Shown here: positions 1-64,000 of the stretch, in pieces | How the letters are laid out: each line of letters opens with the position of its first letter | Numbering within the stretch: the first letter of the stretch is position 1 | IMG/VR virus record: IMGVR_UViG_3300020187_003193 | DNA from: a virus | Reading direction: 5' to 3' (one strand) | Length of the DNA: 64,000 bases | Position numbers and translations under genes: made by a program | Notes under the pieces: generated by a model | Told to the model about the DNA's origin: nothing | Database searches by the model: none | What the model saw: the letters and a program-made list of their open reading frames with translations, nothing else

Positions 1-1
1 A

Positions 2-1165
2 GTAAGTGAATCGTTCTGTGAAGATGGAACAGGTAGTGTTGCTCAAAGAAACTTAAACTTTTATACAAATGAACCTACAGGTTCCGAATGGGTAAAAGTA
101 TTATTACACTCTGGAAGTGAAACCCCTATACAACTAGATACATCTGGTAGTGCTACAGGAAGTTATTCTTGGAATTCAAATGATACTTTATATATAGATA
201 TTTATACCGGATCTAACGATGCCTTCTATTTAAGAAGAGAATTTAGTGGATCGAGCGACACACCAGGAGTACCAGCTAATATAACAGGAAGTGAAATTAC
301 CTCTTCCGTTATAATATCAGGTAGTGGTAGAATGGATAATTTTGAACAAAATTTAGATGTTTCTATAAACTTTGGATCAGGGTACAATTTAGCTTCATTA
401 CATTTAACTGCTAGTAAAGCGAATACAGAAGAATTAACTACAGATATAAACTTTAAATTTGATAAACAAATAGCATTATCTGTTATTAGAGATAATTTTA
501 CAGGAAGTGTATCAAACTTAATTACAACAGGTAGTTTTGGAAGTGGTTCAAACTTTATAGCTCGAAATGACGAATTTACTGATATTATATATGGTAATAC
601 AGGAAGTTTTATAGGTCCAAACAAATTATTATTTAGACCAACATACGCTTTTGGAAACATTATAAACACTATTTCAGGATCTAATGTAGAATATACTAGT
701 GGTTCAATTTGGAGTGGTTCAGTTTCAGCAAGTATATTTGGTGGAGAAAACGCACAATACTTTACTCAAAGAACAGATAAAGCATGGCTACTAACCGCTG
801 ATGTAGATCATATTAGTTTCTTAGAATCATATTCTTACACAGATCCTAATGTATACGAAGCATTAGATAATTTAACTCCTTACTCACATAGAGAATACAC
901 TATATATGCTGGTTATCAAAACCAACCAACAAAAGAATCATTATTGAGTATAATGATTATACATGAAGATGAAGAAGCTTCTTTAGCAACTACTTCTGGT
1001 ATGGGAGGTGGAGAAATTGCTTCACGTAAGTTAGAAAATCTAAATGATGTTAACAGAGTTTATTATTTATTCATGTCCCCTAGTGGCTCAATTACTCAAA
1101 ATGATTTTGATAATAGAGCAGTAGCAGTAGGTAAATACTTTATAGACAACGTAATATATGGCTAA
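2..1165 (+). CDS. Virion structural (baseplate/fibre-associated) protein, 5'-truncated by the window edge
   Basis: The frame of ORF 332..1165 is open back to position 2 with no stop codon, so it starts before the window. It is rich in SGS/TGS motifs like the other structural genes. Confidence 0.7.
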   Translation, partial: VSESFCEDGTGSVAQRNLNFYTNEPTGSEWVKVLLHSGSETPIQLDTSGSATGSYSWNSNDTLYIDIYTGSNDAFYLRREFSGSSDTPGVPANITGSEITSSVIISGSGRMDNFEQNLDVSINFGSGYNLASLHLTASKANTEELTTDINFKFDKQIALSVIRDNFTGSVSNLITTGSFGSGSNFIARNDEFTDIIYGNTGSFIGPNKLLFRPTYAFGNIINTISGSNVEYTSGSIWSGSVSASIFGGENAQYFTQRTDKAWLLTADVDHISFLESYSYTDPNVYEALDNLTPYSHREYTIYAGYQNQPTKESLLSIMIIHEDEEASLATTSGMGGGEIASRKLENLNDVNRVYYLFMSPSGSITQNDFDNRAVAVGKYFIDNVIYG

Positions 1166-2957
1166 TACTGGTTACAAAATAACCCCTTCAGTACGACAAT
1201 ACTTCACTTCTGGCCCCGATTCAGGTAGTGTAGTAAGCGCATCATTTGATGTTGACTTAACTAATGCACCTTTTTCCGCAAGTTTAAATGAAACAGATTA
1301 TTTCTATAGATCATATGATCCTATAACTTGTGAACCCGGTTTTGAGGATTGTATTGTACCTTTACTTACAAGCTTAACAACAGGTTCTCGTAGAGGAAGA
1401 TTTACAATAAGTTATGTTACTCAATCTTCATTTAACGATCCAATTAACATTACGGCTTCAGTTAGTAATAAACCCGATTTTTCTAATGCCGAAACATTTA
1501 CTAGTACTATAGGAAGCGTTATTCCAATTTCATCTTCCTTTATAAGTGGTACTATATATTTTAGAGCATTTACATCATGTAGCGGACCTGACCCATCACC
1601 TAACTCAGATCCATTATCCTTTACTTATGATCAGTTACCTCCACCATTAGAGGCAGGCAGTGTAAATGTTGTATTTACAAATACTTTATCTTCACCAATG
1701 GAGGTACTAATTCGTAGTACAAGAGGTAATGCTAATTATATTATAGCAGGAAAACAATCAATAACATACGATTATGGAACATCACCTGATCAAGGAGCTT
1801 GGAGTGCAACTGGAAAATCAGATGATTTAAATATAACAATAAAAGGTGGAGCACGTAGTACATATGGAAATTATGTACAACGTAGAACTACAGGAGTTTT
1901 AAAGGAAACTTATACCTCTGGAGGAGGATTTAACAGCCCTTTATCTATTTCTGAAAATAGTTCCACATTTGTTCCGGATAAAGGTGTTACTTTTAAAGTA
2001 CAACAGTTGGTTTTACCTATTAATAATACGGTAACAACTACTACTTTTAGCTTACTTCAAGTACCACCTCCACCACCACCTCCACCACCACCAGCACCAC
2101 CACCACCTCCACCACCACCAGGACCTTCCCCAGCTCCTCCCTATACACCCCAACCAAGAACAAAGTTTGGTTCAACACCTTATCCTTCACAAGATTCAGC
2201 ATGTGCAGATTCTAATGTGAATTTTAGGGAAAAGACATACTTTCAATTTGGTAATACTTTATATTTAAATAGAGCAGATGCTTTAGCCAGAACAGAGCCT
2301 GTATTTCCTTATACAACTAATTATATATTAACTAGTTTAACGGAATATTTAATTGTAAATAAAAACGGATATATTCAAAATTCTGGAGTGTGTATTTTAC
2401 CTCAAATAACAATATTTACTTACAATGGCGCTTATAGTACTCAAGAAGAAGCTTGTGCACGAAGTAAAACTAATTCTCCATTAAACACTACTTTTTCTAC
2501 AAAAGATAATAGATTAATTTCTAGAGTATCGGGACGTCTTTCAACCCCCCGACTTTCAGGCAGATATCCCTTATATGAAGGGACAGATGGAAGAGGAGGA
2601 CGTAACATACTTTTAAGCTCAGGTAACATTATTGGATATGAAACTTGTGGAAGCGAATTAACTGACGTATCTTATGGAAAGATAGGATGGCCTAATTCAA
2701 GATACCCTCTAAATGATCCATCTAATATTAGTCCTAGAAGTTTACAATTAGTTTGTAATAATAACGATTTTGAAACTTATTCATTAGGTCCATCCGGTAA
2801 AGTATATTATGGGTTTAATTATAAGGATGGTCAATACAAATACGTTACATTAGCATCCAGTAGATGGTATAAAACAACAGATGGAACTTTTGTTCAATTT
2901 GGAAGCGTATTTGGAGATCAAGGTGGTCTAATAGTAGCCACAACCGATCCTTGTTAA
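1158..2957 (+). CDS. Virion-associated protein with polyproline linker and Cys-bounded C-terminal modules
   Basis: 599-aa ORF overlapping the upstream stop; P10-A-P8 linker; three Cys-flanked modules after the linker. Confidence 0.75.
   Translation: MANTGYKITPSVRQYFTSGPDSGSVVSASFDVDLTNAPFSASLNETDYFYRSYDPITCEPGFEDCIVPLLTSLTTGSRRGRFTISYVTQSSFNDPINITASVSNKPDFSNAETFTSTIGSVIPISSSFISGTIYFRAFTSCSGPDPSPNSDPLSFTYDQLPPPLEAGSVNVVFTNTLSSPMEVLIRSTRGNANYIIAGKQSITYDYGTSPDQGAWSATGKSDDLNITIKGGARSTYGNYVQRRTTGVLKETYTSGGGFNSPLSISENSSTFVPDKGVTFKVQQLVLPINNTVTTTTFSLLQVPPPPPPPPPPAPPPPPPPPGPSPAPPYTPQPRTKFGSTPYPSQDSACADSNVNFREKTYFQFGNTLYLNRADALARTEPVFPYTTNYILTSLTEYLIVNKNGYIQNSGVCILPQITIFTYNGAYSTQEEACARSKTNSPLNTTFSTKDNRLISRVSGRLSTPRLSGRYPLYEGTDGRGGRNILLSSGNIIGYETCGSELTDVSYGKIGWPNSRYPLNDPSNISPRSLQLVCNNNDFETYSLGPSGKVYYGFNYKDGQYKYVTLASSRWYKTTDGTFVQFGSVFGDQGGLIVATTDPC
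2064..2141 (+). repeat. CCA/CCT trinucleotide repeat encoding polyproline
   Basis: Directly read: 10 Pro, Ala, 8 Pro, then GPSPAPP. Confidence 0.95.
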
Positions 2958-2967
2958 AAAATAAATT

Positions 2968-3267
2968 ATGGCAGTAACAATAGGACCAAACGAAATATCA
3001 TTCAGAAACAAGTATACGCTATACGAAAACGAAATAGTGTGTACTGTATCTGATGGTGAGTTCAATATGTCTCAAAACCCAACACTTCTAGCAGATAGCT
3101 CAGGTTCATTAAAGGACTTCGCTACTGGCTCAGATTTTAGACCTTACGTTACTACAATTGGGTTATACAACGACGCCAACGAGTTGCTACTTGTAGCCAA
3201 AATGGCACAACCCATTCCAATGTCCGATAACATGGACACAACATTCGTAATAAGATATGATCAATAA
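2968..3267 (+). CDS. Small baseplate/tail-associated protein
   Basis: 99 aa; C-terminal YVTTIGLYNDANELLLVAKMAQP motif typical of phage baseplate/fibre-attachment domains. Confidence 0.6.
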   Translation: MAVTIGPNEISFRNKYTLYENEIVCTVSDGEFNMSQNPTLLADSSGSLKDFATGSDFRPYVTTIGLYNDANELLLVAKMAQPIPMSDNMDTTFVIRYDQ

Positions 3268-3709
3268 TTACTGGACAGATTTGTCTGGGAAATTGTATAA
3301 TTCTTTAGAGGATTTCCCAGAAGGTACCTTTGGTTTTGTTTATAAAGTAAAAAACAAATCAAACGGTAAAATATATATAGGAAAAAAAGTACTATATTTC
3401 AATAGAAAGAAAAAATTAACTAAGAAAGAACTAGCCGAAATAACATCCCCAGGACGTAAACCAACTACTAAAACAGTACAATTGGAAAGCGACTGGATGG
3501 AATATTGGGGTTCTTCAAAAGAATTAATAGTTGACTTTAAAAACCAAAACGGTGAAAGCTTTGAAAGAAAGATACTAAAAGCGTGTCTAACTAAAAAAGA
3601 GTTAACATATTGGGAAATAGCATATCAACTTAAAGAAGATGTCTTACTTGTTGATAGTTACAACGACAATGTCTTAGGTAAATTTTACCGAAAAGACTTG
3701 GTATATTAA
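3257..3709 (+). CDS. GIY-YIG family endonuclease
   Basis: GFVYKVKNKSNGKIYIGKK motif, followed by YWGSS and a conserved Glu helix. Confidence 0.8.
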   Translation: MINNYWTDLSGKLYNSLEDFPEGTFGFVYKVKNKSNGKIYIGKKVLYFNRKKKLTKKELAEITSPGRKPTTKTVQLESDWMEYWGSSKELIVDFKNQNGESFERKILKACLTKKELTYWEIAYQLKEDVLLVDSYNDNVLGKFYRKDLVY

Positions 3710-3726
3710 ATAAAGGTTCATATATT
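3698..3726 (+). promoter_or_regulatory. sigma70-like (early/middle) promoter for primase
   Basis: TTGGTA-N17-TATATT directly upstream of ATG 3735. Confidence 0.65.
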
Positions 3727-3734
3727 TACCAATT

Positions 3735-4664
3735 ATGGTAAACAATGTTTTATTAGGGCTGGTTAATTCAATACTAGGGAGGGGTTCCGCTACGGCTAGA
3801 GGTAACCATTCTTACCATTGTCCCTTTTGTAATCATAAAAATCCAAAACTCGAGGTTAATCTTATACCAAATAAGAAAAACGAAAACCCTTGGCACTGTT
3901 GGGTTTGCGATACAAAAGGTAAAACATTACACACTTTATTTAAACGTTTAAAGGTAGCACCTGAAAAGTATGCTCAATTAAACGAAATACTAGGTACAAC
4001 AGTCAAATACGAAACGTTAGTACAAGACATTAAAGTTGAACTTCCTAAAGAATATAAGCCTCTATACAATATATCTAAATCGGATTTAACAGCACGTCAT
4101 GCGCTAGTATACTTGAAGAATCGCGGTTTAACTGCGATGGATATACTAAAATACAGAATTGGGTACTGCGAATCAGGTCGATTTGCTAACAAAATTATAG
4201 TACCTACATACAATTCAGAAGGTAACTTAGATTATTTTGTAGCACGTTCATTCGAGAAAGATCCATCTAGAAAGTACGATGCGCCTGTATCCGATAAGAA
4301 TATTATAGGATTTGAAGACATGATAAACTGGAATGTTCCTATCATACTATGTGAAGGGGCATTTGACGCTATAGCAATAAAACGAAATGCTATACCATTG
4401 TTTGGTAAAAATATTTCGGAAAAACTAATGAAAAAACTTGTTACAACTAGTGTAAATAAAGTATACCTAGCCTTAGATCAAGACGCTATCAAAGCGACTT
4501 ACAAAATAGCGGAAAAGCTACTCAAAGCAGGTAAAAAACTATTTGTAATAGAACTCGAGGACAAAGACCCATCCGATATGGGATTTGTCCACTTTACTAA
4601 TAAGGTCCAGGAAGCACAACCATTTACATTTCCAGACTTATTCAAACTTAAACTATCGTTATGA
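3735..4664 (+). CDS. dnaG: DNA primase (zinc finger + TOPRIM)
   Basis: CPFC...WHCWVC zinc-binding domain; LCEGAFDAI and LALDQDA TOPRIM motifs. Confidence 0.9.
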   Translation: MVNNVLLGLVNSILGRGSATARGNHSYHCPFCNHKNPKLEVNLIPNKKNENPWHCWVCDTKGKTLHTLFKRLKVAPEKYAQLNEILGTTVKYETLVQDIKVELPKEYKPLYNISKSDLTARHALVYLKNRGLTAMDILKYRIGYCESGRFANKIIVPTYNSEGNLDYFVARSFEKDPSRKYDAPVSDKNIIGFEDMINWNVPIILCEGAFDAIAIKRNAIPLFGKNISEKLMKKLVTTSVNKVYLALDQDAIKATYKIAEKLLKAGKKLFVIELEDKDPSDMGFVHFTNKVQEAQPFTFPDLFKLKLSL

Positions 4665-5425
4665 TATTAAGGAAAGCAATATTCCCTAAACAGGAATACA
4701 ATAAGAATTTTACCCAAATTACTACAAATGATTCTCGTTTTTACGAGGATGGAGACGTAACCTACCCATCAGTAACTTACGTTTTATCTTACTACCCAAA
4801 AGGAAAGTATTTTGAAGATTGGCTTAAAAAAGTAGGATATTCCGCAGACTACATTGTTAGAAAAGCAGCAGATGAAGGTACACAAGTACACAACTTAGCT
4901 GAACGTTACCTATTAGGTGAGGAAATCAAATTAATGAAAGACGGAAAACCCCAATACGACTTAGGAGTATGGAAAATGTTTTTACGTTTTGTAGATTTCT
5001 GGGAAACTAGTGGTGCTGAATTACTTGAAACCGAAATATTCTTATATTCAGAAACACTTAAAATAGCAGGTACTTGTGATATAGTATGTAAAATCGATGG
5101 TGAATTATGGGTTATAGATTTAAAAACATCTAACCATTTACAAACCACATACGATTTACAAACAGCCATTTACTCAAGATGTTTCGAAGAATGTTACGAG
5201 CAAAAAGTAGATCGTGTAGGTGTATTGTGGTTAAAATCAAAATCCAGAGGTGAAGACAAATCAGGTAAAAAATTAAAAGGTAAAAATTGGGAGATATACG
5301 AATCTTCTCGTTCAATAGACGAAAACCTAGAAATATATTCCCACGTACGCGCTTTGTTTGATATAGAAAACCCTGTATTAAAACCTTTATCTCACAAGTA
5401 TCGCACAGTAGCCAAAATGAAATGA
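4661..5425 (+). CDS. PD-(D/E)XK exonuclease (lambda-exo/Cas4-like fold)
   Basis: YPSVT, GTQVH, E..L, AGTCD and IDLKTS motifs, then Q...Y. Confidence 0.85.
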   Translation: MILRKAIFPKQEYNKNFTQITTNDSRFYEDGDVTYPSVTYVLSYYPKGKYFEDWLKKVGYSADYIVRKAADEGTQVHNLAERYLLGEEIKLMKDGKPQYDLGVWKMFLRFVDFWETSGAELLETEIFLYSETLKIAGTCDIVCKIDGELWVIDLKTSNHLQTTYDLQTAIYSRCFEECYEQKVDRVGVLWLKSKSRGEDKSGKKLKGKNWEIYESSRSIDENLEIYSHVRALFDIENPVLKPLSHKYRTVAKMK

Positions 5426-6096
5426 ATGTAATACCTTCAACTATATTAGATAATTTTTTAGATAATCCCCACGATATTAGAGATTGGGGATTGTCCTTAG
5501 AATACAAACCCGACCCCTATAATAAATGGCCGGGTAAGAGATCTCCCTTTTTACATTTAATAAATCCTGAATTACATAATTACTTAGGAAAAAAAGTAAT
5601 GAATTTATTTTTTGATACACCACCTCTAAATTGGAAGGCAACCATGGAATTCCAACTTATTTCTAATTTAGAAGGAACAGGATGGATACACCAAGACTAC
5701 GCTCAGTTTACATCCCTTTTATATCTTACCCCTGAAAGTGAAGTGAATTGTGGTAGTTCTCTTTATAAACTTAAAAAAGGAAAATATTATCCTTACACTT
5801 CTCCCCAAGAACAAGAAATAAATAATTTAAGACTTAACCATTATAAAACCCAAAAATTACCTAACAATATATCTGAGTTAAAAAATGAATATGAAGAAAC
5901 CACATATGAAAAGGTAATGGATGTTAAAGATAAGTACAATCGTTTATTTATGTTTTCATCTAATGAGTTTCATGCCGCTAATTATTATTCTCCTTCAAAT
6001 GGTGAAGATAGATTAACATTAGTTATGTTTTTTGAAGATATATTACACCCAAAGGGGTTGCCTGTTTTTAGATCTAAGCAAACTACTATGCTATAA
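5422..6096 (+). CDS. 2OG-Fe(II) oxygenase-like protein (DUF6445-like)
   Basis: WIHQD (HxD), LLYLTP, GSSLY, YNRLFMF and distal FHAA...R motifs. Confidence 0.75.
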   Translation: MNVIPSTILDNFLDNPHDIRDWGLSLEYKPDPYNKWPGKRSPFLHLINPELHNYLGKKVMNLFFDTPPLNWKATMEFQLISNLEGTGWIHQDYAQFTSLLYLTPESEVNCGSSLYKLKKGKYYPYTSPQEQEINNLRLNHYKTQKLPNNISELKNEYEETTYEKVMDVKDKYNRLFMFSSNEFHAANYYSPSNGEDRLTLVMFFEDILHPKGLPVFRSKQTTML

Positions 6097-6099
6097 ATG

Positions 6100-6131
6100 T
6101 TGGCTTCCTCACTTATTCTTCGTATATTTAT
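6100..6131 (+). promoter_or_regulatory. Dual promoter: sigma70-like plus overlapping ATATTTAT
   Basis: TTGGCT-N17-TATATT (6100-6128); ATATTTAT at 6124-6131. Confidence 0.65.
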
Positions 6132-6146
6132 ATGTAAAGTATAAGT

Positions 6147-6947
6147 ATGATCAAATTACGACATATAATCTTAGAGCAATCAACCAACCCGAAGGCTCTC
6201 ATTCTTGCTGGTTCTCCTGGAGCCGGCAAGTCTTCGTTTATCGAAGGTGTAAAAGATGCCATCATATTAAACGTTGACGATTACTACATGCGTAATCTAA
6301 AAGATTTAAATGTATCTTTAGATTTAAGAAACGCTAACGCAGAGGACAGAAGTAAAGCAGCTAAAGCAATGGCGGCAGCAAATGCTGAATTCCGACCTAT
6401 GACCCGTGAAATTATCTTAGGTAAAAAGAATTTTATCTTAGACGGTACAGCAGCATCAACAAAACCTACCTTAGCTTTAAAACAACAACTTGAAGAACTC
6501 GGATACGATGTACTAATGGTATATGTATTTGCTTCACTAGAAAAAGCATTAGATAGAAACGATACACGATTTGATCGCTCGGGTGGAAAAGACAGAAGTT
6601 TAGCACCTGCTATTGTACTTCGTACTTGGAACAATGTAACTCAAAATTTTGATTTGTATCAAAAAGAATTTGGAAACAATTTCGTTTCGGTTGTAAACGA
6701 TAAAGCATTGGAAAAAGGTGAACCTATGAGCTCACTAGAATCTCTAGTAGACAAATACATCACACCATACTCTCCAACAGATACAAAACCTAAAACGGAT
6801 AAAGAAAAAGCGAAATCTGCTGCCTCAAAAGCAGAACTCGAAAAACAAATAAACGACTTTGTAAATTCAAACAAAATAGAAGATATCAAAGCAAGTTCTG
6901 TATCTAAAGACGAGGCAAAATCTCGTGTAAATCAATTCTTCTCATGA
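6147..6947 (+). CDS. P-loop kinase (zeta-toxin/AAA_33-like) with capsid-targeting-like leader
   Basis: LAGSPGAGKS Walker A, LNVDD, ILDGT; N-terminus MIKLRHIILE. Confidence 0.8.
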   Translation: MIKLRHIILEQSTNPKALILAGSPGAGKSSFIEGVKDAIILNVDDYYMRNLKDLNVSLDLRNANAEDRSKAAKAMAAANAEFRPMTREIILGKKNFILDGTAASTKPTLALKQQLEELGYDVLMVYVFASLEKALDRNDTRFDRSGGKDRSLAPAIVLRTWNNVTQNFDLYQKEFGNNFVSVVNDKALEKGEPMSSLESLVDKYITPYSPTDTKPKTDKEKAKSAASKAELEKQINDFVNSNKIEDIKASSVSKDEAKSRVNQFFS

Positions 6948-8470
6948 ATCCAGAACAAATAGGTAAGCAAATAGCCGAACGTCTGCTTATGGAGAACTTT
7001 ACAGAAAAAGTATCTCTATACCCAGGAGCATTCAAACCACCCCACAGAGGACACGTTTCAATAGCACTAGATTCATTAGAAACAGATACAGACAAGCTGA
7101 TATTATTCATATCTACTAAAGCTAGGGAAGATGTCGAAGTAGAAGAAGCCCTTAAAGCATGGGAACTATACAAGGAAAGCACACCTGGTTTAGAGAGGAT
7201 GGAAATTGTGCCAACTCCTACTCCGGTTAAAGACGTATACGATTACGTTAAGAACAATCCTACCCATGATATAAAGGCTGTCTTCGGTAAAGGCGAAGAA
7301 GAACGCTACACTTCACTAGCTACAAAATACCCTAACGTTGAAATATTTAACGCAGGTACAGTTGGCAACTACTCAGCCACTGATTTACGTAAAGCAATAC
7401 GTGACAAAAACAAAGAAGTAATAGCTACATTTATTCCAGATGGGGTAAACATAGACGATTTTTTATCTATATTTCAAATACAAGAAAACCTAAACGAAAT
7501 TGGAGATTTATCCCAAGCCCCATATAAATGGTCTTATCTACCAGATAATAGTGATGCACTTAATAAAGAATATAGTTTTACAACAAAAGATTCTAAATAT
7601 ACTGTTGTATTCTATGGTAATGAAGAAGGAAATAATTGGGATTTAGAGTTCCTAGCATCCACAGGCATTGGAGGATCATCAACAAGAACTTTAACTGGTG
7701 GAAATGAACCATTTAAAATAATGTCTACCGTAGTAGATATAGTTAAAGATTTCCTTAAAAAAGCAGATACTCCTATAAAAACTATTTCTTACACCCCTAC
7801 TAAAGGTAAACGAGGAGAAGAAGATGCTAAAGATAACACACGAGCTAAATTATATAAAGCTGTTATCCAAAGACAATTCCCAAAAGCTAAAATATCTGGA
7901 GAAGACGATGTAACAATAGATGTATCTGCATATTCAGGTAATACAAATGAAGAAATTGTAGGTGAAAAAATTGTATGTGATAAATGTGGATGGAAATGGA
8001 AAATAGTAGATGGTGGAGACGATTTGTATATGTGTCATAAATGCGGACACAATAATACCCCACGTAAAAACTACCTACAAGAAGCTAGATACAAAAAATT
8101 CCTAAACGAAGGATGGGACAATTCAAAAGCTAAAGTCATAAACGACTTCTTAGCATATTGTGCCGACTATCTATCTATAACTAGACCTACCATTAAACTG
8201 GTAAATTCGCCAGAGTACACGCAAACCTACCATTCCTTTGGTGGATATATGCCTTCAGAACAAAAGATAATTACTGTTGTACATAACAGAAATATGGCAG
8301 ATATTTTACGTACATTGGCCCACGAAATGGTTCACCATATGCAAAATCTAGATGAACGTTTAACACCTAAATCAGGTGAAGACGGTTCACCAGATGAAAA
8401 CGAAGCAAATTCACTAGCGGGTGTTATAATGAGAGAGTTTGGTAGAAACAACCCACACATATATGAGTAA
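6944..8470 (+). CDS. Multidomain protein: HxGH nucleotidyltransferase + unknown domain + Zn ribbon + HExxH metallopeptidase-like domain
   Basis: YPGAFKPPHRGH; CDKC...CHKC; LAHEMVHHMQ; domains separated by LNE/LQE motifs. Confidence 0.8.
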   Translation: MNPEQIGKQIAERLLMENFTEKVSLYPGAFKPPHRGHVSIALDSLETDTDKLILFISTKAREDVEVEEALKAWELYKESTPGLERMEIVPTPTPVKDVYDYVKNNPTHDIKAVFGKGEEERYTSLATKYPNVEIFNAGTVGNYSATDLRKAIRDKNKEVIATFIPDGVNIDDFLSIFQIQENLNEIGDLSQAPYKWSYLPDNSDALNKEYSFTTKDSKYTVVFYGNEEGNNWDLEFLASTGIGGSSTRTLTGGNEPFKIMSTVVDIVKDFLKKADTPIKTISYTPTKGKRGEEDAKDNTRAKLYKAVIQRQFPKAKISGEDDVTIDVSAYSGNTNEEIVGEKIVCDKCGWKWKIVDGGDDLYMCHKCGHNNTPRKNYLQEARYKKFLNEGWDNSKAKVINDFLAYCADYLSITRPTIKLVNSPEYTQTYHSFGGYMPSEQKIITVVHNRNMADILRTLAHEMVHHMQNLDERLTPKSGEDGSPDENEANSLAGVIMREFGRNNPHIYE

Positions 8471-9008
8471 ATATAGTTTATATAATTTAATGATAGAGGA
8501 CATAAGGAAAGCATACAACGTTTACGTTGATATGGACGGGGTTTTAACAGATTTTGAAAGACGATTTGAACAATTTGCAGGTGTTACACCTGACGAATTC
8601 ATGTCTCAAAAAACAATCGAATTTGGTAAAGACAAAGCAAACGAACAATTTTGGGATTTAATAGACGAGCAAATTGGTGTTCGTTTTTGGGCAGGAATGC
8701 CATGGATGCCTGAAGGAGAAAAACTTTGGAAATATATTAAACCATTCAAACCAACCATTCTGACATCACCTTCCAGAAAGGAATCGTCTAAAATAGGTAA
8801 AGGTGTTTGGATTAAAAGAAACATGTCCGGTACACCATATAAATTTGGGTACAAAGCCTCTGGTAAAGCGAAATATGCTACACCAAATTCAATACTAATA
8901 GACGATAGAGAAGACAATATCGATGCTTGGAAAGCAGCAGGTGGTATTGGTATACTATTCAAATCAACAGAACAAGTTATAAACGAATTAGCAAAAATAG
9001 GGTTATGA
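8463..9008 (+). CDS. HAD-family 5'(3')-deoxyribonucleotidase-like phosphatase
   Basis: DMDGVLTDF motif I, ILTSP, ILIDDR; start moved to ATG 8463, which overlaps the upstream stop. Confidence 0.85.
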   Translation: MSKYSLYNLMIEDIRKAYNVYVDMDGVLTDFERRFEQFAGVTPDEFMSQKTIEFGKDKANEQFWDLIDEQIGVRFWAGMPWMPEGEKLWKYIKPFKPTILTSPSRKESSKIGKGVWIKRNMSGTPYKFGYKASGKAKYATPNSILIDDREDNIDAWKAAGGIGILFKSTEQVINELAKIGL

Positions 9009-9580
9009 GTGAAACTCAATTAAATAGAGAATTTGAGGAAAGAGATATTCAACGTATGCGAAATATCATCAGCGGAAATACTGCTGAAAGAACACGTGTA
9101 CAAGCTGGATACGAAAAACAAAATATAAAACATACAGAGGGTGACGTTTGGGAAGAAAGTGGTAAACAATGGACTATTAAAAACGGTATAAAACAAACCA
9201 TTACCAAACACGATAAAATCAGAGAACTCATTACAATGCCTCTTAAATGTCCATCGTGTGAAAAATCAATGAAACCAACCCCATTAAACAAGAAAATGTG
9301 GGGCGTACATAAAAAATGCTTCGATTGTGTTATCGAAATGGAAACACAATTAAAAATAGAAGGCAAGTACGAACAATACGCGAAAGATTTAATGAACGCA
9401 AATAAAGATGCTTTTGTTAAAGATTACGAGCAAGCAGTAGAAGAATATTCAAATGCTAAAGACGATACATTTATGTCTGAAGCTGGAGATATAGAAAATT
9501 GGAGTGCAAGTAAAGTAAATCCCGAGGTAATTAAAGCCCTCAAAGCAAACATCAAACAATTAAAAGAAACAGAGATATAA
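9005..9580 (+). CDS. Hypothetical protein with CxxC...CxxC zinc finger
   Basis: CPSC...KKCFDC; probable start ATG 9005 overlapping the upstream stop. Confidence 0.7.
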   Translation: MSETQLNREFEERDIQRMRNIISGNTAERTRVQAGYEKQNIKHTEGDVWEESGKQWTIKNGIKQTITKHDKIRELITMPLKCPSCEKSMKPTPLNKKMWGVHKKCFDCVIEMETQLKIEGKYEQYAKDLMNANKDAFVKDYEQAVEEYSNAKDDTFMSEAGDIENWSASKVNPEVIKALKANIKQLKETEI

Positions 9581-9589
9581 TATCTTTAT

Positions 9590-9597
9590 ATATTTAT
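9590..9597 (+). promoter_or_regulatory. ATATTTAT putative late promoter
   Basis: Intergenic motif upstream of ATG 9619. Confidence 0.6.
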
Positions 9598-9618
9598 CGT
9601 CATACAATCCAAAATAAA

Positions 9619-10272
9619 ATGAAAAAGCAAGACTTACGTAACTTAATCAAAGAAAACATATCTGATTGGCTAGCTGAAAGAGCAGCTCAAGACGAAGCAA
9701 ACAGCGGAGATATGGCTTACACCGAGAAAGCACCATTAAAAGAAGAAGCAGATACAATTGAAGACCAAATCGGTGAATTTTTTGTAGTAGAAAAAGCTAC
9801 TAAAAATGACGAAAAACCTGAAGATCTTTATTTTAGTACAGACATATTTTACCTTGTTCAACAAATGAAAGGTGGTTTAGAAAAAAGTGGAATTCACGGT
9901 ATCTATAAATCAGAAGGTAAAGCAAAATCTACAGCATCTAAATTACTTAAAGATAGAGACAATCAAGTAAAAGAAACTTACAAGAAAGGTCAAGCCAAAC
10001 TTAAAGAAATGGAAAGCTCACTTGACGAACTTAAAGGCGCTATCGAAAAAAACATGGCGGAAGCGACAGCTAACCCAACAATGCGTGAAACACTACAAAC
10101 AAAATCAAACAGCTTACTTGAAAAACTTACTCAAGTAGAAGCTATGATTGAAAAACTACGTGGTGGTCTTGAAAAAGAAGGACTTAGATTAGAAAAGAAA
10201 AAACCTTCAAAAGATAAAAAAGAAGACAGCAAAAAAGACGAAAAAGCTGACGACAAGAAAGACGATAAATAA
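9619..10272 (+). CDS. Putative head-internal protein
   Basis: Leader MKKQDLRNLIKE, internal LKE; acidic/basic coiled coil. Confidence 0.65.
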   Translation: MKKQDLRNLIKENISDWLAERAAQDEANSGDMAYTEKAPLKEEADTIEDQIGEFFVVEKATKNDEKPEDLYFSTDIFYLVQQMKGGLEKSGIHGIYKSEGKAKSTASKLLKDRDNQVKETYKKGQAKLKEMESSLDELKGAIEKNMAEATANPTMRETLQTKSNSLLEKLTQVEAMIEKLRGGLEKEGLRLEKKKPSKDKKEDSKKDEKADDKKDDK

Positions 10273-11234
10273 TGGACAAACTAAAGCTCAGATATTTAAT
10301 CCGAGAGGCTATAGAAAACGTTGCAAATATAACAAGTAAGTTTTCTGTAGGCGATAAAGTTACAACTGTTGACGGTGACATGGCTAAAATAACCATGGCA
10401 GAACATCCATTCTACACTGTAGAATTGGAAGCGACAGGTACAACTAAATCCTTTAGTTTCAAAGACTTAGCTCCTTACGAGGAGAAAGAAATAGCAAAAA
10501 CATCGGAAGGCATTACCCTCAACGAAGGCGTAATTGCCTCTCCTGGTTTAGAATTTCACGCTACAAATAAACTACCACTATCCGAATGTGTATATCGTAT
10601 AGGTTCAACATCATACATTCAGTTTTTCGCTGAAGCACGCGAGCTATTCAACGAAGGTGCTATACGAGTAAACGCGGGAGACAGGCATTTACTGCGCGAA
10701 ACAGATATAGGCGAGTATGGTGTGTATGGTGATAGAAAAGTGCCGTTAGACATACCTTTCATTAACGAAGGTGAAGAAGCATTAGGTATTTACGATGATG
10801 GTAGAGGAAATTCCGCTGCAATTGGATGGACACCTGATGGGTATCTAGCTACAGTAGATGGTGAATACGATTTTCAAATCGGACCTGCTAAAACAGTAGA
10901 AGAGCTAATTAAGATGTTAGCTGATGAAGATTTTACAAATAAAATATTTGAAGCCCAATTTAAAGGCAAAGACGTTCCACTAAACAAACCAAAACGTGGT
11001 GGTTCAAAAGCATATTATGTTTACGTTAAAGACGGAGACAAAGTTAAAAAAGTATCTTTCGGCTCTGGTGGTTTAAGAGCAAAAATTAACAACCCTGAAG
11101 CACGTAGAGCATTCGCTGCACGTCACAATTGCGACAAGAAAAAAGACAGAACATCAGCTGGTTACTGGTCGTGTAATTTACCGCGATACGCAAAAGCACT
11201 CGGTTTAGGATCTAACAAAAATACTTTCTGGTAG
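10272..11234 (+). CDS. Putative head-internal modular polyprotein
   Basis: Leader MDKLKLRYLIRE; SH3/KOW-like module; modules split by LNE, INE and IFE; C-terminal KPKRGG...GYWSC module. Confidence 0.7.
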   Translation: MDKLKLRYLIREAIENVANITSKFSVGDKVTTVDGDMAKITMAEHPFYTVELEATGTTKSFSFKDLAPYEEKEIAKTSEGITLNEGVIASPGLEFHATNKLPLSECVYRIGSTSYIQFFAEARELFNEGAIRVNAGDRHLLRETDIGEYGVYGDRKVPLDIPFINEGEEALGIYDDGRGNSAAIGWTPDGYLATVDGEYDFQIGPAKTVEELIKMLADEDFTNKIFEAQFKGKDVPLNKPKRGGSKAYYVYVKDGDKVKKVSFGSGGLRAKINNPEARRAFAARHNCDKKKDRTSAGYWSCNLPRYAKALGLGSNKNTFW

Positions 11235-11235
11235 G

Positions 11236-11490
11236 ATGGCAACATATAGAGATTACGAATACCTTGGATACCACGTCAGACATTTCCCACACGACACAGA
11301 AAGTGTCGAGCTAGTTTGGCACCGAGATAGGAAAGATCGCTATATAACACCAATAGGAGATACAGATTGGCAAATACAATTCGACAACGAGTTGCCCAGG
11401 CCAATAAACGATTGTATCTTTATACCTGAAGGAAAATATCATAGAGTAATAAAAGGCAATGGTTGTCTAAAAATTCTAATCAATGAATAA
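11236..11490 (+). CDS. Small cupin-fold protein
   Basis: LVWHRD...WQIQFD...IFIPEGKYHRVIKG. Confidence 0.7.
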   Translation: MATYRDYEYLGYHVRHFPHDTESVELVWHRDRKDRYITPIGDTDWQIQFDNELPRPINDCIFIPEGKYHRVIKGNGCLKILINE

Positions 11491-12388
11491 AATTAAAATT
11501 GTTAAAAACAAACCAACCGTAAAGGAAAACACACCTGTATCCGTAGGCCTCAACATGGACCAGACAGATGCTGTATATAAAGTCCTAGAAGACAACTTTG
11601 GTGAAGAACATATGAAAGATATGTTCACCTTAGGTAGCTTATCTTTTTACAATATGATGGTTAAAGGAGGTATAGCTGGTGTATTTAACGAAGGAACTAT
11701 AAACGAAGAATCTTATACAGTAGCAGGTAAATCCGTAACCTTAAACAAAGGCCAAAAATCAGATGGAACCGATTGGACTGTTACTTTCCAAAACGGAAAA
11801 GAAACCTCACTATCGGATGTGTTGTCTTTAATTAAACCTTTCCCAAAAGGAATTACAAAAGAAAACCTAAACGAAGACAAAGCAGCTGCTGCTAGATGGT
11901 TTGGTAATTTAAAATCATTTTATTTAAAAGCCTTTAGAGAGTTAAAAGGTGAAGATCAAGCAACATACAAAACACTGATTAAAAATTGGGCTAACGGATT
12001 ATCTGATAATAAAGTAGGTGTTAACGAACAACCAGATGTGCTAAACAAAATAGCAGATATGTTTGATCGCAAATACCCTCACTTATCATTTGACGTTAGA
12101 ACAGACGTAGATCGTATCGATGTTCGTGGTTCACAACAAGATTTATTTAATTTTGGAGACAAATTACATGGTGAAAAAATATTCGACTACGAAGTATTCC
12201 ATATAGATGACGAAGATAGAGGCGAAATTGTCCGTATTATCAAATCAGATAGAATAAACGAAGAAAAACCAGGTTTATGGGCAAACATTCGTGCTAAACA
12301 AGAACGTGGAGAAAAACCTGCACGTAAAGGAAGTAAAGCATATAAAATTGCTAAAAAGGCTGGAGACGAGATCAACAAAGAAAAATAG
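11483..12388 (+). CDS. Putative head-internal modular polyprotein
   Basis: Repeated VKE/FNE/INE/LNE/VNE junctions; C-terminal PGLWANIRAK basic module. Confidence 0.7.
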   Translation: MNKIKIVKNKPTVKENTPVSVGLNMDQTDAVYKVLEDNFGEEHMKDMFTLGSLSFYNMMVKGGIAGVFNEGTINEESYTVAGKSVTLNKGQKSDGTDWTVTFQNGKETSLSDVLSLIKPFPKGITKENLNEDKAAAARWFGNLKSFYLKAFRELKGEDQATYKTLIKNWANGLSDNKVGVNEQPDVLNKIADMFDRKYPHLSFDVRTDVDRIDVRGSQQDLFNFGDKLHGEKIFDYEVFHIDDEDRGEIVRIIKSDRINEEKPGLWANIRAKQERGEKPARKGSKAYKIAKKAGDEINKEK

Positions 12389-12877
12389 ATGAAAAAGTTA
12401 ATATTCATATTCGCAATATTACTTACATCTTGTAGTTCATTACAACTTCAACTAGCTACAATGAACCATGCCAGCGTACAAAACCACTGGCGTCCTAGAA
12501 CAAATACTGGATTCACATATGTTTTACCATCTACTACTCCTTACACTTGGAACAATTTTACCTACAATAGATTCCTCCAACCCGATCCATTCTTCTATAG
12601 TTGGAACTACCCTCTCAATTGGTACTACCCAAACAACCAATGGTACACATTCAATTATAATAATATTGTTCGCCCTAGGCGTGTTGTACGTAGGGTACCT
12701 AATAGACCACAAACTCAACCAAGACCAACAATCAGGAGACCACGAATAACACCTACAACTCGTACACGTACAATGAATACACAACCTAATGTTCAAAGAC
12801 GTCCTGTACAGACACGTCCACAAACACGTGTATCTACATCAAATATAAGGAGAGGCAAAAGTAACATAAAACAATAA
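12389..12877 (+). CDS. Predicted lipoprotein
   Basis: MKKLIFIFAILLTSC signal with lipobox; aromatic-rich middle; Arg/Pro/Thr-rich tail. Confidence 0.7.
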   Translation: MKKLIFIFAILLTSCSSLQLQLATMNHASVQNHWRPRTNTGFTYVLPSTTPYTWNNFTYNRFLQPDPFFYSWNYPLNWYYPNNQWYTFNYNNIVRPRRVVRRVPNRPQTQPRPTIRRPRITPTTRTRTMNTQPNVQRRPVQTRPQTRVSTSNIRRGKSNIKQ

Positions 12878-12884
12878 TATTTAT
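12877..12884 (+). promoter_or_regulatory. ATATTTAT putative late promoter
   Basis: Motif upstream of ATG 12901. Confidence 0.6.
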
Positions 12885-12900
12885 ATCAAAATATCATATA

Positions 12901-13902
12901 ATGGATAACTTCAACCTAAAGAACTTCATTAACGAGAACAATCTCGGCGCATACTCTAGAATGAAAGAAGATACAGTAAGCGAACAATCAGCGTTCGTAT
13001 TAGCAGCAGATGCAGCTAGAGATGCTGGTAAAGATGAATTCGAGTTTCCTGAAGGAAGCGGTAAAATGCATAAAGTCAAATTAAAGCAAGACATTCCTGT
13101 AGAGGAAGGTATGGGTGGAGAAATGGCTGAAATATTAGGTGCTTTTCTTGCCTTAGTTGGCGCTGGAAAAACAGCACTCGAAGCCGTTAAAATCTTAGGA
13201 GACGAGCACGGAGACATATCCATTAGCAGTATCAAAGATGCTATCAAGCAATACAAAGCATCTAAAAAGATAGGTGAAGAATTAAGCGACGAAGAAGCAG
13301 ACAAATTCCACACTAAATTAGACAACCTCGTTCACAAAACATTCGGTCCAAGTAGCGACGAAAAAGAAATGAACGAAGAACTTTCAATGAAAGATATCAC
13401 TTCAGGTCAAAGATCATATCAACAAATGAAGCCCTATTTTATAGCAAAAGTAATAGGATTAAAACCCGAAACAGAACAAAAAGCATCTGAGTTAGTTTTA
13501 AAGAAAAGCAAGGCATTCCCAGGTATGACCCAAGTTATAAAAACAGCCAAAACACCAGAGGAAGTAGAAAATGTAGTATTCTTTGATGGATATCCAGATG
13601 AAGACCAAACTATACGCTTCTCAGGATTGGAATATGAACTATATCAAGTTACACCAAATCCTAAAATTGACAGATTAAAAGAAGAAGCTTCCGGATTAGA
13701 ATTTAAAGTAGGAGATAAAGTAACATATCTAGGACACCCAGGTACTATTACAAATGCTGGAACAGATATAATGGATAGACCTATATATAGTGTATCTTAC
13801 AATAAAGGAACAGGCGATACAAAAGTTACCAACGTTTACAATAAAGGTGGTGAAATTAAGCCTATGAAAGAAAATTCACTTAATCTATCAGACGCTCTTT
13901 AA
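12901..13902 (+). CDS. Putative head-internal modular polyprotein
   Basis: Leader MDNFNLKNFINE; MKE, VSE, VEE, MNE, LKE junctions; FKVGDKV SH3-like module. Confidence 0.7.
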   Translation: MDNFNLKNFINENNLGAYSRMKEDTVSEQSAFVLAADAARDAGKDEFEFPEGSGKMHKVKLKQDIPVEEGMGGEMAEILGAFLALVGAGKTALEAVKILGDEHGDISISSIKDAIKQYKASKKIGEELSDEEADKFHTKLDNLVHKTFGPSSDEKEMNEELSMKDITSGQRSYQQMKPYFIAKVIGLKPETEQKASELVLKKSKAFPGMTQVIKTAKTPEEVENVVFFDGYPDEDQTIRFSGLEYELYQVTPNPKIDRLKEEASGLEFKVGDKVTYLGHPGTITNAGTDIMDRPIYSVSYNKGTGDTKVTNVYNKGGEIKPMKENSLNLSDAL

Positions 13903-15509
13903 TGAACAAAAGTCAATTCATACAACTACTAGAACAAGAGGTAGAGGATTTTATCCAAACCCAAGCCGAAAAGGTCGTTAAATTCGAAGACGATCCAATG
14001 GCATACATACTTCAAAAGTATCCTTCATTACAAGGTACTTTAGAGGATTTAATGACTAGTAGCTTTGAAGACTACATTACAGGCATATATGTAATGGCAC
14101 CTAAGCCAACTACATTCAAAGTCTTACTACACAACGGACAACAATTCTACCTTATATATGCTAGGGATTCTTACATAGCAAAAATATCAGGTAAAAAATA
14201 CTACTTACTTAACCTTGGTGAAGAAGAATACGCTATTAAAGCAATAGCAGATTTACTTACAATGGGTAAACCTCCAGGATCACAAGGGCCTGACGCTGAA
14301 GAAGAAAATACCACTAACGCTGGTGAAGAAACAGAAGAAGTACCAGCTGAAGGAGGCGATGAAGGTGGAGAAGAAGAATTGGCAGAAACTAAAGAAAAAG
14401 TAGAAAAGCCAGTTAAAAAATCCATACTTAAATTTAAGATTTTAAAAGAAGACATAGAAAAAAAAAAGTCTCCTCTTAAATTCCGCATCTTAAAAGAATC
14501 CGATTTCAATGCTTTAACATTCTTCGATTTAGCTAAACGAGGAGGATTTAGATTTCAAATATTAGCAGACAAAATCAAAAATGGTTCGGCATTTGAATTA
14601 GTGGGCGGCGAATCAACACCACTACAATTCATAAACCCTGACCATGCTGAAATATTTGCTATTGGGGATTCAGCTGAAATCAAAAAACTAGCCCCCACCA
14701 ACTCAAATTTATTTAAATTCTTCAAAGACGACGCTGGTAAGGAATATTCTATAAAGGACTTACAGAAAAACGCTGAATTTGGAGGTAGAGGTAAAGGATC
14801 TGGAACAATAGTAGAAGATTACAATCTTAAATTACTTAAAGACCAGATAGCTAAACTAAAAGAAGAAAACAATACTTCATCCATAAATGTTTCTGTAGGA
14901 GGAAAAGTATACAACGATATAGTAGATGCTGAATCACAATTCGGTACCCCTAAATCAGATTTTAACTTAGTAGACAGCAAAGGCAACCCAGTTGTCTTTA
15001 TATCACATAAAAAAGCAGGGGGGAAAGGCGCCTCAGCAAACGATTTCATCAGATGGAGTGGATATACAATGTATAAAAACCACCCTGAAGTAAAGGCATT
15101 TAACGAGGCATTAGCTAAATGGGTAGACGAAAACAACCCTGGTGAAGGTTTACCTAACAAAACACGCTTTATATCTCGTATAGAGGATAAAGAACTTATC
15201 CAAAAACTTATATACGGACCAAAATTCGGTGAAGGGTTTAGCAAAGACAATGTATCTATTATTTTACAAGGTAAAATCGATCTTAGCCCTAAAGGAGACA
15301 ACACATACGAATTAACATCTCAACACGATCAAGTTCCACCTTCAATACCTGAAGGAGAATATTACCCATATCTTACATCAGCATATAGAGCAGATAGAGA
15401 AATGTTCGGTATTAAAAACAACGAAGCTATAGTAATGACTAAAGCACAATCAGGAAAATCGTCAAATGTATACGAACTCCAGAACGGAAAGTTTGTTAAA
15501 GTGAGATAA
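13902..15509 (+). CDS. Two-part protein: unknown N-terminal domain + PD-(D/E)XK-like nuclease domain
   Basis: Acidic linker and ILKE junctions, then TPKSDF...FISHK restriction-endonuclease-like motif. Confidence 0.65.
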   Translation: MNKSQFIQLLEQEVEDFIQTQAEKVVKFEDDPMAYILQKYPSLQGTLEDLMTSSFEDYITGIYVMAPKPTTFKVLLHNGQQFYLIYARDSYIAKISGKKYYLLNLGEEEYAIKAIADLLTMGKPPGSQGPDAEEENTTNAGEETEEVPAEGGDEGGEEELAETKEKVEKPVKKSILKFKILKEDIEKKKSPLKFRILKESDFNALTFFDLAKRGGFRFQILADKIKNGSAFELVGGESTPLQFINPDHAEIFAIGDSAEIKKLAPTNSNLFKFFKDDAGKEYSIKDLQKNAEFGGRGKGSGTIVEDYNLKLLKDQIAKLKEENNTSSINVSVGGKVYNDIVDAESQFGTPKSDFNLVDSKGNPVVFISHKKAGGKGASANDFIRWSGYTMYKNHPEVKAFNEALAKWVDENNPGEGLPNKTRFISRIEDKELIQKLIYGPKFGEGFSKDNVSIILQGKIDLSPKGDNTYELTSQHDQVPPSIPEGEYYPYLTSAYRADREMFGIKNNEAIVMTKAQSGKSSNVYELQNGKFVKVR

Positions 15510-15516
15510 AAATATT

Positions 15517-15524
15517 ATATTTAT
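15517..15524 (+). promoter_or_regulatory. ATATTTAT putative late promoter with no ORF downstream
   Basis: Followed by about 80 nt of non-coding sequence and a terminator. Confidence 0.55.
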
Positions 15525-15529
15525 AATAA

Positions 15530-15610
15530 ACATACAGACAGATTCATAGCCTGTCGCGATTAAAAAAATTATAGGAGCTGTGGCCCACCTTTTGGATGGG
15601 CCACACTTTA
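15530..15610 (+). ncRNA. Candidate small RNA / riboswitch-like leader
   Basis: Stem GACAG/CTGTC with loop ATTCATAGC, A-rich tail, and possible loop pairing with GCTGTG at 15577-15582. Confidence 0.4.
15579..15610 (+). terminator. Intrinsic terminator-like hairpin
   Basis: TGTGGCCCA/TGGGCCACA 9-bp stem followed by CTTTATT. Confidence 0.65.
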
Positions 15611-15620
15611 TTCGTATATT
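15592..15620 (+). promoter_or_regulatory. sigma70-like promoter for FAD oxidoreductase
   Basis: TTGGAT-N17-TATATT. Confidence 0.65.
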
Positions 15621-15642
15621 TAATGGTTAAAAAGAAAAACAA

Positions 15643-16950
15643 ATGCCGAAACACGTAGTAATTATTGGAGCTGGAGTAGCGGGCGTAAACGCTGCCACAA
15701 AATTAGTTGACAACAATTTTGATGGAAAAATTACCATAATTGATATGGGAAAAGATCCATACAGACGTCCTTACGATGACGTAATGACCGGATTTTTAGG
15801 AGCAGGTGGTTGGTCAGATGGTAAATTAACATACCACACATCAATTGGTGGTCAACTATCAAAGTACACAGGCGAGGACAAAGCAATGGAGTTAATGGAT
15901 CAAGTGATCGAAAACTTCAAACGTTTCCACCCTAAACCAGAAGAAGTACAATGTTCAAATCCTGTAGCTGAACCCGATTTCATCAAACCATACTTTGGTT
16001 TACGTTTGTTTCCTGTATGGCACGTAGGTACAGATTATCTACACGAAATAGGTAAAAATTGGTTCGATTATCTAAAGTCTAAAGGTGTAGAATTTGTTTG
16101 GGAAACTAAAGTAAACGATATCGACTTCGATAGCAATATAGTACATGCTGGTGGAAGAGAAATACAATATGATGAACTTATCTTTGGTGTAGGTAAATCA
16201 GGTATCGACTTTGGTAAACAATTAGCTGAAAAATATGAATTACCAACTGAACCAAAATCAGTACAAATTGGTGTGCGATTCGAGGCACCACAAGAACACT
16301 TCCAAAAACTAATCGATGTATCTTACGATTTCAAATTGTATAGAAAATTCGAAGACGAGGGAGTATCGCTACGTTCATTCTGTACAAACAACAATGCAGC
16401 ATATGTAGCAGTAGAAGAAACATATGGAGATCATACGTACAATGGTCACGCTAAAAAAGACGAGAAGTTTAGAAACAACATGACAAACTTCGGTATTTTG
16501 ATGGAAATTAACGGTATAGAAAAACCATTTGATTGGTCAAGAAACGTTGTTAAACATGCACAAGGTATAAACTACGATACAAAAACAACAACAGGTCTAT
16601 ATTATAGCCCATCACGTAAACCATCAACAACATCTGAGGGTAAAGATGTATCTGCGATACAAATTGGACCTGCCGATTATGCTGAAGTACAAGAAGAATT
16701 TGGTGGATATTACAAGTACATAGAAGACTTCATCAATGATATGAAGAAAGTATTCCCAACACTTAAAAACGATTGGGGAGTTTACATACCAGAAGTCAAA
16801 TATTTATCACCAGAACCATTAGTAAATTATAATAATTTAAGCCTTACAAAATATGACAACGTCCACTTCGTCGGAGATGCTCTCTCAGCTAGAGGAATTA
16901 CAGTATCTGGAGCACAAGGAATCTACGTTGCCGAAGACATTATCGGATAA
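15643..16950 (+). CDS. NAD(P)/FAD-dependent oxidoreductase
   Basis: IIGAGVAG Rossmann motif, GAGGWSDGKL, C-terminal FVGDALSARGITVSGAQG. Confidence 0.9.
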   Translation: MPKHVVIIGAGVAGVNAATKLVDNNFDGKITIIDMGKDPYRRPYDDVMTGFLGAGGWSDGKLTYHTSIGGQLSKYTGEDKAMELMDQVIENFKRFHPKPEEVQCSNPVAEPDFIKPYFGLRLFPVWHVGTDYLHEIGKNWFDYLKSKGVEFVWETKVNDIDFDSNIVHAGGREIQYDELIFGVGKSGIDFGKQLAEKYELPTEPKSVQIGVRFEAPQEHFQKLIDVSYDFKLYRKFEDEGVSLRSFCTNNNAAYVAVEETYGDHTYNGHAKKDEKFRNNMTNFGILMEINGIEKPFDWSRNVVKHAQGINYDTKTTTGLYYSPSRKPSTTSEGKDVSAIQIGPADYAEVQEEFGGYYKYIEDFINDMKKVFPTLKNDWGVYIPEVKYLSPEPLVNYNNLSLTKYDNVHFVGDALSARGITVSGAQGIYVAEDIIG

Positions 16951-17107
16951 CGAAATTGCGGACTTACTAGAGGCTATAGATTTATATTTTTTGTTCAATT
17001 ATGATTCGGATTCGTTCTTTGGCAAAAAGCTAGAAGAAATAAAGTTGTTTTTAGATTTAAGAAGCGAGGTTTTAGAGAGATATGACGCAGTAACAAAGGC
17101 TGACTAA
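16928..17107 (+). CDS. Hypothetical small protein
   Basis: Track ORF 16853..17107; TTG at 16928 removes most of the overlap with the upstream gene. Confidence 0.4.
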   Translation: MPKTLSDNEIADLLEAIDLYFLFNYDSDSFFGKKLEEIKLFLDLRSEVLERYDAVTKAD

Positions 17108-17114
17108 TATTTAT
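17107..17114 (+). promoter_or_regulatory. ATATTTAT putative late promoter
   Basis: Motif upstream of ATG 17134. Confidence 0.6.
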
Positions 17115-17133
17115 TATAGTATAAACCCTTGAA

Positions 17134-17460
17134 ATGGAAGACAACTTATTTACAACAATCATAGCCATTGTTTCTTCAGCTGGATCTGTAGGAGCATGGA
17201 GGTTTTATGAAAGTAAACTAAAATTCAAAGCTCAACGAGCTGAAAATCCACAAAGGGCTAACGAACGATTTATTTCAGATCTACAATCACGTGTCTCTAA
17301 ACTAGAAGCATTGTTAATCCAATCATCTGAGGAAAAAGACTTCATGCGAGAAACAATAACTGAATTATCATCAGAGGTATCAGCACTAAAAGTCAAGATT
17401 CAATATTTGGAACAAGAAAACAATTACTTAAAAGGAAGTAAAAGACAAACACGAAAGTAG
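17134..17460 (+). CDS. Membrane-anchored coiled-coil protein (holin-like candidate)
   Basis: Single N-terminal hydrophobic helix, then coiled coil; has its own late-type promoter. Confidence 0.5.
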   Translation: MEDNLFTTIIAIVSSAGSVGAWRFYESKLKFKAQRAENPQRANERFISDLQSRVSKLEALLIQSSEEKDFMRETITELSSEVSALKVKIQYLEQENNYLKGSKRQTRK

Positions 17461-17489
17461 TAGGAGGGGCGAAAGCCCCTTCATATATT
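17461..17489 (+). promoter_or_regulatory. sigma70-like promoter containing a GAAA-tetraloop hairpin
   Basis: TAGGAG-N17-TATATT; AGGGGC-GAAA-GCCCCT at 17465-17480. Confidence 0.55.
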
Positions 17490-17514
17490 TAGGGGTTCAA
17501 TTAAAATAAAAGTT

Positions 17515-17763
17515 ATGACAAAAATTAAAGAAGATTACGCAACAAGAAATCTCAAAACACCTGAAGGTGTAAAAATCTCTTACTTCGACAACAAACTTCA
17601 TAGCTGGGATATACCCGCAATTCGCTATCCAAAATCAATGAAGCAAAAAAATGAATATTATCTATATGGTATTCAAAAAACAAAAGAAGAATGGATGGAA
17701 TTTAGACAAGACCGCAACGGAGTTCCACCAGAAAAAAATCCTCAAGTAACATCAAGATTTTAA
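17515..17763 (+). CDS. Hypothetical protein
   Basis: 82 aa; KLHSWDIPAI...EYYLYG resembles MORN-variant/LHREDGPA-type repeats. Confidence 0.6.
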   Translation: MTKIKEDYATRNLKTPEGVKISYFDNKLHSWDIPAIRYPKSMKQKNEYYLYGIQKTKEEWMEFRQDRNGVPPEKNPQVTSRF

Positions 17764-17764
17764 T

Positions 17765-18187
17765 ATGAAGAAGAAGGCAGTTATAGTATCCGGATACTTT
17801 AACCCAATTCACAAAGGACATCTTGAGCTCTTCACGAAAGCGAAGGCTCAAGGTGATTACCTTTTTGTAATTGTAAATTCGGATTTGCAAAGAGAATTAA
17901 AGGGTTCAAAAGAATTCCAAGACGAAGTTGAACGTTTATTAATAGTACAAAGCCTCAAAAGGGTAGATGGTGCTATGGTATCAATAGACGAAGACAAAAC
18001 ACAATGCAAAACAATCGAGATGGCTTACAAATTACTATCAGACGAATACGATTTAGCTTTTGCAAATGGTGGTGATCAAAATAACCATTCTATACCAGAG
18101 GCTGGGATATGTGAAGCACTTGGCGTATCTTTAATAGATGGTTTAGGAGATAAAATACAATCTAGTAGTTGGTTATTAAATAAATAA
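17765..18187 (+). CDS. HxGH cytidylyl/adenylyltransferase (TagD/RfaE-II/RibL-like family)
   Basis: IVSGYFNPIHKGH, VIVNSD, ER..IV.SLKRVD, KIQSSS. Confidence 0.85.
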   Translation: MKKKAVIVSGYFNPIHKGHLELFTKAKAQGDYLFVIVNSDLQRELKGSKEFQDEVERLLIVQSLKRVDGAMVSIDEDKTQCKTIEMAYKLLSDEYDLAFANGGDQNNHSIPEAGICEALGVSLIDGLGDKIQSSSWLLNK

Positions 18188-18190
18188 GTT

Positions 18191-18721
18191 ATGAAAATAG
18201 GTTTATGTGGTACAATGAGTGTAGGTAAAACTACATTAGTAAATGCTTTACAGCAATTAGAACAATTTAAAGGATATGAATTTGCTACTGAGCGTAGTAA
18301 ATATTTAAGTGGTTTAGGTATTCCATTGAATACTGATTCTACATTAAAAGGTCAAACAGTATTTTTAGCTGAGCGTTGTGCCGAATTAATTCATGATAAT
18401 ATCATTACAGATAGAACTGTAGTTGATGTAATGGCGTTTACAGAAAATGCTAAATCAATTGATTTTAAAGATAAAGAATATTTTAGTGAATATGCTAGAA
18501 ATTTCTTAGGTGAATATGATTATATATTCTATATTTCACCTGTAGGGATTGATATAGAAGATAATGGTGTTAGAGAAACTGATGCAAATTATAGAATGAC
18601 AATCGATGATTCTATATTACATATATTAAGTAGTTTTGGTCATAGATGTAAAAATGTACATGAATTAAAAGGTACAACTAATGAACGAATTGAGCAAATG
18701 CTCGGGTTTATTCAAGGTTAA
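18191..18721 (+). CDS. P-loop kinase (AAA_28/NadR-kinase-like)
   Basis: GLCGTMSVGKTT, ITDRTVVD, YDYIFY. Confidence 0.8.
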   Translation: MKIGLCGTMSVGKTTLVNALQQLEQFKGYEFATERSKYLSGLGIPLNTDSTLKGQTVFLAERCAELIHDNIITDRTVVDVMAFTENAKSIDFKDKEYFSEYARNFLGEYDYIFYISPVGIDIEDNGVRETDANYRMTIDDSILHILSSFGHRCKNVHELKGTTNERIEQMLGFIQG

Positions 18722-18728
18722 TATTTAT
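18721..18728 (+). promoter_or_regulatory. ATATTTAT putative late promoter
   Basis: Motif upstream of ATG 18748. Confidence 0.6.
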
Positions 18729-18747
18729 ATACAAAACACATTATATC

Positions 18748-19119
18748 ATGCAAGATAATTTTAGCATTAGAGACTGGAAACACGAAACAGTATACAAAGA
18801 AGAATTTGAAGGTTCTGGTAAAGTAGCTGAAGTAGAAGACTTTGAAGCAGACGCTGAGGATATCGAATTTGAAATCCCGGGCGACGAAAACGCTAAACCA
18901 GTAGTTGATAAAGACTTAAACAAGTCATTAAGTAAGCAAGATAAAATCATCAAACAGTGGCAAGATATCAATGCACAAATGCAAAGAAATCTTAAAAACT
19001 TTAAAGAAGCTGGTGATGAAGGTGCTAAAGATATGGCTAAAATAGCTCTAAAAGACTTAACCCCAGCATATAGAGCAGCTAAGGATGCTTACGAAAAACT
19101 AAAAGGTGTTAAACTTTAA
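18748..19119 (+). CDS. Acidic hypothetical protein (possible head-internal protein)
   Basis: Leader MQDNFSIRDWKHE resembles that of ORF 12901. Confidence 0.6.
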   Translation: MQDNFSIRDWKHETVYKEEFEGSGKVAEVEDFEADAEDIEFEIPGDENAKPVVDKDLNKSLSKQDKIIKQWQDINAQMQRNLKNFKEAGDEGAKDMAKIALKDLTPAYRAAKDAYEKLKGVKL

Positions 19120-19486
19120 AAAACATTTACCACTATTAGTGGTAATCGGTTCATGTATATTAGTCTTTGCATTCTTAAATGACAAGGAAGACTATGTTGA
19201 TGAATATAATGCCAAAATAAAAGCACTAGAGGCTAAGGTCGATTCCTTACATAGTGAAAACGAAGGTTTAAACAACAATATACTTGAACTAAACCTTCAA
19301 ATTACAAATTTAGACAAAGAAATAGATTTACAAGACAATAAAATCTATACTCTAAATATCAAAACAAATGAAAAAGTTAGTTCTGTCGATCTTTTTAATG
19401 ACGATGAGCTTGAGCAGTTTTTCACAGACCGCTACAGACACGTCATCGATTCAATTACGAAAGCCAATAGCGAAGCTAGTAATTAA
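19106..19486 (+). CDS. N-terminal TM + coiled-coil protein (i-spanin-like candidate)
   Basis: GTG start; hydrophobic helix LLVVIGSCILVFAFL; coiled coil. Confidence 0.55.
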   Translation: MLNFKKHLPLLVVIGSCILVFAFLNDKEDYVDEYNAKIKALEAKVDSLHSENEGLNNNILELNLQITNLDKEIDLQDNKIYTLNIKTNEKVSSVDLFNDDELEQFFTDRYRHVIDSITKANSEASN

Positions 19487-19772
19487 AGATCTTATTATTG
19501 GAGATGGTTCAAAAGAACAAATCTCCATATTAAATACAAAAATAGGGTTATTAGAGAATAAAATTGTTCTAAAGGACAGCATTATATTCAATCTCAATAC
19601 GAAAGTAACAAACTACGAGAGTATACTTAACGTAAAAGGAGATCAACTAGCCATATCACAAGAACTTTCCAAAAAACTAGAAAAAGACTTAGCTAAAGCA
19701 AAACTCAAAAGCAAACTTGTGGGTGGAGCTGGACTGCTGTTAGCAGCTGGAGCAGCAATTCTACTTAAATAG
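19368..19772 (+). CDS. Secreted coiled-coil protein with C-terminal membrane anchor (spanin partner candidate)
   Basis: Signal peptide MKKLVLSIFLMTMSLSSFSQ; C-terminal LVGGAGLLLAAGAAILLK; 119-nt out-of-frame overlap with the upstream gene. Confidence 0.55.
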   Translation: MKKLVLSIFLMTMSLSSFSQTATDTSSIQLRKPIAKLVIKDLIIGDGSKEQISILNTKIGLLENKIVLKDSIIFNLNTKVTNYESILNVKGDQLAISQELSKKLEKDLAKAKLKSKLVGGAGLLLAAGAAILLK

Positions 19773-19773
19773 T

Positions 19774-21357
19774 ATGGCAGAAAACCTAAAAGATATAATT
19801 AAATCCGAATTCATCAAGTGTGCCCAAGATCCGGTATACTTTATGAAAAAATATTACATGATTCAAAACCCACAAAAGGGTCGAATCAAGTTTAACTTAT
19901 ATCCATTCCAGGAACAAGTTCTCCGCCACATGCAAAACGAGAACTACCTTATAATAAACAAATCTCGTCAGTTAGGTATATCAACACTATGTTCTGCATA
20001 TGCTTTATGGATGATGTTGTTTCAAAAGGATAAGAACGTGCTGTGTATCGCAACAAAGCAAGAAACGGCGAAAAACATGGTAACCAAAGTACGATTTGCG
20101 TATGACCAATTACCAAAATGGCTGCAAATTAAAACAGTTGAACACAACAAACTATCCCTACGACTCGCAAACGGATCACAAATTAAAGCTACATCAGCAT
20201 CATCAGATGCAGGACGTTCAGAAGCAGTTTCTTTGTTACTAATAGATGAGGCAGCTTTTATTGATGGTATTGATGAGATATTCGCTTCAGCCCAACAAAC
20301 ACTAGCAACTGGGGGTGGATGTATAGCATTATCTACACCTTATGGTACAGGTAACTGGTTCCATTCTACATGGGTTAAAGCCGAAGCAAGAGAAAATACA
20401 TTTATTCCTGTACGTTTACCCTGGACTGTTCACCCTGAAAGGGAACAAGATTGGCGTGACCAACAAGATATTATTCTTGGAAATAGAATGGCAGCCCAAG
20501 AATGTGATTGCGATTTTAGCACATCCGGGGACACTGTAATAGAACCAGATATACTTAATTTTTATGATAAAACATTCCTACAAGAACCCGTTGAGCGTAG
20601 AGGAGTTGATGGAAGTTTATGGGTATGGGAAATACCAGATTATACAAAAACATATGTTGTAGTAGCCGATGTCGCTCGTGGAGACGGACAAGATTACTCA
20701 GCATTTCATGTATTTGATATAGAAGAAGCTACACAAGTGGCCGAATTTAAACAACAATTATCAACAAAAGACTTCGGTAACGTACTATATTCAATAGCTA
20801 CCGAATATAACGATGCTTTACTCGTAGTTGAAAACGCAAATATTGGATGGGCTGTAATACAACAGCTAATAGACAGAGGATATCGCAATCTTTACTATTC
20901 TCCCAAAATGGATGTAGGAATGGGCAACGCTGATCAGTATATTTCACGTTTCGAGAATGGGCAAGGTATGGTACCTGGATTCACTACATCAATGAAGACG
21001 AGACCACTTGTTATCTCCAAAATGGTTGCGTATGTTCACGAGAAGGCAGTTACAATACGTTCAAAACGTTTACTGGAAGAATTAAGAACATTCGTTTGGA
21101 AACATGGTAAAGCACAAGCACAAAATGGCTATAACGATGATTTAGTTATGGCATTTGGTATTGGTATGTTCTTAAGGGATACAGCATTACGTTTCCAACA
21201 ACAAGGAGTAGATATGGCGCGAGCAACATTAGGAAGTGTACATTCCACTAACTATCAAGCACCAAATGTTTACAGCGGTAATTCACAAATGCAAAATCCA
21301 TATGAAATGAAGGATTCGCATGGTAACAACGAAGACATTTCTTGGTTATTAGGTTAA
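19774..21357 (+). CDS. terL: Terminase large subunit (T4 gp17-like)
   Basis: NKSRQLGIST, LLLIDEAAF Walker B, LSTPYG, VADVARG and DDLVMA nuclease motifs. Confidence 0.95.
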   Translation: MAENLKDIIKSEFIKCAQDPVYFMKKYYMIQNPQKGRIKFNLYPFQEQVLRHMQNENYLIINKSRQLGISTLCSAYALWMMLFQKDKNVLCIATKQETAKNMVTKVRFAYDQLPKWLQIKTVEHNKLSLRLANGSQIKATSASSDAGRSEAVSLLLIDEAAFIDGIDEIFASAQQTLATGGGCIALSTPYGTGNWFHSTWVKAEARENTFIPVRLPWTVHPEREQDWRDQQDIILGNRMAAQECDCDFSTSGDTVIEPDILNFYDKTFLQEPVERRGVDGSLWVWEIPDYTKTYVVVADVARGDGQDYSAFHVFDIEEATQVAEFKQQLSTKDFGNVLYSIATEYNDALLVVENANIGWAVIQQLIDRGYRNLYYSPKMDVGMGNADQYISRFENGQGMVPGFTTSMKTRPLVISKMVAYVHEKAVTIRSKRLLEELRTFVWKHGKAQAQNGYNDDLVMAFGIGMFLRDTALRFQQQGVDMARATLGSVHSTNYQAPNVYSGNSQMQNPYEMKDSHGNNEDISWLLG

Positions 21358-21360
21358 TTA

Positions 21361-21368
21361 ATATTTAT
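21361..21368 (+). promoter_or_regulatory. ATATTTAT putative late promoter
   Basis: Motif upstream of the portal gene. Confidence 0.65.
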
Positions 21369-21382
21369 TATATATACATAAA

Positions 21383-23305
21383 ATGGCAGATACTTCATTA
21401 TTTGGTAAACTAAAGAGATTATTCTCAACAGACGTAGTGATACGTAACGTTGGTGGTAATCAACTTAAAGTGACGGATTCACAACAAATCCAGTCTTTAG
21501 GTCAATTACAGACAAACTCTTTATTTGACAAATTCAATAAACTATACAGCACTACTGGAGGGACAAATTATAACATGTCTCAACAGGTAAACTTTCCTGC
21601 TTCAAGAATACAATTATATGTAGATTACGAATCTATGGATACAGATGCAATTGTAGCATCTGCACTTGACATTGTATCTGACGAATCTACACTAAGAAAC
21701 GATATGGGAGAAGTATTACAAATACGCTCCTCAGACGAAACAGTACAAAAAATATTATATAACCTATTTTACGATGTCCTTAACATAGAATTTAACCTAT
21801 GGTCTTGGGCTCGAAATATGTTAAAATATGGTGATTTCTATTTAAAGTTAGAAATATCAGAAAAATTTGGTGTATATAATGTTATACCATTCTCCTCGTA
21901 TACTATAATGAGATTAGAAGGTATGGATCCTGCCAATCCATCTGACGTAAAATACAAATACGACCCATCTTATTCGGTATCTGAAAACCCACTTGGTTTC
22001 CAAACCGTTAGTCCTGCTATGAGCCAAACAGCTGGTAGAGAAGTTATATTTGATAACTACGAAATGGCACATTTCCGTCTACTATCAGATTTCAATTACC
22101 TTCCTTACGGTAGATCATATCTAGAACCAGCGAGAAAAATATGGAAACAAATGACGTTAATGGAAGACGCCATGCTTATCCATAGAATAGTACGCGCGCC
22201 TGAAAAACGCACTTTCTTCGTGAATGTCGGTAATATTCCACCAAACGAAGTAGAAACATACATGCAACGTATGATCAACAAAATGAAGAAAACTCCATAT
22301 GTTGATCCAAATACAGGAGAGTATAACTTAAAGTTCAATATGCAAAACATCTTAGAGGATTTTTATATTCCTGTAAGAGGTGGAGACGCTACTACACGTA
22401 TTGAAACTACAAAAGGTTTAGATTACGCTGCTATTGAAGACGTTACATACCTACGAGATAAATTATTCGCAGCATTAAAAGTTCCAAAAGCATTCTTAGG
22501 ATACGAAGCGGATCTTGAAGGTAAAGCAACATTAGCTGCTGAAGATATTAGATTTGCAAGAACGGTTGAAAGAATTCAACGTATTCTTATATCTGAATTA
22601 ACAAAAATTGCACTTGTACACTTATATGCACAAGGATATGACGGAGCCGCATTAACAAACTTCGAATTATCATTAACTACACCTTCTATTATATACGATC
22701 AGGAGAGAATCGCGTTAATGAAAGAAAAAGTTGATTTAGCGGGTCAAATGATGGAACTTAAATTGATGCCTACAGATTGGATATATGACAATGTATTCCA
22801 CTTCAGTGAAGATCAATATCAAGAATATAGAGATTTAATTATCGAAGACCAGAAACGTACCTTCAGACAAAATCAAATACTTGAAGAAGGAAACGACCCA
22901 GCAGAATCAGGTGAAGCATATGGTACACCACATGCACTCGCTTCATTATATGGATCAGGTAGGTACCCAGAAGCTAAAGGAGTGCCAAAAGGATACGATG
23001 TTAACGATACAGAATATCCAGAACCAGCACTTGGACGACCATCAGAAAAAGCATCTGGATACGGTACACAAGATAGCAATTTAGGTAAAGACATATTAGG
23101 AGTAGACAGAATGAAAAGTGGTACTACACCTGAAGATAGACCCGGATTATCTGAATCGTCTACATCTGTAGATAACATAAATACAAGAGCTGTTTTTGCT
23201 CAAAATGAGAAGATGTTAAAAAAATTCTTCCCAAAACCGAAAGTTACCCTATTTGAAGGCGAAGAGTTGTTAAATGAAGGTAATATCCGCGAGGAAGTTG
23301 AATAA
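21383..23305 (+). CDS. gp20: Portal protein (T4 gp20-like)
   Basis: PYGRSYLE.AR, LMEDAMLIHRIVRAPEKR.F.VNVGN.P, EDFYIPVRG, AAEDIRF. Confidence 0.95.
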   Translation: MADTSLFGKLKRLFSTDVVIRNVGGNQLKVTDSQQIQSLGQLQTNSLFDKFNKLYSTTGGTNYNMSQQVNFPASRIQLYVDYESMDTDAIVASALDIVSDESTLRNDMGEVLQIRSSDETVQKILYNLFYDVLNIEFNLWSWARNMLKYGDFYLKLEISEKFGVYNVIPFSSYTIMRLEGMDPANPSDVKYKYDPSYSVSENPLGFQTVSPAMSQTAGREVIFDNYEMAHFRLLSDFNYLPYGRSYLEPARKIWKQMTLMEDAMLIHRIVRAPEKRTFFVNVGNIPPNEVETYMQRMINKMKKTPYVDPNTGEYNLKFNMQNILEDFYIPVRGGDATTRIETTKGLDYAAIEDVTYLRDKLFAALKVPKAFLGYEADLEGKATLAAEDIRFARTVERIQRILISELTKIALVHLYAQGYDGAALTNFELSLTTPSIIYDQERIALMKEKVDLAGQMMELKLMPTDWIYDNVFHFSEDQYQEYRDLIIEDQKRTFRQNQILEEGNDPAESGEAYGTPHALASLYGSGRYPEAKGVPKGYDVNDTEYPEPALGRPSEKASGYGTQDSNLGKDILGVDRMKSGTTPEDRPGLSESSTSVDNINTRAVFAQNEKMLKKFFPKPKVTLFEGEELLNEGNIREEVE

Positions 23306-23310
23306 TTTTA

Positions 23311-23318
23311 ATATTTAT
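23311..23318 (+). promoter_or_regulatory. ATATTTAT putative late promoter
   Basis: Motif upstream of ATG 23338. Confidence 0.6.
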
Positions 23319-23337
23319 AACTAGTAGCTCACTACTT

Positions 23338-24186
23338 ATGAAAATAAAGCATAACAAATACAAGAATACTGGTATTCTATTTGAATTATTAGTAAGGAAG
23401 ATTACTTCGGATACTATGTCTAATAGCAATTCCAAAGCAGCGACTTTAGTTAAGAAATACTTTACTAAAAGTGAGTTAGCTAACGAGAACAAACTCTACC
23501 AAACAATAAACAACTCTATTTCTCTATCAGAAGGTAAAGCAGAATCTGTTATCTCAACGGTATTGGAAATGTCTAGAAGATTAGATAGAGACAAATTGGC
23601 TAAGGAAAAATACAACTTAATTAAGGAGATTAAAGACAATTTCGACCTTAATGATTTTTTCCAAGCCAAAATAAAAAATTACAAGCTATTAGCTTCAACC
23701 TATACTTTATTTGAATCGGTAAATTCTAAAGGCTTCGGAAACCCTGAAACCATTATCAATTCTAAAGTAACCATCCTCGAACACATCACATCATCCCCAG
23801 ACACTAAAATGTCGCTTACACCATTGGTAGAAGAGTTAATGGGATTAGATAAAGGTACTCGTGCTTTAGCATATAAAATTATGTTAGAGAAATACAACGA
23901 GAAATTCGATGGTTTAAATACAGAACAAAAACTTATCTTAAAAGAATATATTAATAGTATCGCAGATGCCCCTAAACTTAAAGAATTTTTAAATACTAAA
24001 TTTAAAAGTATATCTGAGAGTTTAAAGAAAAATATATCTAAAGTAGACGATCCTACTTTGAAAATCAAAATCAAAGAGGTAATAAATCTTATTGACCCTA
24101 TAGTAGAAAGTAAAAAACTAAGAGACGATCACGTTGTCGCTCTTCTACAATATGTTGAGCTTTCTCAAGAAGTAGAATTGATATGA
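23338..24186 (+). CDS. Head-module helical protein
   Basis: 282 aa between portal and protease; KHNKYKNTGILFELLVR N-terminus. Confidence 0.7.
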   Translation: MKIKHNKYKNTGILFELLVRKITSDTMSNSNSKAATLVKKYFTKSELANENKLYQTINNSISLSEGKAESVISTVLEMSRRLDRDKLAKEKYNLIKEIKDNFDLNDFFQAKIKNYKLLASTYTLFESVNSKGFGNPETIINSKVTILEHITSSPDTKMSLTPLVEELMGLDKGTRALAYKIMLEKYNEKFDGLNTEQKLILKEYINSIADAPKLKEFLNTKFKSISESLKKNISKVDDPTLKIKIKEVINLIDPIVESKKLRDDHVVALLQYVELSQEVELI

Positions 24187-24947
24187 AAATAAACTTAAAA
24201 GGTTTAAAGCAAGAGATGAGCACCACTGGAACTGGTGCTTCCTTTGCTGCTGGCACGGGCGAACAATATGCTACACCTAAAGCTTTTAAGAAACGTAAAG
24301 ATGAAGTAGGAGAACCATTCTCAACACCATCTCCCTCTATCCCAAACAGAAAATCTAAAGTAATCGACTATAAAAAATTATTTCAAGAAGCTGTTGACGA
24401 GCTATCTGAAGCAGAAGTAGGCGATACTAAAACAACTAAAGGCATCAAATCAACTGTATCAGATGTTGACCCTGTAACGGGACAAATATCATGGGATATA
24501 GAATATGTACCTGCATTTGATTCTGTATATAAAGAATTTGACGATTTACGTAAAGTAATATCTCAACTCGACCAAAAGACAGACGATGCCATAGTAGACG
24601 ATATAGCAGCTAAAATCAGATCCGAATTTAACAGATATCGTACACACATCAGAAAAAATTACCCTGAAGCGTACAAAAAGTTTACACTAAACGAAGCACG
24701 CTATACAGAATTTAAGAAAAAATCACAATTTCGTACACCTACACAACAATTACATATGGCTGTACGTGAAATTAGACGTAAAATCGATGAAATGACCAAA
24801 GTAGTGGCGTTTACTGAGAGAATGCGTACAGAATTAAAGGCAAGTAACGAAGGTATGTCTTATTTAAATCGTACTCGTGAATCCATTAGTAAAATAAACG
24901 AAAAACTACAAGAATTAAATAATCGAATTAAAGGTTTAACAGAATAA
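24183..24947 (+). CDS. Head-module protein with protease-site junctions
   Basis: MKINLKGLKQE leader, LSE/LNE junctions, C-terminal coiled coil. Confidence 0.65.
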   Translation: MKINLKGLKQEMSTTGTGASFAAGTGEQYATPKAFKKRKDEVGEPFSTPSPSIPNRKSKVIDYKKLFQEAVDELSEAEVGDTKTTKGIKSTVSDVDPVTGQISWDIEYVPAFDSVYKEFDDLRKVISQLDQKTDDAIVDDIAAKIRSEFNRYRTHIRKNYPEAYKKFTLNEARYTEFKKKSQFRTPTQQLHMAVREIRRKIDEMTKVVAFTERMRTELKASNEGMSYLNRTRESISKINEKLQELNNRIKGLTE

Positions 24948-25084
24948 TGGCAAAAGGCATCGCAGTTGGCAACTACAGAGGTGGTTCTAACAAAAAAAGA
25001 CCGGGTGTTCACTCAAAAAGTAAGTCATCCAAAATTAAAGGTTCTAAGAATTACAAGAAACTGAATGTAGGTCAAGGCAAATAA
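24947..25084 (+). CDS. 45-aa basic (Lys/Ser-rich) peptide missed by the ORF track
   Basis: ATG overlaps the upstream TAA; translates MAKGIAVGNYRGGSNKKRPGVHSKSKSSKIKGSKNYKKLNVGQGK*. Confidence 0.75.
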   Translation: MAKGIAVGNYRGGSNKKRPGVHSKSKSSKIKGSKNYKKLNVGQGK

Positions 25085-25091
25085 TATTTAT
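25084..25091 (+). promoter_or_regulatory. ATATTTAT putative late promoter
   Basis: Motif abutting the stop of the basic peptide; very close to ATG 25096. Confidence 0.45.
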
Positions 25092-25095
25092 ATAC

Positions 25096-26106
25096 ATGAC
25101 AACACAAGATTTATATACTAAGCTTTCTAAAGGCGAGATTACAGAACAAAAGTTCTTGTATGAAGTACGTAGAGATATTAACCTACCATGGATAACATCC
25201 AGTAACTCATTCAAAGATACTATCACTATCCTTAAAAACAAGGGTATGATATCTGAAAAACAAACTAAAAAATCTACGGGTAAACAAGAAGTAGAAATCA
25301 TAGCTAAAACTATCGATATGGTTAACCCATACGAATACTCAAAAGGTATGGATTTCGAACTTGATTTAGTATATAATGCTGTAGGAAACGCCGACTTAAC
25401 AGAAGACGAAGTACTTAAAGCACAGAAAAAAGTACTTAAAAATCTTACAAATAACCCATCATACTACACTCAGAAAATGTCTACCCAAATGGAAGGCGAA
25501 AGCGAGTATGAAATAGAGTTAAACGATAAATCTATTGCTGATTTAATCAAGAAAAACAAAGGGAAAAAAGGTAAAATTATCCGCGAACATGGAGAAGATG
25601 CCGAAAGAGTAGCTGATGTAAACGCTGATTCTACTATGTTAGAAGGAACTACTTATGTGTGGGGAGATGTTATAAACGCATTAAAAGATGAAGCGAACGC
25701 TTCAGAATCTGAAATAGAAGCATATATAGCATCTTTAGAACGTGATATCAAAATAAATGGTATGGACGATTATAAGGGATATTCAACCGATGATTATGTT
25801 GAAGATTTTAAAAATTATATAGCTGATAAGTCTGTAAAAGAACACGGAGAACATCACGATAGAGTAGCCGATGTAAATGCTGATTCCTCACCATTAGAAG
25901 AAGAAGAAGTAGAAGAACTAGGTAGAAAAAGAGACGCTATCTACGAAAAGTATGCTAAAAAATATGGTGTTGACGTAAACGAACTTAAAGATAAAGTTGA
26001 AGCACGTAAACTTGAAATGGAAGCAATTGAAGTAGATAACGAACAAGATGCTATCAATATTCAGAAAAAATCCCCTGATGCTGACGTTCGCATAGTTAAA
26101 AAATAA
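25096..26106 (+). CDS. Head-module acidic protein with internal duplicated 16-aa motif
   Basis: EHGE..x.RVADVNADS present twice; IRE/MLE/VKE junctions. Confidence 0.7.
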   Translation: MTTQDLYTKLSKGEITEQKFLYEVRRDINLPWITSSNSFKDTITILKNKGMISEKQTKKSTGKQEVEIIAKTIDMVNPYEYSKGMDFELDLVYNAVGNADLTEDEVLKAQKKVLKNLTNNPSYYTQKMSTQMEGESEYEIELNDKSIADLIKKNKGKKGKIIREHGEDAERVADVNADSTMLEGTTYVWGDVINALKDEANASESEIEAYIASLERDIKINGMDDYKGYSTDDYVEDFKNYIADKSVKEHGEHHDRVADVNADSSPLEEEEVEELGRKRDAIYEKYAKKYGVDVNELKDKVEARKLEMEAIEVDNEQDAINIQKKSPDADVRIVKK

Positions 26107-26109
26107 CAG

Positions 26110-26727
26110 ATGGCTCAAAAATTACTATTAGAATATTCCGTATTTACCCCTAAAAGATCTCAACTTGTTGAAGGTCTAGACGGGTCAAAAAACATGGTGG
26201 TTGAAGGTATCGTACAACGTGCCGAAGAATTCAACCATAACGGAAGACGCTACCCATACGAGACATTAAAGCGTGAAGTAGACAAATATATGTCTGGCCC
26301 TATCGCTGAAAACAGAGCATTAGGGGAATTAGACCACCCAGAATCCTCTGTAATCAACTTAAAAAACGCATCCCACAACATTAAAGAATTGTGGTGGGAC
26401 GGAAACGATTTACTAGGTAAAATCGAAATATTAACTACTCCATCTGGAAACATATTAAAAGAACTATTCAAAAATAATATTACTGTAGGGATTTCATCTC
26501 GCGGTATGGGTTCTGTTTCACAATTAGGTGAAGGTAGAGTAGAAGTAGAAGACGATTTCGAACTATTATGTTGGGATTTCGTATCTACACCATCAACACA
26601 TGGTGCATTCATGAAACCAACAGGTTTAAATGAAAATCGCACATATACTAAAAACAAATATTCAAAAATTAACTCAATTGTATCTGACATTATATGCACT
26701 CAGTCAGGTATTTGCTGTTTAAGATAA
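26110..26727 (+). CDS. gp21: Prohead core protease (T4 gp21-like)
   Basis: N.NGRRYP, RALGELDHP, GISSRGMGS, DFVSTPST. Confidence 0.95.
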   Translation: MAQKLLLEYSVFTPKRSQLVEGLDGSKNMVVEGIVQRAEEFNHNGRRYPYETLKREVDKYMSGPIAENRALGELDHPESSVINLKNASHNIKELWWDGNDLLGKIEILTTPSGNILKELFKNNITVGISSRGMGSVSQLGEGRVEVEDDFELLCWDFVSTPSTHGAFMKPTGLNENRTYTKNKYSKINSIVSDIICTQSGICCLR

Positions 26728-26760
26728 TTCCTCGGACGCTACCGCGGGCAGATGTCGATT

Positions 26761-26790
26761 CCCTTGCAGCAATGCAAGGGTTTCTTGTTT
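26761..26790 (+). terminator. Intrinsic terminator
   Basis: CCCTTGCA-GCAA-TGCAAGGG followed by TTTCTTGTTT. Confidence 0.8.
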
Positions 26791-26805
26791 CTCCTATATC
26801 TTTAT

Positions 26806-26813
26806 ATATTTAT
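26806..26813 (+). promoter_or_regulatory. ATATTTAT putative late promoter for scaffold-capsid operon
   Basis: Motif about 100 nt upstream of the scaffold ATG. Confidence 0.65.
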
Positions 26814-26826
26814 CCACAGATAAGAT

Positions 26827-26890
26827 AGGTAATCCCTAATATTACCTCACTCAGTTCACAAAATCTTATATTACTTCCCTAATAAGTAAT
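26827..26890 (+). promoter_or_regulatory. Twin stem-loops with identical CCCUAAU loops in the scaffold 5' leader
   Basis: AGGTAAT-CCCTAAT-ATTACCT (26827-26847) and ATTACTT-CCCTAAT-AAGTAAT (26870-26890). Confidence 0.65.
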
Positions 26891-26913
26891 CACACACACA
26901 AATTTTTTTAAAA

Positions 26914-28053
26914 ATGTCAAACACAAAGTTTTTCAACGATGCAATCGCTGAGGCTAAAGCTATCCGTGAAACGGCTCTTGCTAACGCTAAGCTTGCATTA
27001 GAAGAAGCTTTCACTCCACAGATTCAATCTATGCTAGAGAAAAAATTAGCAGAAGAAGCTGATGATATGGATGAAGCAAAAGACATGGACGAAGCAAAGG
27101 AAATGGACGAAGCAAAAGACATGGACGAGGCGAAAAAAGACGTAGATGAAGCAAAATCCGATATGGACGAAGCTAAAAAAGACGTTGATGAAGCCAAAGA
27201 CATGGACGAAGCTAAGGATATGGACGAAGCTAAGGACGTGGAAGAAGGAAAAGACATGGAAGAAGCTAAAAAAGATGTAGACGAAGCTAAAGTAGAGGAA
27301 TCTACTGTAGAAGAAGCTGCTGTCGAAGAAGGCTCTGACATGGAAGAAGGATCAATTGAAGAAATTGACCTAGACGAACTATTAGCTGAATTAGAAGCTG
27401 CAGAAGGCCAAGTTGCTGAAACTGCTGTTGAAGAGGTAGCTGTAGAAGAAACTGCTGTAGAAGAAGCACCTGTAGTTGAAGCGGAAGCTGAAGACGAAGT
27501 AGGTGAAATTACAGTAGATGAGCTTAAAGACATTATCCGTGACGTCCTTGCTGATGTAATGGGTGGTGGAGCTGGAGAAGAAGAAATGGAAGATCTTGGT
27601 GACCTAGAAGGTGGCGAAGAAATGGAAATGGGCGACGAAGAAGCTGAACTTGAATTAGAAGGTAAAAAAGAAGTTGAAGAGAAAAAAGAAGTTGAGGAAG
27701 CTAAGGCTGAATTAAACGAAGCTATTTCTGTAATCAATACTCTAAAATCTGAGCTAAACGAAGTTAACTTACTTAACGCAAAACTTCTTTACGTGAACAA
27801 ATTGTTCCGCAGCAAAACATTAACTGAAGCACAGAAAGTAAAAGTGATCAATGCATTTGATCGTGCTGAATCTGTGAAAGAAGTTAAAAACATCTTTGAA
27901 ACAATCAAAGATTCAGTTACTATTGAAGCTAAAAAGCCAGTAAACGAATCTCGTTCATTTGCTTCTAAAGCTGCTGGAGTAGCACCAAAAACGCAAATTG
28001 TAGAAAGCAACGATTTTGTAGCTAGAATGCAAAAAATTGCTGGAATTATTTAA
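26914..28053 (+). CDS. Prohead scaffold/core protein (T4 gp22-like position)
   Basis: Very acidic; lies between protease and MCP; C-terminal LNEVNLLNAKLLY...RAESVKEVK. Confidence 0.85.
   Translation: MSNTKFFNDAIAEAKAIRETALANAKLALEEAFTPQIQSMLEKKLAEEADDMDEAKDMDEAKEMDEAKDMDEAKKDVDEAKSDMDEAKKDVDEAKDMDEAKDMDEAKDVEEGKDMEEAKKDVDEAKVEESTVEEAAVEEGSDMEEGSIEEIDLDELLAELEAAEGQVAETAVEEVAVEETAVEEAPVVEAEAEDEVGEITVDELKDIIRDVLADVMGGGAGEEEMEDLGDLEGGEEMEMGDEEAELELEGKKEVEEKKEVEEAKAELNEAISVINTLKSELNEVNLLNAKLLYVNKLFRSKTLTEAQKVKVINAFDRAESVKEVKNIFETIKDSVTIEAKKPVNESRSFASKAAGVAPKTQIVESNDFVARMQKIAGII
27064..27300 (+). repeat. Tandem (D/E)(M/V)(D/E)EAK repeats in the scaffold
   Basis: About 13 degenerate 5-6-aa units read directly. 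Confidence 0.9.
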
Positions 28054-28076
28054 ATTAAAAAAACACATTATTTAAA

Positions 28077-29711
28077 ATGTCAAACGTAGTAAATCAATTA
28101 TTAGAAACTGCCAACCCTTATCAGTCTGTACAAAAAGATGCAGCTAGATTAGCAGGGAAATGGGCAAAATCAGGTTTATTAGAAGGAATTTCTAATGACA
28201 CTGACAAAGCTAACATGTCTATCATGTTAGAAAACCAAGCTAAACAGCTTGTAATGGAAGCTAACACAACTGGAACAGGAGCGTCTTTCACTGCTGGAAC
28301 AGGTGAGCAATACGCTGCAGTAGCTTTACCATTAGTAAGAAAGGTATTCGGACAAATCGCTGCTAAAGAATTCGTTTCTGTACAGCCAATGTCTTTACCT
28401 GCTGGATTAGTATTTTACTTAGATTTCCAATATGGAACTACTAAGAAGCCATTCACTTCAGGAGATTCAATGTACGGAACTCCATCTGAAAACTTTGGTA
28501 ACCAAGCTGCAGGTGGATTATACGGTGCTGGAAGATTTGGTTACTCTGTTAATGAACACACTGCTTCTGTTACTGGTACGCCTGCAACGGCATCTTGGGC
28601 TGATGTAAACTTTACTAGCGAACTATCAGCTTCTGCGGCTACAGGTTCATTGAAAAGCATCACAATTACTTCTGCTTCTATTTCTGCTAATTTAGATGGA
28701 GATGCTGTTCGTTCATTTGTAGTATCTTCTGGTTCTATACTAGAAACTCTTCAATTGCCTGCATTTACAAGTCAAGCTGCATCAGGAGATGTTACTTTTA
28801 TATTTGATAACTTTGAAGGAAATGATTCAAGAATTCAAACTGGTAGTCAAACTTTAAATGTTACTTATTCTAAGAAAACTGCTGATAATGCACGTGGTGA
28901 TTTCGAAGATGGTTCAACATTAGCAACTACTGATCCGTCAAGAACTGCCATTTCTATCCCAGAAATCGATGTTCAAATGAGATCTGAAACTATTGCTGCT
29001 AAAACAAGAAAATTGAAAGCACAATGGACACCAGAATTCTCTCAGGATCTTAACGCGTTCCATTCAATCGACGCTGAGGCTGAATTAACTTCAATCTTAT
29101 CAGAATACATTTCTTTAGAAATCGATTTAGAGATCTTAGATATGTTGATTGAAAACGCTCCAACAACTGAAGTATGGTCTGCGAAAGTAGGAAACCAACT
29201 TAACGCTGGTGGAACTGGATTCGATTCTAACACATCTGGTGTATACTATACTCAAATGAGCTGGTTCCAAACTCTTGGAATTAAATTACAAAAAGTATCT
29301 AACATCATTCACCAAAGAACATTAAGAGGTGGAGCTAACTTTATGGTAGTTTCTCCAACTGTAGCAACTATCTTGGAATCAATTCCTGGATTCGCTGCTG
29401 ATACTGATGGTGATGTAACTAAAGCTTCTTACGCTTTTGGTGTACAGAAAATCGGTGCTTTAAACAGCCGTTACAAAGTGTACAAGAACCCATATATGAC
29501 TGAAAACACCATTTTAATGGGCTTCAGAGGTAACCAATTCTTAGAATCAGGTGCTGTATATGCTCCATATGTACCACTTATCATGACTCCATTAGTGTAC
29601 GATCCAAATACCTTCACTCCAAGAAAAGGTATCATGACACGTTACGCTAAGAAAATGGTAAGACCAGAATTCTACGGAAAAGTGTTCGTATCTGACTTAA
29701 ACGTAATCTAA
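28077..29711 (+). CDS. gp23: Major capsid protein (T4 gp23-like)
   Basis: KW..SGLLEG, LPLVR.VF, SVQPM..P.GLVFYLDF, AKTRKLKAQWTPE.SQDL.A.H, YAPYVPL, TRY. Confidence 0.97.
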   Translation: MSNVVNQLLETANPYQSVQKDAARLAGKWAKSGLLEGISNDTDKANMSIMLENQAKQLVMEANTTGTGASFTAGTGEQYAAVALPLVRKVFGQIAAKEFVSVQPMSLPAGLVFYLDFQYGTTKKPFTSGDSMYGTPSENFGNQAAGGLYGAGRFGYSVNEHTASVTGTPATASWADVNFTSELSASAATGSLKSITITSASISANLDGDAVRSFVVSSGSILETLQLPAFTSQAASGDVTFIFDNFEGNDSRIQTGSQTLNVTYSKKTADNARGDFEDGSTLATTDPSRTAISIPEIDVQMRSETIAAKTRKLKAQWTPEFSQDLNAFHSIDAEAELTSILSEYISLEIDLEILDMLIENAPTTEVWSAKVGNQLNAGGTGFDSNTSGVYYTQMSWFQTLGIKLQKVSNIIHQRTLRGGANFMVVSPTVATILESIPGFAADTDGDVTKASYAFGVQKIGALNSRYKVYKNPYMTENTILMGFRGNQFLESGAVYAPYVPLIMTPLVYDPNTFTPRKGIMTRYAKKMVRPEFYGKVFVSDLNVI

Positions 29712-29742
29712 TCTTAGGATTAAAAATTACCTTTATAAAATT

Positions 29743-29769
29743 AAGCCTCGCGAAAGCGGGGCTTTTTTT
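29743..29769 (+). terminator. Intrinsic terminator after MCP
   Basis: AAGCCTCGC-GAAA-GCGGGGCTT followed by a T-tract. Confidence 0.9.
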
Positions 29770-29777
29770 ATATTTAT
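29770..29777 (+). promoter_or_regulatory. ATATTTAT putative late promoter
   Basis: Motif immediately after the terminator. Confidence 0.55.
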
Positions 29778-29781
29778 ATAC

Positions 29782-30009
29782 ATGATAATCTCCGAAATAC
29801 CATTTGCTGTATTCCTTGAAAGGAATCCCTACCTAAAAGGTAGGCCTTTAAATGAACAGTTTGTACATTACAACGATTATCTACAAGTAGTTCACTTACA
29901 ACAACAAAGCATTGTAAACAGAGGAGGAGATTCCGATTTCCTTCTACAAGAAGACGGCTTTAAAATATTACAAGAAGACGGAAATTCCGGTATTTTAATA
30001 AAAACATAA
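29782..30009 (+). CDS. Small hypothetical virion protein
   Basis: 75 aa; FLLQEDGFKILQEDG repeat typical of phage fibre-attachment peptides. Confidence 0.6.
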   Translation: MIISEIPFAVFLERNPYLKGRPLNEQFVHYNDYLQVVHLQQQSIVNRGGDSDFLLQEDGFKILQEDGNSGILIKT

Positions 30010-30011
30010 TA

Positions 30012-31118
30012 ATGGCAAATTTACCTATATCTAGATTAGTATCAGGAACGCAAGCAAACGACGGCGATAAATTCGTTTACGTACAGCAAGGAATTACTAA
30101 ACAAGTTGATTATGGTGATCTTCAATCCTCTATAGTAACCGATGTAGACTATATTGACTTTAATACAAGTTCAGTAGTTACAGGTAAACCTGGTAGATTA
30201 CGTTGGAACGATGTTGACGGTACTTTAGATTTAAGTCTTAAAAATGGGAATGTAACATTACAAATTGGGCAAGAAATCAATATTAATGCATATAATAACG
30301 AAACCGCATCATTATTAGAATCAGAATATAGGGCTGTCTATGTAAGCGGTTCAGTAAGCAACTTCCCAGCAGTTAATCTAGCATCTAATTTAGATAGACG
30401 TTCTTCAGAAAATACTATAGGAATTGTAACAGAAGATATAGCAGCAGGAGAACTTGGTTATATAACAACTCAAGGAATGGTTAGAGACATTGATATGAGT
30501 GCCTACAATCCTGGCGATACTTTATACTTAGGTGCCAATGATGGGATATTATTAAATGAACCCCCTCTTCCACCTGCACTTACAGTTATTATGGGGTACT
30601 GTATAAATAACGATGCTACAACGGGTTCAATGTATGTTAATGTTAGAAGTGGATTTGAATATCCACAATATGCCATTGCATATAACTTATCTGACCATAC
30701 TGCTTCAGCTGATACAGCAACAATAATTGACTTTGATACACCTCAAGTATTAAGCGGAATATCACTCATAAGTGGTTCCCAATTTACAGTATCAACCCCA
30801 GGCCTATATGAATTTACCGTACTCTCTCAGATAAACCGAGCTGCAAGTTCGGGTACTGCTACATTATATTTTTGGGCAAAGAAAAATGGAGTAGATATTC
30901 CAAATTCAAATAATAACCAAAGTATAACGGGAAATACCGGTACTGCTGCAACCTTAATGAGTAAAAATCTTGTTATAGTATTGGAGGAAGGTGATTATGT
31001 TGAATTTTATTGGGCAACAACTGATGCTGATATGATACTAAAATATACCGCAGCAAGCTCCACCCCTACTAGACCAGCAACAGCAGCAGTAAAAGTTACA
31101 GCAACAAGGTTAAGTTAA
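30012..31118 (+). CDS. Fibre/decoration protein with C-terminal C1q/BclA-like domain
   Basis: MANLPISRL N-terminus; GTLYL capsid-cement-like middle; FTVSTPGLYEF...LEEGDYVEFYW C-terminus. Confidence 0.65.
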   Translation: MANLPISRLVSGTQANDGDKFVYVQQGITKQVDYGDLQSSIVTDVDYIDFNTSSVVTGKPGRLRWNDVDGTLDLSLKNGNVTLQIGQEININAYNNETASLLESEYRAVYVSGSVSNFPAVNLASNLDRRSSENTIGIVTEDIAAGELGYITTQGMVRDIDMSAYNPGDTLYLGANDGILLNEPPLPPALTVIMGYCINNDATTGSMYVNVRSGFEYPQYAIAYNLSDHTASADTATIIDFDTPQVLSGISLISGSQFTVSTPGLYEFTVLSQINRAASSGTATLYFWAKKNGVDIPNSNNNQSITGNTGTAATLMSKNLVIVLEEGDYVEFYWATTDADMILKYTAASSTPTRPATAAVKVTATRLS

Positions 31119-31125
31119 TATTTAT
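31118..31125 (+). promoter_or_regulatory. ATATTTAT putative late promoter
   Basis: Motif upstream of phoH. Confidence 0.6.
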
Positions 31126-31169
31126 ATAGGAACGTTCTTATATTTTATTAACTAACTAACAAACCGTTT

Positions 31170-31904
31170 ATGGCAAGTAAACCTCACACGGACGAAGTAT
31201 ATCGTCCTAAAAGAGTAGTAAAGAATCCAATTAACTTCAAAATTCAATTAAACGAAGAACAAAAAGAAGCGAAAGCCAAAATATTAGAAAACACAATAAC
31301 CCTCTTAGCAGGACAAGCAGGTTCCGGAAAAACACTTTTAGCATGTAATATAGCCTTAGATGGTTTAATGCGAAGACAATATACTAAAGTTATAATCACA
31401 CGCCCTACTGTATCGAAAGAAGATATAGGTTTCTTACCAGGCGATATGAGAGAAAAAATGGACCCGTGGGTTCAACCTATTTACCAAAATATGTTTCTCT
31501 TATATGACAAAGAAAAAATCAAAAAACTTATACAAGACGAACAAATAGAAATTGTACCTGTATCCTTCATGAGAGGACGTACGTTCGTTGATTCACTCAT
31601 CATAGTAGACGAAGCTCAAAACGTTACACACGATCAAATGGAAATGATCGCCACCCGTATTGGAAAACATTCTAAAATGGTTGTATGCGGTGATACTCAC
31701 CAAGTGGATTTAAAAAATAAAGGCGATTCTGGATTTAAATTCTTGTACAATGCTGCAAGAAAAATCAAAAACATGGAAGCCATTACCTTACTAACAAACA
31801 ACAGAGATGCCATTGTTGAGGATTTAATCAATTACTATAACGATGCGTACGATAAAAAACAAATCGTAGGTACCGCAGGTAGTAGTGGAGGCCAGAGAAA
31901 GTAA
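31170..31904 (+). CDS. phoH: PhoH-family ATPase
   Basis: GQAGSGKT, IITRP, IGFLPG, MRGRTF, IVDEAQN, GDTHQVDL. Confidence 0.95.
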   Translation: MASKPHTDEVYRPKRVVKNPINFKIQLNEEQKEAKAKILENTITLLAGQAGSGKTLLACNIALDGLMRRQYTKVIITRPTVSKEDIGFLPGDMREKMDPWVQPIYQNMFLLYDKEKIKKLIQDEQIEIVPVSFMRGRTFVDSLIIVDEAQNVTHDQMEMIATRIGKHSKMVVCGDTHQVDLKNKGDSGFKFLYNAARKIKNMEAITLLTNNRDAIVEDLINYYNDAYDKKQIVGTAGSSGGQRK

Positions 31905-31912
31905 ATATTTAT
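31905..31912 (+). promoter_or_regulatory. ATATTTAT putative late promoter
   Basis: Motif upstream of ATG 31932. Confidence 0.6.
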
Positions 31913-31931
31913 AATAAATACTCACTAAAAC

Positions 31932-32336
31932 ATGGCTGCAGGAAAATATTCTTTCTTAATAGAGCAAGGAGCTACTACTAATTTTGAAATAGTTTACAAA
32001 GATTCAACGGGAACACCTATTGATTTGACTAACTATCAAGCTAGAATGCAAGTAAGAACTCTTAAAACAGGTTCTTCTGATATATACTTAACTTTATCTT
32101 CAAGTTTACAAGAAGACGGAACAGGTTTAAGCTTAAGTGGATCTAGTGGTATAAACCCCCCCGAATCTGGATCGATTGGAATATTCATCTCAGCGGCAAC
32201 ATCTTCAGAATTAAACTTTTCTCAAGGTTACTATGACTTAGAAATAGCCACAGGTAGTGGCCCAACAGCTGTAGTAACTAGATTGTTAGAAGGAGTTGCT
32301 CAATTATCTCAACAAGTAACTACAGGATCCTTTTAA
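31932..32336 (+). CDS. Virion adaptor-like protein (BppU N-terminal-like)
   Basis: IEQGAT...PIDLTNY.ARMQVR...YYDLEI...RLLEG. Confidence 0.65.
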   Translation: MAAGKYSFLIEQGATTNFEIVYKDSTGTPIDLTNYQARMQVRTLKTGSSDIYLTLSSSLQEDGTGLSLSGSSGINPPESGSIGIFISAATSSELNFSQGYYDLEIATGSGPTAVVTRLLEGVAQLSQQVTTGSF

Positions 32337-33406
32337 TGGCTAATAAGATAACAGTAAATACAGATACAAGCCAAGTCACGGTACAAAACCCCTCTGCAAA
32401 CAATGTAGTACAGGTTAATACTCCTGGACCTCAAGGATCCCCTGGTGAACAGGGCCCACAAGGACCCGCAGGTGAAATACCTACATCAGGCTCATATAGT
32501 GGTTCATTTAGTGGATCATTTCAAGGAGACGGAACATTATTAACAGGTGTAGCTTCTCCCACAGGATCCTATACAGGTTCCTTTACAGGCTCCGTTTTAG
32601 GAGACGTAATAGGTACAGCTTCACAAGCCGTAACCGCTTCATATGCCCTATTTGCTGTATCGGCTTCACATGAGGTTACACTAGAATTATCATCTTCATT
32701 TGCTGAAACTGCATCTGTAGCATTACGTGGTGAAGGAGATTTTACAGGTAGCTTTTTAGCTACAGGAGATATTTTACCTGATGCCCATTTTGCCTATGAC
32801 ATAGGTTCATCTGAAAGGGCATTTAGAGAATTATACTTAAGTGGATCAACTATATACTTAGGTGGAAATAAACTCTCAATTAACGAAGAAGGTACCCTTA
32901 AAGTTACAAATAACGAATCAGGTGAGCAAACTCCCTCAGATCTTTCGGGTTCATTTACAGGTTCATACTTAGGTTCAGTATCAACAACAGACTTTACCTT
33001 TGATGGTGATACTTTAAACGTATTGGGAGATGTATTTGTACAAGGTACATTAGATGCTGCAACCAAAAACTTTAAAATACAGCACCCAACAATGCCTGGG
33101 TACTATTTAGTACACTCTTCACTTGAAGGACCAGAACGCGGGATGTATGTTAGAGGCAAATTAAAAACTAGCGATACAATTCACTTACCAGATTACTGGA
33201 ACGAATTAACAGACGATGTAGATATTACAGTACAACTTACTCCAATAGGAAACTCTTGTACACATTTTGTAAAATCTGTAAATAAACAAGAAATTATAGT
33301 TGGATGCGATTGCGGGGCACCACATTGTTTCTATATTGTACACGCACAACGATACAATGAAGGCAAGTTTGACGTATTACAACCCAAATGGACGAAAAAA
33401 TTATAA
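32336..33406 (+). CDS. Short fibre protein with collagen stub and C-terminal chaperone-like domain
   Basis: GPQGSPGEQGPQGPAG; SGSF/TGSF repeats; KNFKIQHP...SLEGPERG...LPDYW. Confidence 0.7.
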   Translation: MANKITVNTDTSQVTVQNPSANNVVQVNTPGPQGSPGEQGPQGPAGEIPTSGSYSGSFSGSFQGDGTLLTGVASPTGSYTGSFTGSVLGDVIGTASQAVTASYALFAVSASHEVTLELSSSFAETASVALRGEGDFTGSFLATGDILPDAHFAYDIGSSERAFRELYLSGSTIYLGGNKLSINEEGTLKVTNNESGEQTPSDLSGSFTGSYLGSVSTTDFTFDGDTLNVLGDVFVQGTLDAATKNFKIQHPTMPGYYLVHSSLEGPERGMYVRGKLKTSDTIHLPDYWNELTDDVDITVQLTPIGNSCTHFVKSVNKQEIIVGCDCGAPHCFYIVHAQRYNEGKFDVLQPKWTKKL

Positions 33407-33407
33407 T

Positions 33408-33415
33408 ATATTTAT
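33408..33415 (+). promoter_or_regulatory. ATATTTAT putative late promoter
   Basis: Motif upstream of the neck gene. Confidence 0.6.
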
Positions 33416-33428
33416 ATAAAAACACACC

Positions 33429-34577
33429 ATGAATAATCCACTTATATGGAACGGAACATCATATTTCTTCCCAGGCCAAACACCCTTTGGCTTCTACGAT
33501 AATGATTCAACTTTCCAAAATGATGCTGATAGAGTAGCTCAATTTTGTGCTACACGTTTAGGATACCCTACAGTTGATGTTGAAATGGGTAGTGGTTCAT
33601 TTTATGCATGTTTTGAAGAAGCCGTAACTACATACGGTAACGAACTTTACCTATATCAAATAAGAAACAACTTCTTAAATTTAGAAGCATCAACAACAGG
33701 TTCAACATTAAATCAATCTTTAATTAACCCTAACCTAGGTAACACAATTCGCTTAGCTGAAAATTATGCAGCCGAAGCAGGAGCTGGTGGATTCACAACA
33801 TGGCATTCAGGTGCTGTAGCGTTATCAGCTTCAGTACAAGAATACGATTTAAAACAATGGGCTGAAGATGAAGGAATTGAAGGGCCAATTGAAATAAAAG
33901 AGATATTTTACCAAAATACACCTGCAATAGTTCGATACTTCGATCCATATGCTGGTACAGGATACGGATCTCAACAATTACTTGACGTATTTGGGTTTGG
34001 AAATTACTCTCCTGCCGCGAATTTCTTACTAATGCCAATTTATTACGATATTTCTGTAATACAAGCAATAGAATTAAACGATCAAGTTAGAAAATCCGCA
34101 TATTCATTTGAACTTATCAACAATAACTTAAGAATATTCCCAATACCTAATCAAGCTGGTCAATTATTCTTCAAATACATTAAAGTAGATGAAAGAAATG
34201 CACCAACTGCACAAGGATATGATGGGGGAAACATGGTAACTGACATTTCAAATGTTCCTTATGAAAATCCTACATATCAATATATAAACGCACCTGGTAG
34301 GTACTGGATATTCGAATACACTTTAGCATTAGCAAAAGAATTACTAGGATACATTAGAGGAAAATATACTCAAGTACCAATCCCTGGAGCTGAAGTAACT
34401 TTAAACCAATCTGATCTATTATCATCAGCAACTGAATTAAAAGCGGCATTAATTGAAAAATTAAGAAACGATTTAGACGAAAATTCTAGAAGGATGCAAC
34501 TTCAACGTAAAGCAGAAGAAGCAAATTCAATGAAGGATACATTAGGTCAAGTTCCACTTCCAATCTTTATAGCATAG
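33429..34577 (+). CDS. Neck/head-tail adaptor protein (T4 gp13-like)
   Basis: RLGYP.VDVE, WIFEY.LALAKELLG.IR.KY, VTLN..DL motifs; position in the neck module. Confidence 0.8.
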   Translation: MNNPLIWNGTSYFFPGQTPFGFYDNDSTFQNDADRVAQFCATRLGYPTVDVEMGSGSFYACFEEAVTTYGNELYLYQIRNNFLNLEASTTGSTLNQSLINPNLGNTIRLAENYAAEAGAGGFTTWHSGAVALSASVQEYDLKQWAEDEGIEGPIEIKEIFYQNTPAIVRYFDPYAGTGYGSQQLLDVFGFGNYSPAANFLLMPIYYDISVIQAIELNDQVRKSAYSFELINNNLRIFPIPNQAGQLFFKYIKVDERNAPTAQGYDGGNMVTDISNVPYENPTYQYINAPGRYWIFEYTLALAKELLGYIRGKYTQVPIPGAEVTLNQSDLLSSATELKAALIEKLRNDLDENSRRMQLQRKAEEANSMKDTLGQVPLPIFIA

Positions 34578-34578
34578 T

Positions 34579-35070
34579 ATGTCATTATACGGAAGAAGCA
34601 GAGATATATCACTATTCCAGGGGCTCAACACAGAGCTCCTGCATAAAATCATCGAACAACAGGTAGGATACTACAAGGTAAAGCTAGATGACACGCCTGC
34701 CAACATGTATGGAGAGGCTCAAAATAAAACGTTTATAGGACCTGTTCTTCTTAAATGTTTATTGGATAGAGGTGCACAGACTGCAACAAACGATAATTTT
34801 GGTGTAGATAGAAACAGAACACTATCAGCTAGATTCTTAAGACAAGATCTAGTTCATTCTAGTGTGTTCCCTGAAATAGGAGATGTTATATTGTGGAACG
34901 AAGATTACTATGAAGTAGACAATATAGTTGAAAATCAACTTGTTGTAGGAAAAGATCCGTCTTATCCATATAGCGATACAGTAGACGATTTTGGTTCAAG
35001 TTTATCAATCATAGTTGAGGCACATTACACAAGACCAGAAAAACTTGGAATTAAAGAACAAAGATTATAA
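34579..35070 (+). CDS. Head closure protein (T4 gp14-like)
   Basis: NMYGEA, FPEIGDVILWNEDYYEV. Confidence 0.75.
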   Translation: MSLYGRSRDISLFQGLNTELLHKIIEQQVGYYKVKLDDTPANMYGEAQNKTFIGPVLLKCLLDRGAQTATNDNFGVDRNRTLSARFLRQDLVHSSVFPEIGDVILWNEDYYEVDNIVENQLVVGKDPSYPYSDTVDDFGSSLSIIVEAHYTRPEKLGIKEQRL

Positions 35071-35942
35071 TGGATTTTAAACCAAGACCATATACAAAAC
35101 GAGAATTCTTATCTACACTACAGAATCCATACGAAAACCCTGAAACAAAGGTTGAAGTGGCTCCTGTACAGAAGGTATCCACCGAAGTTAAACCAGGACA
35201 ACCTGAGATTAACAGAGCGGAACAGGTATCGATGAAAGACGATACAAAGAATAAAACGTTTTCAATTGGTTTAGAAGATATAGATGCTGCATTACTATAT
35301 TACTTAAAGGATGTAATTAAACCTACAGTAATGCAAAATAGTAAGCAGATAGAAGTACCTGTTATATATGGTTCTCCTGAAAGATGGAAATCGATGCAAG
35401 CCGATGGTTTCTATAGAGACAAAAATGGTAAAACAATGGTTCCTCTTATTATGTTTAAGAGAGAAAGTTTTACTAAAAACAATACACTAGGGAATAAATT
35501 AGATGGTAATAAAGTACATAACGTTCAATATTTTGAAACAACATACTCAAAAAGAAACGTATACGATAACTTTAACTTACTAAGAGATCAAAAACCTCAA
35601 AAGGAATATGTGTTGGGTATAATCCCCGATTACATTGATTTAAATTATACACTATCCATATACACTGACTTTACAGTACAAAGTAACCAATTAACGGAGG
35701 CAATAGAATTTGCAGCTCGTTCATATTGGGGCGATCCTGAAAGATTTATGTTTAGAACAAACATAGAAACATTCAGTACTCCTACATTACTTGAAAATGG
35801 CACTGATAGAGCAAACCGAGTAGATATGGCGTTGCTTGTCAATGGATATATCATACCTTCAGGTATAAACGCTGCTATGGCTGGACCAAATCCAAAATCA
35901 TATAATGTAACTAAAACAAAATTTAAAGAAAACATTGGATAA
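35070..35942 (+). CDS. Tail terminator/sheath stabiliser (T4 gp15-like)
   Basis: IEVPVIYGSPERW, P.IMFKR, IPDYIDLNYTL. Confidence 0.75.
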   Translation: MDFKPRPYTKREFLSTLQNPYENPETKVEVAPVQKVSTEVKPGQPEINRAEQVSMKDDTKNKTFSIGLEDIDAALLYYLKDVIKPTVMQNSKQIEVPVIYGSPERWKSMQADGFYRDKNGKTMVPLIMFKRESFTKNNTLGNKLDGNKVHNVQYFETTYSKRNVYDNFNLLRDQKPQKEYVLGIIPDYIDLNYTLSIYTDFTVQSNQLTEAIEFAARSYWGDPERFMFRTNIETFSTPTLLENGTDRANRVDMALLVNGYIIPSGINAAMAGPNPKSYNVTKTKFKENIG

Positions 35943-35944
35943 AT

Positions 35945-35973
35945 TTTGAATATTAAATAAAGGTTATTATATT
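35945..35973 (+). promoter_or_regulatory. sigma70-like promoter for the glycosyltransferase
   Basis: TTTGAA-N17-TATATT; spacer shares TATTAAATAAAGGTT with the primase promoter. Confidence 0.55.
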
Positions 35974-35980
35974 AAATGTT

Positions 35981-38305
35981 ATGAAAATACTCGCTTCAAC
36001 TAGTTTTATAGGCACTACAGGATATGCAAACCATGCACAATCCTTTTTTACTGCTTTAGATAAACTCACTCCTGTTAAAGTACGAAATTTTACTATAGGT
36101 AAAGGCTGGGAAGGTAACTCTAAAAATCAACACGATAAAGAGCCATACTTAACCCCCCAAATGAAGAGAATGCTTCATTCACAAACCCTATGGAACTCAG
36201 ATGGTACTAAAAGTGACCACCCTATATATTCACATGAAGAAGGATTTGTTCCTGATGTAAACATTGTTTTAAACGAACATAACCACCATTATTTCCATGA
36301 TTCATATGAGGGATATAAAATAGCATATAACGTATGGGAAACTACACGTTATTCAGAAGAATATTTTAATGCTATAAAAAACTTTGATGAATTATGGGTA
36401 CCTACCCAATGGCAAAAAGACATATCTGTAAAACAAGGATATCCTGAAGATAAAGTGTTTGTTATACCCGAAGGAGTAGACGGTGATACTTTCAAACCTA
36501 CATCTAAACCTAAAAAACGAGATAAATTTCAATTTATCGTAGTAGGAAGATGGGATTATAGAAAAGGTGTAAAAGAAAGTATAGAGGCATTCCTCAAAGC
36601 ATTCCCAGATAATCAAAATGTTGAACTTTTAATTAATGTTGAAAATCCCTTCCCGGTAGATGGCATGTCATCAACAGAAGAACGTTTAAAACATTACGGA
36701 TTAGAGGATGATAGAATAAAAATATTAAAGTTTTTAGATAGAAAAGAATATATTAAATTAATTCAAAACGCTGATGTATTTTTATCATGCGCTCGTGCTG
36801 AGGGATGGAATTTACCATTAATTGAAGCTTTAGCTTGTGGTATCCCTTCAATATATACAAAATGTAGCGGACAACTTGAATTCACAGAGGGTAAAGGGCT
36901 AGGTATAGGAATACTAGGAGAAGAACCTGCAACTAACAATAAAAATCTTACCTACGATCAAAACTTACCCGGTAATTTTTATACTCCCGATTTAGAGGAT
37001 TTAGTTGTTAAAATAAAGGACGCATATGATAACTGGGACGTATGGAAATTATGGCATCTTAAGAGGTCTAAAGAAATACGTAAAAAGTTTTCATGGGAAA
37101 ATCAAGCTAAATTAGCACATGACAGATTAAAAATTGTTAAAACTCTTACCCCTAAAACCTCCATAAATAAAGTGCCTAGGTTAGAAGTAAACTTTGTAGA
37201 TGGTCCTTATGCATGTTTAAGAGATTCTAATAAAGAATATATAGTAGACTTTATTAATCGAGATATAAATAAAGTTGAATTTACTACCCCTCTAAAAAAT
37301 AATCACTGGAGTAAAACTTATTATAAGTATTTTATTAATTGGGAACTAAGACTTAAAAACCAAAAAGGTGAAATATTAAATACCCACAAATATAATGCAT
37401 CCAATAAACGTGTTTATATATCATTAGGGTCAAAATCATTAGGAGATACTTTAGCATGGTTCCCTTATGTAGAAGAATTTAGAAAAAAACATAATTGTCA
37501 CGTAGTTGTATCTACTTTTTGGAATCATTTCTTTGAAGGACATTATCCTGAGTTAGAATTTGTTAAACCTGGAGAGGCTGTAAATAATTTATATGCTATG
37601 TATGAATTAGGTTGGTACTATAAAGATAATAGTAATGAACTAGACCTCTATAAACAACCCGTAGATCCTAAATCTATTACACTTCAACAAACTGCAACTA
37701 ACATATTAGGTTTAGAATATAAAGAAATTATACCTAAAATAAATGTACCTGTTAAAGAGAGACCATTTAAAGAAAAATATATTGTATTCTCACCACATGC
37801 CTCAGCATCTGCCAAATACTGGCACCATGAAACGGGGTGGCAAGATGTAATTAACTACGTTACAAACGTATTAGGTTTCAAAATGGTAATGATATCTAAA
37901 GAACCATACGATAGCGAATGGGAAACAAATAAACTGCCAAGAAATAAAAAATTCGAAAATATAATAGATGCTACAGGTGACCATCCAATAGAAGATATTA
38001 TGAATATGATATACTACTCAGAAATGTACATTGGTGTTTCAAGTGGTTTAGCATGGTTAACATGGGCAATCCAAAAACCAGTAGTGATGGTATCAGGATT
38101 CAGTTCATCTTGGACCGAGTTCACTACAAAAATACAGCGAATTATAAACAAAGATGTATGTAATTCTTGCTTTAATAACTCAAAATTAGACGCAGGTGAT
38201 TGGGATTGGTGCCCAAATCATAAAGATACCCCAAGACAGTTTGAATGCACTAAAAAAATATCCCCAGAACAAGTAATAAAAGGCATTACTCGTAGTCTTG
38301 TGTAA
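35981..38305 (+). CDS. Bifunctional glycosyltransferase: GT4 + Aah/TibC-like O-heptosyltransferase
   Basis: GT4: VGRWDYRKG and EGWNLPLIE (Ex7E). C-terminal half: SLGDTLAW...YPELEF, GVSSGL.WL, and CNSC...WCP...FEC four-Cys site. Confidence 0.85.
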   Translation: MKILASTSFIGTTGYANHAQSFFTALDKLTPVKVRNFTIGKGWEGNSKNQHDKEPYLTPQMKRMLHSQTLWNSDGTKSDHPIYSHEEGFVPDVNIVLNEHNHHYFHDSYEGYKIAYNVWETTRYSEEYFNAIKNFDELWVPTQWQKDISVKQGYPEDKVFVIPEGVDGDTFKPTSKPKKRDKFQFIVVGRWDYRKGVKESIEAFLKAFPDNQNVELLINVENPFPVDGMSSTEERLKHYGLEDDRIKILKFLDRKEYIKLIQNADVFLSCARAEGWNLPLIEALACGIPSIYTKCSGQLEFTEGKGLGIGILGEEPATNNKNLTYDQNLPGNFYTPDLEDLVVKIKDAYDNWDVWKLWHLKRSKEIRKKFSWENQAKLAHDRLKIVKTLTPKTSINKVPRLEVNFVDGPYACLRDSNKEYIVDFINRDINKVEFTTPLKNNHWSKTYYKYFINWELRLKNQKGEILNTHKYNASNKRVYISLGSKSLGDTLAWFPYVEEFRKKHNCHVVVSTFWNHFFEGHYPELEFVKPGEAVNNLYAMYELGWYYKDNSNELDLYKQPVDPKSITLQQTATNILGLEYKEIIPKINVPVKERPFKEKYIVFSPHASASAKYWHHETGWQDVINYVTNVLGFKMVMISKEPYDSEWETNKLPRNKKFENIIDATGDHPIEDIMNMIYYSEMYIGVSSGLAWLTWAIQKPVVMVSGFSSSWTEFTTKIQRIINKDVCNSCFNNSKLDAGDWDWCPNHKDTPRQFECTKKISPEQVIKGITRSLV

Positions 38306-38312
38306 TATTTAT
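38305..38312 (+). promoter_or_regulatory. ATATTTAT putative late promoter
   Basis: Motif upstream of the first fibre gene. Confidence 0.6.
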
Positions 38313-38348
38313 TAGGGAATAATCCTTGGTAAATAGAAATCACAATAA

Positions 38349-41300
38349 ATGGCTACAATAAGTACATCGGGTATACAGAGTGGAAGTGTAATTAAAGCTG
38401 AACACGTTCTTGACATAATAGATGCCTTAAATGGTAATACTGCAACAGGTATAGTAATATCAGGATCAGTAAGGATTACAGGAAGTTTTAATTTTGACAC
38501 ATCATCTTTACCTTATACACCTTTTGATGAGGCCCCCTATATTTTAGCATATAATACAGGAAGTGGAGAAGTATCTTTCTCTGAAAGAGGTGCTACTTCA
38601 GGAACTTCAGGAACATCTGGTACATCTGGTACAGATGGTACATCGGGTACATCAGGTTCATCTGGAACTTCGGGCACTTCAGGTAGTTCAGGTTCTTCAG
38701 GGTCATCAGGAAGCTCAGGCACATCCGGTAGCTCAGGCTCAAGTGGTACATCCGGCTCATCTGGAACTTCAGGTACTGATGGTACATCTGGTACATCAGG
38801 TTCATCTGGAACCTCAGGTACATCAGGTAGTTCAGGTACAGATGGTACATCAGGCACATCAGGATCTTCAGGTACAAGTGGTACATCTGGTACATCAGGT
38901 TCATCTGGAACTTCAGGCTCATCTGGCTCATCAGGTTCAAGTGGATCATCAGGCACATCTGGTTCTTCGGGTACTTCAGGTACTTCTGGTAGCTCTGGCT
39001 CATCAGGTTCATCTGGCTCTTCAGGAAGCTCAGGCACATCTGGCTCATCAGGTTCTTCAGGCACATCTGGTAGCTCAGGTTCATCAGGTTCAAGTGGATC
39101 ATCAGGAACATCTGGCTCTTCAGGTAGCTCAGGCACATCCGGTAGCTCAGGAACATCTGGTTCTTCAGGCACATCAGGTACTTCGGGTAGTGATGGAACA
39201 TCGGGATCATCAGGAAGTTCAGGAACATCAGGCTCATCAGGAACATCCGGTTCTTCAGGAAGCTCAGGCACATCCGGTTCATCTGGCTCTTCAGGAAGCT
39301 CAGGCACATCTGGCTCATCAGGTTCTTCAGGTACTTCTGGTTCAAGTGGAACTAGTGGAACAAGTGGTGCTGTATACTCTTCAACATCACCCTCAGAATT
39401 AACAATAGGAACTGGTACTCAAAACTTAACAGTTGGTACTGGTTTAACATATACAGCAGGACAAGGTGTTATTATCACCGAGGCTGCTGCCCCTACAACT
39501 AACTACATGGAAGGTAGAGTAACATCATATAATGGTGGTACCGGTGCCTTAGTAGTAGATGTATTTACCGCAGAGGGAAGTGGAACATTCTCAAGCTGGA
39601 ATGTAAACTTACAATCAGCTCCTGGTACATCCGGTACATCCGGTACATCAGGTGGTACACAGATAGCAAATAACACAGGTAGTTATATGTTAACTGCTCA
39701 AGGAACTGCTGAAGTACTAGCCCATGAAGAAATTCAATTTTCAAATACTTGGTTAACAGCTTCTAATGCTATTATTCCTGGAGATTTAATAGTAGAAGGT
39801 ACAGCCTCTGTTTCTTTCCTACAAAGTGTTACAGGTTCAGCCAAAATAATTGGAGACGCCTTTATTATCTTAAATAATAATACACCTGCGGAAAGATATG
39901 CAGGTATTGTAGTTCAAGATAGTGGATCTACTAATGATACAGCTTCATTACAATTTGATGGGCAAACAAATGACTGGTTCTACGAATACACAGATGATGG
40001 AGGAGCAACTGTAGATCATGGTGTAGTAATATTCGGAGAAGCTTACGATACTAAAGGTTCACCAATTTATCCAAGCAATAACACAATTCAAAAAGGTAAT
40101 GGTGAACATCATATATTAGATTCAAATATTACAGATGACGATAGTCATATAAAATTAGGAATAGATACAGTAGTTTCAAGCTCTTTAGATGTTACTGGAA
40201 GCTTACAATTAACTGGATCCTTAAATATAAGTGGCTTACAAGCCAACGCTTCTGAAGATACAATCTTAGTAATCAGCCCAGCGGGTGTAGTAGGAACAAA
40301 AGAAGGAGCAGCAAGTTCAGGTACTTCAGGTACAGATGGAACTTCAGGAACAAATGGTTCCGACGGAACAGGTGGTTCTTCAGGATCATCTGGTTCTTCA
40401 GGTTCATCAGGAACTAATGGAACATCTGGTTCATCCGGTTCATCTGGTACAAACGGTACAGATGGCACATCTGGCAGTTCAGGCTTTTCAGGTACATCCG
40501 GTTCATCAGGTACTTCAGGTACGGATGGTACTTCAGGTAGTTCAGGCACAAATGGAACATCAGGATCTTCAGGCTCATCAGGCTCATCAGGCTCATCAGG
40601 TAGCTCAGGTTCTTCAGGTACAAATGGTACAGATGGTACATCAGGTTCTTCAGGAAGCTCGGGAACATCAGGCTCCTCAGGTTCATCCGGAACAAACGGA
40701 ACAAATGGTACCTCAGGATCATCGGGTTCATCAGGTACTTCAGGTTCATCTGGTTCTTCAGGAACAAATGGAACAAATGGAACATCCGGTTCTTCAGGCA
40801 CATCTGGAACTTCAGGTTCATCAGGTTCATCAGGTACAAACGGAACAAGTGGAACATCAGGTTCATCTGGAACATCAGGTACATCAGGTTCATCTGGAAC
40901 TTCAGGTTCATCAGGTACATCTGGTATTGCCGGACCAACTGGCCCTACAGGACCAACAGGACCAACAGGTGCTACAGGACCTGCGGGAACGTCTGGTTCA
41001 TCCGGTACATCTGGCAGCTCAGGTACATCAGGATCATCAGGAACATCTGGTGCTACAGGACCAACAGGACCTACAGGACCAACAGGTGCAGGAGGAACAT
41101 CAGGTTCTTCAGGTACATCTGGAACAACAACAATTACAGGTAATGCAAATAATAGAGTATTAACTGCAACAGGTACCGCAACTATTAATGGTGAAGCTAA
41201 TTTAACCTTTGATGGTAGTACTTTAACAGTAGCAGGCTCAATAAATGAAACTTCTTCAAGAAGATTTAAGAAAAATATTACTCCTTTAGAAAACCAACTA

Positions 41301-41528
41301 GAAAAATTATTACAATTAAACCCTGTAGAATATGATTGGGTTAAAGATGGTAAGCATGATATTGGTTTGATAGCTGAAGAAGTAAACGAATTAATCCCAG
41401 AAGTGGTTCACGTAATAGAAGATGAAGTACAAGGTATACATTACTCTAGATTAACCGCAGTTTTAATTAAAGCAGTACAAGAATTAAAACAAGAAGTAGA
41501 ACTTCTTAAAGCAAAATTAAATGGCTAA
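38349..41528 (+). CDS. Tail fibre with Gly-Ser/Thr collagen-like blocks and S74 intramolecular chaperone
   Basis: Two long (G-T/S-S)n blocks, GPT triplets, C-terminal SSRRFKKNI...LNPVEYDW. Confidence 0.85.
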   Translation: MATISTSGIQSGSVIKAEHVLDIIDALNGNTATGIVISGSVRITGSFNFDTSSLPYTPFDEAPYILAYNTGSGEVSFSERGATSGTSGTSGTSGTDGTSGTSGSSGTSGTSGSSGSSGSSGSSGTSGSSGSSGTSGSSGTSGTDGTSGTSGSSGTSGTSGSSGTDGTSGTSGSSGTSGTSGTSGSSGTSGSSGSSGSSGSSGTSGSSGTSGTSGSSGSSGSSGSSGSSGTSGSSGSSGTSGSSGSSGSSGSSGTSGSSGSSGTSGSSGTSGSSGTSGTSGSDGTSGSSGSSGTSGSSGTSGSSGSSGTSGSSGSSGSSGTSGSSGSSGTSGSSGTSGTSGAVYSSTSPSELTIGTGTQNLTVGTGLTYTAGQGVIITEAAAPTTNYMEGRVTSYNGGTGALVVDVFTAEGSGTFSSWNVNLQSAPGTSGTSGTSGGTQIANNTGSYMLTAQGTAEVLAHEEIQFSNTWLTASNAIIPGDLIVEGTASVSFLQSVTGSAKIIGDAFIILNNNTPAERYAGIVVQDSGSTNDTASLQFDGQTNDWFYEYTDDGGATVDHGVVIFGEAYDTKGSPIYPSNNTIQKGNGEHHILDSNITDDDSHIKLGIDTVVSSSLDVTGSLQLTGSLNISGLQANASEDTILVISPAGVVGTKEGAASSGTSGTDGTSGTNGSDGTGGSSGSSGSSGSSGTNGTSGSSGSSGTNGTDGTSGSSGFSGTSGSSGTSGTDGTSGSSGTNGTSGSSGSSGSSGSSGSSGSSGTNGTDGTSGSSGSSGTSGSSGSSGTNGTNGTSGSSGSSGTSGSSGSSGTNGTNGTSGSSGTSGTSGSSGSSGTNGTSGTSGSSGTSGTSGSSGTSGSSGTSGIAGPTGPTGPTGPTGATGPAGTSGSSGTSGSSGTSGSSGTSGATGPTGPTGPTGAGGTSGSSGTSGTTTITGNANNRVLTATGTATINGEANLTFDGSTLTVAGSINETSSRRFKKNITPLENQLEKLLQLNPVEYDWVKDGKHDIGLIAEEVNELIPEVVHVIEDEVQGIHYSRLTAVLIKAVQELKQEVELLKAKLNG
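38601..39368 (+). repeat. (Gly-Thr/Ser-Ser)n block, about 85 triplets
   Basis: Gly at every third residue without interruption. Confidence 0.95.
40320..41123 (+). repeat. (Gly-X-Y)n Ser/Thr block, about 89 triplets
   Basis: [12 protein letters not shown], then GPT triplets. Confidence 0.95.
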
Positions 41529-41898
41529 GAATGTTAGAATAGTACCTGCTTCTGGTTCTATCTACTTCACAGGTGATGGATATGATATAACAGGATCAGT
41601 AGTACTTAAAACTTTAGGGAATACAGAAGACCTTGCTTTCGCTGTTGCCGATAGTAATGAACCTATCCTTCTCATATCAAAAGAATCTGGTAGAGTAGCA
41701 GTAGGAATATCATCAGCATCAGCTAAATTAGAAGTATTTTCAAACACAGATGAAGATCTTTTATTAATTAGAAACTCCAATGGAGGTATAAAAGTAAACA
41801 ATGAAGGAGTTTTAGTATTATCTAACTATGACGGCGAACCTACTCCCGTAAGTGGGGGGATATATTACAGTAATTCCCAATTCTTTGTTGGGCCCTAA
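41521..41898 (+). CDS. Small fibre-associated protein
   Basis: 125 aa; PASGSIYF; VGI...SAKLEV beta-repeat. Confidence 0.65.
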   Translation: MAKNVRIVPASGSIYFTGDGYDITGSVVLKTLGNTEDLAFAVADSNEPILLISKESGRVAVGISSASAKLEVFSNTDEDLLLIRNSNGGIKVNNEGVLVLSNYDGEPTPVSGGIYYSNSQFFVGP

Positions 41899-41906
41899 AT
41901 ATTTAT
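41899..41906 (+). promoter_or_regulatory. ATATTTAT putative late promoter
   Basis: Motif upstream of the 2056-aa gene. Confidence 0.6.
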
Positions 41907-41953
41907 TAAAGAACAATCACAAATTCAACCCACAACTAAAAAACACATAACAA

Positions 41954-44900
41954 ATGGCAGAATGGAAAAAGGTCGTCGTCTCCGGTAGCGACGTATCACA
42001 ATTAACAAATGATGCGAATTACTTAGTAGATGGCCAAGAGGGAGCAGTCCTTTCCGGTTCATTTACAGGTTCATTCTCAGGAGACGGATCTGGACTTACT
42101 GGTATTGCCTCTACTCTAAGCTTAGCAGGAGATGCAGGTACTGACTCTATCAATCTCAAAACCGAAACATTAACTATTGACGGTACTAAGGGTATTTCTA
42201 CTTCCATTGATGCCGCTAGTAATACAATTACTGTTAGTGGTAATGCTTTAAGCGCATCTGTTTCTACTGAAACTAACGCAAATAAAGTTGCTGCTGCTAC
42301 AAATGCAAGTAATATTACTGCATTAAGTGGTTCAGCTTCAGCTGATAGAACAGCAATTAAAGGTGCTGCTACTACATTAGCAGGAAGAGTTACTACAGCT
42401 GAAGGAGAAATTGATACTCTTCAAAGTGATGCTACTGCATTAACTACAAGAGTAACTACAGCTGAAGGGGATATTTCCGATATCGAAACTGCAGCTACAA
42501 CTTTAGCAGGTAGAGTAACTACGGCTGAAGGAGACATTTCTGATATCGAAACCGCCGCTACAACATTAGCAGGGAGAGTTTCTGATAACGAAACTGCTAT
42601 TGCAACTAATGCAACTGATATTGCTACTGAAAAAGGTAGAGTAGATGCAATTTTAGACGCTTCATCAGCTGATAAAGATTCATTTGCAGAGATTGTAACT
42701 TTAATCAACTCAGTAGATACAGCTAACGACGACGCACTTGCAGGATACGTATTATCTAATAATACTAGATCAACTACAATTGAAAGTGCCTCTGCTGCAT
42801 TATCAGGTAGAGTAACTTCAAACGAAGATGCAATTGCTGCATTAGACGATACTTACGCTACAGAAGCTGAAGTTGCTTCTGCTGTTCTTGCTTTAAGCGG
42901 ATCAGCTGCAGCTAAACAAGCTGCTAACACGGCTGCTATCGTTGCAAATGATGGTGAAATTGCTACGTTACAATCAGATGCTACTGCTTTAACAGCTAGA
43001 GTAGGTGCTAACGAAGATGCCATTGCAGCCTTAGACGATACTTACGCTACAGATGCAGAAATTGCAAGTGCTGTAAGCGCATTAAGTGGTTCAGCTTCTG
43101 CAGATAGAACAATAATTAAAAATAGTGTTAGTTCTGAAGCTACTACAAGAGCAGCTGCAGATACAACATTACAGGGAAATATTGACAGTGAAGCTTCTAC
43201 AAGAGCAGCAGCTGATACAACCTTACAAAGTAATATAGATTCTGAAGCAGCTACTAGATTAGCTAATGATAATACATTACAATCTAACATTAATGCACTA
43301 AGCAGCTCAGCTTCTACAGACAGAAATGTAATAAAATCTGAATTAGACGGTAAAATTACTACTGAAAAAGGTAGAATTGACGCTATTTTAAGTGCAGCCG
43401 ATGCTGATTACGATACTTTTGCTGAAATTGTAGGATTAATAAACTCAGTAGATACTGAAAATGATACAGCGTTTGGTACATATGTAACAAATAATAATGC
43501 TAGAGTAGCAGCTGTAGAAGGAGAAGTAGATGCTTTACAACTAGATTCAGCTTCATTTTCTGTAAGAGTAAAAGCAAACGAAGATGCAATTTCTGACTTA
43601 GATAATGTTTACGCTACAGATGCACAAGTAACTAGTGCAGTTTCTGCTTTAAGTAGTTCAGCTGCTGCTAAACAAGCAATTAATGCTGCTTCAATTACTT
43701 CTTTAAGCGGTTCAGCTTCTACAGACAGAAATGTAATTAAATCTGCTCTACAAGCTAATATCGATGCTGAAGAAACAGCAAGAATTGCAGCCGACGGAGT
43801 ATTACAAGGTAATATAGATTCAGAAGCCTCTACAAGATCAGCTGCTGATGCAACTTTACAAAGTAATATTACAGCATTAAGCGGATCAGCTCACGATAAG
43901 AGAGAGCTAATCAAAACTGATGTTGCTACTAACGTAAGTGCTATTTCTGGATTAGATACTAGATTAACTACTGCCGAAGGAGATATTACAGATATCGAAA
44001 CAGCAGCTTCTACATTAGCTGGAAGAGTTACTACTAACGAAGGAAATATTGCAACTAATGCTTCTGGCATAGCTGCTAACGTAAGTAGTATTTCTGCATT
44101 AAGCAGTTCAGCTTCAACAGATAGAAATGCTATAAAATCCGAATTAGAAGGAGATATTTCTTCATTAAGCGGATCAGTTTCTACAGATATTCAAGCAGAA
44201 AAAGGTAGAATTGATGCAATACTTTTAGCTTCAGATGCTGATAAGGATTCATTTGCAGAAATCGTTACCTTAATCAACTCTGTTGATACAGAAAATGATT
44301 CAGCATTTGCAGGATACGTTTCTACAAATGATGCAAGATCTACTACAATTGAAAGTGCTTCTGCTGCTTTAGCAACAAGAGTAACTTCAAATGAAGATGC
44401 AATTGCAGATTTAGATAACGTTTACGCTACAGATGCTCAAGTAACTTCTGCAGTAAATACCATTAGTGGATCAGCTTCAGCAGACAGAACAGTTATCAAA
44501 ACAGCTGCCACTGCTTTAACAAGCAGAGTTTCTACAAACGAAAGTGATATTACTGCAATCGAAAATGCAGCTACTGCTTTAAATAGTAGAGTAGGTGCTA
44601 ACGAAGATGCAATTGCTGCCTTAGATGATACTTATGCTACAGATGCTCAAGTTACTAGTGCCGTAAGTGCCCTTAGTGGATCAGCTTCTACAGACAGAAA
44701 TGCTATTAAATCTGAATTAGCTTCTGATATTTCAGACGAAGCTACTGCAAGATCTTCTGCTGATACAACATTACAAGGAAATATAGATTCAGAAGCTACT
44801 ACAAGAGCAGCTGCTGATACAACATTACAAGGAAATATTGACAGTGAAGCAACAGCTAGAGCTTCAGCTGATAGTACATTACAATCTAATATTAATAGCT

Positions 44901-47900
44901 TATCAGGTTCAGCTTCAGCAGATAGAACAGCAATTAAAGCTTCTGTTGCTACTGAAAAAGGTAGAATTGACGCTATTTTAAGTGCGGCTGATGCTGATAA
45001 AGATTCATTCGCAGAAATTGTTACTTTAATCAACTCTGTTGATACTGAAAACGATACAGCATTTGCAGGATATGTTTCTACAAACGATGCTAGAGTATTA
45101 GCAGTAGAAGGAGATATTACTGATATTGAAACTGCAGCTACAGCATTAACTAGTAGAGTAGGTGCTAACGAAGATGCAATTGCAGCTCTAGACGATACTT
45201 ACGCTACTGAAGCAGAAGTTGCTACTGCAGTAAGTGATCATAGTGGATCAGCTTCAACTGCTAGAGAATTAATCAAAACTGATTTAAACTCTTTAAGCGG
45301 TTCAGCTTCAACTGATAGAAATGCTATCAAATCTGAATTACTTTCTGATATTTCAGATGAAGAAACTAGAGCATTAGCTGCAGAAGGTGTTCTTCAAGAT
45401 AATATCGATGCTGAAGAAACAGCAAGAACTACTGCTGATTCTACCTTACAAAGTAATATTACAGCATTAAGCGGATCAGCTCACGTTAAAAGAGAAGCTA
45501 TTAAAGCTGATGTTGCTACCAACGCAAGTAACATTGCTACTAACACAGCAGATATCGCTACTGAAAAAGGTAGAATTGATGCTATTTTAGACGCTTCTGA
45601 GGCAGATAAGGATTCATTCGCTGAAATCGTAACATTAATCAACTCTGTTGATACAGAAAACGATACGGCATTTGGTACTTATGTAACAAATAATAATTCA
45701 AGATCTACTACAATTGAAAGTGCTTCTGCTGCATTAGCAGGTAGAGTAACTACAGCTGAAGGAGAAATTGATACACTTCAAAGCGACGCTTCTACTTTAT
45801 CTGGTAGAGTAGATACAGCTGAAAGTGACATTAATACAATTGAAAGTGCTTCTGCTGCTTTATCTGGTAGAGTAACTGCAAACGAAAGTGCACTTGCTTC
45901 TTTAGATGATACTTATGCTACAGAAACAGAAGTTTCAGATGCAGTTTCTGCATTAAGTAGTTCAGCTGCCGCTAAACAAGCAATTAATGCTGCTGCAATC
46001 ACTTCATTGAGTGGATCAGCTTCAACTGATAGAAATGCTATCAAATCTGAATTAGACGGTAAAATTACTACTGAAAAAGGAAGAATTGACGCTATTTTAA
46101 GTGCTGCTGACGCAGATAAAGATTCATTCGCTGAGATTGTTACCTTAATTAATAGCGTAGATACTGAAAACGATACAGCTTTTGCAGGATATGTTTCTAC
46201 AAATGACGCTAGAGTATTAGCTGTAGAAGGTGAAGTAGATGCCCTACAATTAGATTCAGCTTCATTCTCGACAAGAGTATTAGCAAACGAAGAGGCAATT
46301 GCCGATTTAGATAATGTTTATGCTACAGATGCTCAAGTAACTAGTGCTGTAAATGCATTAAGCGGTTCAGCTTCAGCAGACAGAACAGTTATTAAAGCTA
46401 GTATTGTATCTGAAACATCTGTTAGATCATCAGCTGATACAACTTTACAAAGCAATATAGATAGTGAAGCTACAACAAGAGCAGCTGCAGATACAACTTT
46501 ACAAGGTAATATCGATGCTGAAGAAACAGCTAGAATTGCTGCAGATGGTACACTACAATCTAACATCACTGCTTTAAGTGGATCAGCTCACGTTAAAAGA
46601 GAAGCTATTAAAGCTGATGTTGCTACTAACACATCCGCTATTGCTACTGAAAAAGGTAGAATTGATGCAATCCTAGATGCTTCAGACGCCGATAAGGATT
46701 CATTCGCTGAAATCGTAACATTAATCAACAGTGTTGATACAGAAAACGATACAGCATTCGGATCTTATGTTACTTCAAACAATGCTAAAGTAACAAAATT
46801 AGAAGCTACTGCTTCTGAGCATGCTGCTTTATTAGCAGATGGTGTAGTAGATATTACTTCTGCTCAAACTATCACTGGAGATAAAACATTCACTGGAGAA
46901 GTAGTAATAGGCGGAAATGCATTCCCAACAGATTCAGGTCTATATGGTCAAACATTCACAACAGACGGTAATGGTCAATTAACTTGGACAGAAACACCAG
47001 GAAGTGGTTCGACTAAGAAATTAAACCAAACTGAAGCTGCAGTAACTTGGTCATTCTTACACGACTTAGATGAAGTGTACCCAATGGTACAAGTTTACGA
47101 TTCTAATGGTGACATGGTCATTCCAGAAAGAATTGAATCTATAGATCAAAATAATGTTAAAATTTACTTCTCTGAGCCTACTACTGGGGTCGCGGCCGCA
47201 ATGGTTGGTCAGATGGGTATTAGTGCTTCAAACGCTACAAGAGCTACAAGTGCTTCAGTTGCTGACAGAGCCACTACTTTAAGCGCAGATGCTACTGCTT
47301 CATTCGCTTTATTAGCAGGTAGTGCTAGAAACGCAGATAGCGCTTCAGTTGCCGCTATAGCCACTGAATTAAGCGCAGACGCTACAGCATCATACGCTCT
47401 ATTAGCTAGTACAGTACACGATGGTAATATTTCAACTGCCAAAATTGCAGACGATGCTGTAACAGCAGATAAATTAGCTGATACAGATGTAACTGCAGGA
47501 AGCTATGGTAGTTCAACTGCTATACCAACCTTTACAGTAGATGCTCAAGGTCGTTTAACGGCTGCAGGCGAAGCTTCAATTTCAACTGATTTAAATATTG
47601 CTGGCGACAGTGGTACAGATACAGTAGGAAGCTCAGATACTTTAACATTCTCAGGTACAGCAAATGAAATTGTAACAGCTGTTACAGATAACACAGTTAC
47701 AGTTAGTTTACCAGACGATGTAACAATTGGTAATGATTTAACAGTTACTACTGATGCCTCTATTGGTGGAAACTTAACCGTAACAGGTAACTTCAGCGTA
47801 TTAGGAGATACTACTACAGTTAACACTTCTAACCTATTAGTTGAAGATAAATTTATCTTACTAAATTCTGGTTCAGCAGATCCAGATACAGGAGGTATTA

Positions 47901-48124
47901 TTATCGACGAAGGTTCAGGAACTGGTCACGCTTATATATTCGACCCAGTATCTGACAGATTTGGATTTAACGCAGCTGTTGCCCACAACGCTGGAACTGC
48001 TACTCCATCAGCATTTGCTGCTGCAGTAATAGACGAAGCCGCAGGACACAGTGATTCAGCTGAATACCAAAAAGCTGGTAACATTAGAGTTGCTGCAAAC
48101 GGTGATATTTTTATCTACTCGTAA
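41954..48124 (+). CDS. Very long alpha-helical (coiled-coil) fibre protein
   Basis: 2056 aa, Ala/Thr/Ser-rich heptads, seven repeated knot motifs, globular beta-rich C-terminus. Confidence 0.85.
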   Translation: MAEWKKVVVSGSDVSQLTNDANYLVDGQEGAVLSGSFTGSFSGDGSGLTGIASTLSLAGDAGTDSINLKTETLTIDGTKGISTSIDAASNTITVSGNALSASVSTETNANKVAAATNASNITALSGSASADRTAIKGAATTLAGRVTTAEGEIDTLQSDATALTTRVTTAEGDISDIETAATTLAGRVTTAEGDISDIETAATTLAGRVSDNETAIATNATDIATEKGRVDAILDASSADKDSFAEIVTLINSVDTANDDALAGYVLSNNTRSTTIESASAALSGRVTSNEDAIAALDDTYATEAEVASAVLALSGSAAAKQAANTAAIVANDGEIATLQSDATALTARVGANEDAIAALDDTYATDAEIASAVSALSGSASADRTIIKNSVSSEATTRAAADTTLQGNIDSEASTRAAADTTLQSNIDSEAATRLANDNTLQSNINALSSSASTDRNVIKSELDGKITTEKGRIDAILSAADADYDTFAEIVGLINSVDTENDTAFGTYVTNNNARVAAVEGEVDALQLDSASFSVRVKANEDAISDLDNVYATDAQVTSAVSALSSSAAAKQAINAASITSLSGSASTDRNVIKSALQANIDAEETARIAADGVLQGNIDSEASTRSAADATLQSNITALSGSAHDKRELIKTDVATNVSAISGLDTRLTTAEGDITDIETAASTLAGRVTTNEGNIATNASGIAANVSSISALSSSASTDRNAIKSELEGDISSLSGSVSTDIQAEKGRIDAILLASDADKDSFAEIVTLINSVDTENDSAFAGYVSTNDARSTTIESASAALATRVTSNEDAIADLDNVYATDAQVTSAVNTISGSASADRTVIKTAATALTSRVSTNESDITAIENAATALNSRVGANEDAIAALDDTYATDAQVTSAVSALSGSASTDRNAIKSELASDISDEATARSSADTTLQGNIDSEATTRAAADTTLQGNIDSEATARASADSTLQSNINSLSGSASADRTAIKASVATEKGRIDAILSAADADKDSFAEIVTLINSVDTENDTAFAGYVSTNDARVLAVEGDITDIETAATALTSRVGANEDAIAALDDTYATEAEVATAVSDHSGSASTARELIKTDLNSLSGSASTDRNAIKSELLSDISDEETRALAAEGVLQDNIDAEETARTTADSTLQSNITALSGSAHVKREAIKADVATNASNIATNTADIATEKGRIDAILDASEADKDSFAEIVTLINSVDTENDTAFGTYVTNNNSRSTTIESASAALAGRVTTAEGEIDTLQSDASTLSGRVDTAESDINTIESASAALSGRVTANESALASLDDTYATETEVSDAVSALSSSAAAKQAINAAAITSLSGSASTDRNAIKSELDGKITTEKGRIDAILSAADADKDSFAEIVTLINSVDTENDTAFAGYVSTNDARVLAVEGEVDALQLDSASFSTRVLANEEAIADLDNVYATDAQVTSAVNALSGSASADRTVIKASIVSETSVRSSADTTLQSNIDSEATTRAAADTTLQGNIDAEETARIAADGTLQSNITALSGSAHVKREAIKADVATNTSAIATEKGRIDAILDASDADKDSFAEIVTLINSVDTENDTAFGSYVTSNNAKVTKLEATASEHAALLADGVVDITSAQTITGDKTFTGEVVIGGNAFPTDSGLYGQTFTTDGNGQLTWTETPGSGSTKKLNQTEAAVTWSFLHDLDEVYPMVQVYDSNGDMVIPERIESIDQNNVKIYFSEPTTGVAAAMVGQMGISASNATRATSASVADRATTLSADATASFALLAGSARNADSASVAAIATELSADATASYALLASTVHDGNISTAKIADDAVTADKLADTDVTAGSYGSSTAIPTFTVDAQGRLTAAGEASISTDLNIAGDSGTDTVGSSDTLTFSGTANEIVTAVTDNTVTVSLPDDVTIGNDLTVTTDASIGGNLTVTGNFSVLGDTTTVNTSNLLVEDKFILLNSGSADPDTGGIIIDEGSGTGHAYIFDPVSDRFGFNAAVAHNAGTATPSAFAAAVIDEAAGHSDSAEYQKAGNIRVAANGDIFIYS
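42623..46760 (+). repeat. Seven dispersed copies of EKGRIDAIL..xDADKDSFAEIVTLINSVDTEND.AF
   Basis: Copies start near 42623, 43358, 44195, 44948, 45557, 46067 and 46643. Confidence 0.9.
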
Positions 48125-48141
48125 CAACTAAATAACAATTT

Positions 48142-48174
48142 AAGAGCCCCTTTGCTAACGCAGAGGGGTTTCTT
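48142..48174 (+). terminator. Intrinsic terminator
   Basis: AAGAGCCCCTTTGC-TAAC-GCAGAGGGGTTTCTT. Confidence 0.8.
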
Positions 48175-48182
48175 ATATTTAT
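48175..48182 (+). promoter_or_regulatory. ATATTTAT putative late promoter
   Basis: Motif upstream of ATG 48203. Confidence 0.6.
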
Positions 48183-48202
48183 GATAAACATACTATAACG
48201 TT

Positions 48203-48412
48203 ATGGGATTATTAGACAAAATTACAAGAAAAGAACAAGCAGCTCCTTCAACACCTAAGATATCTAAAGAAGACTTATCTTTAAATGCTGAAGAAACAAA
48301 AATTTTATTACACTTAATTAAAAATAGTAATTTTAAAGGAGATAGTGTAGAATTAGTATACGAACTCACTAAAAAACTCCAGTCAGTACTTACGGTTCTG
48401 TCTCAAAATTAA
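48203..48412 (+). CDS. Small helical protein (fibre assembly helper candidate)
   Basis: 69 aa between fibre genes, with its own promoter. Confidence 0.65.
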   Translation: MGLLDKITRKEQAAPSTPKISKEDLSLNAEETKILLHLIKNSNFKGDSVELVYELTKKLQSVLTVLSQN

Positions 48413-48419
48413 TATTTAT
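48412..48419 (+). promoter_or_regulatory. ATATTTAT putative late promoter
   Basis: Motif 70 nt upstream of ATG 48489. Confidence 0.65.
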
Positions 48420-48426
48420 ACTGGAG

Positions 48427-48479
48427 TATTATCGGCCCCTAGGGGAAGTGGACATCCTATGATGTAACCAACCATAATA
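48427..48479 (+). promoter_or_regulatory. Candidate three-way-junction RNA in the fibre gene 5' leader
   Basis: P1 TATTAT(C)GG/CCATAATA, P2 CCC-CTAG-GGG, P3 TGG-ACATC-CTAT-GATGT(AA)CCA. Confidence 0.55.
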
Positions 48480-48488
48480 AAATAGTAT

Positions 48489-51400
48489 ATGCCAAATTGG
48501 AAAAAATTAATCGTCAGTGGTTCTGACGCAAACCTATCTTCATTACACGTAGCAGGAGCATTAACCGCCTCATCTGCTTACTTAGAATCTGCCTCAATTG
48601 GTCATTTACAGACCATATACGAGACAGCTTCCGTCATTTATAGCTCAGGTTCAACCAAATTTGGAGATACACCAGATGATACTCATGAAGTAACTGGTTC
48701 TTTACTAGTTAAAGGAAACACAAATGTAGAAGGTCACATTATACCTTCCAATGACAATACCTACGATTTAGGTTCACCTACTAAACAATTTAGAGATTTA
48801 TTTTTATCCTCTGCCTCTTTATATATTGATGGAACAAAAGTTCTATCTTCTAATGCAGATACACTTACTTTTACAACAGATGTAGGACAGAGTATAAAAT
48901 TACTAGAGACAGGAGGAGACGATATAACTCTTCAAACTGATACGGGTAATATAGAATTAAAAGGAACTGTAGAAATACAATCCGGTAAAAAAATCACAGA
49001 TAGTTCAGGTAATATAGTATTATTTGGAAATTCTATAGGAATAACAGGTAGTATAGAAACTACGGGAACAATAGATGGTATAGACCTGCAAGCATATTCA
49101 GGATCAATTAATACTAGAATCATATCATTAGAATCGGGTTCAGCAGATGGTACATCAGGAAGCTCAGGATCTTCAGGATCATCGGGTTCATCAGGAACAT
49201 CAGGTTCATCTGGATCTTCAGGTAGCTCAGGTTCTTCAGGTACAAATGGTACAGACGGAACTTCAGGATCATCTGGCTCATCAGGAACATCAGGCTCATC
49301 AGGACCTTCAGGTTCATCTGGTACATCTGGTAGCTCGGGTACTTCAGGTTCAAGTGGTTCAAGTGGTACATCCGGTAGCTCTGGTACTTCAGGTACAAGT
49401 GGTTCATCAGGAACATCAGGAAATTCAGGCTCAAGCGGTTCTTCAGGTTCATCAGGATCTTCAGGTTCATCTGGTACAGATGGTACATCAGGTTCAAGCG
49501 GATCTTCAGGTTCATCAGGAAGTTCAGGCTCAAGTGGCTCTTCAGGTTCATCTGGTACATCCGGAAGCTCGGGCTCATCAGGTACAAATGGTACAGATGG
49601 AACTTCAGGCTCATCAGGTTCATCAGGTACTTCTGGAGAACAGGGAATACAGGGAGAAACAGGCCCTGCTGGTGACAATGGTACATCAGGAAGTTCAGGA
49701 TCTTCAGGATCAGATGGAACTTCAGGTTCATCAGGTACTTCAGGTGTAGATGGAGCAGACGGAACATCCGGTAGCTCAGGTTCATCTGGAATAGATGGAA
49801 CAAGTGGTGTTGATGGAACTTCAGGTTCTTCAGGTACATCAGGAGAAGCAGGCTCAAGTGGCTCATCAGGTTCATCAGGTTCTTCAGGAACATCTGGCGA
49901 AACCGGCCCAACAGGCCCAGCAGGTAATGACGGAACATCAGGAAGCTCAGGTTCTTCAGGTGCAATTGGCCCCGTAGGTCCCTTAGGACCAACAGGACCA
50001 ACAGGAGCACAAGGTCCAACAGGACCACAAGGAGTAGCAGGTACAGGTATCACAATGCAAGGTAGCGTTGCGACAACAGGAGATTTACCTAGCTCAAACA
50101 ATACACAAGGTGATGCTTATATAGTCCAAACAGACGATTCACTTCATATATGGGATGGAACAGTATGGGTAAGTGGAGGTTCAATTCAAGGACCAACTGG
50201 TCCAACAGGAGCTACAGGACCAACTGGACCAACTGGACCACAAGGTTTAACAGGATCTGATGGAGCAACTGGCCCAACAGGACCAACTGGAGCATCAGGT
50301 ACATCAGGAAGTTCAGGTTCATCCGGAGCAACCGGAGCTACAGGAGCTACTGGCCCACAAGGTGCTACAGGACCTGCAGGTACTTCTGGTTCTTCAGGAA
50401 CATCAGGAGCTACAGGAGCTACTGGCCCACAGGGTGCTACAGGACCACAAGGTGCAACTGGACCAACAGGCGCAACAGGAGCAACAGGCGCTTCAGGTAC
50501 ATCAGGAAGTTCAGGAACATCAGGAGCAACAGGCGCAACAGGTGCAACTGGAGCATCAGGTACATCAGGCTCTTCAGGCACATCGGGTTCATCAGGAACA
50601 TCAGGAAGTTCAGGAACATCAGGCGCAACAGGAGCCACAGGTGCTACTGGTCCACAAGGTGCAACAGGTCCCGCAGGAACATCAGGTTCAAGTGGTACAT
50701 CTGGAGCAACAGGAGCCACAGGTGCAACTGGAGCTACTGGAGCATCAGGTACATCGGGCTCATCTGGAACTTCAGGTTCATCTGGAACATCAGGTGTAAA
50801 TGGAGGAACTGGACCAACAGGACCTACTGGAGCAGCAGGAACATCAGGTTCATCAGGAACATCAGGTGCTACAGGACCTACAGGACCAACAGGCGCAAAA
50901 GGTAATACTGGAAATACTGGACCTACGGGCCCAACAGGAGCAACAGGTGCTTCAGGAACATCAGGTTCTTCTGGTACATCAGGTACAGTTCCCTTTGCTA
51001 CTGCAGCGGTAACAAGTACAACTACTACAGCTTTTATTTCTGAGTTGTATAGTGATGGATACTTAGCTACAAACTCACTTAGAGCAGGAAAAACATCTTG
51101 GTCATATGCAGGAAATGGTGATTTATCAGATACAGGATATGGTACCTTCGAATTAGCAGGCTGTTCTATATTAGGATGGGATGCTGGAGGGCTTGAAACT
51201 GTAATGGTTATTAGACCCACTACTGGGGGTGGAGGAGGACAAATCCTAGTTTATAATAACCAGTCCACATCATATTCACCAGGCTGGAGACAAATCCTAA
51301 CATCAACTACAGACGGATATCTACCTAGGTTGTATGATACAAACAACACAAACTATTATTTAGATCCTGCAAGTACATCTGTTTTTAATACAATATCTGC

Positions 51401-52337
51401 TGGGGGTAATATTACTGCTACTGAATTTTATGCCAATAACTGGTTTAGAAATAATAATACCAATGAAGGCATGTACAACCAAGCAACGGGGCAACATTGG
51501 TATTCTGATGATGATGATTGGTGGAACATAGGAGGAGGAACTACTGCTAATGGTATTAGGTTTAGAGATGAGCATGGTGGTACTATAAGGGGAGCAGTTT
51601 ATGCTGATAATACAAATAGTGTTGGTTTATTAGATTCTGATCTAAACTGGGCTATAAAACATGTTCGGGATTCAAGAACTGAATTTTACATAAACAATGT
51701 TGAAGTAGCAGAAATAAACGCAGACTATTTACAACATAATAGCGATGTTAGGTCTCCTTTATTTTATATATCAGATAGTACAGCTAATAGATTTACGGCA
51801 GGGGCACTTTATTTAAGCTCCACCTCTCCTACTATGTACTTTAGAGACACCAATGGAAATTCTGCAATGCTCCATAATAACTCTAATTTATTTTATATAT
51901 TAAGGGGTAATACTAATTCTGAAACATGGACGCAAGTTAATGGACAGTGGCCTGTTTATTGGGATTTATCAAATAATAATGCTACTTTTGGAGGGAATTT
52001 AACTTTAGCAGGTACTATAACTGAAAATTCAGATATAAAGTTAAAAGAAAATATAGAAACTATAGATGGTGCACTGGATAAAGTAAACCAACTTAGAGGA
52101 GTATATTATAATAAAATAGTAGACGAAGATAAAAAAAGAAGAATAGGTGTAATAGCACAAGAAATTCAAGAAGTTCTTCCTGAAGTTGTGGATCTACATC
52201 AAGATGCAGAAGATACTGAAGGTACGCTAACTGTATCATATAGTAATATTACAGCTTTGCTTATTGAAGGTATGAAAGAGTTATCAAAACAAAACAAAGA
52301 TTTGCTCGCTAGAATAGAAAAATTAGAAAAACAATAA
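48489..52337 (+). CDS. Tail fibre with collagen-like blocks, receptor-binding-like region and S74 chaperone
   Basis: [14 protein letters not shown]-terminus shared with ORF 41954; two G-X-Y blocks; C-terminal SDIKLKENI...LRGVYY. Confidence 0.85.
49149..50042 (+). repeat. (Gly-X-Y)n Ser/Thr block, about 99 triplets
   Basis: Read from the translation. Confidence 0.9.
50190..50984 (+). repeat. (Gly-X-Y)n GAT/GPT/GTS block, about 88 triplets
   Basis: Read from the translation. Confidence 0.9.
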
Positions 52338-52340
52338 ATT

Positions 52341-52667
52341 ATGAATATTACTTATACCTGGTCAATTACAGGACTAAAAAGATCCCCATCATTAAACGGA
52401 TTAACTAATGTTGTTACTGGGATCAAATTTAACTACACAGGAGTAGATTCAGAATCTGGAGAAAGTTATACCTTTCCAGGAGCAGTTCCAGTAGGAGAAC
52501 CTTCCCCTGATAACTTTACATCCTTTGAGAGTTTAACTGAAGCTGATATTATTAGTTGGGCACAAGCAAATCATCCTACAGACCATATGAATAAAAGGGT
52601 TGAGGAAGCTATTGCTAGGAAAATTTCTCCTATTGAAGAAGATATTCCTCTCCCATGGTCAAGTTAG
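52341..52667 (+). CDS. Fibre-associated small protein (chaperone-like)
   Basis: ITYTWSI...VV...Y.G.D...F.SLTE..II.W...LPW pattern, downstream of a fibre gene. Confidence 0.65.
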   Translation: MNITYTWSITGLKRSPSLNGLTNVVTGIKFNYTGVDSESGESYTFPGAVPVGEPSPDNFTSFESLTEADIISWAQANHPTDHMNKRVEEAIARKISPIEEDIPLPWSS

Positions 52668-52713
52668 TTATAAAAACTTAAACAAAACTAATAAAGTTTA
52701 TTCAAAATAATTA

Positions 52714-52721
52714 ATATTTAT
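52714..52721 (+). promoter_or_regulatory. ATATTTAT putative late promoter
   Basis: Motif upstream of ATG 52763. Confidence 0.6.
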
Positions 52722-52762
52722 CATAGAATAAAGCTCATTAACCCAACTCAAAACAACAAACA

Positions 52763-55591
52763 ATGCAAATACACGGCGCAGAAATAATTGGAGAATTATC
52801 CCTAGATCCCAATGCAATAGCAGATCTAACAGGTTCATTTTCAGGTTCTCATTCGGGATCATTCACAGGTTCTTTCCTAGGTGACGGATCAAATTTAACA
52901 GGTGTTACCGCTGAATGGGATGGTTCTCATACAGGGAATGGTTCAATTTCAGGAGACCTTACTGTAGGTAATTTAATTACTGATGGTAATGTAGATGGTG
53001 TAGATGTTTCTGCATTAGATACCAGAGTAACAGATGTAGAAGGTGATGTAGCAGCAATTTTACTATCCGCAGATGCTGATAAAGATTCATTTGCTGAAAT
53101 CGTAACCTTAATCAACTCTGTTGATACAACTAACGACAGTGCATTTGCGTCTCACGCAACTGATACAGACAACCCACACTCTGTTACAAAATCACAAGTT
53201 GGGTTAGGAAATGCTGATAACACATCTGATGCCAATAAACCAATATCTACTGCACAACAAGCAGCATTAGACTTAAAAGCTGATATCGCTACTCTAGATA
53301 GCACATACGCAACCGATGCTCAAGTAACAAATGCAGTTTCTGCTTTAAGTGGATCTGCTTCTGCTGATAGAACATCAATTAAAGCCACACTTTCAGCTTT
53401 AGATAGTACATATGCTACAGATGCTCAAGTAACAAGCGCAGTTTCTGCTTTAAGTAGTTCAGCAGCAGCTAAATCAGCTATAAATGCTGCAAACATTGCT
53501 ACTAACACTTCAGCAATTGCAGCTTTAGATAGTACATATGCTACAGATGCTCAAGTTACAAGTGCTGTAAACGTACTTAGTGGTTCAGCTGCTGCAAAAC
53601 AAGCAATTAACGCGGCTGCAATCGCAAGCATAAATGCAAAAGATCCTGTATTAACAGTATCTGGAGACGCAAGTGGTACAGCTACTTTTACCAATTTAGG
53701 TAATGCTACATTAAGTTTAACTATTGCAGATGATTCTCACAACCACGTTATTTCTAACGTAGATGGATTACAAGCAGCCCTTGATTCAAAATCTAGTGGT
53801 GCTGATTTAACAACATTAACCGGAAGAGTAAGTACTGCCGAAGGTGAAATCGATGCTTTACAATTAGATTCAGCTTCATTCTCAACAAGAGTATTAGCAA
53901 ACGAAAGTAAATTATCAGGAATTGAAGCAGGCGCCACAGGTGATCAAACAGCAGCAGAAATTTTAACTGCTATTAAAACAGTTGATGGAGCAGGAAGTGG
54001 ATTAGATGCTGATTTATTAGACGGACAGTCATCAGCATACTATGCTACTGCAACATCAGTATCTACAAACACATCAGCAATTGCTACTATTAACGCTAAA
54101 GATCCTGTATTAACAGTATCTGGAGATGCAAGTGGAACAGCAACATTCACAAACTTAGGTAACGCTTCAATGACGTTAACCATCGCTGATGATTCACACA
54201 ACCATACTATTGCTAACGTTGATGGTTTACAAACAGCTCTTAATGCAAAAGCTCCATTAGCTTCACCAGCATTAACTGGCAACCCAACTGCCCCTACACA
54301 AACTGGGACAGATGAATCTACTAAGATTGCTACTACAGCCTTTGTACAAGGTAGAATTGATGCTATTATAGGAACTGCAGGTTCAACTTTAGATACATTA
54401 GGAGAATTATCCGCTTCAATGGCAGCTGACGAATCAGGATTAGCGGCATTAACAACAGAAGTAGGAACAAAATTAGCAAAAGCTTCTAACCTATCAGATT
54501 TAACAAACGCTGGAGCTGCAAGAACAAATATTGGATTAGGATCAGGTAATAACGTAGCCTTTACAGGAGTTACTACCGATACTCTTAGTGCAAATGGTTT
54601 ATTAGAACAAGCCTCAGAATCTACCACATTAGTAATTAGCCCAACAGGGGTTGTAGGATTTAGAGAAAATGCTGCTTCTTCTGGAACATCAGGTTCTTCA
54701 GGAACTTCAGGTACTTCAGGTTCATCGGGAACCTCAGGAACATCAGGTTCATCAGGAACTTCAGGAGCAACAGGAGCAACTGGACCTACAGGACCAACAG
54801 GTGCAACAGGAGCCTCAGGTTCATCGGGAACATCAGGAACTTCAGGTAGTTCAGGAACTTCAGGTTCATCCGGAACTTCAGGAGCAACAGGAGCAACTGG
54901 GCCTACAGGACCAACGGGTGCAACAGGAGCTAAAGGTAACACAGGTAACACAGGAGCCGCAGGAACATCAGGTAGTTCGGGAACATCAGGTAGTTCAGGA
55001 ACCTCCGGTGTAAAAGGAAATACAGGAGCAACAGGACCAACAGGAGCATCAGGCTCATCCGGAACTTCAGGTTCATCCGGAACCTCAGGTGTAAACGGTG
55101 GAACAGGTCCAACAGGACCAACTGGACCAACAGGACCTGCAGGACCAAGTACGGTAACTACTATTTCATTAGCAGACCGGATTCAACATACAGGCGATAC
55201 TGATACTTATATTCAATTCCATGCAGCAAACCAATGGAGAGTTGTAACAGGTGGTGCTGAAAGATTAGAAGTAAATAACAGTGCAGTAACAGTAACAGGT
55301 ACATTTACAGAAAACTCCGATAGAAGATTAAAAGAAAACATAGTTCAAATTGGAGGTGCTCTTAGTTTAACAGAACAATTAAGAGGTGTATACTATAACA
55401 GAAGCGATAGAGATGACAAATCTAAAATGGTTGGATTTATAGCTCAAGAAGTACAAGAAGTAATACCTGAAGTTGTAACTACCAACGAAGAAACAGGAAT
55501 TTTATCTGTTTCATATACCCACCTTATAGCAGTTTTAGTAGAATCAATTAAGGAATTATCTGCTAGAGTAAAAGAATTAGAAAGTAAATAA
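52763..55591 (+). CDS. Tail fibre with coiled-coil modules, HxH repeats, collagen-like block and S74 chaperone
   Basis: DDSHNH repeat twice, LDTLGEL knot, SPALTGNPTAPT motif, C-terminal SDRRLKENI. Confidence 0.85.
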   Translation: MQIHGAEIIGELSLDPNAIADLTGSFSGSHSGSFTGSFLGDGSNLTGVTAEWDGSHTGNGSISGDLTVGNLITDGNVDGVDVSALDTRVTDVEGDVAAILLSADADKDSFAEIVTLINSVDTTNDSAFASHATDTDNPHSVTKSQVGLGNADNTSDANKPISTAQQAALDLKADIATLDSTYATDAQVTNAVSALSGSASADRTSIKATLSALDSTYATDAQVTSAVSALSSSAAAKSAINAANIATNTSAIAALDSTYATDAQVTSAVNVLSGSAAAKQAINAAAIASINAKDPVLTVSGDASGTATFTNLGNATLSLTIADDSHNHVISNVDGLQAALDSKSSGADLTTLTGRVSTAEGEIDALQLDSASFSTRVLANESKLSGIEAGATGDQTAAEILTAIKTVDGAGSGLDADLLDGQSSAYYATATSVSTNTSAIATINAKDPVLTVSGDASGTATFTNLGNASMTLTIADDSHNHTIANVDGLQTALNAKAPLASPALTGNPTAPTQTGTDESTKIATTAFVQGRIDAIIGTAGSTLDTLGELSASMAADESGLAALTTEVGTKLAKASNLSDLTNAGAARTNIGLGSGNNVAFTGVTTDTLSANGLLEQASESTTLVISPTGVVGFRENAASSGTSGSSGTSGTSGSSGTSGTSGSSGTSGATGATGPTGPTGATGASGSSGTSGTSGSSGTSGSSGTSGATGATGPTGPTGATGAKGNTGNTGAAGTSGSSGTSGSSGTSGVKGNTGATGPTGASGSSGTSGSSGTSGVNGGTGPTGPTGPTGPAGPSTVTTISLADRIQHTGDTDTYIQFHAANQWRVVTGGAERLEVNNSAVTVTGTFTENSDRRLKENIVQIGGALSLTEQLRGVYYNRSDRDDKSKMVGFIAQEVQEVIPEVVTTNEETGILSVSYTHLIAVLVESIKELSARVKELESK
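54683..55150 (+). repeat. (Gly-X-Y)n Ser/Thr block, about 52 triplets
   Basis: Read from the translation. Confidence 0.9.
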
Positions 55592-55611
55592 TTCTAATTA
55601 ATATAAAAGTA

Positions 55612-55647
55612 AAGGGGATATCATTTGGATATCCCCTTCTTTTTTCT
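55612..55647 (+). terminator. Intrinsic terminator overlapping a sigma70-like promoter
   Basis: AAGGGGATATC...GATATCCCCTT plus T-tract; TTGGAT(55625)-N17-TATCTT(55648-55653). Confidence 0.8.
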
Positions 55648-55666
55648 TATCTTGTAATACTTTCAA

Positions 55667-55674
55667 ATATTTAT
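55667..55674 (+). promoter_or_regulatory. ATATTTAT putative late promoter
   Basis: Motif upstream of ATG 55693. Confidence 0.6.
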
Positions 55675-55692
55675 ATATATAAAAACACAGTT

Positions 55693-55950
55693 ATGGCATT
55701 ACAACAAAACAGAGTAACAGAAGAGGAATTAAACGAAATCGAACAATTCCAAAAAAACATTAACCAATTAACATTTCAACTAGGACAAATCACACTAAGA
55801 AGAATGGATCTAGACCAACAAGAAGAAATTCTAGAATCAAGACACTTAGAACTACTTAAAGATGAAAAACAACTAGGAGATAAGTTAAAAGAGAAATATG
55901 GTACTGCTCAAATAGACCTAAAAACAGGCGAACTTAGTACTATCGAATAG
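55693..55950 (+). CDS. Small coiled-coil protein
   Basis: 85 aa; LKEKYG.AQIDLKTGE C-terminus. Confidence 0.7.
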   Translation: MALQQNRVTEEELNEIEQFQKNINQLTFQLGQITLRRMDLDQQEEILESRHLELLKDEKQLGDKLKEKYGTAQIDLKTGELSTIE

Positions 55951-55970
55951 TATTTTTAAGACTCTTTCAC

Positions 55971-55978
55971 ATATTTAT
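55971..55978 (+). promoter_or_regulatory. ATATTTAT putative late promoter
   Basis: Motif upstream of the sheath gene. Confidence 0.65.
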
Positions 55979-56003
55979 CGTTGATAAAATAATTTAACAA
56001 ACA

Positions 56004-57731
56004 ATGGCTGAAACATTACTATCCCCAGGAGTATTAACACGTGAAAACGATCAAACGTTAATCACACAAGGTCCTATCACAGCAGGTGCTGCTATTTTAG
56101 GCCCTACTGTAAAAGGTCCTGTTAACGTACCTACGTTAGTTACTTCTTACAGTGATTATAAAAATAAATTTGGTGGCTCTTTTTCAAGTGCAAGTATTAA
56201 TTACGAATACTTAACTTCAATTGCTGCTTACAACTACTTTACACAAGGTGGAGAAACATTACTTGTAACACGTGTTGTTAATAATGGAGATGGTGATTAT
56301 ATTTCTGCAACAGCAGAAATTACAGCAGAAACTGGATCATTTACACTAGAAACATTATCAGTAGGTGAAATAATGAACAACTCAGGAAGTGTATCTGAAA
56401 GTGGTTCATTAAATCAAGGTACTGTAGACAACGTACGTTGGGAAGTTGCTAACGTAAACACAGGAAGTGGTACTTTCAACTTATTAATCCGTAGAGGAGA
56501 TGATAATAGTAAGTCAAAAACTATCCTAGAATCATTTACAGAATTATCATTAGATCCAAATTCACCAAACTATATCGAACAAGTAATTGGTAACCAAGCT
56601 AAAGTATTAGCTACGGATAGCGATGACAATATCTATATTGAAACTACAGGTTCTTATGTAAATAACAGCCGTTACGTAAGAGTATCTTCTGTAACAGATC
56701 CTACATACAACTATTTCGATAACGACGGTATTGCAAAAACATTATACGCGGGACATTTACCTGTTGTAGGTAGTGGTTCACTAGAAGGAGCTTTCGATAG
56801 CGCAACTGGAGCACTATATGGTAGTGGTTCTAACGGAACATTAGGAATGTTCGAAGGAATTAATTCAGACAGTATCCAAGGTTTATTACCTGACAACTAT
56901 ACATCTTCATTATCATTATTACAGAACGAAGACGAATACGATTTCGAAATTCTAATCGTTCCTGGAGCTACAATTGAAAATGCTTCTGCTACAGTAGCTT
57001 CTGCAATTTCAACAGTAACAGAAAGAGGAGATGCAATAGCGGTAGTAGATACTAGAGATTACGGCGCTACATTAAACCAAACAATCACATCAGCACAAAC
57101 ACAAGATTCAAGTTATGCTGCAACATACTGGCCATGGGTTCAAGTATTATCAAACGAAACTGGAAAGTTAGTTTGGGTACCTGCATCAACCGTAGTACCA
57201 GGAGTATACGCAACTAACGATAGATTAGGAGCTGAATGGTTCGCACCTGCTGGATTCAACAGAGGTGGAGTAGGCGGAGTAATCCAAGCTGAAAGAAAAT
57301 TAAGCCCTGCAGATAGAGATAAACTATACTTAGGTAAAGTAAACCCAATCGCTACATTCCCAGGACAAGGTCCAGTAATATTCGGACAGAAAACATTACA
57401 ATCAAAAGCAACAGCTTTAGATAGAGTAAATGTTAGAAGATTATTAATTGAACTTAAGAGAACAATTGGTAATGTTGCTGAAGGATTATTATTCGAACAA
57501 AATACAGCTGCAACAAGAAACAGATTCTTAAACCAAGTTAACCCTTACTTAGAATCTATCCAACAAAGACAAGGATTATATGCCTATAGAGTTGTAATGG
57601 ATGATACAAACAACACAGCTGATATAATTGATAGAAATCAAATGGTAGGACAGATATTCATCCAACCAACTAGAACAGCAGAATATATTATCCTAGATTT
57701 CAACGTAACACCGACAGGGGTTGAATTCTAA
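56004..57731 (+). CDS. gp18: Tail sheath protein (T4 gp18-like)
   Basis: SPGV..RE.D, YWPWV, WFAPAGFNRG, FGQKTL, DRVNVRRL, FEQN, IFIQPTRTAEYI.LDF. Confidence 0.97.
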   Translation: MAETLLSPGVLTRENDQTLITQGPITAGAAILGPTVKGPVNVPTLVTSYSDYKNKFGGSFSSASINYEYLTSIAAYNYFTQGGETLLVTRVVNNGDGDYISATAEITAETGSFTLETLSVGEIMNNSGSVSESGSLNQGTVDNVRWEVANVNTGSGTFNLLIRRGDDNSKSKTILESFTELSLDPNSPNYIEQVIGNQAKVLATDSDDNIYIETTGSYVNNSRYVRVSSVTDPTYNYFDNDGIAKTLYAGHLPVVGSGSLEGAFDSATGALYGSGSNGTLGMFEGINSDSIQGLLPDNYTSSLSLLQNEDEYDFEILIVPGATIENASATVASAISTVTERGDAIAVVDTRDYGATLNQTITSAQTQDSSYAATYWPWVQVLSNETGKLVWVPASTVVPGVYATNDRLGAEWFAPAGFNRGGVGGVIQAERKLSPADRDKLYLGKVNPIATFPGQGPVIFGQKTLQSKATALDRVNVRRLLIELKRTIGNVAEGLLFEQNTAATRNRFLNQVNPYLESIQQRQGLYAYRVVMDDTNNTADIIDRNQMVGQIFIQPTRTAEYIILDFNVTPTGVEF

Positions 57732-57746
57732 AAGTTAAATTAGGCA

Positions 57747-57754
57747 ATATTTAT
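57747..57754 (+). promoter_or_regulatory. ATATTTAT putative late promoter
   Basis: Motif upstream of the tube gene. Confidence 0.65.
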
Positions 57755-57771
57755 AATAAACAAAACATAAC

Positions 57772-58257
57772 ATGGCAGTATTAGACCCAAACGAAATAAT
57801 GTTCACCGCATTTGAACCTAAAGTACAAAATAGGTTTATAATGTATGTTGACGGAATCCCAGCTTACCTAATTAAATCAGCTACTGCACCAGGATTCGAA
57901 GCAGGTGAGATCGTATTAGACCACATCAATGTTTACCGTAAAGTAAAAGGTAAAGTAAGATGGAATGATATGACACTTAACCTATATGATCCAGTAACAC
58001 CATCTGGAGCTCAAGCCGTAATGGAATGGGCACGTTTAGCTCACGAAAGTGTAACAGGTAGAGACGGATATAGTGATTTCTACAAGAAAGACTTAACATT
58101 AGATATCTTAGGTCCTGTAGGAGACGTAGTTGGAGAATGGGTAATTAAAGGTGCCTATGTTAAAACTGCAACATTCGGTGAATACGATTGGTCAAATGAG
58201 GCCGCAGTTAACTTAACAGTTAACATCGCAATGGATTACTGCATATTAAATTTCTAA
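57772..58257 (+). CDS. gp19: Tail tube protein (T4 gp19-like)
   Basis: FEPK.QNRF, KGK..W..MTL.LYDP, GEW.IKGAY, DWS motifs; directly after the sheath. Confidence 0.92.
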   Translation: MAVLDPNEIMFTAFEPKVQNRFIMYVDGIPAYLIKSATAPGFEAGEIVLDHINVYRKVKGKVRWNDMTLNLYDPVTPSGAQAVMEWARLAHESVTGRDGYSDFYKKDLTLDILGPVGDVVGEWVIKGAYVKTATFGEYDWSNEAAVNLTVNIAMDYCILNF

Positions 58258-58283
58258 TACCCCAACCCTCTATACCCTGAATT

Positions 58284-58316
58284 AGGTACTCAATTTTGAG
58301 TACCTTTTTCTTTTTT
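58284..58316 (+). terminator. Intrinsic terminator
   Basis: AGGTACTCAA/TTGAGTACCT followed by a long T-tract. Confidence 0.85.
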
Positions 58317-58318
58317 AT

Positions 58319-58326
58319 ATATTTAT
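58319..58326 (+). promoter_or_regulatory. ATATTTAT putative late promoter
   Basis: Motif upstream of ATG 58355. Confidence 0.6.
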
Positions 58327-58354
58327 ATCCACACAAAATAAGTTATTTATCCAT

Positions 58355-59122
58355 ATGGAAGAAAATGTTACAAAACCTAAGTTCCCAACAGAAATTGTGG
58401 ACTTACCTTCAAAGGGTTTAATCTACCCTAAAGACAATCCACTATCAAGCGGTCAAATTGAAATGAAATACATGACGGCACGTGAAGAGGATATACTTAC
58501 CAACCAAAATTACATATCAAAAGGTATAGTGTTGGATAAGCTCATTGAATCGCTGATTGTATCTAAAGTTAATTTTAACGATATTATAGTAGGCGATAAA
58601 AACGCACTACTAATTGCGTCCCGTATCTTAGGATATGGCAAAGAATATACATTTAGAGCATACAATTCAGATACTCAAGGTATAGCAGACTTTACTGTAG
58701 ATTTAACTACATTAGATGACAAAAATCTAGACCCTGCCGATTTAAAAGAAGAAGGTGTAAACGAATTCGAATTTGTTTTACCACATGGGAAAAATACAAT
58801 CACCTATAAGTTATTAACTCATGGTGATGAAAAATCAATTGAAAGGGAAATAACAGGTATGAAAAAAATACGACCTGATTCTAACCCTGAAATTTCTACT
58901 AGGTTAAAATACATAATTACCTCAGTAGATGGTGATCGCGAAAAGAAAACAATTAGAGAATTTGTAGACAGCATTATGCTAGCTAGAGATTCAAGATCCT
59001 TACGTGAAGAAATACGTAGAGTATCTCCCGATGTCGAACTAAAATATGTGGGTGAAGGTGCAGAGGAGGGCATCAACATCCCAATTAATCTTAACTTTTT
59101 TTGGCCTGACAGCGGAGTATAG
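58355..59122 (+). CDS. Tail assembly chaperone / baseplate hub assembly protein (T4 gp26-like)
   Basis: VDLPSKG...MTAREEDIL...DKNALLIASRILGYG; ends NFFWPDSGV; lies between tube and tape measure. Confidence 0.8.
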   Translation: MEENVTKPKFPTEIVDLPSKGLIYPKDNPLSSGQIEMKYMTAREEDILTNQNYISKGIVLDKLIESLIVSKVNFNDIIVGDKNALLIASRILGYGKEYTFRAYNSDTQGIADFTVDLTTLDDKNLDPADLKEEGVNEFEFVLPHGKNTITYKLLTHGDEKSIEREITGMKKIRPDSNPEISTRLKYIITSVDGDREKKTIREFVDSIMLARDSRSLREEIRRVSPDVELKYVGEGAEEGINIPINLNFFWPDSGV

Positions 59123-59372
59123 ATCCAACCTATTCTCACAAATACATGAAATTGTATTTCACGGACAAGGAGGTTATAGTTGGGGAGACATATATGATAT
59201 GCCTATTTGGCTTCGTAATTTTACTTTTAAGAAATTAGAAGAATATTATGAAAAACAAAACGAAGCTAATAATGCCCAATCAAATATGCTCAAAAATAAC
59301 CCTAAAGAAATAGCACGCCCAGCAATTAACCCTGCTAACGTATATAATGCACAAGTGCCTGTTAAAAAGTAG
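59100..59372 (+). CDS. Second chaperone segment (gp51/gpT-like), probably reached by frameshift at T7
   Basis: +1 frame FGLTAEYR...IHEIVFHGQGGYSW.DIYDMPIWLR; overlaps a run of 7 T at 59096-59102. Confidence 0.65.
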   Translation, partial: FGLTAEYRSNLFSQIHEIVFHGQGGYSWGDIYDMPIWLRNFTFKKLEEYYEKQNEANNAQSNMLKNNPKEIARPAINPANVYNAQVPVKK

Positions 59373-59381
59373 GCACTTTTT
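59353..59381 (+). terminator. Intrinsic terminator
   Basis: AAGTGCCT...AGGCACTT followed by T's. Confidence 0.75.
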
Positions 59382-59389
59382 ATATTTAT
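59382..59389 (+). promoter_or_regulatory. ATATTTAT putative late promoter
   Basis: Motif upstream of the tape measure gene. Confidence 0.6.
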
Positions 59390-59405
59390 ATTATATAATT
59401 AGCTA

Positions 59406-61607
59406 ATGGCATCCCAAGAAGAATTAGATAGACTAAAAGAAATTCGCGATATAGAACGCGAACTAGCTGGAATTAGATCAGACACCCTTAATGATGTTAG
59501 GGATATGTCTAATTTTTTATCTGATAGTGCTTCTCAATTAAAAACTGAACGTGCTGAACGTAATCAAATTCGTTCTATAGCTAGACAAATTAATAAAACT
59601 GCCCAAGAAAGTTACACTATTTCCCAAAAAGAATTAGGTACTTCTAAGAATTTAGCTAAAATTCAAAAGGATAAAGAATCTCTTAATAAGAAATTAGCAT
59701 CATTAGCCCAAATCCAAAATAAATTAGCAGCCGATGGAGGGGAAATTCAAAAAGATGTAGCCGAGAATATAGGGTTCCAAGTCCAAGAAACTAAAAAATT
59801 AATTGCAGAATTACAAGAAGTAGAAGACACTTCAAGTAATATTGCAAACAATCTAGGAGTAAAAACTTTTAACGCCCTTGAAGACTTATCTCAAGCTATC
59901 CCCGGGCTAAGAGTTCTTTCAGGCCCTTTTAAAGATGCTGCTGAATCCGCAAGAGATATGGCTTCTTCAGGAGGAAATGCAGCTGAAGCTTTTGCTGCAG
60001 GGGCAACTTCACTTGCAAGTGCTGCTAAAGCAGCAATCCCCCTATTACTACTTGCAGAATTAGTAGGTACTTTAAAATCTTTAGATGAATCTAGTGGTAA
60101 ATTAGCAAAGAATCTAGGTATATCCTATGAAGAAGCCTTAGGATTAACTCAAGAACTAGCAGATTCAGCAATTGCTAGTAATAATTTATTTATTAATACT
60201 AAGAATTTAGTAGATTCTCAACTTGAAATTAGTAATGCCTTAGGAACTAATGCTAAACTAAATCAGGATTTATTAGTTACCCAAACTAAATTAACTAAAC
60301 AGGCAGGGTATAGTGTAGAAGCCGCTACCCAATTAAGTACCCTTTCTTTAGCCACAGGTAAGTCTACAGAAGATATTACTACTCAATTTTTAGGACAAGC
60401 AAAGGCATTAAACCTAACCAATAACTTAGCTTTAAATGAAAAGCAATTACTAGAAAGTGTTGCAAAAACTTCAAAGGGTACCTTAGCTACATTTGCTTCA
60501 AAACCTAAAGAATTAGCCAAAGCCGTATTTGAAGCTAAAAAACTTGGACTAGAAATATCTCAAGTTGAAAAAATAGCAGATGGTTTACTTGACATAGAGC
60601 AATCTCTTACAGCAGAATTCGAAGCTGAAGTAATATCAGGAAAACAACTTAACTTAGAGAGAGCAAGATTCTTTGCTTTAACTAATAATATAGCAGGAGT
60701 ATCTGAAGAATTAGGTAAACAAGGTATTACACAAGCATCATTTGCAAAATCATCACGTATAGAACAAGAAGCGGTTGCGGCGGCAATGGGTATGTCTCGT
60801 GATGAATTAGGACAAATGTTAATTGAACAAAATGCTTTAGTCGCAGTAGGTGCTAAAGATGCAGAAGCTGCTAGAGCTAAATTTGAAATGCTTAAAGCCC
60901 AAAGAGGTGAGGCATATGCTATTGCTAATTTAGGGGATGAAACTTATGCACAACAACTAGCATCTGTATCTGCCCAAGAAAAATTTGTAGAAGTAACAAA
61001 TAAATTAAAAGATGCTTTTGTTAGTATAGCAGGTCCTTTAATGGAGATCATCTCCCCCATTGTAGACATACTAGCCCCAGTTCTAACAGGAGTATCGTAT
61101 ATAGTAAAATCAATAGCTGAAGGCTTTAAAACAATTTTACCAATACTTAAGCCTATTGTTGCCGTATTAGGAATAATGTATGCCCGAACTATATCTTTAG
61201 CAATTGCAACCGCCGCTAAAGCAGCCTTTACATCTTTAGGAGGTTTACCAATTGTAGGACCTGCTTTAGCTTTAGGAGCTATTGGTGCAGCTTCAATGGC
61301 TATAAAATCTCAATCACAACAAAATGTTCAAGATGGTATAGCCCCATCTGATAAAGGTCCCTTTACTATTACTGATAGCTTTGGAGCAACAGCAATCACA
61401 GCAAAAGGAGATGGACTAGCAGTATCACCTAATATTAGACAAGGAGGAAACTCAGAAATTAATTATGATAAACTCGCAGATGCTATAGCTAGAGGTGCAG
61501 AACGCGGTACATCAAAAGCGAATATCAACGTTAATCTAGATGGTAATAGAGTATCCAACACACTCCAAACACCCCTAGCAGTTAACACTAGAAAGTACGC
61601 AATTTAA
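59406..61607 (+). CDS. Tape measure protein
   Basis: 733-aa Ala/Leu-rich helical protein with a hydrophobic stretch near the C-terminus; follows the chaperones. Confidence 0.85.
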   Translation: MASQEELDRLKEIRDIERELAGIRSDTLNDVRDMSNFLSDSASQLKTERAERNQIRSIARQINKTAQESYTISQKELGTSKNLAKIQKDKESLNKKLASLAQIQNKLAADGGEIQKDVAENIGFQVQETKKLIAELQEVEDTSSNIANNLGVKTFNALEDLSQAIPGLRVLSGPFKDAAESARDMASSGGNAAEAFAAGATSLASAAKAAIPLLLLAELVGTLKSLDESSGKLAKNLGISYEEALGLTQELADSAIASNNLFINTKNLVDSQLEISNALGTNAKLNQDLLVTQTKLTKQAGYSVEAATQLSTLSLATGKSTEDITTQFLGQAKALNLTNNLALNEKQLLESVAKTSKGTLATFASKPKELAKAVFEAKKLGLEISQVEKIADGLLDIEQSLTAEFEAEVISGKQLNLERARFFALTNNIAGVSEELGKQGITQASFAKSSRIEQEAVAAAMGMSRDELGQMLIEQNALVAVGAKDAEAARAKFEMLKAQRGEAYAIANLGDETYAQQLASVSAQEKFVEVTNKLKDAFVSIAGPLMEIISPIVDILAPVLTGVSYIVKSIAEGFKTILPILKPIVAVLGIMYARTISLAIATAAKAAFTSLGGLPIVGPALALGAIGAASMAIKSQSQQNVQDGIAPSDKGPFTITDSFGATAITAKGDGLAVSPNIRQGGNSEINYDKLADAIARGAERGTSKANINVNLDGNRVSNTLQTPLAVNTRKYAI

Positions 61608-61608
61608 A

Positions 61609-61616
61609 ATATTTAT
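61609..61616 (+). promoter_or_regulatory. ATATTTAT putative late promoter
   Basis: Motif upstream of ATG 61639. Confidence 0.6.
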
Positions 61617-61638
61617 AACAAACCCAAATAATAATAAT

Positions 61639-61839
61639 ATGGCAATCTTAGGAACAGAATTAAATTCTAGTTTAAGTAAAGGTGGAAAAACAGAAAACAC
61701 CCTTAGTGCTCAAAAAGAATCTCAATTGCACAACTTGGCTTCTTTAACAGGAAAAGGTTTATCCCCTACTAAAGTACCTTCACAATTAGATTTAGACGGA
61801 GTTACACCTGCAAAGTACGTAGACAACAAACCACAATAA
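61639..61839 (+). CDS. Small hypothetical structural protein
   Basis: 66 aa; SQLDLDG.TP.KY motif; abuts the next ATG. Confidence 0.6.
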   Translation: MAILGTELNSSLSKGGKTENTLSAQKESQLHNLASLTGKGLSPTKVPSQLDLDGVTPAKYVDNKPQ

Positions 61840-63672
61840 ATGGCACTAAAAGATCTATACAACGATCCAGCTAGCTTCAAATATAATTCTAAAGACAATA
61901 AGTACAGTAAGGATATTAGAGGTGGGGGATATTCAGGACAACCTTGGCAAAAGGTAAGCGCTCCTGAAACAATCGACCAGCTTAATTCTTTAACTACTGA
62001 AGCACTTAGTTTGGATTATCCTATACGTGGTGGTTCCTATGAGGAACTAGCTGCAAGGAAAGACTTTGCTCGTATAGATGCTTTTTTACTATCTTACCCA
62101 CAAGGTAAAGCCTTTTTAGATAAACAAAAAGGTTTAATGTTTTCAAACCCACTTATGGAAAGTGGAAGATCAGGAGGTGACGTAAACACTAGATTATATA
62201 GTGATGGGCGTAACTTAATGACCCAAATAGCAGAGGGTGGAACGGGCTTCCGTCATCCTAATGCTGGTAGAACATTAAACGATTTAGAGTTTGTAGAAAG
62301 AAAATATGAATACGTTGTTTCTCATAAAGCTACACAACAAAATAGACTAGTTAATTTACTTAATATAAAAATTAACAACGAATCTCCTGGAGATTTATTA
62401 TTCTCTAATGAAGCTTCTAAACTAGGAATAAACACAGTAGATCAAGGTGAATTATTCTTCTATTCAGGGGGCCCAGGTTCACTATATGGTCTAGGACAAA
62501 CTATAATTAGAAGAGCAAGGGATTCTAAAGGTGTTCCTATTATAACAAGTAATGCTCCCTCATATATAGGTCCTAATTATAAAAGTGGACTTTATAGTTC
62601 ACAAGTACAGGCTAGACCTGCTACTACCATAGATTATGAGTTATTATTAGGTCCTTCTAAAATATTCAATTTTACTTCAGAAGAAACCGGTCTTACAGAA
62701 AATAATTCCTCTACTTTATCACAACAATCTGATGCTTCTTTTATAAGAGCAAATAAGTCACCTAATCCTGACGTTACCCCTAACTTTCAATATGCAATGG
62801 GGTACGATAGTATTAGAAGTAGACAACAGATAAAACCTGGCTTTACAGGTATTACAGATTTTAGAAAAGACGTTATTAATCCCTCTAGTGTTCAAAAACG
62901 TGATTACTCTAATTCTAGTATAAACAAAACAACTCGTGTTGGTATAGGTAATCCGGGAGCACGAAAAGATAGAACAGACACAAGTACACCTTTTGTAGAT
63001 GGCCAAGATAAAGTGAATATGTACAATATTCAAACTTTAACAGACCCTAAAGGTATTGGAGGTTTTTCTAAAGTAAACGAAAATAGAGATTTAATTAAAT
63101 TTGTATTCGAAACAGTAGACAACGATAATCCATCTAATAGTGATGCTATGTTCTTCAGAGCATTTTTAACAGGATATTCAGATAACCATAGTGCAGATTG
63201 GCAATCTAAAAGATATGCAGGTAGAGGAGAAAATTTTTACACATATCAGGGATTTGATAGAAGTGTTAGCTTTAATTTTAAAGTAGCTGCTCAATCAAAA
63301 CAAGAGATGAAATATCTTTACCGTAAACTAAACTCATTACTATCCTCACTATACCCAGACTATAATAGTGCTGGATTTATGAGAGGAAACATAACTAAAC
63401 TAACATTAGGGGATTTATTTGTTAGAACTCCCGGTATATTAACATCATTAAACCTAACAGTTGATGACCAGTATGCTTGGGAAATAGCAATGAACGAACC
63501 CGAAGGTGGTAGCGATAAGGATATGTTAGAAACCCCACAAATTATAGATGTCGCGGTTTCTTTCAAACCAATCTTAAACACTTTACCTAGAAAAGGTAAA
63601 GATGCTGCTATTTTATTAACAGCAGGTGAAAGTGTTGGTTCAATTGCTTATTCCTGGTTAAATGCACAATAA
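61840..63672 (+). CDS. Baseplate/tail-tube initiator protein (gp48/gp54-like C-terminal domain)
   Basis: FRAFLTGYSDN.SA.W....Y.GRGE.FY.Y.GF.R.VSF.F...PQIIDV tube-like fold. Confidence 0.75.
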   Translation: MALKDLYNDPASFKYNSKDNKYSKDIRGGGYSGQPWQKVSAPETIDQLNSLTTEALSLDYPIRGGSYEELAARKDFARIDAFLLSYPQGKAFLDKQKGLMFSNPLMESGRSGGDVNTRLYSDGRNLMTQIAEGGTGFRHPNAGRTLNDLEFVERKYEYVVSHKATQQNRLVNLLNIKINNESPGDLLFSNEASKLGINTVDQGELFFYSGGPGSLYGLGQTIIRRARDSKGVPIITSNAPSYIGPNYKSGLYSSQVQARPATTIDYELLLGPSKIFNFTSEETGLTENNSSTLSQQSDASFIRANKSPNPDVTPNFQYAMGYDSIRSRQQIKPGFTGITDFRKDVINPSSVQKRDYSNSSINKTTRVGIGNPGARKDRTDTSTPFVDGQDKVNMYNIQTLTDPKGIGGFSKVNENRDLIKFVFETVDNDNPSNSDAMFFRAFLTGYSDNHSADWQSKRYAGRGENFYTYQGFDRSVSFNFKVAAQSKQEMKYLYRKLNSLLSSLYPDYNSAGFMRGNITKLTLGDLFVRTPGILTSLNLTVDDQYAWEIAMNEPEGGSDKDMLETPQIIDVAVSFKPILNTLPRKGKDAAILLTAGESVGSIAYSWLNAQ

Positions 63673-63977
63673 TGGCTAGACGTTACGAAAACATATCATT
63701 AGAAAAAACTTTAAGTGGTAAAGTTGGATATTCTCCAACTCGTTACCCTTTAATTGCCCCTTCAAATGAAGATACGTATATTGTATCAAGAGCTGAAGAC
63801 CGATTAGATCTAATAGCATCAGATTTTTATGGAGATCCTACACTATGGTGGATTATTGCTATGGTTAATGATTTACCTGGTGATTCAATGTATGCTCCTA
63901 TGGGATTCCAATTAAGAATACCTGGAAATTTAAATGATGCTCTAAATGCTTATGATAAAGCGAATACTACAATATAA
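63672..63977 (+). CDS. LysM-like baseplate wedge protein (gp53-like)
   Basis: EDRLDLIASDFYGDPTLWWIIA..N...G.QLRIP. Confidence 0.85.
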   Translation: MARRYENISLEKTLSGKVGYSPTRYPLIAPSNEDTYIVSRAEDRLDLIASDFYGDPTLWWIIAMVNDLPGDSMYAPMGFQLRIPGNLNDALNAYDKANTTI

Positions 63978-64000
63978 ATGTTATGGCAAATTATAAAAAT

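What the first reader, a model, noticed from the sequence alone, without database searches (positions are those of the whole stretch)
6147..15509. Cassette of head-packaged polyproteins with T4-like capsid-targeting leaders and protease junctions
Seen: many ORFs begin with a 10-17-aa leader ending in [ILMV]-x-E: MIKLRHIILE, ...RLLME, MSKYSLYNLMIE, MKKQDLRNLIKE, MDKLKLRYLIRE, ...PTVKE, MDNFNLKNFINE, MNKSQFIQLLE; ORFs 18748 and 24183 have looser E-ending leaders. Internally they are strings of unrelated 30-120-aa modules joined by LNE/INE/LKE/VKE. The primase, exonuclease and FAD enzyme lack such leaders. Known: the T4 gp21 protease cuts after (L/I)-x-E, and T4 internal proteins carry the MKTYQEFIAE capsid-targeting sequence. 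Inference: this is a mix-and-match library of cargo domains packaged in the head, cut apart by the gp21 homolog (26110) and injected with the DNA, for example as anti-defence or host-takeover effectors.
Basis: partly seen in the sequence, partly recalled or inferred. Interest (0 to 1): 0.82.

Follow-up and report, generated by a model that had tools for sequence, protein, structure and literature searches.

The report
Capsid-addressed, protease-jointed phage cargo proteins
A marine T4-like phage of Flavobacteria puts a T4-style "load me into the head" tag on eight unrelated enzymes and multi-domain chains, and it joins the domains at the cutting motif of its own head protease. They are therefore probably packed into the capsid and cut apart there, but no cut or packaging has been measured.

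Summary
Eight of the 11 ORFs in 6147-15509 start with a 10-17-residue leader ending hydrophobic-x-Glu. The leader is kept in all or nearly all orthologues but differs at DNA level. Nine of 11 ORFs match a loose pattern, against 2.25 expected, and 6 of 40 other genes do.

The internal motif is not over-represented overall (z 1.6). It does sit where modules are swapped, inserted, fused or split among more than 1,200 relatives. Homology ends exactly on the Glu 5.6 times more often than at random positions. The junctions fall in low-confidence linkers of AlphaFold models.

The same motif is conserved at T4-equivalent places in the capsid protein, the scaffold and the S77 (gp21-type) protease. A late-promoter-like motif shared with head and tail genes precedes the cassette.

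Best reading (0.68): T4-type capsid targeting plus prohead-protease processing, extended to enzyme polyproteins. The modules include a kinase, an NMNAT/PPAT-like transferase, a zincin-like module, a 5'-nucleotidase and a restriction-enzyme-like module. Relatives add SOD and GNAT modules.

Packaging, cleavage and injection are inferred, not shown. This scan has already found the same kind of system on other DNA. This case adds a cultured relative, Flavobacterium phage immuto, with the same leaders, which makes it testable.

The parts
6125..6133 (+). Late-promoter-like motif ATATTTATA, 22 nt before the first cassette gene
   Evidence: The window has 17 copies of TATTTATA, all on the + strand and all intergenic, most 11-26 nt before head and tail genes. 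The motif is conserved before the kinase gene in relatives.
6147..6947 (+). Cargo 1: 10-aa leader (6147-6176), then a P-loop kinase (Zeta_toxin/AAA_33-like) with a Lys/Glu-rich tail
   Evidence: Pfam Zeta_toxin 7e-15 and AAA_33 7e-11. The leader is kept in 15/15 distinct orthologue N-termini.
6944..8470 (+). Cargo 2, a polyprotein: 17-aa leader (cut after Glu17, nt 6994); HxGH adenylyltransferase; LNE (Glu185, nt 7498); DUF6934-like module; NEE/VGE (nt 7954-7966); Zn ribbon; LQE (Glu380, nt 8083); leader-like helix; LNE (Glu389, nt 8110); HExxH zincin-like module
   Evidence: The modules are present, absent or reordered in relatives. In the AlphaFold model the low-pLDDT linkers 179-189, 333-340 and 374-391 hold the junctions. 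The NMNAT/NaMNAT/PPAT fold is matched at TM about 0.6-0.7.
8463..9008 (+). Cargo 3: 12-aa leader (8463-8498), then an NT5C-type 5'(3')-deoxyribonucleotidase (HAD fold)
   Evidence: PHROG 2643 2e-26 and Pfam NT5C. It stands alone here but is the C-terminal module of the polyprotein in seven relatives, where an internal helix ending x-x-E replaces the leader.
9005..9580 (+). Not a member: a Zn-ribbon protein, conserved in relatives, without a conserved leader
   Evidence: The motif is kept in only 7/14 orthologue N-termini.
9619..10272 (+). Cargo 4: 12-aa leader, then a coiled-coil protein with a Lys/Asp-rich tail and many conserved x-x-E sites
   Evidence: Leader kept in 7/7. Ten of 12 sites are kept in at least 5 of 6 homologues.
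10272..11234 (+). Cargo 5: 12-aa leader; SH3-like module; LNE (Glu85, nt 10526); a module that stands alone behind its own leader in phage immuto; a basic C-terminal module (PHROG 7595)
   Evidence: Immuto gp099 is a short leader plus the module that follows LNE here. PHROG 7595 1e-16.
11236..11490 (+). Not a member in this phage: an 84-aa ORF without a leader
   Evidence: Two relatives have a longer form with a leader-like start.
11483..12388 (+). Cargo 6: 15-aa leader (VKE), then modules joined at LNE (nt 11875), VNE (nt 12028) and INE (nt 12262)
   Evidence: The module after VNE begins a separate leader-bearing ORF in locus L068. Site list.
12389..12877 (+). Not a member: a predicted lipoprotein (signal peptide plus Cys) with a Pro/Arg/Thr-rich tail
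   Evidence: It holds the same position in relatives.
12878..12886 (+). Second late-promoter-like motif, 23 nt before ORF 12901
12901..13902 (+). Cargo 7: 12-aa leader (INE), then several modules and a C-terminal SH3-like module
   Evidence: Leader kept in 3/3. Its N-terminal modules recur inside immuto gp079 after LNE.
13902..15509 (+). Cargo 8: 11-aa leader; small alpha/beta domain (31-128); acidic disordered linker with two LKE sites (Glu183, nt 14450; Glu199, nt 14498); a 330-aa restriction-endonuclease-like domain
   Evidence: AlphaFold: 122-199 disordered, 204-535 confident. Weak matches to HinP1I (Z 5.6), MspI and HhaI. K351, D353, S368 and K370 are invariant. The 377-aa relatives have a different leader and small module, then VNE or INE before the same domain. 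The domain is leaderless and stands alone in phages DLP6, phiM12 and S-CAM9.
26110..26727 (+). Prohead protease (T4 gp21 family), the presumed cutting enzyme
   Evidence: Pfam Peptidase_S77 1e-31. T4 gp21 5JBL 9e-19. All 63 relatives keep an N-terminal L-L-x-E and a C-terminal G-L-(N/S)-E.
26914..29711 (+). Scaffold (26914-28053) and major capsid protein (28077-29711), which carry the same motif
   Evidence: Scaffold: 38 sites vs 20 expected. Capsid protein: four sites in the first ~60 residues, conserved in 66 distinct relatives, the last one 22-28 residues before the Gp23 fold begins.

Best explanation
The cassette encodes head cargo of a distant T4-like phage.

Proposed mechanism (inferred):
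1. The genes are transcribed with the late (virion) genes.
2. Each product carries an N-terminal amphipathic helix of 10-17 residues. By analogy with the T4 capsid-targeting sequence, this helix binds the scaffolding core, so the protein is built into the prohead.
3. The gp21-type prohead protease then cuts after Glu in (L/I/V/M/F)-x-E. This removes the leader and separates multi-domain chains at their joints.
4. Joints often consist of the C-terminal x-x-E of one module followed by a short leader-like helix and the x-x-E of the next module. This is what remains when leader-bearing genes fuse.
5. The freed enzymes stay in the head with the DNA and most likely enter the cell with it.

Shown here: the leaders, their conservation at protein level but not at DNA level, the placement of the motif at exchange and fusion points and in predicted linkers, the same motif in head proteins, the protease family, and the shared promoter-like motif.

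Inferred only: core binding, cleavage, retention in the virion, ejection, and what the enzymes do in the host.
For: - Leader enrichment and conservation.
- Protein-level rather than DNA-level conservation.
- Module starts are preceded by the motif in 25/28 contexts across five module families.
- NT5C, the NTase and three other modules switch between stand-alone with a leader and internal after x-x-E.
- A GNAT module is inserted exactly between two sites, and an SOD module is flanked by sites.
- Homology ends exactly on the Glu in 10.6% of breakpoints vs 1.9% at random, and homology starts 3-12 residues before a site.
- All junctions lie in low-pLDDT linkers, and the leaders are predicted to be helical.
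- The protease is S77/gp21.
- The motif is conserved in the capsid protein prodomain, the scaffold and both ends of the protease in 63-66 relatives.
- The late-promoter-like motif is shared with head and tail genes.
- T4 precedent: gp21 cuts after L/I-x-E; a 10-residue targeting sequence with positions 4 and 7 for targeting and 8 and 10 for processing; gp21 has its own LIE-9 (PMC9026906). T4 internal proteins are diverse with only the targeting sequence conserved (PMC3012670).
Against: - There is no virion proteome or N-terminal data for this phage or for immuto.
- The motif is short, and its bulk frequency in the cassette equals the composition expectation.
- One junction in the window's own ORF 6944 is non-canonical (N-E-E).
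- Several cargo candidates are ordinary cytoplasmic enzymes that could work without being packaged.
- The nuclease-like domain is leaderless and sits among early genes in other T4-like phages.
- In immuto, leader-like starts also occur on a few genes far from the head genes.
- The breakpoint statistics use related sequences, not independent events.
Confidence: 0.68

Rival explanations
1. The proteins are substrates of the prohead protease and enter the prohead core, but they are auxiliary core or scaffold components. They are chopped up and expelled before DNA packaging, as T4 gp22, gp67 and gp68 are. They are not cargo delivered to the next cell.
For: The motif-rich coiled-coil ORF 9619 looks scaffold-like, with 10 of 12 sites kept in at least 5 of 6 homologues. 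T4 core proteins are cut into fragments that leave the head (PMC9026906).
Against: Most members are folded enzymes: a kinase, an adenylyltransferase, a HAD nucleotidase, and SOD and GNAT in relatives. Their sites lie between domains, not within them. This fits release of intact domains rather than destruction.
Confidence: 0.12
2. These are polyvalent proteins in the sense of Iyer et al. 2017. The chains are processed by their own embedded HExxH zincin-like module or by a host protease, before or after delivery. The N-terminal helix would have another role, such as oligomerisation, membrane binding or turnover.
For: ORF 6944 and many relatives carry an HExxH module. Polyvalent proteins with zincin peptidases are predicted to process themselves (PMC5512222).
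Against: Cassette members without any zincin module have the same leaders and joints. The joint motif is the one conserved in the capsid protein, the scaffold and the protease itself. The zincin module is only one swappable bead, absent from many family members.
Confidence: 0.1
3. No proteolysis takes place. The x-x-E joints are scars or hotspots of recombination in an AT-rich genome (core TAAAnGAA), and the N-terminal similarity reflects translation-initiation or mRNA constraints.
For: The junction codons share an A/T-rich core. The bulk motif frequency is as expected from composition.
Against: Codons at the joints and in the leaders vary synonymously and conservatively: TTA/CTA/GTT/ATA, AAT/AAC/AAA, GAA/GAG. 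The Glu and the hydrophobic residue at -2 are invariant over deep divergence. The same peptide motif recurs in head proteins at T4-equivalent sites. The joints coincide with structural linkers.
Confidence: 0.07

Closest known systems
Phage T4 internal proteins IPI, IPII, IPIII and Alt: capsid-targeting sequence plus gp21 processing
   Same: A short N-terminal propeptide (10 residues in T4, 10-17 here) ending hydrophobic-x-Glu, with hydrophobic residues at -6 and -3 in five of the eight leaders. A gp21-family protease, a T4-type portal, capsid protein and scaffold. Cargo that is unrelated apart from the leader and varies between related phages. Late expression.
   Different: The T4 internal proteins are small, basic, single-module proteins. 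Alt is one enzyme trimmed at both ends. Here the cargo is mostly enzymes and chains of 2-6 modules with protease-type sites at every joint. Modules are exchanged, fused and split at those sites. The host is a marine flavobacterium and the phage is only about 30-35% identical to T4-like cyanophages in TerL. Nothing has been measured.
Head, inner-body and ejection proteins of giant phages phiKZ, 201phi2-1 and SPN3US, processed by a diverged gp21-like protease
   Same: Many head proteins are cut after Glu at a three-residue motif. Propeptides act as targeting signals. Some proteins are cut at several sites. The cargo is ejected (PMC9026906, PMC5694885, PMC10052503).
   Different: The motif there is (S/A/G)-x-E. 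The cargo is mostly paralogous structural or inner-body proteins and virion RNA polymerase subunits, not beads-on-a-string enzyme chains with shuffled modules.
Polyvalent proteins of phages and conjugative elements (Iyer, Burroughs, Anand, de Souza, Aravind 2017, PMC5512222)
   Same: Several unrelated effector-type domains in one polypeptide. They are encoded by phages, predicted to be packaged and delivered with the DNA, include a zincin-like peptidase module, and show rapid domain shuffling.
   Different: Those proteins have no T4-type leader and no defined joint motif. Processing is proposed to be by embedded peptidases. Their hallmark domains (MuF, ART, SNF2, methylase, ParB) were not seen here.

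Membership tests
T4-type capsid-targeted internal proteins (targeting sequence plus gp21) | N-terminal propeptide of about 10 residues ending L/I-x-E, with hydrophobic targeting positions | tested here: met
   Eight ORFs have conserved leaders of 10-17 residues. The strict -6/-3/-2/Glu pattern is found in 5/11 cassette ORFs vs 0/40 other genes.
T4-type capsid-targeted internal proteins (targeting sequence plus gp21) | The phage encodes a gp21-family (S77) prohead protease and a T4-type head module | tested here: met
   Peptidase_S77 1e-31, Portal_T4 8e-68, Gp23 6e-77. T4 gp21 5JBL 9e-19.
T4-type capsid-targeted internal proteins (targeting sequence plus gp21) | The protease of this lineage cuts after hydrophobic-x-Glu | tested here: inconclusive
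   Indirect evidence only. The motif is conserved in the capsid protein prodomain, the scaffold and both protease termini in 63-66 relatives. No cleavage data exist.
T4-type capsid-targeted internal proteins (targeting sequence plus gp21) | The protein is present in the prohead core and the mature virion, with the leader removed | not testable with these tools
   The library searches for this phage lineage and for targeted cargo returned no virion proteome of it or of immuto.
T4-type capsid-targeted internal proteins (targeting sequence plus gp21) | The protein is ejected into the host with the DNA | not testable with these tools
   Requires an experiment.
T4-type capsid-targeted internal proteins (targeting sequence plus gp21) | Small, basic, single-module proteins | tested here: not met
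   Members are 181-535 residues long, mostly enzymes, and several are multi-module. This is why I file the finding as a variant, not a member.
Polyvalent proteins (Iyer et al. 2017) | Two or more unrelated effector or enzyme domains in one phage-encoded polypeptide with shuffled architectures | tested here: met
   The ORF 6944 family ranges from 302 to 863 residues in the database search, and up to 941 in the loci. It contains NTase, DUF6934-like, Zn-ribbon, two HExxH types, NT5C, SOD and GNAT modules in varied order.
Polyvalent proteins (Iyer et al. 2017) | Hallmark domains (MuF, ART, SNF2 helicase, methylase, ParB) and a zincin peptidase | tested here: inconclusive
   Only an HExxH module with weak DUF3920 similarity (E 0.003) was seen. 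No hallmark domain appeared in the Pfam scans of 20 proteins.
phiKZ-type processed head and ejection proteins | Cleavage motif (S/A/G)-x-E | tested here: not met
   The residue at -2 is L, I, V, M or F at the leaders and joints.

The most novel reading that the evidence does not exclude
Protease-jointed polyproteins are a general but undescribed way in which T4-like phages of the ocean load a swappable set of ready-made enzymes into the capsid. The set includes NAD and nucleotide enzymes, a nuclease, superoxide dismutase and an acetyltransferase. The first moments of infection would then be run by delivered enzymes rather than by new gene expression. Any domain could become cargo simply by landing between two x-x-E sites.
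Probability: 0.4. Interest if true: 0.8.

Novelty: new variant of a known kind. Interest (0 to 1): 0.62.

Why it matters
If this reading is right, the T4 capsid-targeting principle is not a T-even curiosity. It would be a widespread plug-in delivery system in abundant marine phages: the ORF 6944 family alone has more than 1,200 members. Its grammar (leader, domain, x-x-E joint) can be read from sequence.

That grammar would allow virion cargo to be predicted from metagenomes. It would point to pre-made enzymes, such as an NMNAT-like transferase, a nucleotidase, a nuclease, SOD and GNAT, as early-infection tools. It would also offer natural rules for loading foreign proteins into phage heads.

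The cultured relative immuto has the same leaders, so one virion proteomics experiment could test the whole idea.

Tried and rejected
- A whole genome for the window is not held.
- A first, naive test of BLAST breakpoints over all ORFs of 81 loci showed no enrichment (160 vs 162.3). It was swamped by collagen-like tail-fibre repeats and fragmented alignments.
- An automated stand-alone vs internal test gave 82/171 vs 20.6 expected. It was inflated by truncated ORF calls of conserved genes, so I used only hand-checked cases.
- The generic sigma-70 promoter scan was uninformative: 48 sites vs 54 expected.
- PDB sequence searches gave nothing for the kinase, and only E about 0.1 for the NTase.
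- Foldseek gave nothing for ORF 13902. The wide structural search gave only weak matches to restriction enzymes (Z 4.4-5.6) and frataxin-like folds (Z about 6), so the nuclease assignment remains tentative.
- ORF 9005 was dropped as a member because its motif is not conserved.
- The idea that the leaders are a DNA-level repeat or recombination box was rejected because of synonymous variation.
- Searches of the paper library found no description of protease-jointed cargo polyproteins in T4-like phages. The library is incomplete.
Full report
WHAT THE WINDOW IS

All genes lie on the + strand. The order is:
- tail-fibre-like genes, primase (3735) and exonuclease (4661)
- the cassette (6147-15509)
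- an FAD enzyme (15643)
- a cytidylyltransferase-like gene and a P-loop gene (17765, 18191)
- large terminase (19774) and portal (21383)
- three core-like genes
- prohead protease (26110), scaffold (26914) and major capsid protein (28077)
- tail genes.

Pfam gives Portal_T4 (8e-68), Peptidase_S77 (1e-31) and Gp23 (6e-77). The protease matches the T4 gp21 structure 5JBL at 9e-19. The nearest isolate is Flavobacterium phage vB_FspM_immuto (TerL 61% identical). T4-like cyanophages are at about 31-35%. Immuto has the same gene order. The protein database places the window's proteins on contigs of up to 183 kb.

THE LEADERS ARE REAL

- A loose rule ([LIVMF]xE ending at residue 8-18) is met by 9/11 cassette ORFs, 5/6 head-module ORFs and 6/40 other genes (Fisher 7e-5). 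Shuffled cassette proteins give 2.25 on average and never 9 in 2000 trials.
- A stricter rule copied from the T4 targeting sequence (hydrophobic at -6, -3 and -2, then Glu) is met by 5/11 cassette ORFs and 0/40 other genes.
- In 80 related viral contigs fetched through the exonuclease gene, the Glu and the hydrophobic residue two places before it are kept in every or almost every orthologue. The counts are kinase 15/15, NTase 11/11, NT5C 8/8, the 9619 family 7/7, the 10272 family 5/5 and the 12901 family 3/3.
- In the 120 best database homologues of ORF 6944, all 120 keep the leader, with Glu17 invariant while Glu12 varies.
- ORF 9005 keeps its motif in only 7/14, so I do not count it.
- The leaders are 45% identical at DNA level and use different Leu and Glu codons, so the constraint is on the peptide.
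- Immuto has the same kind of leader on many non-homologous ORFs. The strict pattern is found in 21 of 210 ORFs, 10 of them in the 102-119 kb cassette region.

THE INTERNAL JOINTS

The bulk count does not support the claim. Beyond residue 20, the cassette has 70 [LIVMF]xE against 59.5 expected (z 1.6), no more than other genes (z 2.4). Only the post-hoc [LIVM][NK]E pattern is enriched, 21 vs 8.3.

The position-specific evidence is strong.
- The ORF 6944 family ranges from 321 to 941 residues in the loci and from 302 to 863 in the database. Its members have the same N-terminal transferase followed by different sets and orders of modules.
- I looked at five module families: Zn ribbon, DUF6934-like, two HExxH types, and the helix that precedes NT5C. 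In 25 of 28 distinct contexts the residues just before the conserved module start are hydrophobic-x-Glu, mostly LNE, LKE or VKE. This holds whichever module lies upstream.
- NT5C stands alone behind a leader in the window, in four close relatives and in immuto. In seven other relatives it is the last module of the polyprotein. There an internal helix ending x-x-E lies where the leader would be, in 7 of 7 cases.
- In immuto the transferase is internal, behind such a helix. Immuto gp099 is a short leader plus the module that follows LNE in ORF 10272. The N-terminal part of ORF 13902 recurs inside immuto gp079.
- One homologue has a GNAT domain inserted exactly between two sites that are adjacent in another homologue. 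A third carries an Fe/Mn superoxide dismutase (Pfam 2e-30) flanked by sites.
- Among 130 family members, alignments that stop at a rearrangement end exactly on the Glu in 10.6% of distinct contexts, against 1.9% at random positions in the same proteins. Alignments that start at a rearrangement begin 3-12 residues before a site. A short leader-like peptide therefore travels with the downstream module.
- These contexts are related sequences, so the numbers describe a pattern, not independent events.
- Junction codons vary: TTA/CTA/GTT/ATA, AAT/AAC/AAA, GAA/GAG.

STRUCTURE PREDICTIONS

ORF 6944, with 27 aligned sequences, gives pLDDT 74 and pTM 0.38, which is typical of beads on a string. The segments below pLDDT 50 include 179-189, 333-340 and 374-391, and these hold the joints at Glu185, Glu337, Glu380 and Glu389. 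The leader is a helix, residues 3-19.

ORF 13902 has a helical start, a small domain (31-128), a disordered acidic stretch (122-199) that contains both LKE sites, and a confident domain from 204 onwards.

HEAD PROTEINS SPEAK THE SAME LANGUAGE

- The scaffold has 38 sites against 20 expected.
- In 66 distinct relatives, the capsid protein keeps four sites in its first ~60 residues. The last is 22-28 residues before the conserved start of the Gp23 fold, where T4 gp23 is cut.
- All 63 related proteases keep an N-terminal L-L-x-E, as T4 gp21 has its LIE-9. They also keep a C-terminal G-L-(N/S)-E that aligns with the C-terminal region of T4 gp21 (PMC9026906).
- This is indirect evidence that the protease of this lineage has T4-like specificity. 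G-L-N-E is also one of the cargo joints.

TIMING

TATTTATA (mostly ATATTTATA) occurs 17 times on the + strand. Every copy is intergenic, and most lie 11-26 nt before head and tail genes. It also lies before ORF 6147 and ORF 12901. It is conserved before the kinase gene in divergent relatives, and before head, tail and leader-bearing genes in immuto. I read it as a late promoter by analogy with T4's TATAAATA. That is an inference.

WHAT THE CARGO IS

- A Zeta_toxin/AAA_33-type kinase.
- An HxGH adenylyltransferase with an NMNAT/NaMNAT/PPAT fold, followed by a DUF6934-like module, a Zn ribbon and an HExxH module.
- An NT5C nucleotidase.
- A coiled-coil protein.
- Three chains of small modules with basic tails.
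- A domain with weak similarity to the HinP1I, MspI and HhaI restriction enzymes and an invariant K, D...S-x-K set. This domain is a leaderless stand-alone protein in phages DLP6, phiM12 and S-CAM9.

The functions in the host are unknown.

MECHANISM AND RIVALS

The best reading is T4-type capsid targeting plus gp21-type processing, extended to polyproteins (0.68). The rivals are:
- transient core components that are degraded and expelled (0.12)
- polyvalent proteins cut by their own zincin or by a host enzyme (0.10)
- recombination scars without any proteolysis (0.07).

COMPARISON WITH WHAT IS KNOWN

T4 internal proteins are diverse, with only the targeting sequence conserved (PMC3012670). Reviews already suggest the sequence is an evolutionary device for loading varied proteins (PMC9026906). 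Giant phages cut many head proteins after Glu (same review). Polyvalent proteins are multi-domain packaged effectors (PMC5512222).

What I did not find described is the combination: a T4-type leader, enzyme chains jointed by the head-protease motif, and module exchange, fusion and fission at those joints. I therefore file this as a new variant of a known kind.

EARLIER SCAN RESULTS

This scan has already reported the same kind of system in other uncultured T4-like phages. First readers also noted parts of this cassette. Those notes agree with my reading but are not independent evidence. What this case adds:
- a cultured relative with the same leaders
- clean fusion and fission examples
- SOD and GNAT beads
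- the conserved sites in 60-odd related head proteins.

Noticed in passing
window, 17 sites, e.g. 6125, 12878, 15518, 18722, 23312, 25085, 29771, 31906, 33409, 55668, 57748, 59383: TATTTATA (mostly ATATTTATA) occurs only on the + strand and only between genes, usually 11-26 nt before a start codon. It is a candidate late promoter of this phage lineage. Immuto has 23 copies on the + strand.
   Followed up: partly
L051:11048-13762 (the same arrangement in L058): A GIY-YIG homing-endonuclease ORF sits between a 384-aa N-terminal piece and a 243-aa C-terminal piece of the polyprotein gene. The gene is one 817-aa ORF in L056. The pieces match residues 1-383 and 638-817.
   Followed up: partly
P0053 (855 aa) and P0086 (558 aa), homologues of window 6944-8470: Members of the polyprotein family carry an Fe/Mn superoxide dismutase or a GNAT acetyltransferase as an extra bead between x-x-E sites.
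   Followed up: partly
window 12389-12877: A predicted lipoprotein with a Pro/Arg/Thr/Asn-rich tail lies inside the cassette. It holds the same position in relatives L002, L030 and L036. Its function is unknown.
   Followed up: no
window 17765-18721: A cytidylyltransferase-like ORF (Pfam 6e-12) lies directly before a P-loop ORF. Neither has a leader. This is a second transferase-plus-kinase pair besides the leader-tagged pair at 6147 and 6944.
   Followed up: no
window 31932-32336 and immuto gp062: A 134-aa late gene after PhoH starts with a leader-like peptide ending L-I-E. Immuto's version ends I-R-E and fits the strict pattern. It may be a further protease substrate outside the cassette.
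   Followed up: no
window 24183-24947: A leader ending K-Q-E is followed at once by a copy of the stretch that follows the last capsid-protein site (T-T-G-T-G-A-S-F...). Immuto gp072 has the same arrangement.
   Followed up: partly
L056:17946-19895 and L058:18314-20449: Three tandem paralogues share an identical 9-aa leader and a conserved first 30 residues, then diverge. This is a local expansion of leader-bearing genes.
   Followed up: no
immuto record 1803-2318, 24569-24994, 81525-81944: ORFs with strict-pattern leaders also lie far from the head genes, next to the DNA polymerase, among early genes, and next to baseplate genes.
   Followed up: no

Follow-up and report, generated by a model that had tools for sequence, protein, structure and literature searches.

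What is encoded in the 133-nt gap that, in the genome of this phage, separates a 535-aa ORF of unknown function (13902-15509) from the gene for an FAD-dependent oxidoreductase? The window, by which we mean the whole 64-kb stretch of DNA analysed, is read throughout on the + strand and encodes T4-type structural and packaging genes, including a T4-type large terminase identified in a family scan (19774-21357). Judged by this terminase, the nearest isolated phages are Flavobacterium myoviruses (61% amino acid identity), which are without the oxidoreductase, and a megablast search against the phage collection found no isolated phage with a match at the DNA level. A preliminary description of the gap had proposed that it gives rise to an ORF-less late transcript, acting either as a new attenuator in which a hairpin loop pairs with part of a terminator, or as a standalone small RNA. 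The sequence features on which that description was built, namely the octamer ATATTTAT at 15517, the P1 hairpin, the A7 run and the 9-bp terminator, were all found in place (Table 1).

Results

IMG/VR phage contigs yielded at least 139 distinct sequences in which an element with this organisation lies in front of the same oxidoreductase gene, and most loci encoding relatives of the oxidoreductase carry it within the upstream 150 nt. Since it is conserved in relatives, the element is not a chance structure, and since the upstream neighbour gene differs between loci, it travels with the oxidoreductase. Additional loci were obtained by a gene-blind pattern scan for the two loop motifs, in which every match that possessed a P1 stem preceded the oxidoreductase, with nothing or with one or two small ORFs inserted in between (encoding, for example, a GIY-YIG endonuclease or Pyr_excise-like protein). 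An alignment-based search contributed a further set of loci, more divergent than the first, and supplied extra covariation; a single divergent homologue used as the query returned no viral loci. At least 120 pattern matches in bacterial and archaeal genomes were set aside as chance matches, as P1 and L2 occurred together in none among the matches listed. The covariance model matched once in the 64-kb window and once per related locus, with the exception of a duplication in L049 (see below), and always before the same gene.

Table 1 Features of the intergenic element and of the operon downstream
Feature	Position	Strand	Remarks
ATATTTAT, late-promoter-like motif	15517-15524	+	Present here and in a small number of relatives; not among the conserved parts of the element
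A/U-rich 5' flank, consensus AACAUAYA	15528-15536	+	Conserved (column profile); in many relatives includes the TAA stop of the upstream gene
Hairpin P1	15537-15555	+	5-bp stem 15537-15541/15551-15555 (35 distinct stems); near-invariant 9-nt loop L1, 15542-15550
A-rich linker	15556-15573	+	A7 run at 15562-15568; in roughly one relative in four, a small additional hairpin immediately follows P1
Hairpin P3	15574-15586	+	2 bp here (15574-15575/15585-15586), closing 9-nt loop L2, 15576-15584
Kissing helix K	15544-15583	+	L1 15544-15549 with L2 15578-15583; seventh pair 15550/15577 present here
Predicted intrinsic terminator	15579-15612	+	Hairpin 15579-15605 (-20.2 kcal/mol, window fold); U-rich tail 15606-15612
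Predicted host-type promoter	15591-15622	+	TTTGG box 15591-15595, 17-nt spacer, TATATT box 15615-15620
FAD-dependent oxidoreductase	15643-16950	+	435 aa; downstream of every real element
HxGH nucleotidyltransferase	17765-18187	+	Pfam/NCBIfam scans; co-oriented, downstream of the oxidoreductase
AAA_28 kinase	18191-18721	+	Pfam/NCBIfam scans; co-oriented, downstream of the oxidoreductase

The region folds better than shuffled versions of itself (minimum free energy -32.9 kcal/mol against a mean of -18.5; z = -4.6). As the preliminary description had pointed out, the L1 bases 15545-15550 are complementary to 15577-15582 in the 5' arm of the terminator, and compensatory changes in homologues back this pairing. 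The pseudoknot that it had drawn from this complementarity is not of the plain H-type, however: the hairpin P3, which covaries and had been missed, puts the downstream partner strand into the 9-nt loop L2, so that two 9-nt loops meet in a kissing-loop contact. Within each loop, two unpaired bases lie 5' of the kissing helix K and one lies 3' of it. The whole element is compact, at about 70 nt. Across the 139 sequences the P3 stem varies from 2 to 5 bp, and the linker, when parsed to include the 5' strand of P3 and the first base of L2, measures 19-39 nt with a mode of 21-24. The G-U wobbles on the + strand, together with two conserved U-G pairs in K, identify the folded molecule as the + strand RNA, and the U tail likewise marks this strand.

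To count base pairs, a covariance model was built from 55 sequences and 101 distinct sequences were aligned to it. P1 was paired in 98.7% of cells, with double changes at all six of its pairs, the sixth being optional and present in about a quarter of sequences. The six pairs of K were paired in 100% of cases, with not one unpaired cell among the 101 sequences, and yet they are not invariant: compensatory double changes were seen at three pairs (C:G to U:A; A:U to U:A; G:C to U:A or A:U), alongside one-sided compatible changes from U:G to U:A at a fourth pair and from G:C to G:U at one of the double-change pairs. In P3 the two inner pairs were close to 100% paired, with 43-45 double changes, and a third pair was 86% paired. 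None of 500 column shuffles reached any of the observed covariation measures, and controls in which the partner strand was slid along the alignment paired in 28-49% of cases as against the 92% observed. Covariation across these alignments therefore supports P1, K and P3 alike, and the check that the preliminary description had proposed, covariation among homologous loci, came out in favour of both the stem and the loop pairing. An apparent trade-off between a short P3 and the seventh pair of K (Fisher p = 0.003) was discarded, as it disappeared once sequences were collapsed into classes.

Rfam contained no relevant family for this structure, whether the region 15300-15900 was scanned up to E = 10 or six homologous loci up to E = 1. 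The element shares a short stem, a loop that pairs downstream and an A-rich segment with class I preQ1 riboswitches, a loose resemblance that extends to the 5-bp stem, a loop beginning AUUC and the A-rich stretch after the stem. The preliminary description had noted this likeness and judged that it did not amount to membership, and on this we agree: preQ1 gave no match in the Rfam scan of 15300-15900 up to E = 10, the partner strand lies about 20 nt away inside the loop of P3 and not in an H-type pseudoknot tail, there is no unpaired loop segment for ligand recognition 3' of the kissing strand, and the neighbouring genes are those for the oxidoreductase, the HxGH nucleotidyltransferase and the AAA_28 kinase, with no queuosine genes nearby. 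With covariance model, architecture and gene context all failing, a divergent class I preQ1 riboswitch was rejected, and we regard its probability as negligible.

In the window, the downstream half of the element takes the form expected of an intrinsic terminator, a G+C-rich hairpin followed by a U-rich tail. The hairpin consists of 9 bp, a bulged A and a further 2 bp, and is followed by CUUUAUU; a simple, consensus-based terminator scan did not list it, the tail being interrupted and the stem bulged. Virtually every homologue has a terminator hairpin (mean -19.6 kcal/mol, n = 140), and in 80 of the 140 at least five U occur in the 9 nt that follow it. Its 5' arm is made up of most of L2 (15579-15584), the 3' strand of P3 and three more bases. 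Across homologues the inner stem varies freely, the 5' arm retains the sequence of L2 and the 3' arm tolerates wobble changes.

The bases that follow L2 can pair either with those that precede it or with the 3' arm of the terminator. P3 and the kissing strand double as the terminator 5' arm, and the two folds are mutually exclusive. The competition between loop pairing and terminator that the preliminary description had seen is therefore real, and a classical antiterminator/terminator layout with two mutually exclusive folds is well supported. On average the terminator state is favoured by 13.6 kcal/mol over the state in which both loops are free, and the K duplex contributes only about -4.7 to -7.8 kcal/mol. 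Since freeing the loops costs 13.6 kcal/mol and K returns only some 5-8, the terminator should win unaided, and read-through should require either a kinetic advantage or a stabilising factor. The element also has the two parts seen in riboswitches generally: a covarying structured domain, and an expression platform that shares nucleotides with the candidate sensing domain.

A variant was observed at two loci (L397:52-176 and L400:422-546), in which L2 lies outside the terminator and a separate terminator is followed by ATATTTAT in place of the host-type promoter. In L397 the terminator has shifted downstream but continues to share bases with P3, which counts in favour of the attenuator proposed below.

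The preliminary description had also overlooked what appears to be the operon's own host-type promoter, embedded in the terminator. Its TTTGG box lies in the loop and 3' arm of the terminator and its TATATT box follows the U tail. The spacing in the TTGnnn-N17-TATATT layout is exactly 17 nt in 116 of 139 homologues despite their differing stem lengths. Such a spacing agrees with the sigma-70 consensus and also with the Bacteroidota -33/-7 consensus. The layout is missing in 16 homologues, in some of which both boxes come after the terminator and the terminator loop contains no TTTGG. The conserved motif after the U tail is best read as the -10 box of this predicted promoter and not as a pairing partner for the conserved 5' flank, with which it showed no correlation in the alignment of homologues.

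A terminator that overlaps a promoter brings to mind the promoter-early stem-loop (PeSL) cassettes of T4-type phages (Arbiol et al. 2010, PMC2839356; Comeau et al. 2014, PMC4122927), defined as a stem-loop terminator that overlaps an early promoter, from the upstream stop codon onward (PMC2839356). Like PeSLs, the element is a composite intergenic module of T4-like myoviruses, with an upstream stop codon in an AT-rich stretch, a terminator stem-loop able to overlap the -35 box, a sigma-70-type promoter of N17 spacing just before the next gene, and signs of cassette duplication. It could therefore be a constitutive, if elaborate, module of the PeSL type that senses nothing, in which P1, K and P3 serve as a folding aid, as a fixed "leak setter" for the terminator or as protection for the 3' ends of upstream mRNAs. 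The shared layout of AT-rich stop, stem-loop over the -35 box and N17 promoter fits this explanation (PMC2839356, PMC4122927), and some relatives do manage with a plain terminator and promoter: those oxidoreductase loci that lack L1 lack the L2 sequence too, and retain only these parts. That L1 and L2 are missing together speaks, on the other hand, for attenuation. Nevertheless, PeSLs occur in many copies per genome beside unrelated ORFans in hyperplastic regions and are not gene-specific, whereas the element has the terminator and N17 promoter of a PeSL but is single-copy and linked to one gene family. In addition, described PeSLs have neither an upstream hairpin loop that pairs with the 5' arm of the terminator nor a competing P3. 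A passive terminator would leave unexplained both the two near-invariant, mutually covarying loops and the P3 helix that competes with the terminator, and we consider a purely constitutive role rather unlikely.

One locus (L049:2945-3212) carries the entire element and its promoter a second time, in front of an oxidoreductase copy that ends after 48 codons. The arrangement resembles the cassette duplications that have been proposed for PeSL recombination; with its truncated gene copy it suggests cassette recombination and counts towards the constitutive explanation.

On its upstream side, the element of this phage is preceded by ATATTTAT. The window contains 27 copies of the octamer, all on the + strand and nearly all intergenic, as compared with 10.6 expected and with none of 100 shuffles reaching 27; it is enriched upstream of genes in relatives as well. 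Plausibly, then, ATATTTAT is the late promoter of this phage group. The octamer differs from the T4 late consensus, and its 27 sites, among them 12877, 18721, 21361, 31905 and 57747, mostly have a start codon 12-55 nt downstream. After four of the sites, unusually long gaps of 230-340 nt precede the next long ORF (29770-30012, 48175-48489, 55667-56004 and 61609-61840); two of the four hold a second copy of the motif, and these gaps may contain small ORFs or further RNAs.

No + strand ORF of at least 30 aa was found within 15510-15642, but the ORF-less late transcript of the preliminary description is not a conserved property: of the 139 homologues, no more than 7-10 (about 7%) have the late-promoter motif in the 60 nt that precede the element. 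We therefore rejected a conserved promoter before the element, given that some 93% of homologues lack the motif. The same count bears on the suggestion that the product is a trans-acting small RNA, a terminated molecule of about 75 nt whose free L1 would pair with a target RNA or bind a protein, and which would be transcribed from the late promoter here and, elsewhere, be released by cleavage at the A/U-rich flank in the 3' UTR of the preceding gene. In this phage the motif does lie 12 nt before P1, with a terminator about 75 nt downstream, L1 is near-invariant, and the conserved, single-stranded A/U-rich flank resembles, as we read it, an RNase E-type site. Set against these points, the late promoter is missing in the great majority of homologues, the partner of L1 was found in cis and covaries with it, a trans-acting RNA would not need P3 and K to overlap the terminator, as they do almost universally, and no conserved target site was found at the start of the oxidoreductase gene. 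We judge a trans-acting role to be improbable.

In most cases 5-21 nt separate the element from the stop codon upstream, the gene to which this codon belongs varying between loci; the stop is TAA in 127 of 131 cases. About 70% of homologues have L1 11-21 nt after the stop, the distances peaking at 11 nt and ranging overall from 0 to more than 100 nt, and in this window the stop lies 32 nt before L1 and 27 nt before P1. The common short distance, with the stop often 5-6 nt before P1 and often within the conserved flank, would suit a translation-coupled attenuator, in which a ribosome at the upstream stop blocks P1 and hence K, so that termination tracks the coupling of translation and transcription. 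A distance that varies this widely argues against such an arrangement, as do the 32 nt to L1 in the window, where the putative late promoter intervenes, and short spacers are in any case what a compact phage genome predicts. Coupling to translation accordingly strikes us as very unlikely.

Downstream, the assignment of the next gene to the FAD oxidoreductases, already made in the preliminary description, is supported by a Pfam Pyr_redox_2 match at the N-terminus of its product. Close relatives of the protein number in the hundreds in IMG/VR viral contigs (323 confirmed), and the family has thousands of members in metagenomes. The structure predicted by AlphaFold2 (pLDDT 94) had as its top PDB match 3NLC, an uncharacterised Vibrio flavoprotein, and a PDB sequence search, a fold search and the literature gave only uncharacterised relatives for its function, which means that a ligand cannot be argued from gene context. 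Gene order in the operon is conserved across related loci, with the AAA_28 kinase kept in most and the nucleotidyltransferase sometimes missing.

Several loci depart from this arrangement. In L153:995-3202 the oxidoreductase is split into pieces of 175 and 259 aa by about 900 nt that contain two small ORFs, which could reflect an insertion or an intron-like element. A Pyr_excise-like ORF of 157-168 aa lies between promoter and oxidoreductase in L106:5493-6659, L132:5894-7099 and L180:5006-6148, where the oxidoreductase ORF begins 35-50 codons late and is without its N-terminal dinucleotide-binding motif. In L103:8383-8988 and L192:7240-7833, an ORF for a GIY-YIG-type homing endonuclease is found between the element and the oxidoreductase gene.

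Discussion

The three helices, their overlap with the terminator, the association with a single gene and the geometry of the promoter are established by the comparison of homologous loci. The "new attenuator" of the preliminary description emerges as the best reading. In the form that we favour, with moderate confidence, the element is a cis-acting, conditional and gene-specific transcription attenuator, built on a PeSL-like terminator/promoter cassette before the oxidoreductase operon.

Such an attenuator would work as follows. In an antiterminator fold (fold A), P1 and the short P3 would present two 9-nt loops that form a kissing helix of 6-7 bp. In the alternative terminator fold (fold B), most of L2, the 3' strand of P3 and the next bases would pair with the downstream arm, and transcripts derived from upstream would stop. 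A factor that stabilises the kissing complex, whether small molecule, metal ion or protein of phage or host origin, would let transcription read through into the operon. Because the operon's own promoter lies downstream of the switch region, the switch can govern read-through transcripts only; it would be an ON switch for transcripts from upstream (late) promoters, and the embedded host-type promoter would drive expression that is unregulated and probably early. Conditional termination and the sensing of a factor are what we infer from the architecture, from the energetics and from how strictly the element is linked to one gene. Several features count against attenuation: the operon is served by a predicted promoter of its own, the element has no conserved upstream promoter, P3 is short (2-4 bp, and 2 bp in the window), the linker differs between homologues, a binding pocket would have few conserved unpaired nucleotides to draw on, and gene context points to no particular ligand. 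More tentatively, the kissing complex might itself be the aptamer of a new class of riboswitch in marine flavobacterial T4-like phages, in which binding turns on late read-through of the operon; this we consider conceivable, if somewhat doubtful. Its ligand would be a small molecule or an ion linked to the pathway of the operon, for example a nucleotide or dinucleotide cofactor or a breakdown product.

Parallels for individual parts of this design can be found among known RNAs. The pbuE adenine riboswitch is a transcriptional ON switch in which a domain stabilised by loop-loop contacts shares a strand with an intrinsic terminator. As in ON riboswitches of this type, the stabilised domain of the element would prevent termination, and there is a strict tie to one operon; unlike pbuE, however, the element is much smaller, is without a three-way junction or obvious pocket, and has a promoter downstream of the switch. 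Guanidine-II (mini-ykkC) riboswitches control translation and consist of two small hairpins whose conserved ACGR tetraloops engage in a functional loop-loop pairing. The element likewise comprises two small hairpins with conserved pairing loops, but these loops are of 9 nt and form a helix of 6-7 bp, the second hairpin lies within the terminator, and there was no Rfam match. In its loop geometry the element resembles the HIV-1 DIS, where a 6-bp helix forms between 9-nt loops, each with two bases left unpaired on the 5' side of the helix and a single base on the 3' side. In the kissing complex of ColE1 RNA I and RNA II it is the Rop protein that provides stability, which shows that a kissing helix can be bound and stabilised by a protein. 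Both of these contacts are intermolecular and act in dimerisation or the control of replication, whereas that of the element is intramolecular and competes with a terminator. A catalogue published in 2023 (PMC10690425), which covers 8,495 candidate structured RNAs from IMG/VR, could already include the element.

Few phage-encoded regulatory RNAs have been characterised, and this candidate is abundant, being carried by hundreds of marine phage contigs. Its architecture, with an intramolecular kissing loop as the antiterminator, is unusual, and the small size and clear alternative folds of the element make testing in vitro direct. The element illustrates how a generic T4-type terminator/promoter cassette can gain a gene-specific control module. 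Identification of a ligand or of a protein partner would define a new class of switch and offer a first functional handle on an uncharacterised flavoenzyme operon.

Follow-up and report, generated by a model that had tools for sequence, protein, structure and literature searches.

Whether a phage could coat its own fibres with sugar is the question raised by one locus in the window, which here means the whole 64,000-nucleotide stretch of DNA analysed from an uncultured marine T4-like phage. An intact ORF on the + strand (35981-38305) encodes a 774-aa protein in which a GT4 domain is fused to a C-terminal BAHT (TibC/Aah-type) domain. Within the structural block, the gene is placed between neck and sheath genes, and 43 nt separate it from the first fibre gene downstream. 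A preliminary description of this DNA had proposed a GT4 domain joined to a second glycosyltransferase domain, which was borne out by the intact ORF and the profile matches. We consider it rather likely that this bifunctional enzyme would O-glycosylate the fibres, with the Ser residues of the phage's own Gly-Ser/Thr-Ser tracts as acceptors, a reading that draws on sequence and modelled structure.

The N-terminal half (residues 1-390; 35981..37150, +) was assigned to the GT4 family of GT-B fold and retaining type from Pfam, the EX7E motif and fold. Residues 175-302 matched Pfam Glycos_transf_1 (E 2e-16; 60.3 bits against a cut-off of 26.4), Glyco_trans_1_4 and GT4-conflict also scored above their Pfam cut-offs, and the EX7E motif (E274...E282) was invariant across 18 homologues. 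The GT-B fold matches agreed with this membership. In the Foldseek comparison, the nearest fold was the chlorovirus NY2A glycosyltransferase (PDB 3oy2), followed by MshA, PglA, PimA, GtfA and SdgB. The likeness to the chlorovirus enzymes (PBCV-1/NY2A) is one of fold, with a sequence identity of only 16%, and unlike the phage protein they belong to a eukaryotic virus and have no BAHT partner. The capsid protein of chloroviruses is itself glycosylated by enzymes that the virus encodes.

By sequence and modelled structure, the C-terminal half (residues 400-774; 37178..38305, +) is a genuine BAHT-family domain. Residues 406-770 aligned to positions 17-372 of the 374 in NCBIfam TIGR04414 (hepto_Aah_TibC) and scored 299.6 bits, the family cut-off being 200, whereas the LPS heptosyltransferase score was only 19-30 bits. 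The preliminary description had made its proposal depend on whether this domain models onto TibC/Aah, and it does: the sequence matched PDB 4RAP/4RB4 with E 1e-51, and the AlphaFold model (mean pLDDT 87) aligned with the same structures in Foldseek with a TM of 0.81-0.83 over ~380 residues (E 5e-30). The predicted structure contains the protomer fold, namely the N-terminal beta-barrel, the two-lobed GT-B core and the four-Cys iron-finger insertion. The model is of one chain; BAHT protomers assemble into a ring-shaped dodecamer, with which the N-terminal GT4 fusion may or may not be compatible. The motifs listed earlier for this domain (SLGDTLAW, GVSSGL.WL, CNSC, WCP and FEC) are all present and align with the active and iron sites of TibC (Asp-110, Trp-305 and Cys-339/342/358/370). 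In the alignment, D489 corresponds to Asp-110, K612 to Lys-230 and W692 to Trp-305, and the putative Fe-binding residues C727/C730/C744/C756 correspond to the four Cys and were invariant in 18 phage homologues. In TibC, Asp-110 is the catalytic base, and Thr-226, Lys-230 and Trp-305 form phosphate and sugar contacts (PMC4358343); S608 at the position of Thr-226 is a conservative change. Both halves of the 774-aa protein look catalytically competent. Unlike TibC and Aah, the enzyme is phage-encoded and GT4-fused, and it carries Ile (I673) instead of Arg-286. A role in DNA modification was set aside because enzymes of this family act specifically on proteins and the gene is surrounded by structural genes.

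Four large fibre genes follow the enzyme gene. Three fibre genes had been placed directly downstream in the preliminary description; three are indeed collagen-like, but the second of the four is coiled-coil. Fibre 1 (38349..41528, +; 1059 aa; Pfam Collagen E 2.5e-70, Peptidase_S74 E 3.7e-15) has collagen-like tracts at 38601-39374 and 40320-41129 with 176 triplets (76 GSS, 65 GTS) and a C-terminal S74 intramolecular chaperone at 41253-41411 (+). It is followed by a 125-aa ORF (41521..41898, +) that possibly serves fibre assembly; no Pfam family was matched, and the ORF is kept at 56-61% identity directly after the fibre gene in most relatives. Fibre 2 (41954..48124, +; 2056 aa) is of a repetitive coiled-coil type as judged from its translation, and since it has no Gly-X-Y tract, it does not readily suggest itself as a similar acceptor. 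Fibre 3 (48489..52337, +; 1282 aa; Pfam Collagen E 8.6e-79, Peptidase_S74 E 1.7e-16) has tracts at 49149-50048, 50190-50801 and 50811-50990 with 188 triplets (57 GSS, 41 GTS, also GAT/GPT) and an S74 chaperone at 52029-52190 (+). Between fibres 3 and 4 lies a gene for a 108-aa DUF7936 protein (52341..52667, +; Pfam DUF7936 E 2.6e-19). Fibre 4 (52763..55591, +; 942 aa; Pfam Collagen E 4.6e-21, Peptidase_S74 E 2.9e-14, PTR) has tracts at 54683-55096 and 55106-55150 with 51 triplets and an S74 chaperone at 55316-55477 (+).

When Gly-X-Y runs of at least 5 triplets were counted, the three collagen-like fibres contained 415 triplets in seven runs (six of 20-100 triplets and one of 5). The earlier figure of roughly 400 Gly-Ser/Thr-Ser triplets thus holds for Gly-X-Y as a whole, but only 264, about two thirds, are strictly G-[S/T]-S. 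Ser or Thr occupies X or Y in 379 of the 415 triplets and Ser occupies Y in 275. Pro is scarce in the tracts, at 48 residues, and Lys, Glu and charged pairs are nearly absent. All three fibres combine a collagen-like region, for which a triple helix is predicted from sequence, with a C-terminal Peptidase_S74 domain. No autotransporter domain was found by Pfam in the downstream genes.

The preliminary description had asked whether such enzymes and (GTS/GSS)n fibres occur together across related phages, and the answer was positive in both directions and also in bacteria. The context of distant protein matches was taken from IMG/VR and GTDB loci, and the whole genome of this phage was represented by that of a complete close relative (G001, 166 kb). 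Where the adaptor protein was at least 75% identical and the flank long enough, all loci carried both the enzyme and GSS/GTS collagen; where it was 53-68% identical, all loci carried neither. Similarly, TIGR04414 and PF01391 are both present in the complete G001 and both absent from the complete G002 and G003, and in Flavobacterium phage immuto, a relative in culture, the gene order is the same but the enzyme and the Ser-rich collagen are both absent. In all close relatives with downstream sequence, the first Gly-X-Y run begins 279-301 nt past the enzyme gene. Nearby tracts of the same GSS/GTS composition were also seen in distant carriers that differ in gene order or domain fusion, including Microcystis phage Mel-JY01, L008, L046, L061, L092 and a 735-kb phage. 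For the reverse test, viral contigs were chosen solely by a (G[ST]S)6 DNA pattern and controls by a Gly-Pro pattern. A BAHT gene was found in 13 of 47 against 0 of 46 contigs (Fisher p = 9e-5), and in 3/3 against 0/9 of those at least 90% complete, an association that may be inflated by shared ancestry or habitat because the two sets sample different kinds of phage. The enzyme and the G-[S/T]-S repeat co-occur far above expectation. A general score for Ser/Thr-rich 60-aa windows was dropped, as antisense frames of acidic scaffold genes yielded false Ser-rich ORFs.

The association could also be historical and not functional, the enzyme and the Ser-rich fibres being common cargo of one broad aquatic phage group and the tracts being unmodified flexible spacers. 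This would suit the differences in phage type and genome size between the two contig sets, as well as the clade-B loci described below, about half of which are without Ser-rich fibres nearby. We consider it very unlikely in view of the concordant gain and loss among close relatives and of the recurrence of the pairing with standalone, GT4-fused and multi-domain BAHT forms, also on bacterial chromosomes. Among 79 bacterial loci with the nearest BAHT relatives, 30 had a GSS/GTS/GTT tract, mostly no further than ~2 kb from the gene; Methylobacter luteus, Ca. Methylomicrobium oryzae and an Arenicellales chromosome are among the carriers.

Carriers without Ser-rich fibres had been named beforehand as evidence against fibre glycosylation; none was found among the close relatives, but loci lacking such fibres nearby make up about half of those in clade B of the phage BAHT tree. 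In clade B loci with adequate flanks, GSS-type collagen was present within 10 kb in 16 and absent in 17. The enzyme gene there often lies between the head/neck genes and the sheath gene, together with further sugar enzymes, and some carriers have Gly-Pro-Ile/Gln collagen instead of the GSS type. As the clade B enzyme is often far from Ser-rich collagen, the fibre is not the only possible target across the family. An enzyme directed at other virion proteins (capsid, decoration, sheath or neck), instead of or besides the fibres, was considered as a general virion-glycosylation module of large aquatic myoviruses. Such a module would match the position of the present gene between neck and sheath genes. 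It would also match the L062-type enzyme, which has an added PIG-L domain and is encoded together with a PseB-like dehydratase directly upstream of a sheath gene with a Ser/Thr-enriched insertion, with no fibre gene in between. Moreover, mycobacteriophages attach sugars to their capsid and tail-tube proteins (Freeman et al. 2023, as cited in PMC12619734). We nevertheless regard this reading as unlikely for the present phage, as in its clade gain or loss of the enzyme goes along with that of the Ser-rich collagen genes, the capsid, neck and sheath genes being retained, and the bacterial relatives adjoin short GSS/GTS tracts and not phage structural genes.

The preliminary description had also given the enzyme gene an early-type promoter, and this was not supported as such. 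The late-type motif ATATTTAT precedes the fibre genes, at 38305 (fibre 1), 41899 (fibre 2), 48175 and 48412 (fibre 3) and 52714 (fibre 4), and other structural genes, and is absent before the enzyme gene. A distinct conserved element lies there instead (35950..35965, +), recognised by the recurrence of its 16-mer and its conservation in relatives. Apart from this site, the exact 16-mer was found a single time, at 3703-3718 upstream of the primase gene, and AAAGGTTATTATATTA is kept upstream of the enzyme gene in most of 12 relatives, whichever gene precedes. The 3' part of the element overlaps a weak sigma-70-like -10 hexamer, but the sigma-70-like site (35946-35973; 9/12 matches) is not above chance. 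As the region contains fewer sigma-70 sites than its shuffles, the scan gave no support for an early promoter, and no terminator was found between the upstream structural genes and the enzyme gene. Expression before the structural genes, which the primase-shared element in place of the late-type motif would fit, could also suit an enzyme that acts on a host target (an adhesin, an S-layer protein or the LPS core) and alters the cell surface, for example to exclude other phages, the fibre neighbourhood being incidental; known BAHTs do modify bacterial surface adhesins (PMC4358343). However, early expression equally fits an enzyme needed before its substrate, the protein-specific BAHT model scored 300 bits against <30 for the LPS heptosyltransferase models, and the two-way association with Ser-rich Gly-X-Y genes of phages and bacteria would not be expected of a host-directed enzyme. 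A host target is thus improbable in our judgement.

Glycosylation of the fibres is the reading that the family, the active site and the co-occurrence fit best, although no glycan was observed and the clade B exceptions count against the claim as first made. The evidence is all genomic, and on it the phage probably sugar-coats its own fibres. The closest known systems are TibC-TibA and Aah-AIDA-I of E. coli (PMC4358343), which belong to the same family by HMM, sequence and fold. Their catalytic Asp, Lys-230, Trp-305 and four iron-finger Cys are conserved in the phage enzyme as numbered for TibC, which modifies Ser and not Thr and accepts peptides (PMC4358343). In bacteria, the gene after a BAHT gene is usually that of its substrate (PMC4358343), and the position of the phage enzyme gene directly before a long, repetitive, Ser-rich extracellular fibre gene, where Ser would be the expected acceptor, was therefore counted for the fibre reading. 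Counting against it, the known acceptors are beta-helical autotransporter passengers, whereas the downstream gene here encodes a collagen-like triple-helix fibre with an S74 chaperone; the unconserved Arg-286 and the lack of any heptose pathway gene found in carrier phages also weigh on this side.

Other glycosylated structures provide further comparisons. As in mycobacteriophages, a phage glycosyltransferase is encoded in or beside the structural genes and Ser/Thr-rich segments of the phage's own virion would be modified (Freeman et al. 2023, cited in PMC12619734). In that work, as cited, non-BAHT enzymes modify the C-terminal tails of the capsid and tail-tube subunits, and the hosts are actinobacterial, whereas in the present aquatic T4-like phage hundreds of fibre triplets would be modified. 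The collagen-like regions of BclA are O-glycosylated, and Thr bearing a glycan can stabilise a triple helix in place of hydroxyproline (cited in PMC11923368). BclA-type spore proteins (Bacillus, Clostridioides) and the Thr-galactosylated cuticle collagen of vent worms likewise combine hydroxyproline-poor Gly-X-Y with O-glycans on Thr/Ser, the glycan stabilising the triple helix and forming the outer surface (cited in PMC11923368; PMC7157674). According to these sources, those systems are non-viral and use unrelated glycosyltransferases (e.g., SgtA) on Thr in Gly-Pro-Thr, unlike the Ser in Gly-Ser/Thr-Ser here.

In the mechanism that we propose, the BAHT domain would act in the cytoplasm and O-glycosylate Ser on fibre chains that are not yet trimerised or are just trimerising, and the GT4 domain would add a second sugar or serve other sites. 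Priming by the GT9-like domain and extension by GT4, as suggested beforehand, is a hypothetical order of events. The glycan would replace the proline/hydroxyproline and the Lys-Glu/Asp salt bridges missing from the tracts, would stabilise and hydrate the triple helix, and might shield the fibre or make it sticky. A stronger version is put forward only tentatively: Ser O-glycosylation by the BAHT domain might be the obligatory stabiliser of the proline-free, charge-free Gly-Ser/Thr-Ser triple helix, the fibres staying unfolded without the enzyme, as a so far undescribed two-part "glyco-collagen" system of hundreds of aquatic phages and diverse bacteria.

To our knowledge, the only role known for BAHT enzymes is to modify autotransporter adhesins in the bacterial cytoplasm, and glycosylation of phage virions has been documented solely for the capsids and tail tubes of actinobacteriophages. 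A megablast of the enzyme gene against cultured phages gave no match, and the BAHT part was found by tblastn only in Mel-JY01 and three huge uncultured phages. No prior description was found in the literature on TibC/heptosyltransferases in phages, glycosylated collagen-like phage fibres or Mel-JY01. If true, fibre glycosylation would make the triple helix a new substrate fold for BAHT chemistry and explain the stability of collagen-like tracts without proline and salt bridges. Many abundant marine and freshwater phages would then meet hosts, grazers and particles through a glycan-coated fibre, with a bearing on host recognition, mucus and particle adsorption and virion stability. The enzyme-fibre pair is small and open to direct co-expression testing.

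The donor sugar was a part of the earlier proposal that gained no support. ADP-heptose had been suggested and is possible but not indicated. Arg-286 of TibC contacts adenine N1 and is the basis of ADP-sugar specificity, activity being lost in R286A (PMC4358343). This residue is Ile here, at a position that is R, I, V, T or A among the 18 phage homologues, so that ADP-heptose is only one candidate donor. Moreover, gmhA was found in none of three carrier phages, namely the complete close relative G001, Mel-JY01 and G006, and the "cytidylyltransferase like protein" of Mel-JY01 matched no NCBIfam family. In the window, a small nucleotidyltransferase (17765-18187) reached 53.6 bits for rfaE_dom_II against a cut-off of 181.5, a match too weak to call. 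This nucleotidyltransferase/cytidylyltransferase-like gene at 17765 adjoins a NadR-type kinase domain.

The window is part of a ~183 kb contig from an uncultured marine T4-like myovirus, with genes ordered as terminase, portal, gp23-type capsid protein, PhoH, neck/adaptor, the enzyme and fibre region, and tail sheath. By capsid protein identity, the closest cultured relative was Flavobacterium phage immuto (59.5%), followed by Microcystis phage Mel-JY01 (50.7%). The GT4-BAHT enzyme is encoded by an ORF of 774 residues (35981-38305, + strand), which ends 43 nt before the first fibre gene. Fibre 1 (38349-41528), fibre 3 (48489-52337), and fibre 4 (52763-55591), all on the + strand, are collagen-like and carry a Peptidase_S74 intramolecular chaperone domain at the C-terminal end. 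The preliminary description counted three fibre genes after the enzyme, which holds for the collagen-like ones but not for the total, as fibre 2 (41954-48124, +) encodes a 2056-aa coiled-coil fibre. This protein consists of shuffled coiled-coil modules without a Gly-X-Y tract, and its N-terminus is kept even in immuto. On the same strand, a 125-aa ORF (41521..41898) follows fibre 1, and a DUF7936 ORF (52341..52667) lies between fibres 3 and 4.

The N-terminal half of the enzyme was identified as a GT4 glycosyltransferase (Pfam Glycos_transf_1, 60 bits), with the EX7E motif invariant in homologues. The C-terminal half scored 299.6 bits against TIGR04414 (curated cut-off, 200), only 19-30 bits against LPS heptosyltransferase models, and matched the TibC chains of PDB 4RAP/4RB4 in sequence with an E of 1e-51. 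The AlphaFold model (mean pLDDT 87) showed two domains with a disordered linker at 391-396, and it aligned with TibC at TM 0.81-0.83 across ~380 residues, including the beta-barrel. Thus, the proposed Aah/TibC type was confirmed, and BAHT family membership of this half is solid. The active-site residues were mapped from TibC as defined in PMC4358343, and conservation was read across 18 phage homologues. In the alignment, the catalytic base Asp-110, Lys-230, and Trp-305 of TibC corresponded to D489, K612, and W692, and the iron-binding cysteines to C727, C730, C744, and C756, a predicted iron site that agrees with the four-Cys site named in the preliminary description. All of these were invariant or nearly so among the phage homologues (Lys in 17/18). 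TibC Thr-226 is replaced with Ser, and Ser also occupies the position that sets stereo-selectivity (Pro-300 in TibC, Ser-294 in Aah). From the conserved motifs, we infer that both domains would be active.

In TibC, Arg-286 touches adenine N1, and the Ala mutant is inactive (PMC4358343). Since this residue is Ile in the enzyme and R, I, V, T, or A among phage homologues, the nucleotide-sugar donor cannot be assumed. Moreover, gmhA was not found in the three carriers examined, namely, a complete close relative, Mel-JY01, and another carrier contig. ADP-heptose, the donor initially proposed, may be used but is not indicated by these results. Elsewhere in the window, a 140-aa cytidylyltransferase-like protein (17765-18187; best specific match rfaE_dom_II, 53.6 bits, far under the cut-off) precedes an AAA_28 (NadR-type kinase) protein. 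Within 17765-18721, it might serve NAD salvage as one half of a split NadR-like pair or, alternatively, act as a sugar-phosphate nucleotidyltransferase.

In the case of the collagen-like fibres, 415 Gly-X-Y triplets were counted in runs of at least five. Ser or Thr was present at X or Y in 379, and Ser occupied Y in 275/415. The earlier figure of roughly 400 therefore fits Gly-X-Y triplets but not strict G-[S/T]-S (Gly-Ser/Thr-Ser) triplets, which numbered 264. Prokaryotic and viral collagen-like proteins are stabilised by proline-rich X positions and Lys-Gly-Glu/Asp salt bridges (PMC11923368). The fibre tracts lack both, because they contain only 48 prolines and nearly no Lys and Glu. According to work cited in PMC11923368, a third stabiliser is O-glycosylated Thr, known from vent-worm cuticle collagen and BclA, and (Gly-Pro-Thr)10 folds only if galactosylated. 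The best-supported explanation, which we consider probable, is O-glycosylation by the phage of the Ser-rich Gly-X-Y tracts in its own fibres. The BAHT domain would act on Ser of these tracts; TibC acts on Ser, not Thr, and accepts peptides as substrates, and BAHT genes typically precede their own substrate gene (PMC4358343). We can only infer what the GT4 half does, which sugar is used, and what biological effect follows, which may be helix stability, hydration, shielding, or adhesion.

With the neck/adaptor gene (33429-34577) as anchor, 29 related IMG/VR loci were obtained. All loci with at least 75% adaptor identity and enough downstream sequence had the enzyme and GSS/GTS collagen, and all loci at 53-68% had neither. 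TIGR04414 and Pfam Collagen were both present in one complete genome (G001, 166 kb), and neither was found in two others (G002, 168 kb; G003, 162 kb). Immuto shares the synteny of the window, yet it has neither enzyme nor collagen feature. In close relatives with downstream sequence, the first Gly-X-Y run began 279-301 nt past the enzyme gene, even where a collagen fibre gene replaces the 290-aa gene upstream. A profile scan found relatives in >580 viral contigs. Among 96 BAHT-domain loci, 50 had Gly-X-Y runs of eight or more triplets and 43 had at least ten G-[ST]-[ST] triplets, with 979 triplets (589 GSS, 288 GTS) at locus L046. The distant carriers L046, L061, L092, L045, L075, L008, Mel-JY01, and a 735-kb phage had the same triplet composition with different gene order and domain fusions.

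For the reverse test, 47 viral contigs were picked only by a (G[ST]S)6 DNA pattern. A TIGR04414 gene, in standalone, GT4-fused, or larger form, was present in 13/47 (3/3 at ≥90% completeness; 4/5 at ≥80%) and in 0/46 control contigs with a (Gly-Pro-X)7 pattern (0/9 of the complete ones). The difference gave a Fisher's exact p of 9e-5, from two samples unlike in phage type and genome size and without phylogenetic correction. Co-occurrence was thus positive in both directions. A merely historical enzyme-fibre association is a rival reading that appears very unlikely. In Mel-JY01 (L001), a collagen-like frame at 2-3052 (+; 199 triplets, 77 GTS, 57 GSS) is open at the record start. The deposited annotation covers it with two minus-strand hypothetical genes (1-651, 739-2298), and the 1226-aa enzyme is annotated merely as 'methyltransferase FkbM'.

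The pairing was strong yet not universal, because one of the two clades in a tree of 84 BAHT domains was mixed. In clade A (window phage, Mel-JY01, L008, and others), such fibres occurred at 20 loci, and the enzyme without them was rare (1 locus). In clade B, about half of the loci lacked them (17 vs 16). A lack of them within 10 kb says little where contigs are fragmentary. In G008, a clade-B genome, giant collagen genes lie ~30 kb from the enzyme on the contig, and a few clade-B loci without GSS-type repeats have Gly-Pro-Ile/Gln collagen instead. At clade-B loci without such fibres, the enzyme often has an extra PIG-L deacetylase domain and is accompanied by a separate PseB-like dehydratase, both placed between head/neck and sheath genes, as at L062. 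The known cases of phage virion glycosylation are those of mycobacteriophage capsids and tail tubes, as cited in PMC12619734. Other virion proteins as targets of the enzyme are considered unlikely. L062, from another T4-like lineage, encodes a 1243-aa GT4-BAHT enzyme with a C-terminal PIG-L domain (9986-16298, including a PseB/CapD-like dehydratase and small ORFs after it), and the next gene, for the sheath (16629-18965), has a Ser/Thr-rich insertion. The GT4 and PIG-L combination resembles the MshA-MshB and BshA-BshB pairs, in which GlcNAc is transferred and then deacetylated. Near the enzyme of L079, a clade-B locus that lacks GSS-type fibres, a 279-aa fibre-like protein (11211-12050) with SSSY(A/S)xSSS repeats and 57% Ser in its densest 60 residues is a candidate non-collagen Ser-rich acceptor.

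The nearest bacterial and archaeal BAHT relatives (79 genome loci, 34-46% identity) had a Gly-X-Y run at 30/79 loci, nearly all GSS/GTS/GTT and mostly within ~2 kb of the gene, as in Methylobacter luteus, Ca. Methylomicrobium oryzae, and a complete Arenicellales chromosome. Some metagenome-assembled contigs among them may be phage-derived. Even so, these loci are independent support for a partnership of this BAHT branch with G-[ST]-[ST] repeats. A host target for the phage enzyme is improbable beside the pairing with the phage's own fibres. The literature searched gave no account of phages with BAHT-type enzymes or of collagen-like phage fibres that are glycosylated.

As for regulation, ATATTTAT occurred in 27 copies in the window, all on the + strand, with 10.6 expected on both strands; examples are at 6124, 12877, 18721, 23311, 25084, 31118, 33408, 38305, 41899, 48412, 52714, 55971, 57747, and 59382. 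The motif stands close before structural genes, usually 10-55 nt from the start codon; those for the four fibres and the sheath are among them. It is probably the late promoter core of the phage group, with a role like that of TATAAATA in T4. The 38-nt gap before the enzyme gene has no copy of it and holds the exact 16-mer ATATTAAATAAAGGTT (35950-35965), possibly a second promoter or translation-initiation class. Most of 12 relatives keep the 3' part of this 16-mer before their enzyme gene, regardless of the preceding gene. These features support, at the sequence level, regulation separate from the structural genes. The "early-type promoter" was not supported: the sigma-70-like match there was not above chance, and no terminator separating the gene from upstream structural genes was found. 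The only other window copy of the 16-mer (3703-3718) precedes the primase gene. Immediately ahead of that gene, at 3257-3709, is one for a SegE-like GIY-YIG homing endonuclease, and a DUF6445 protein (5422-6096) and a zeta-toxin/AAA_33-type kinase (6147-6947) sit amid the replication genes.
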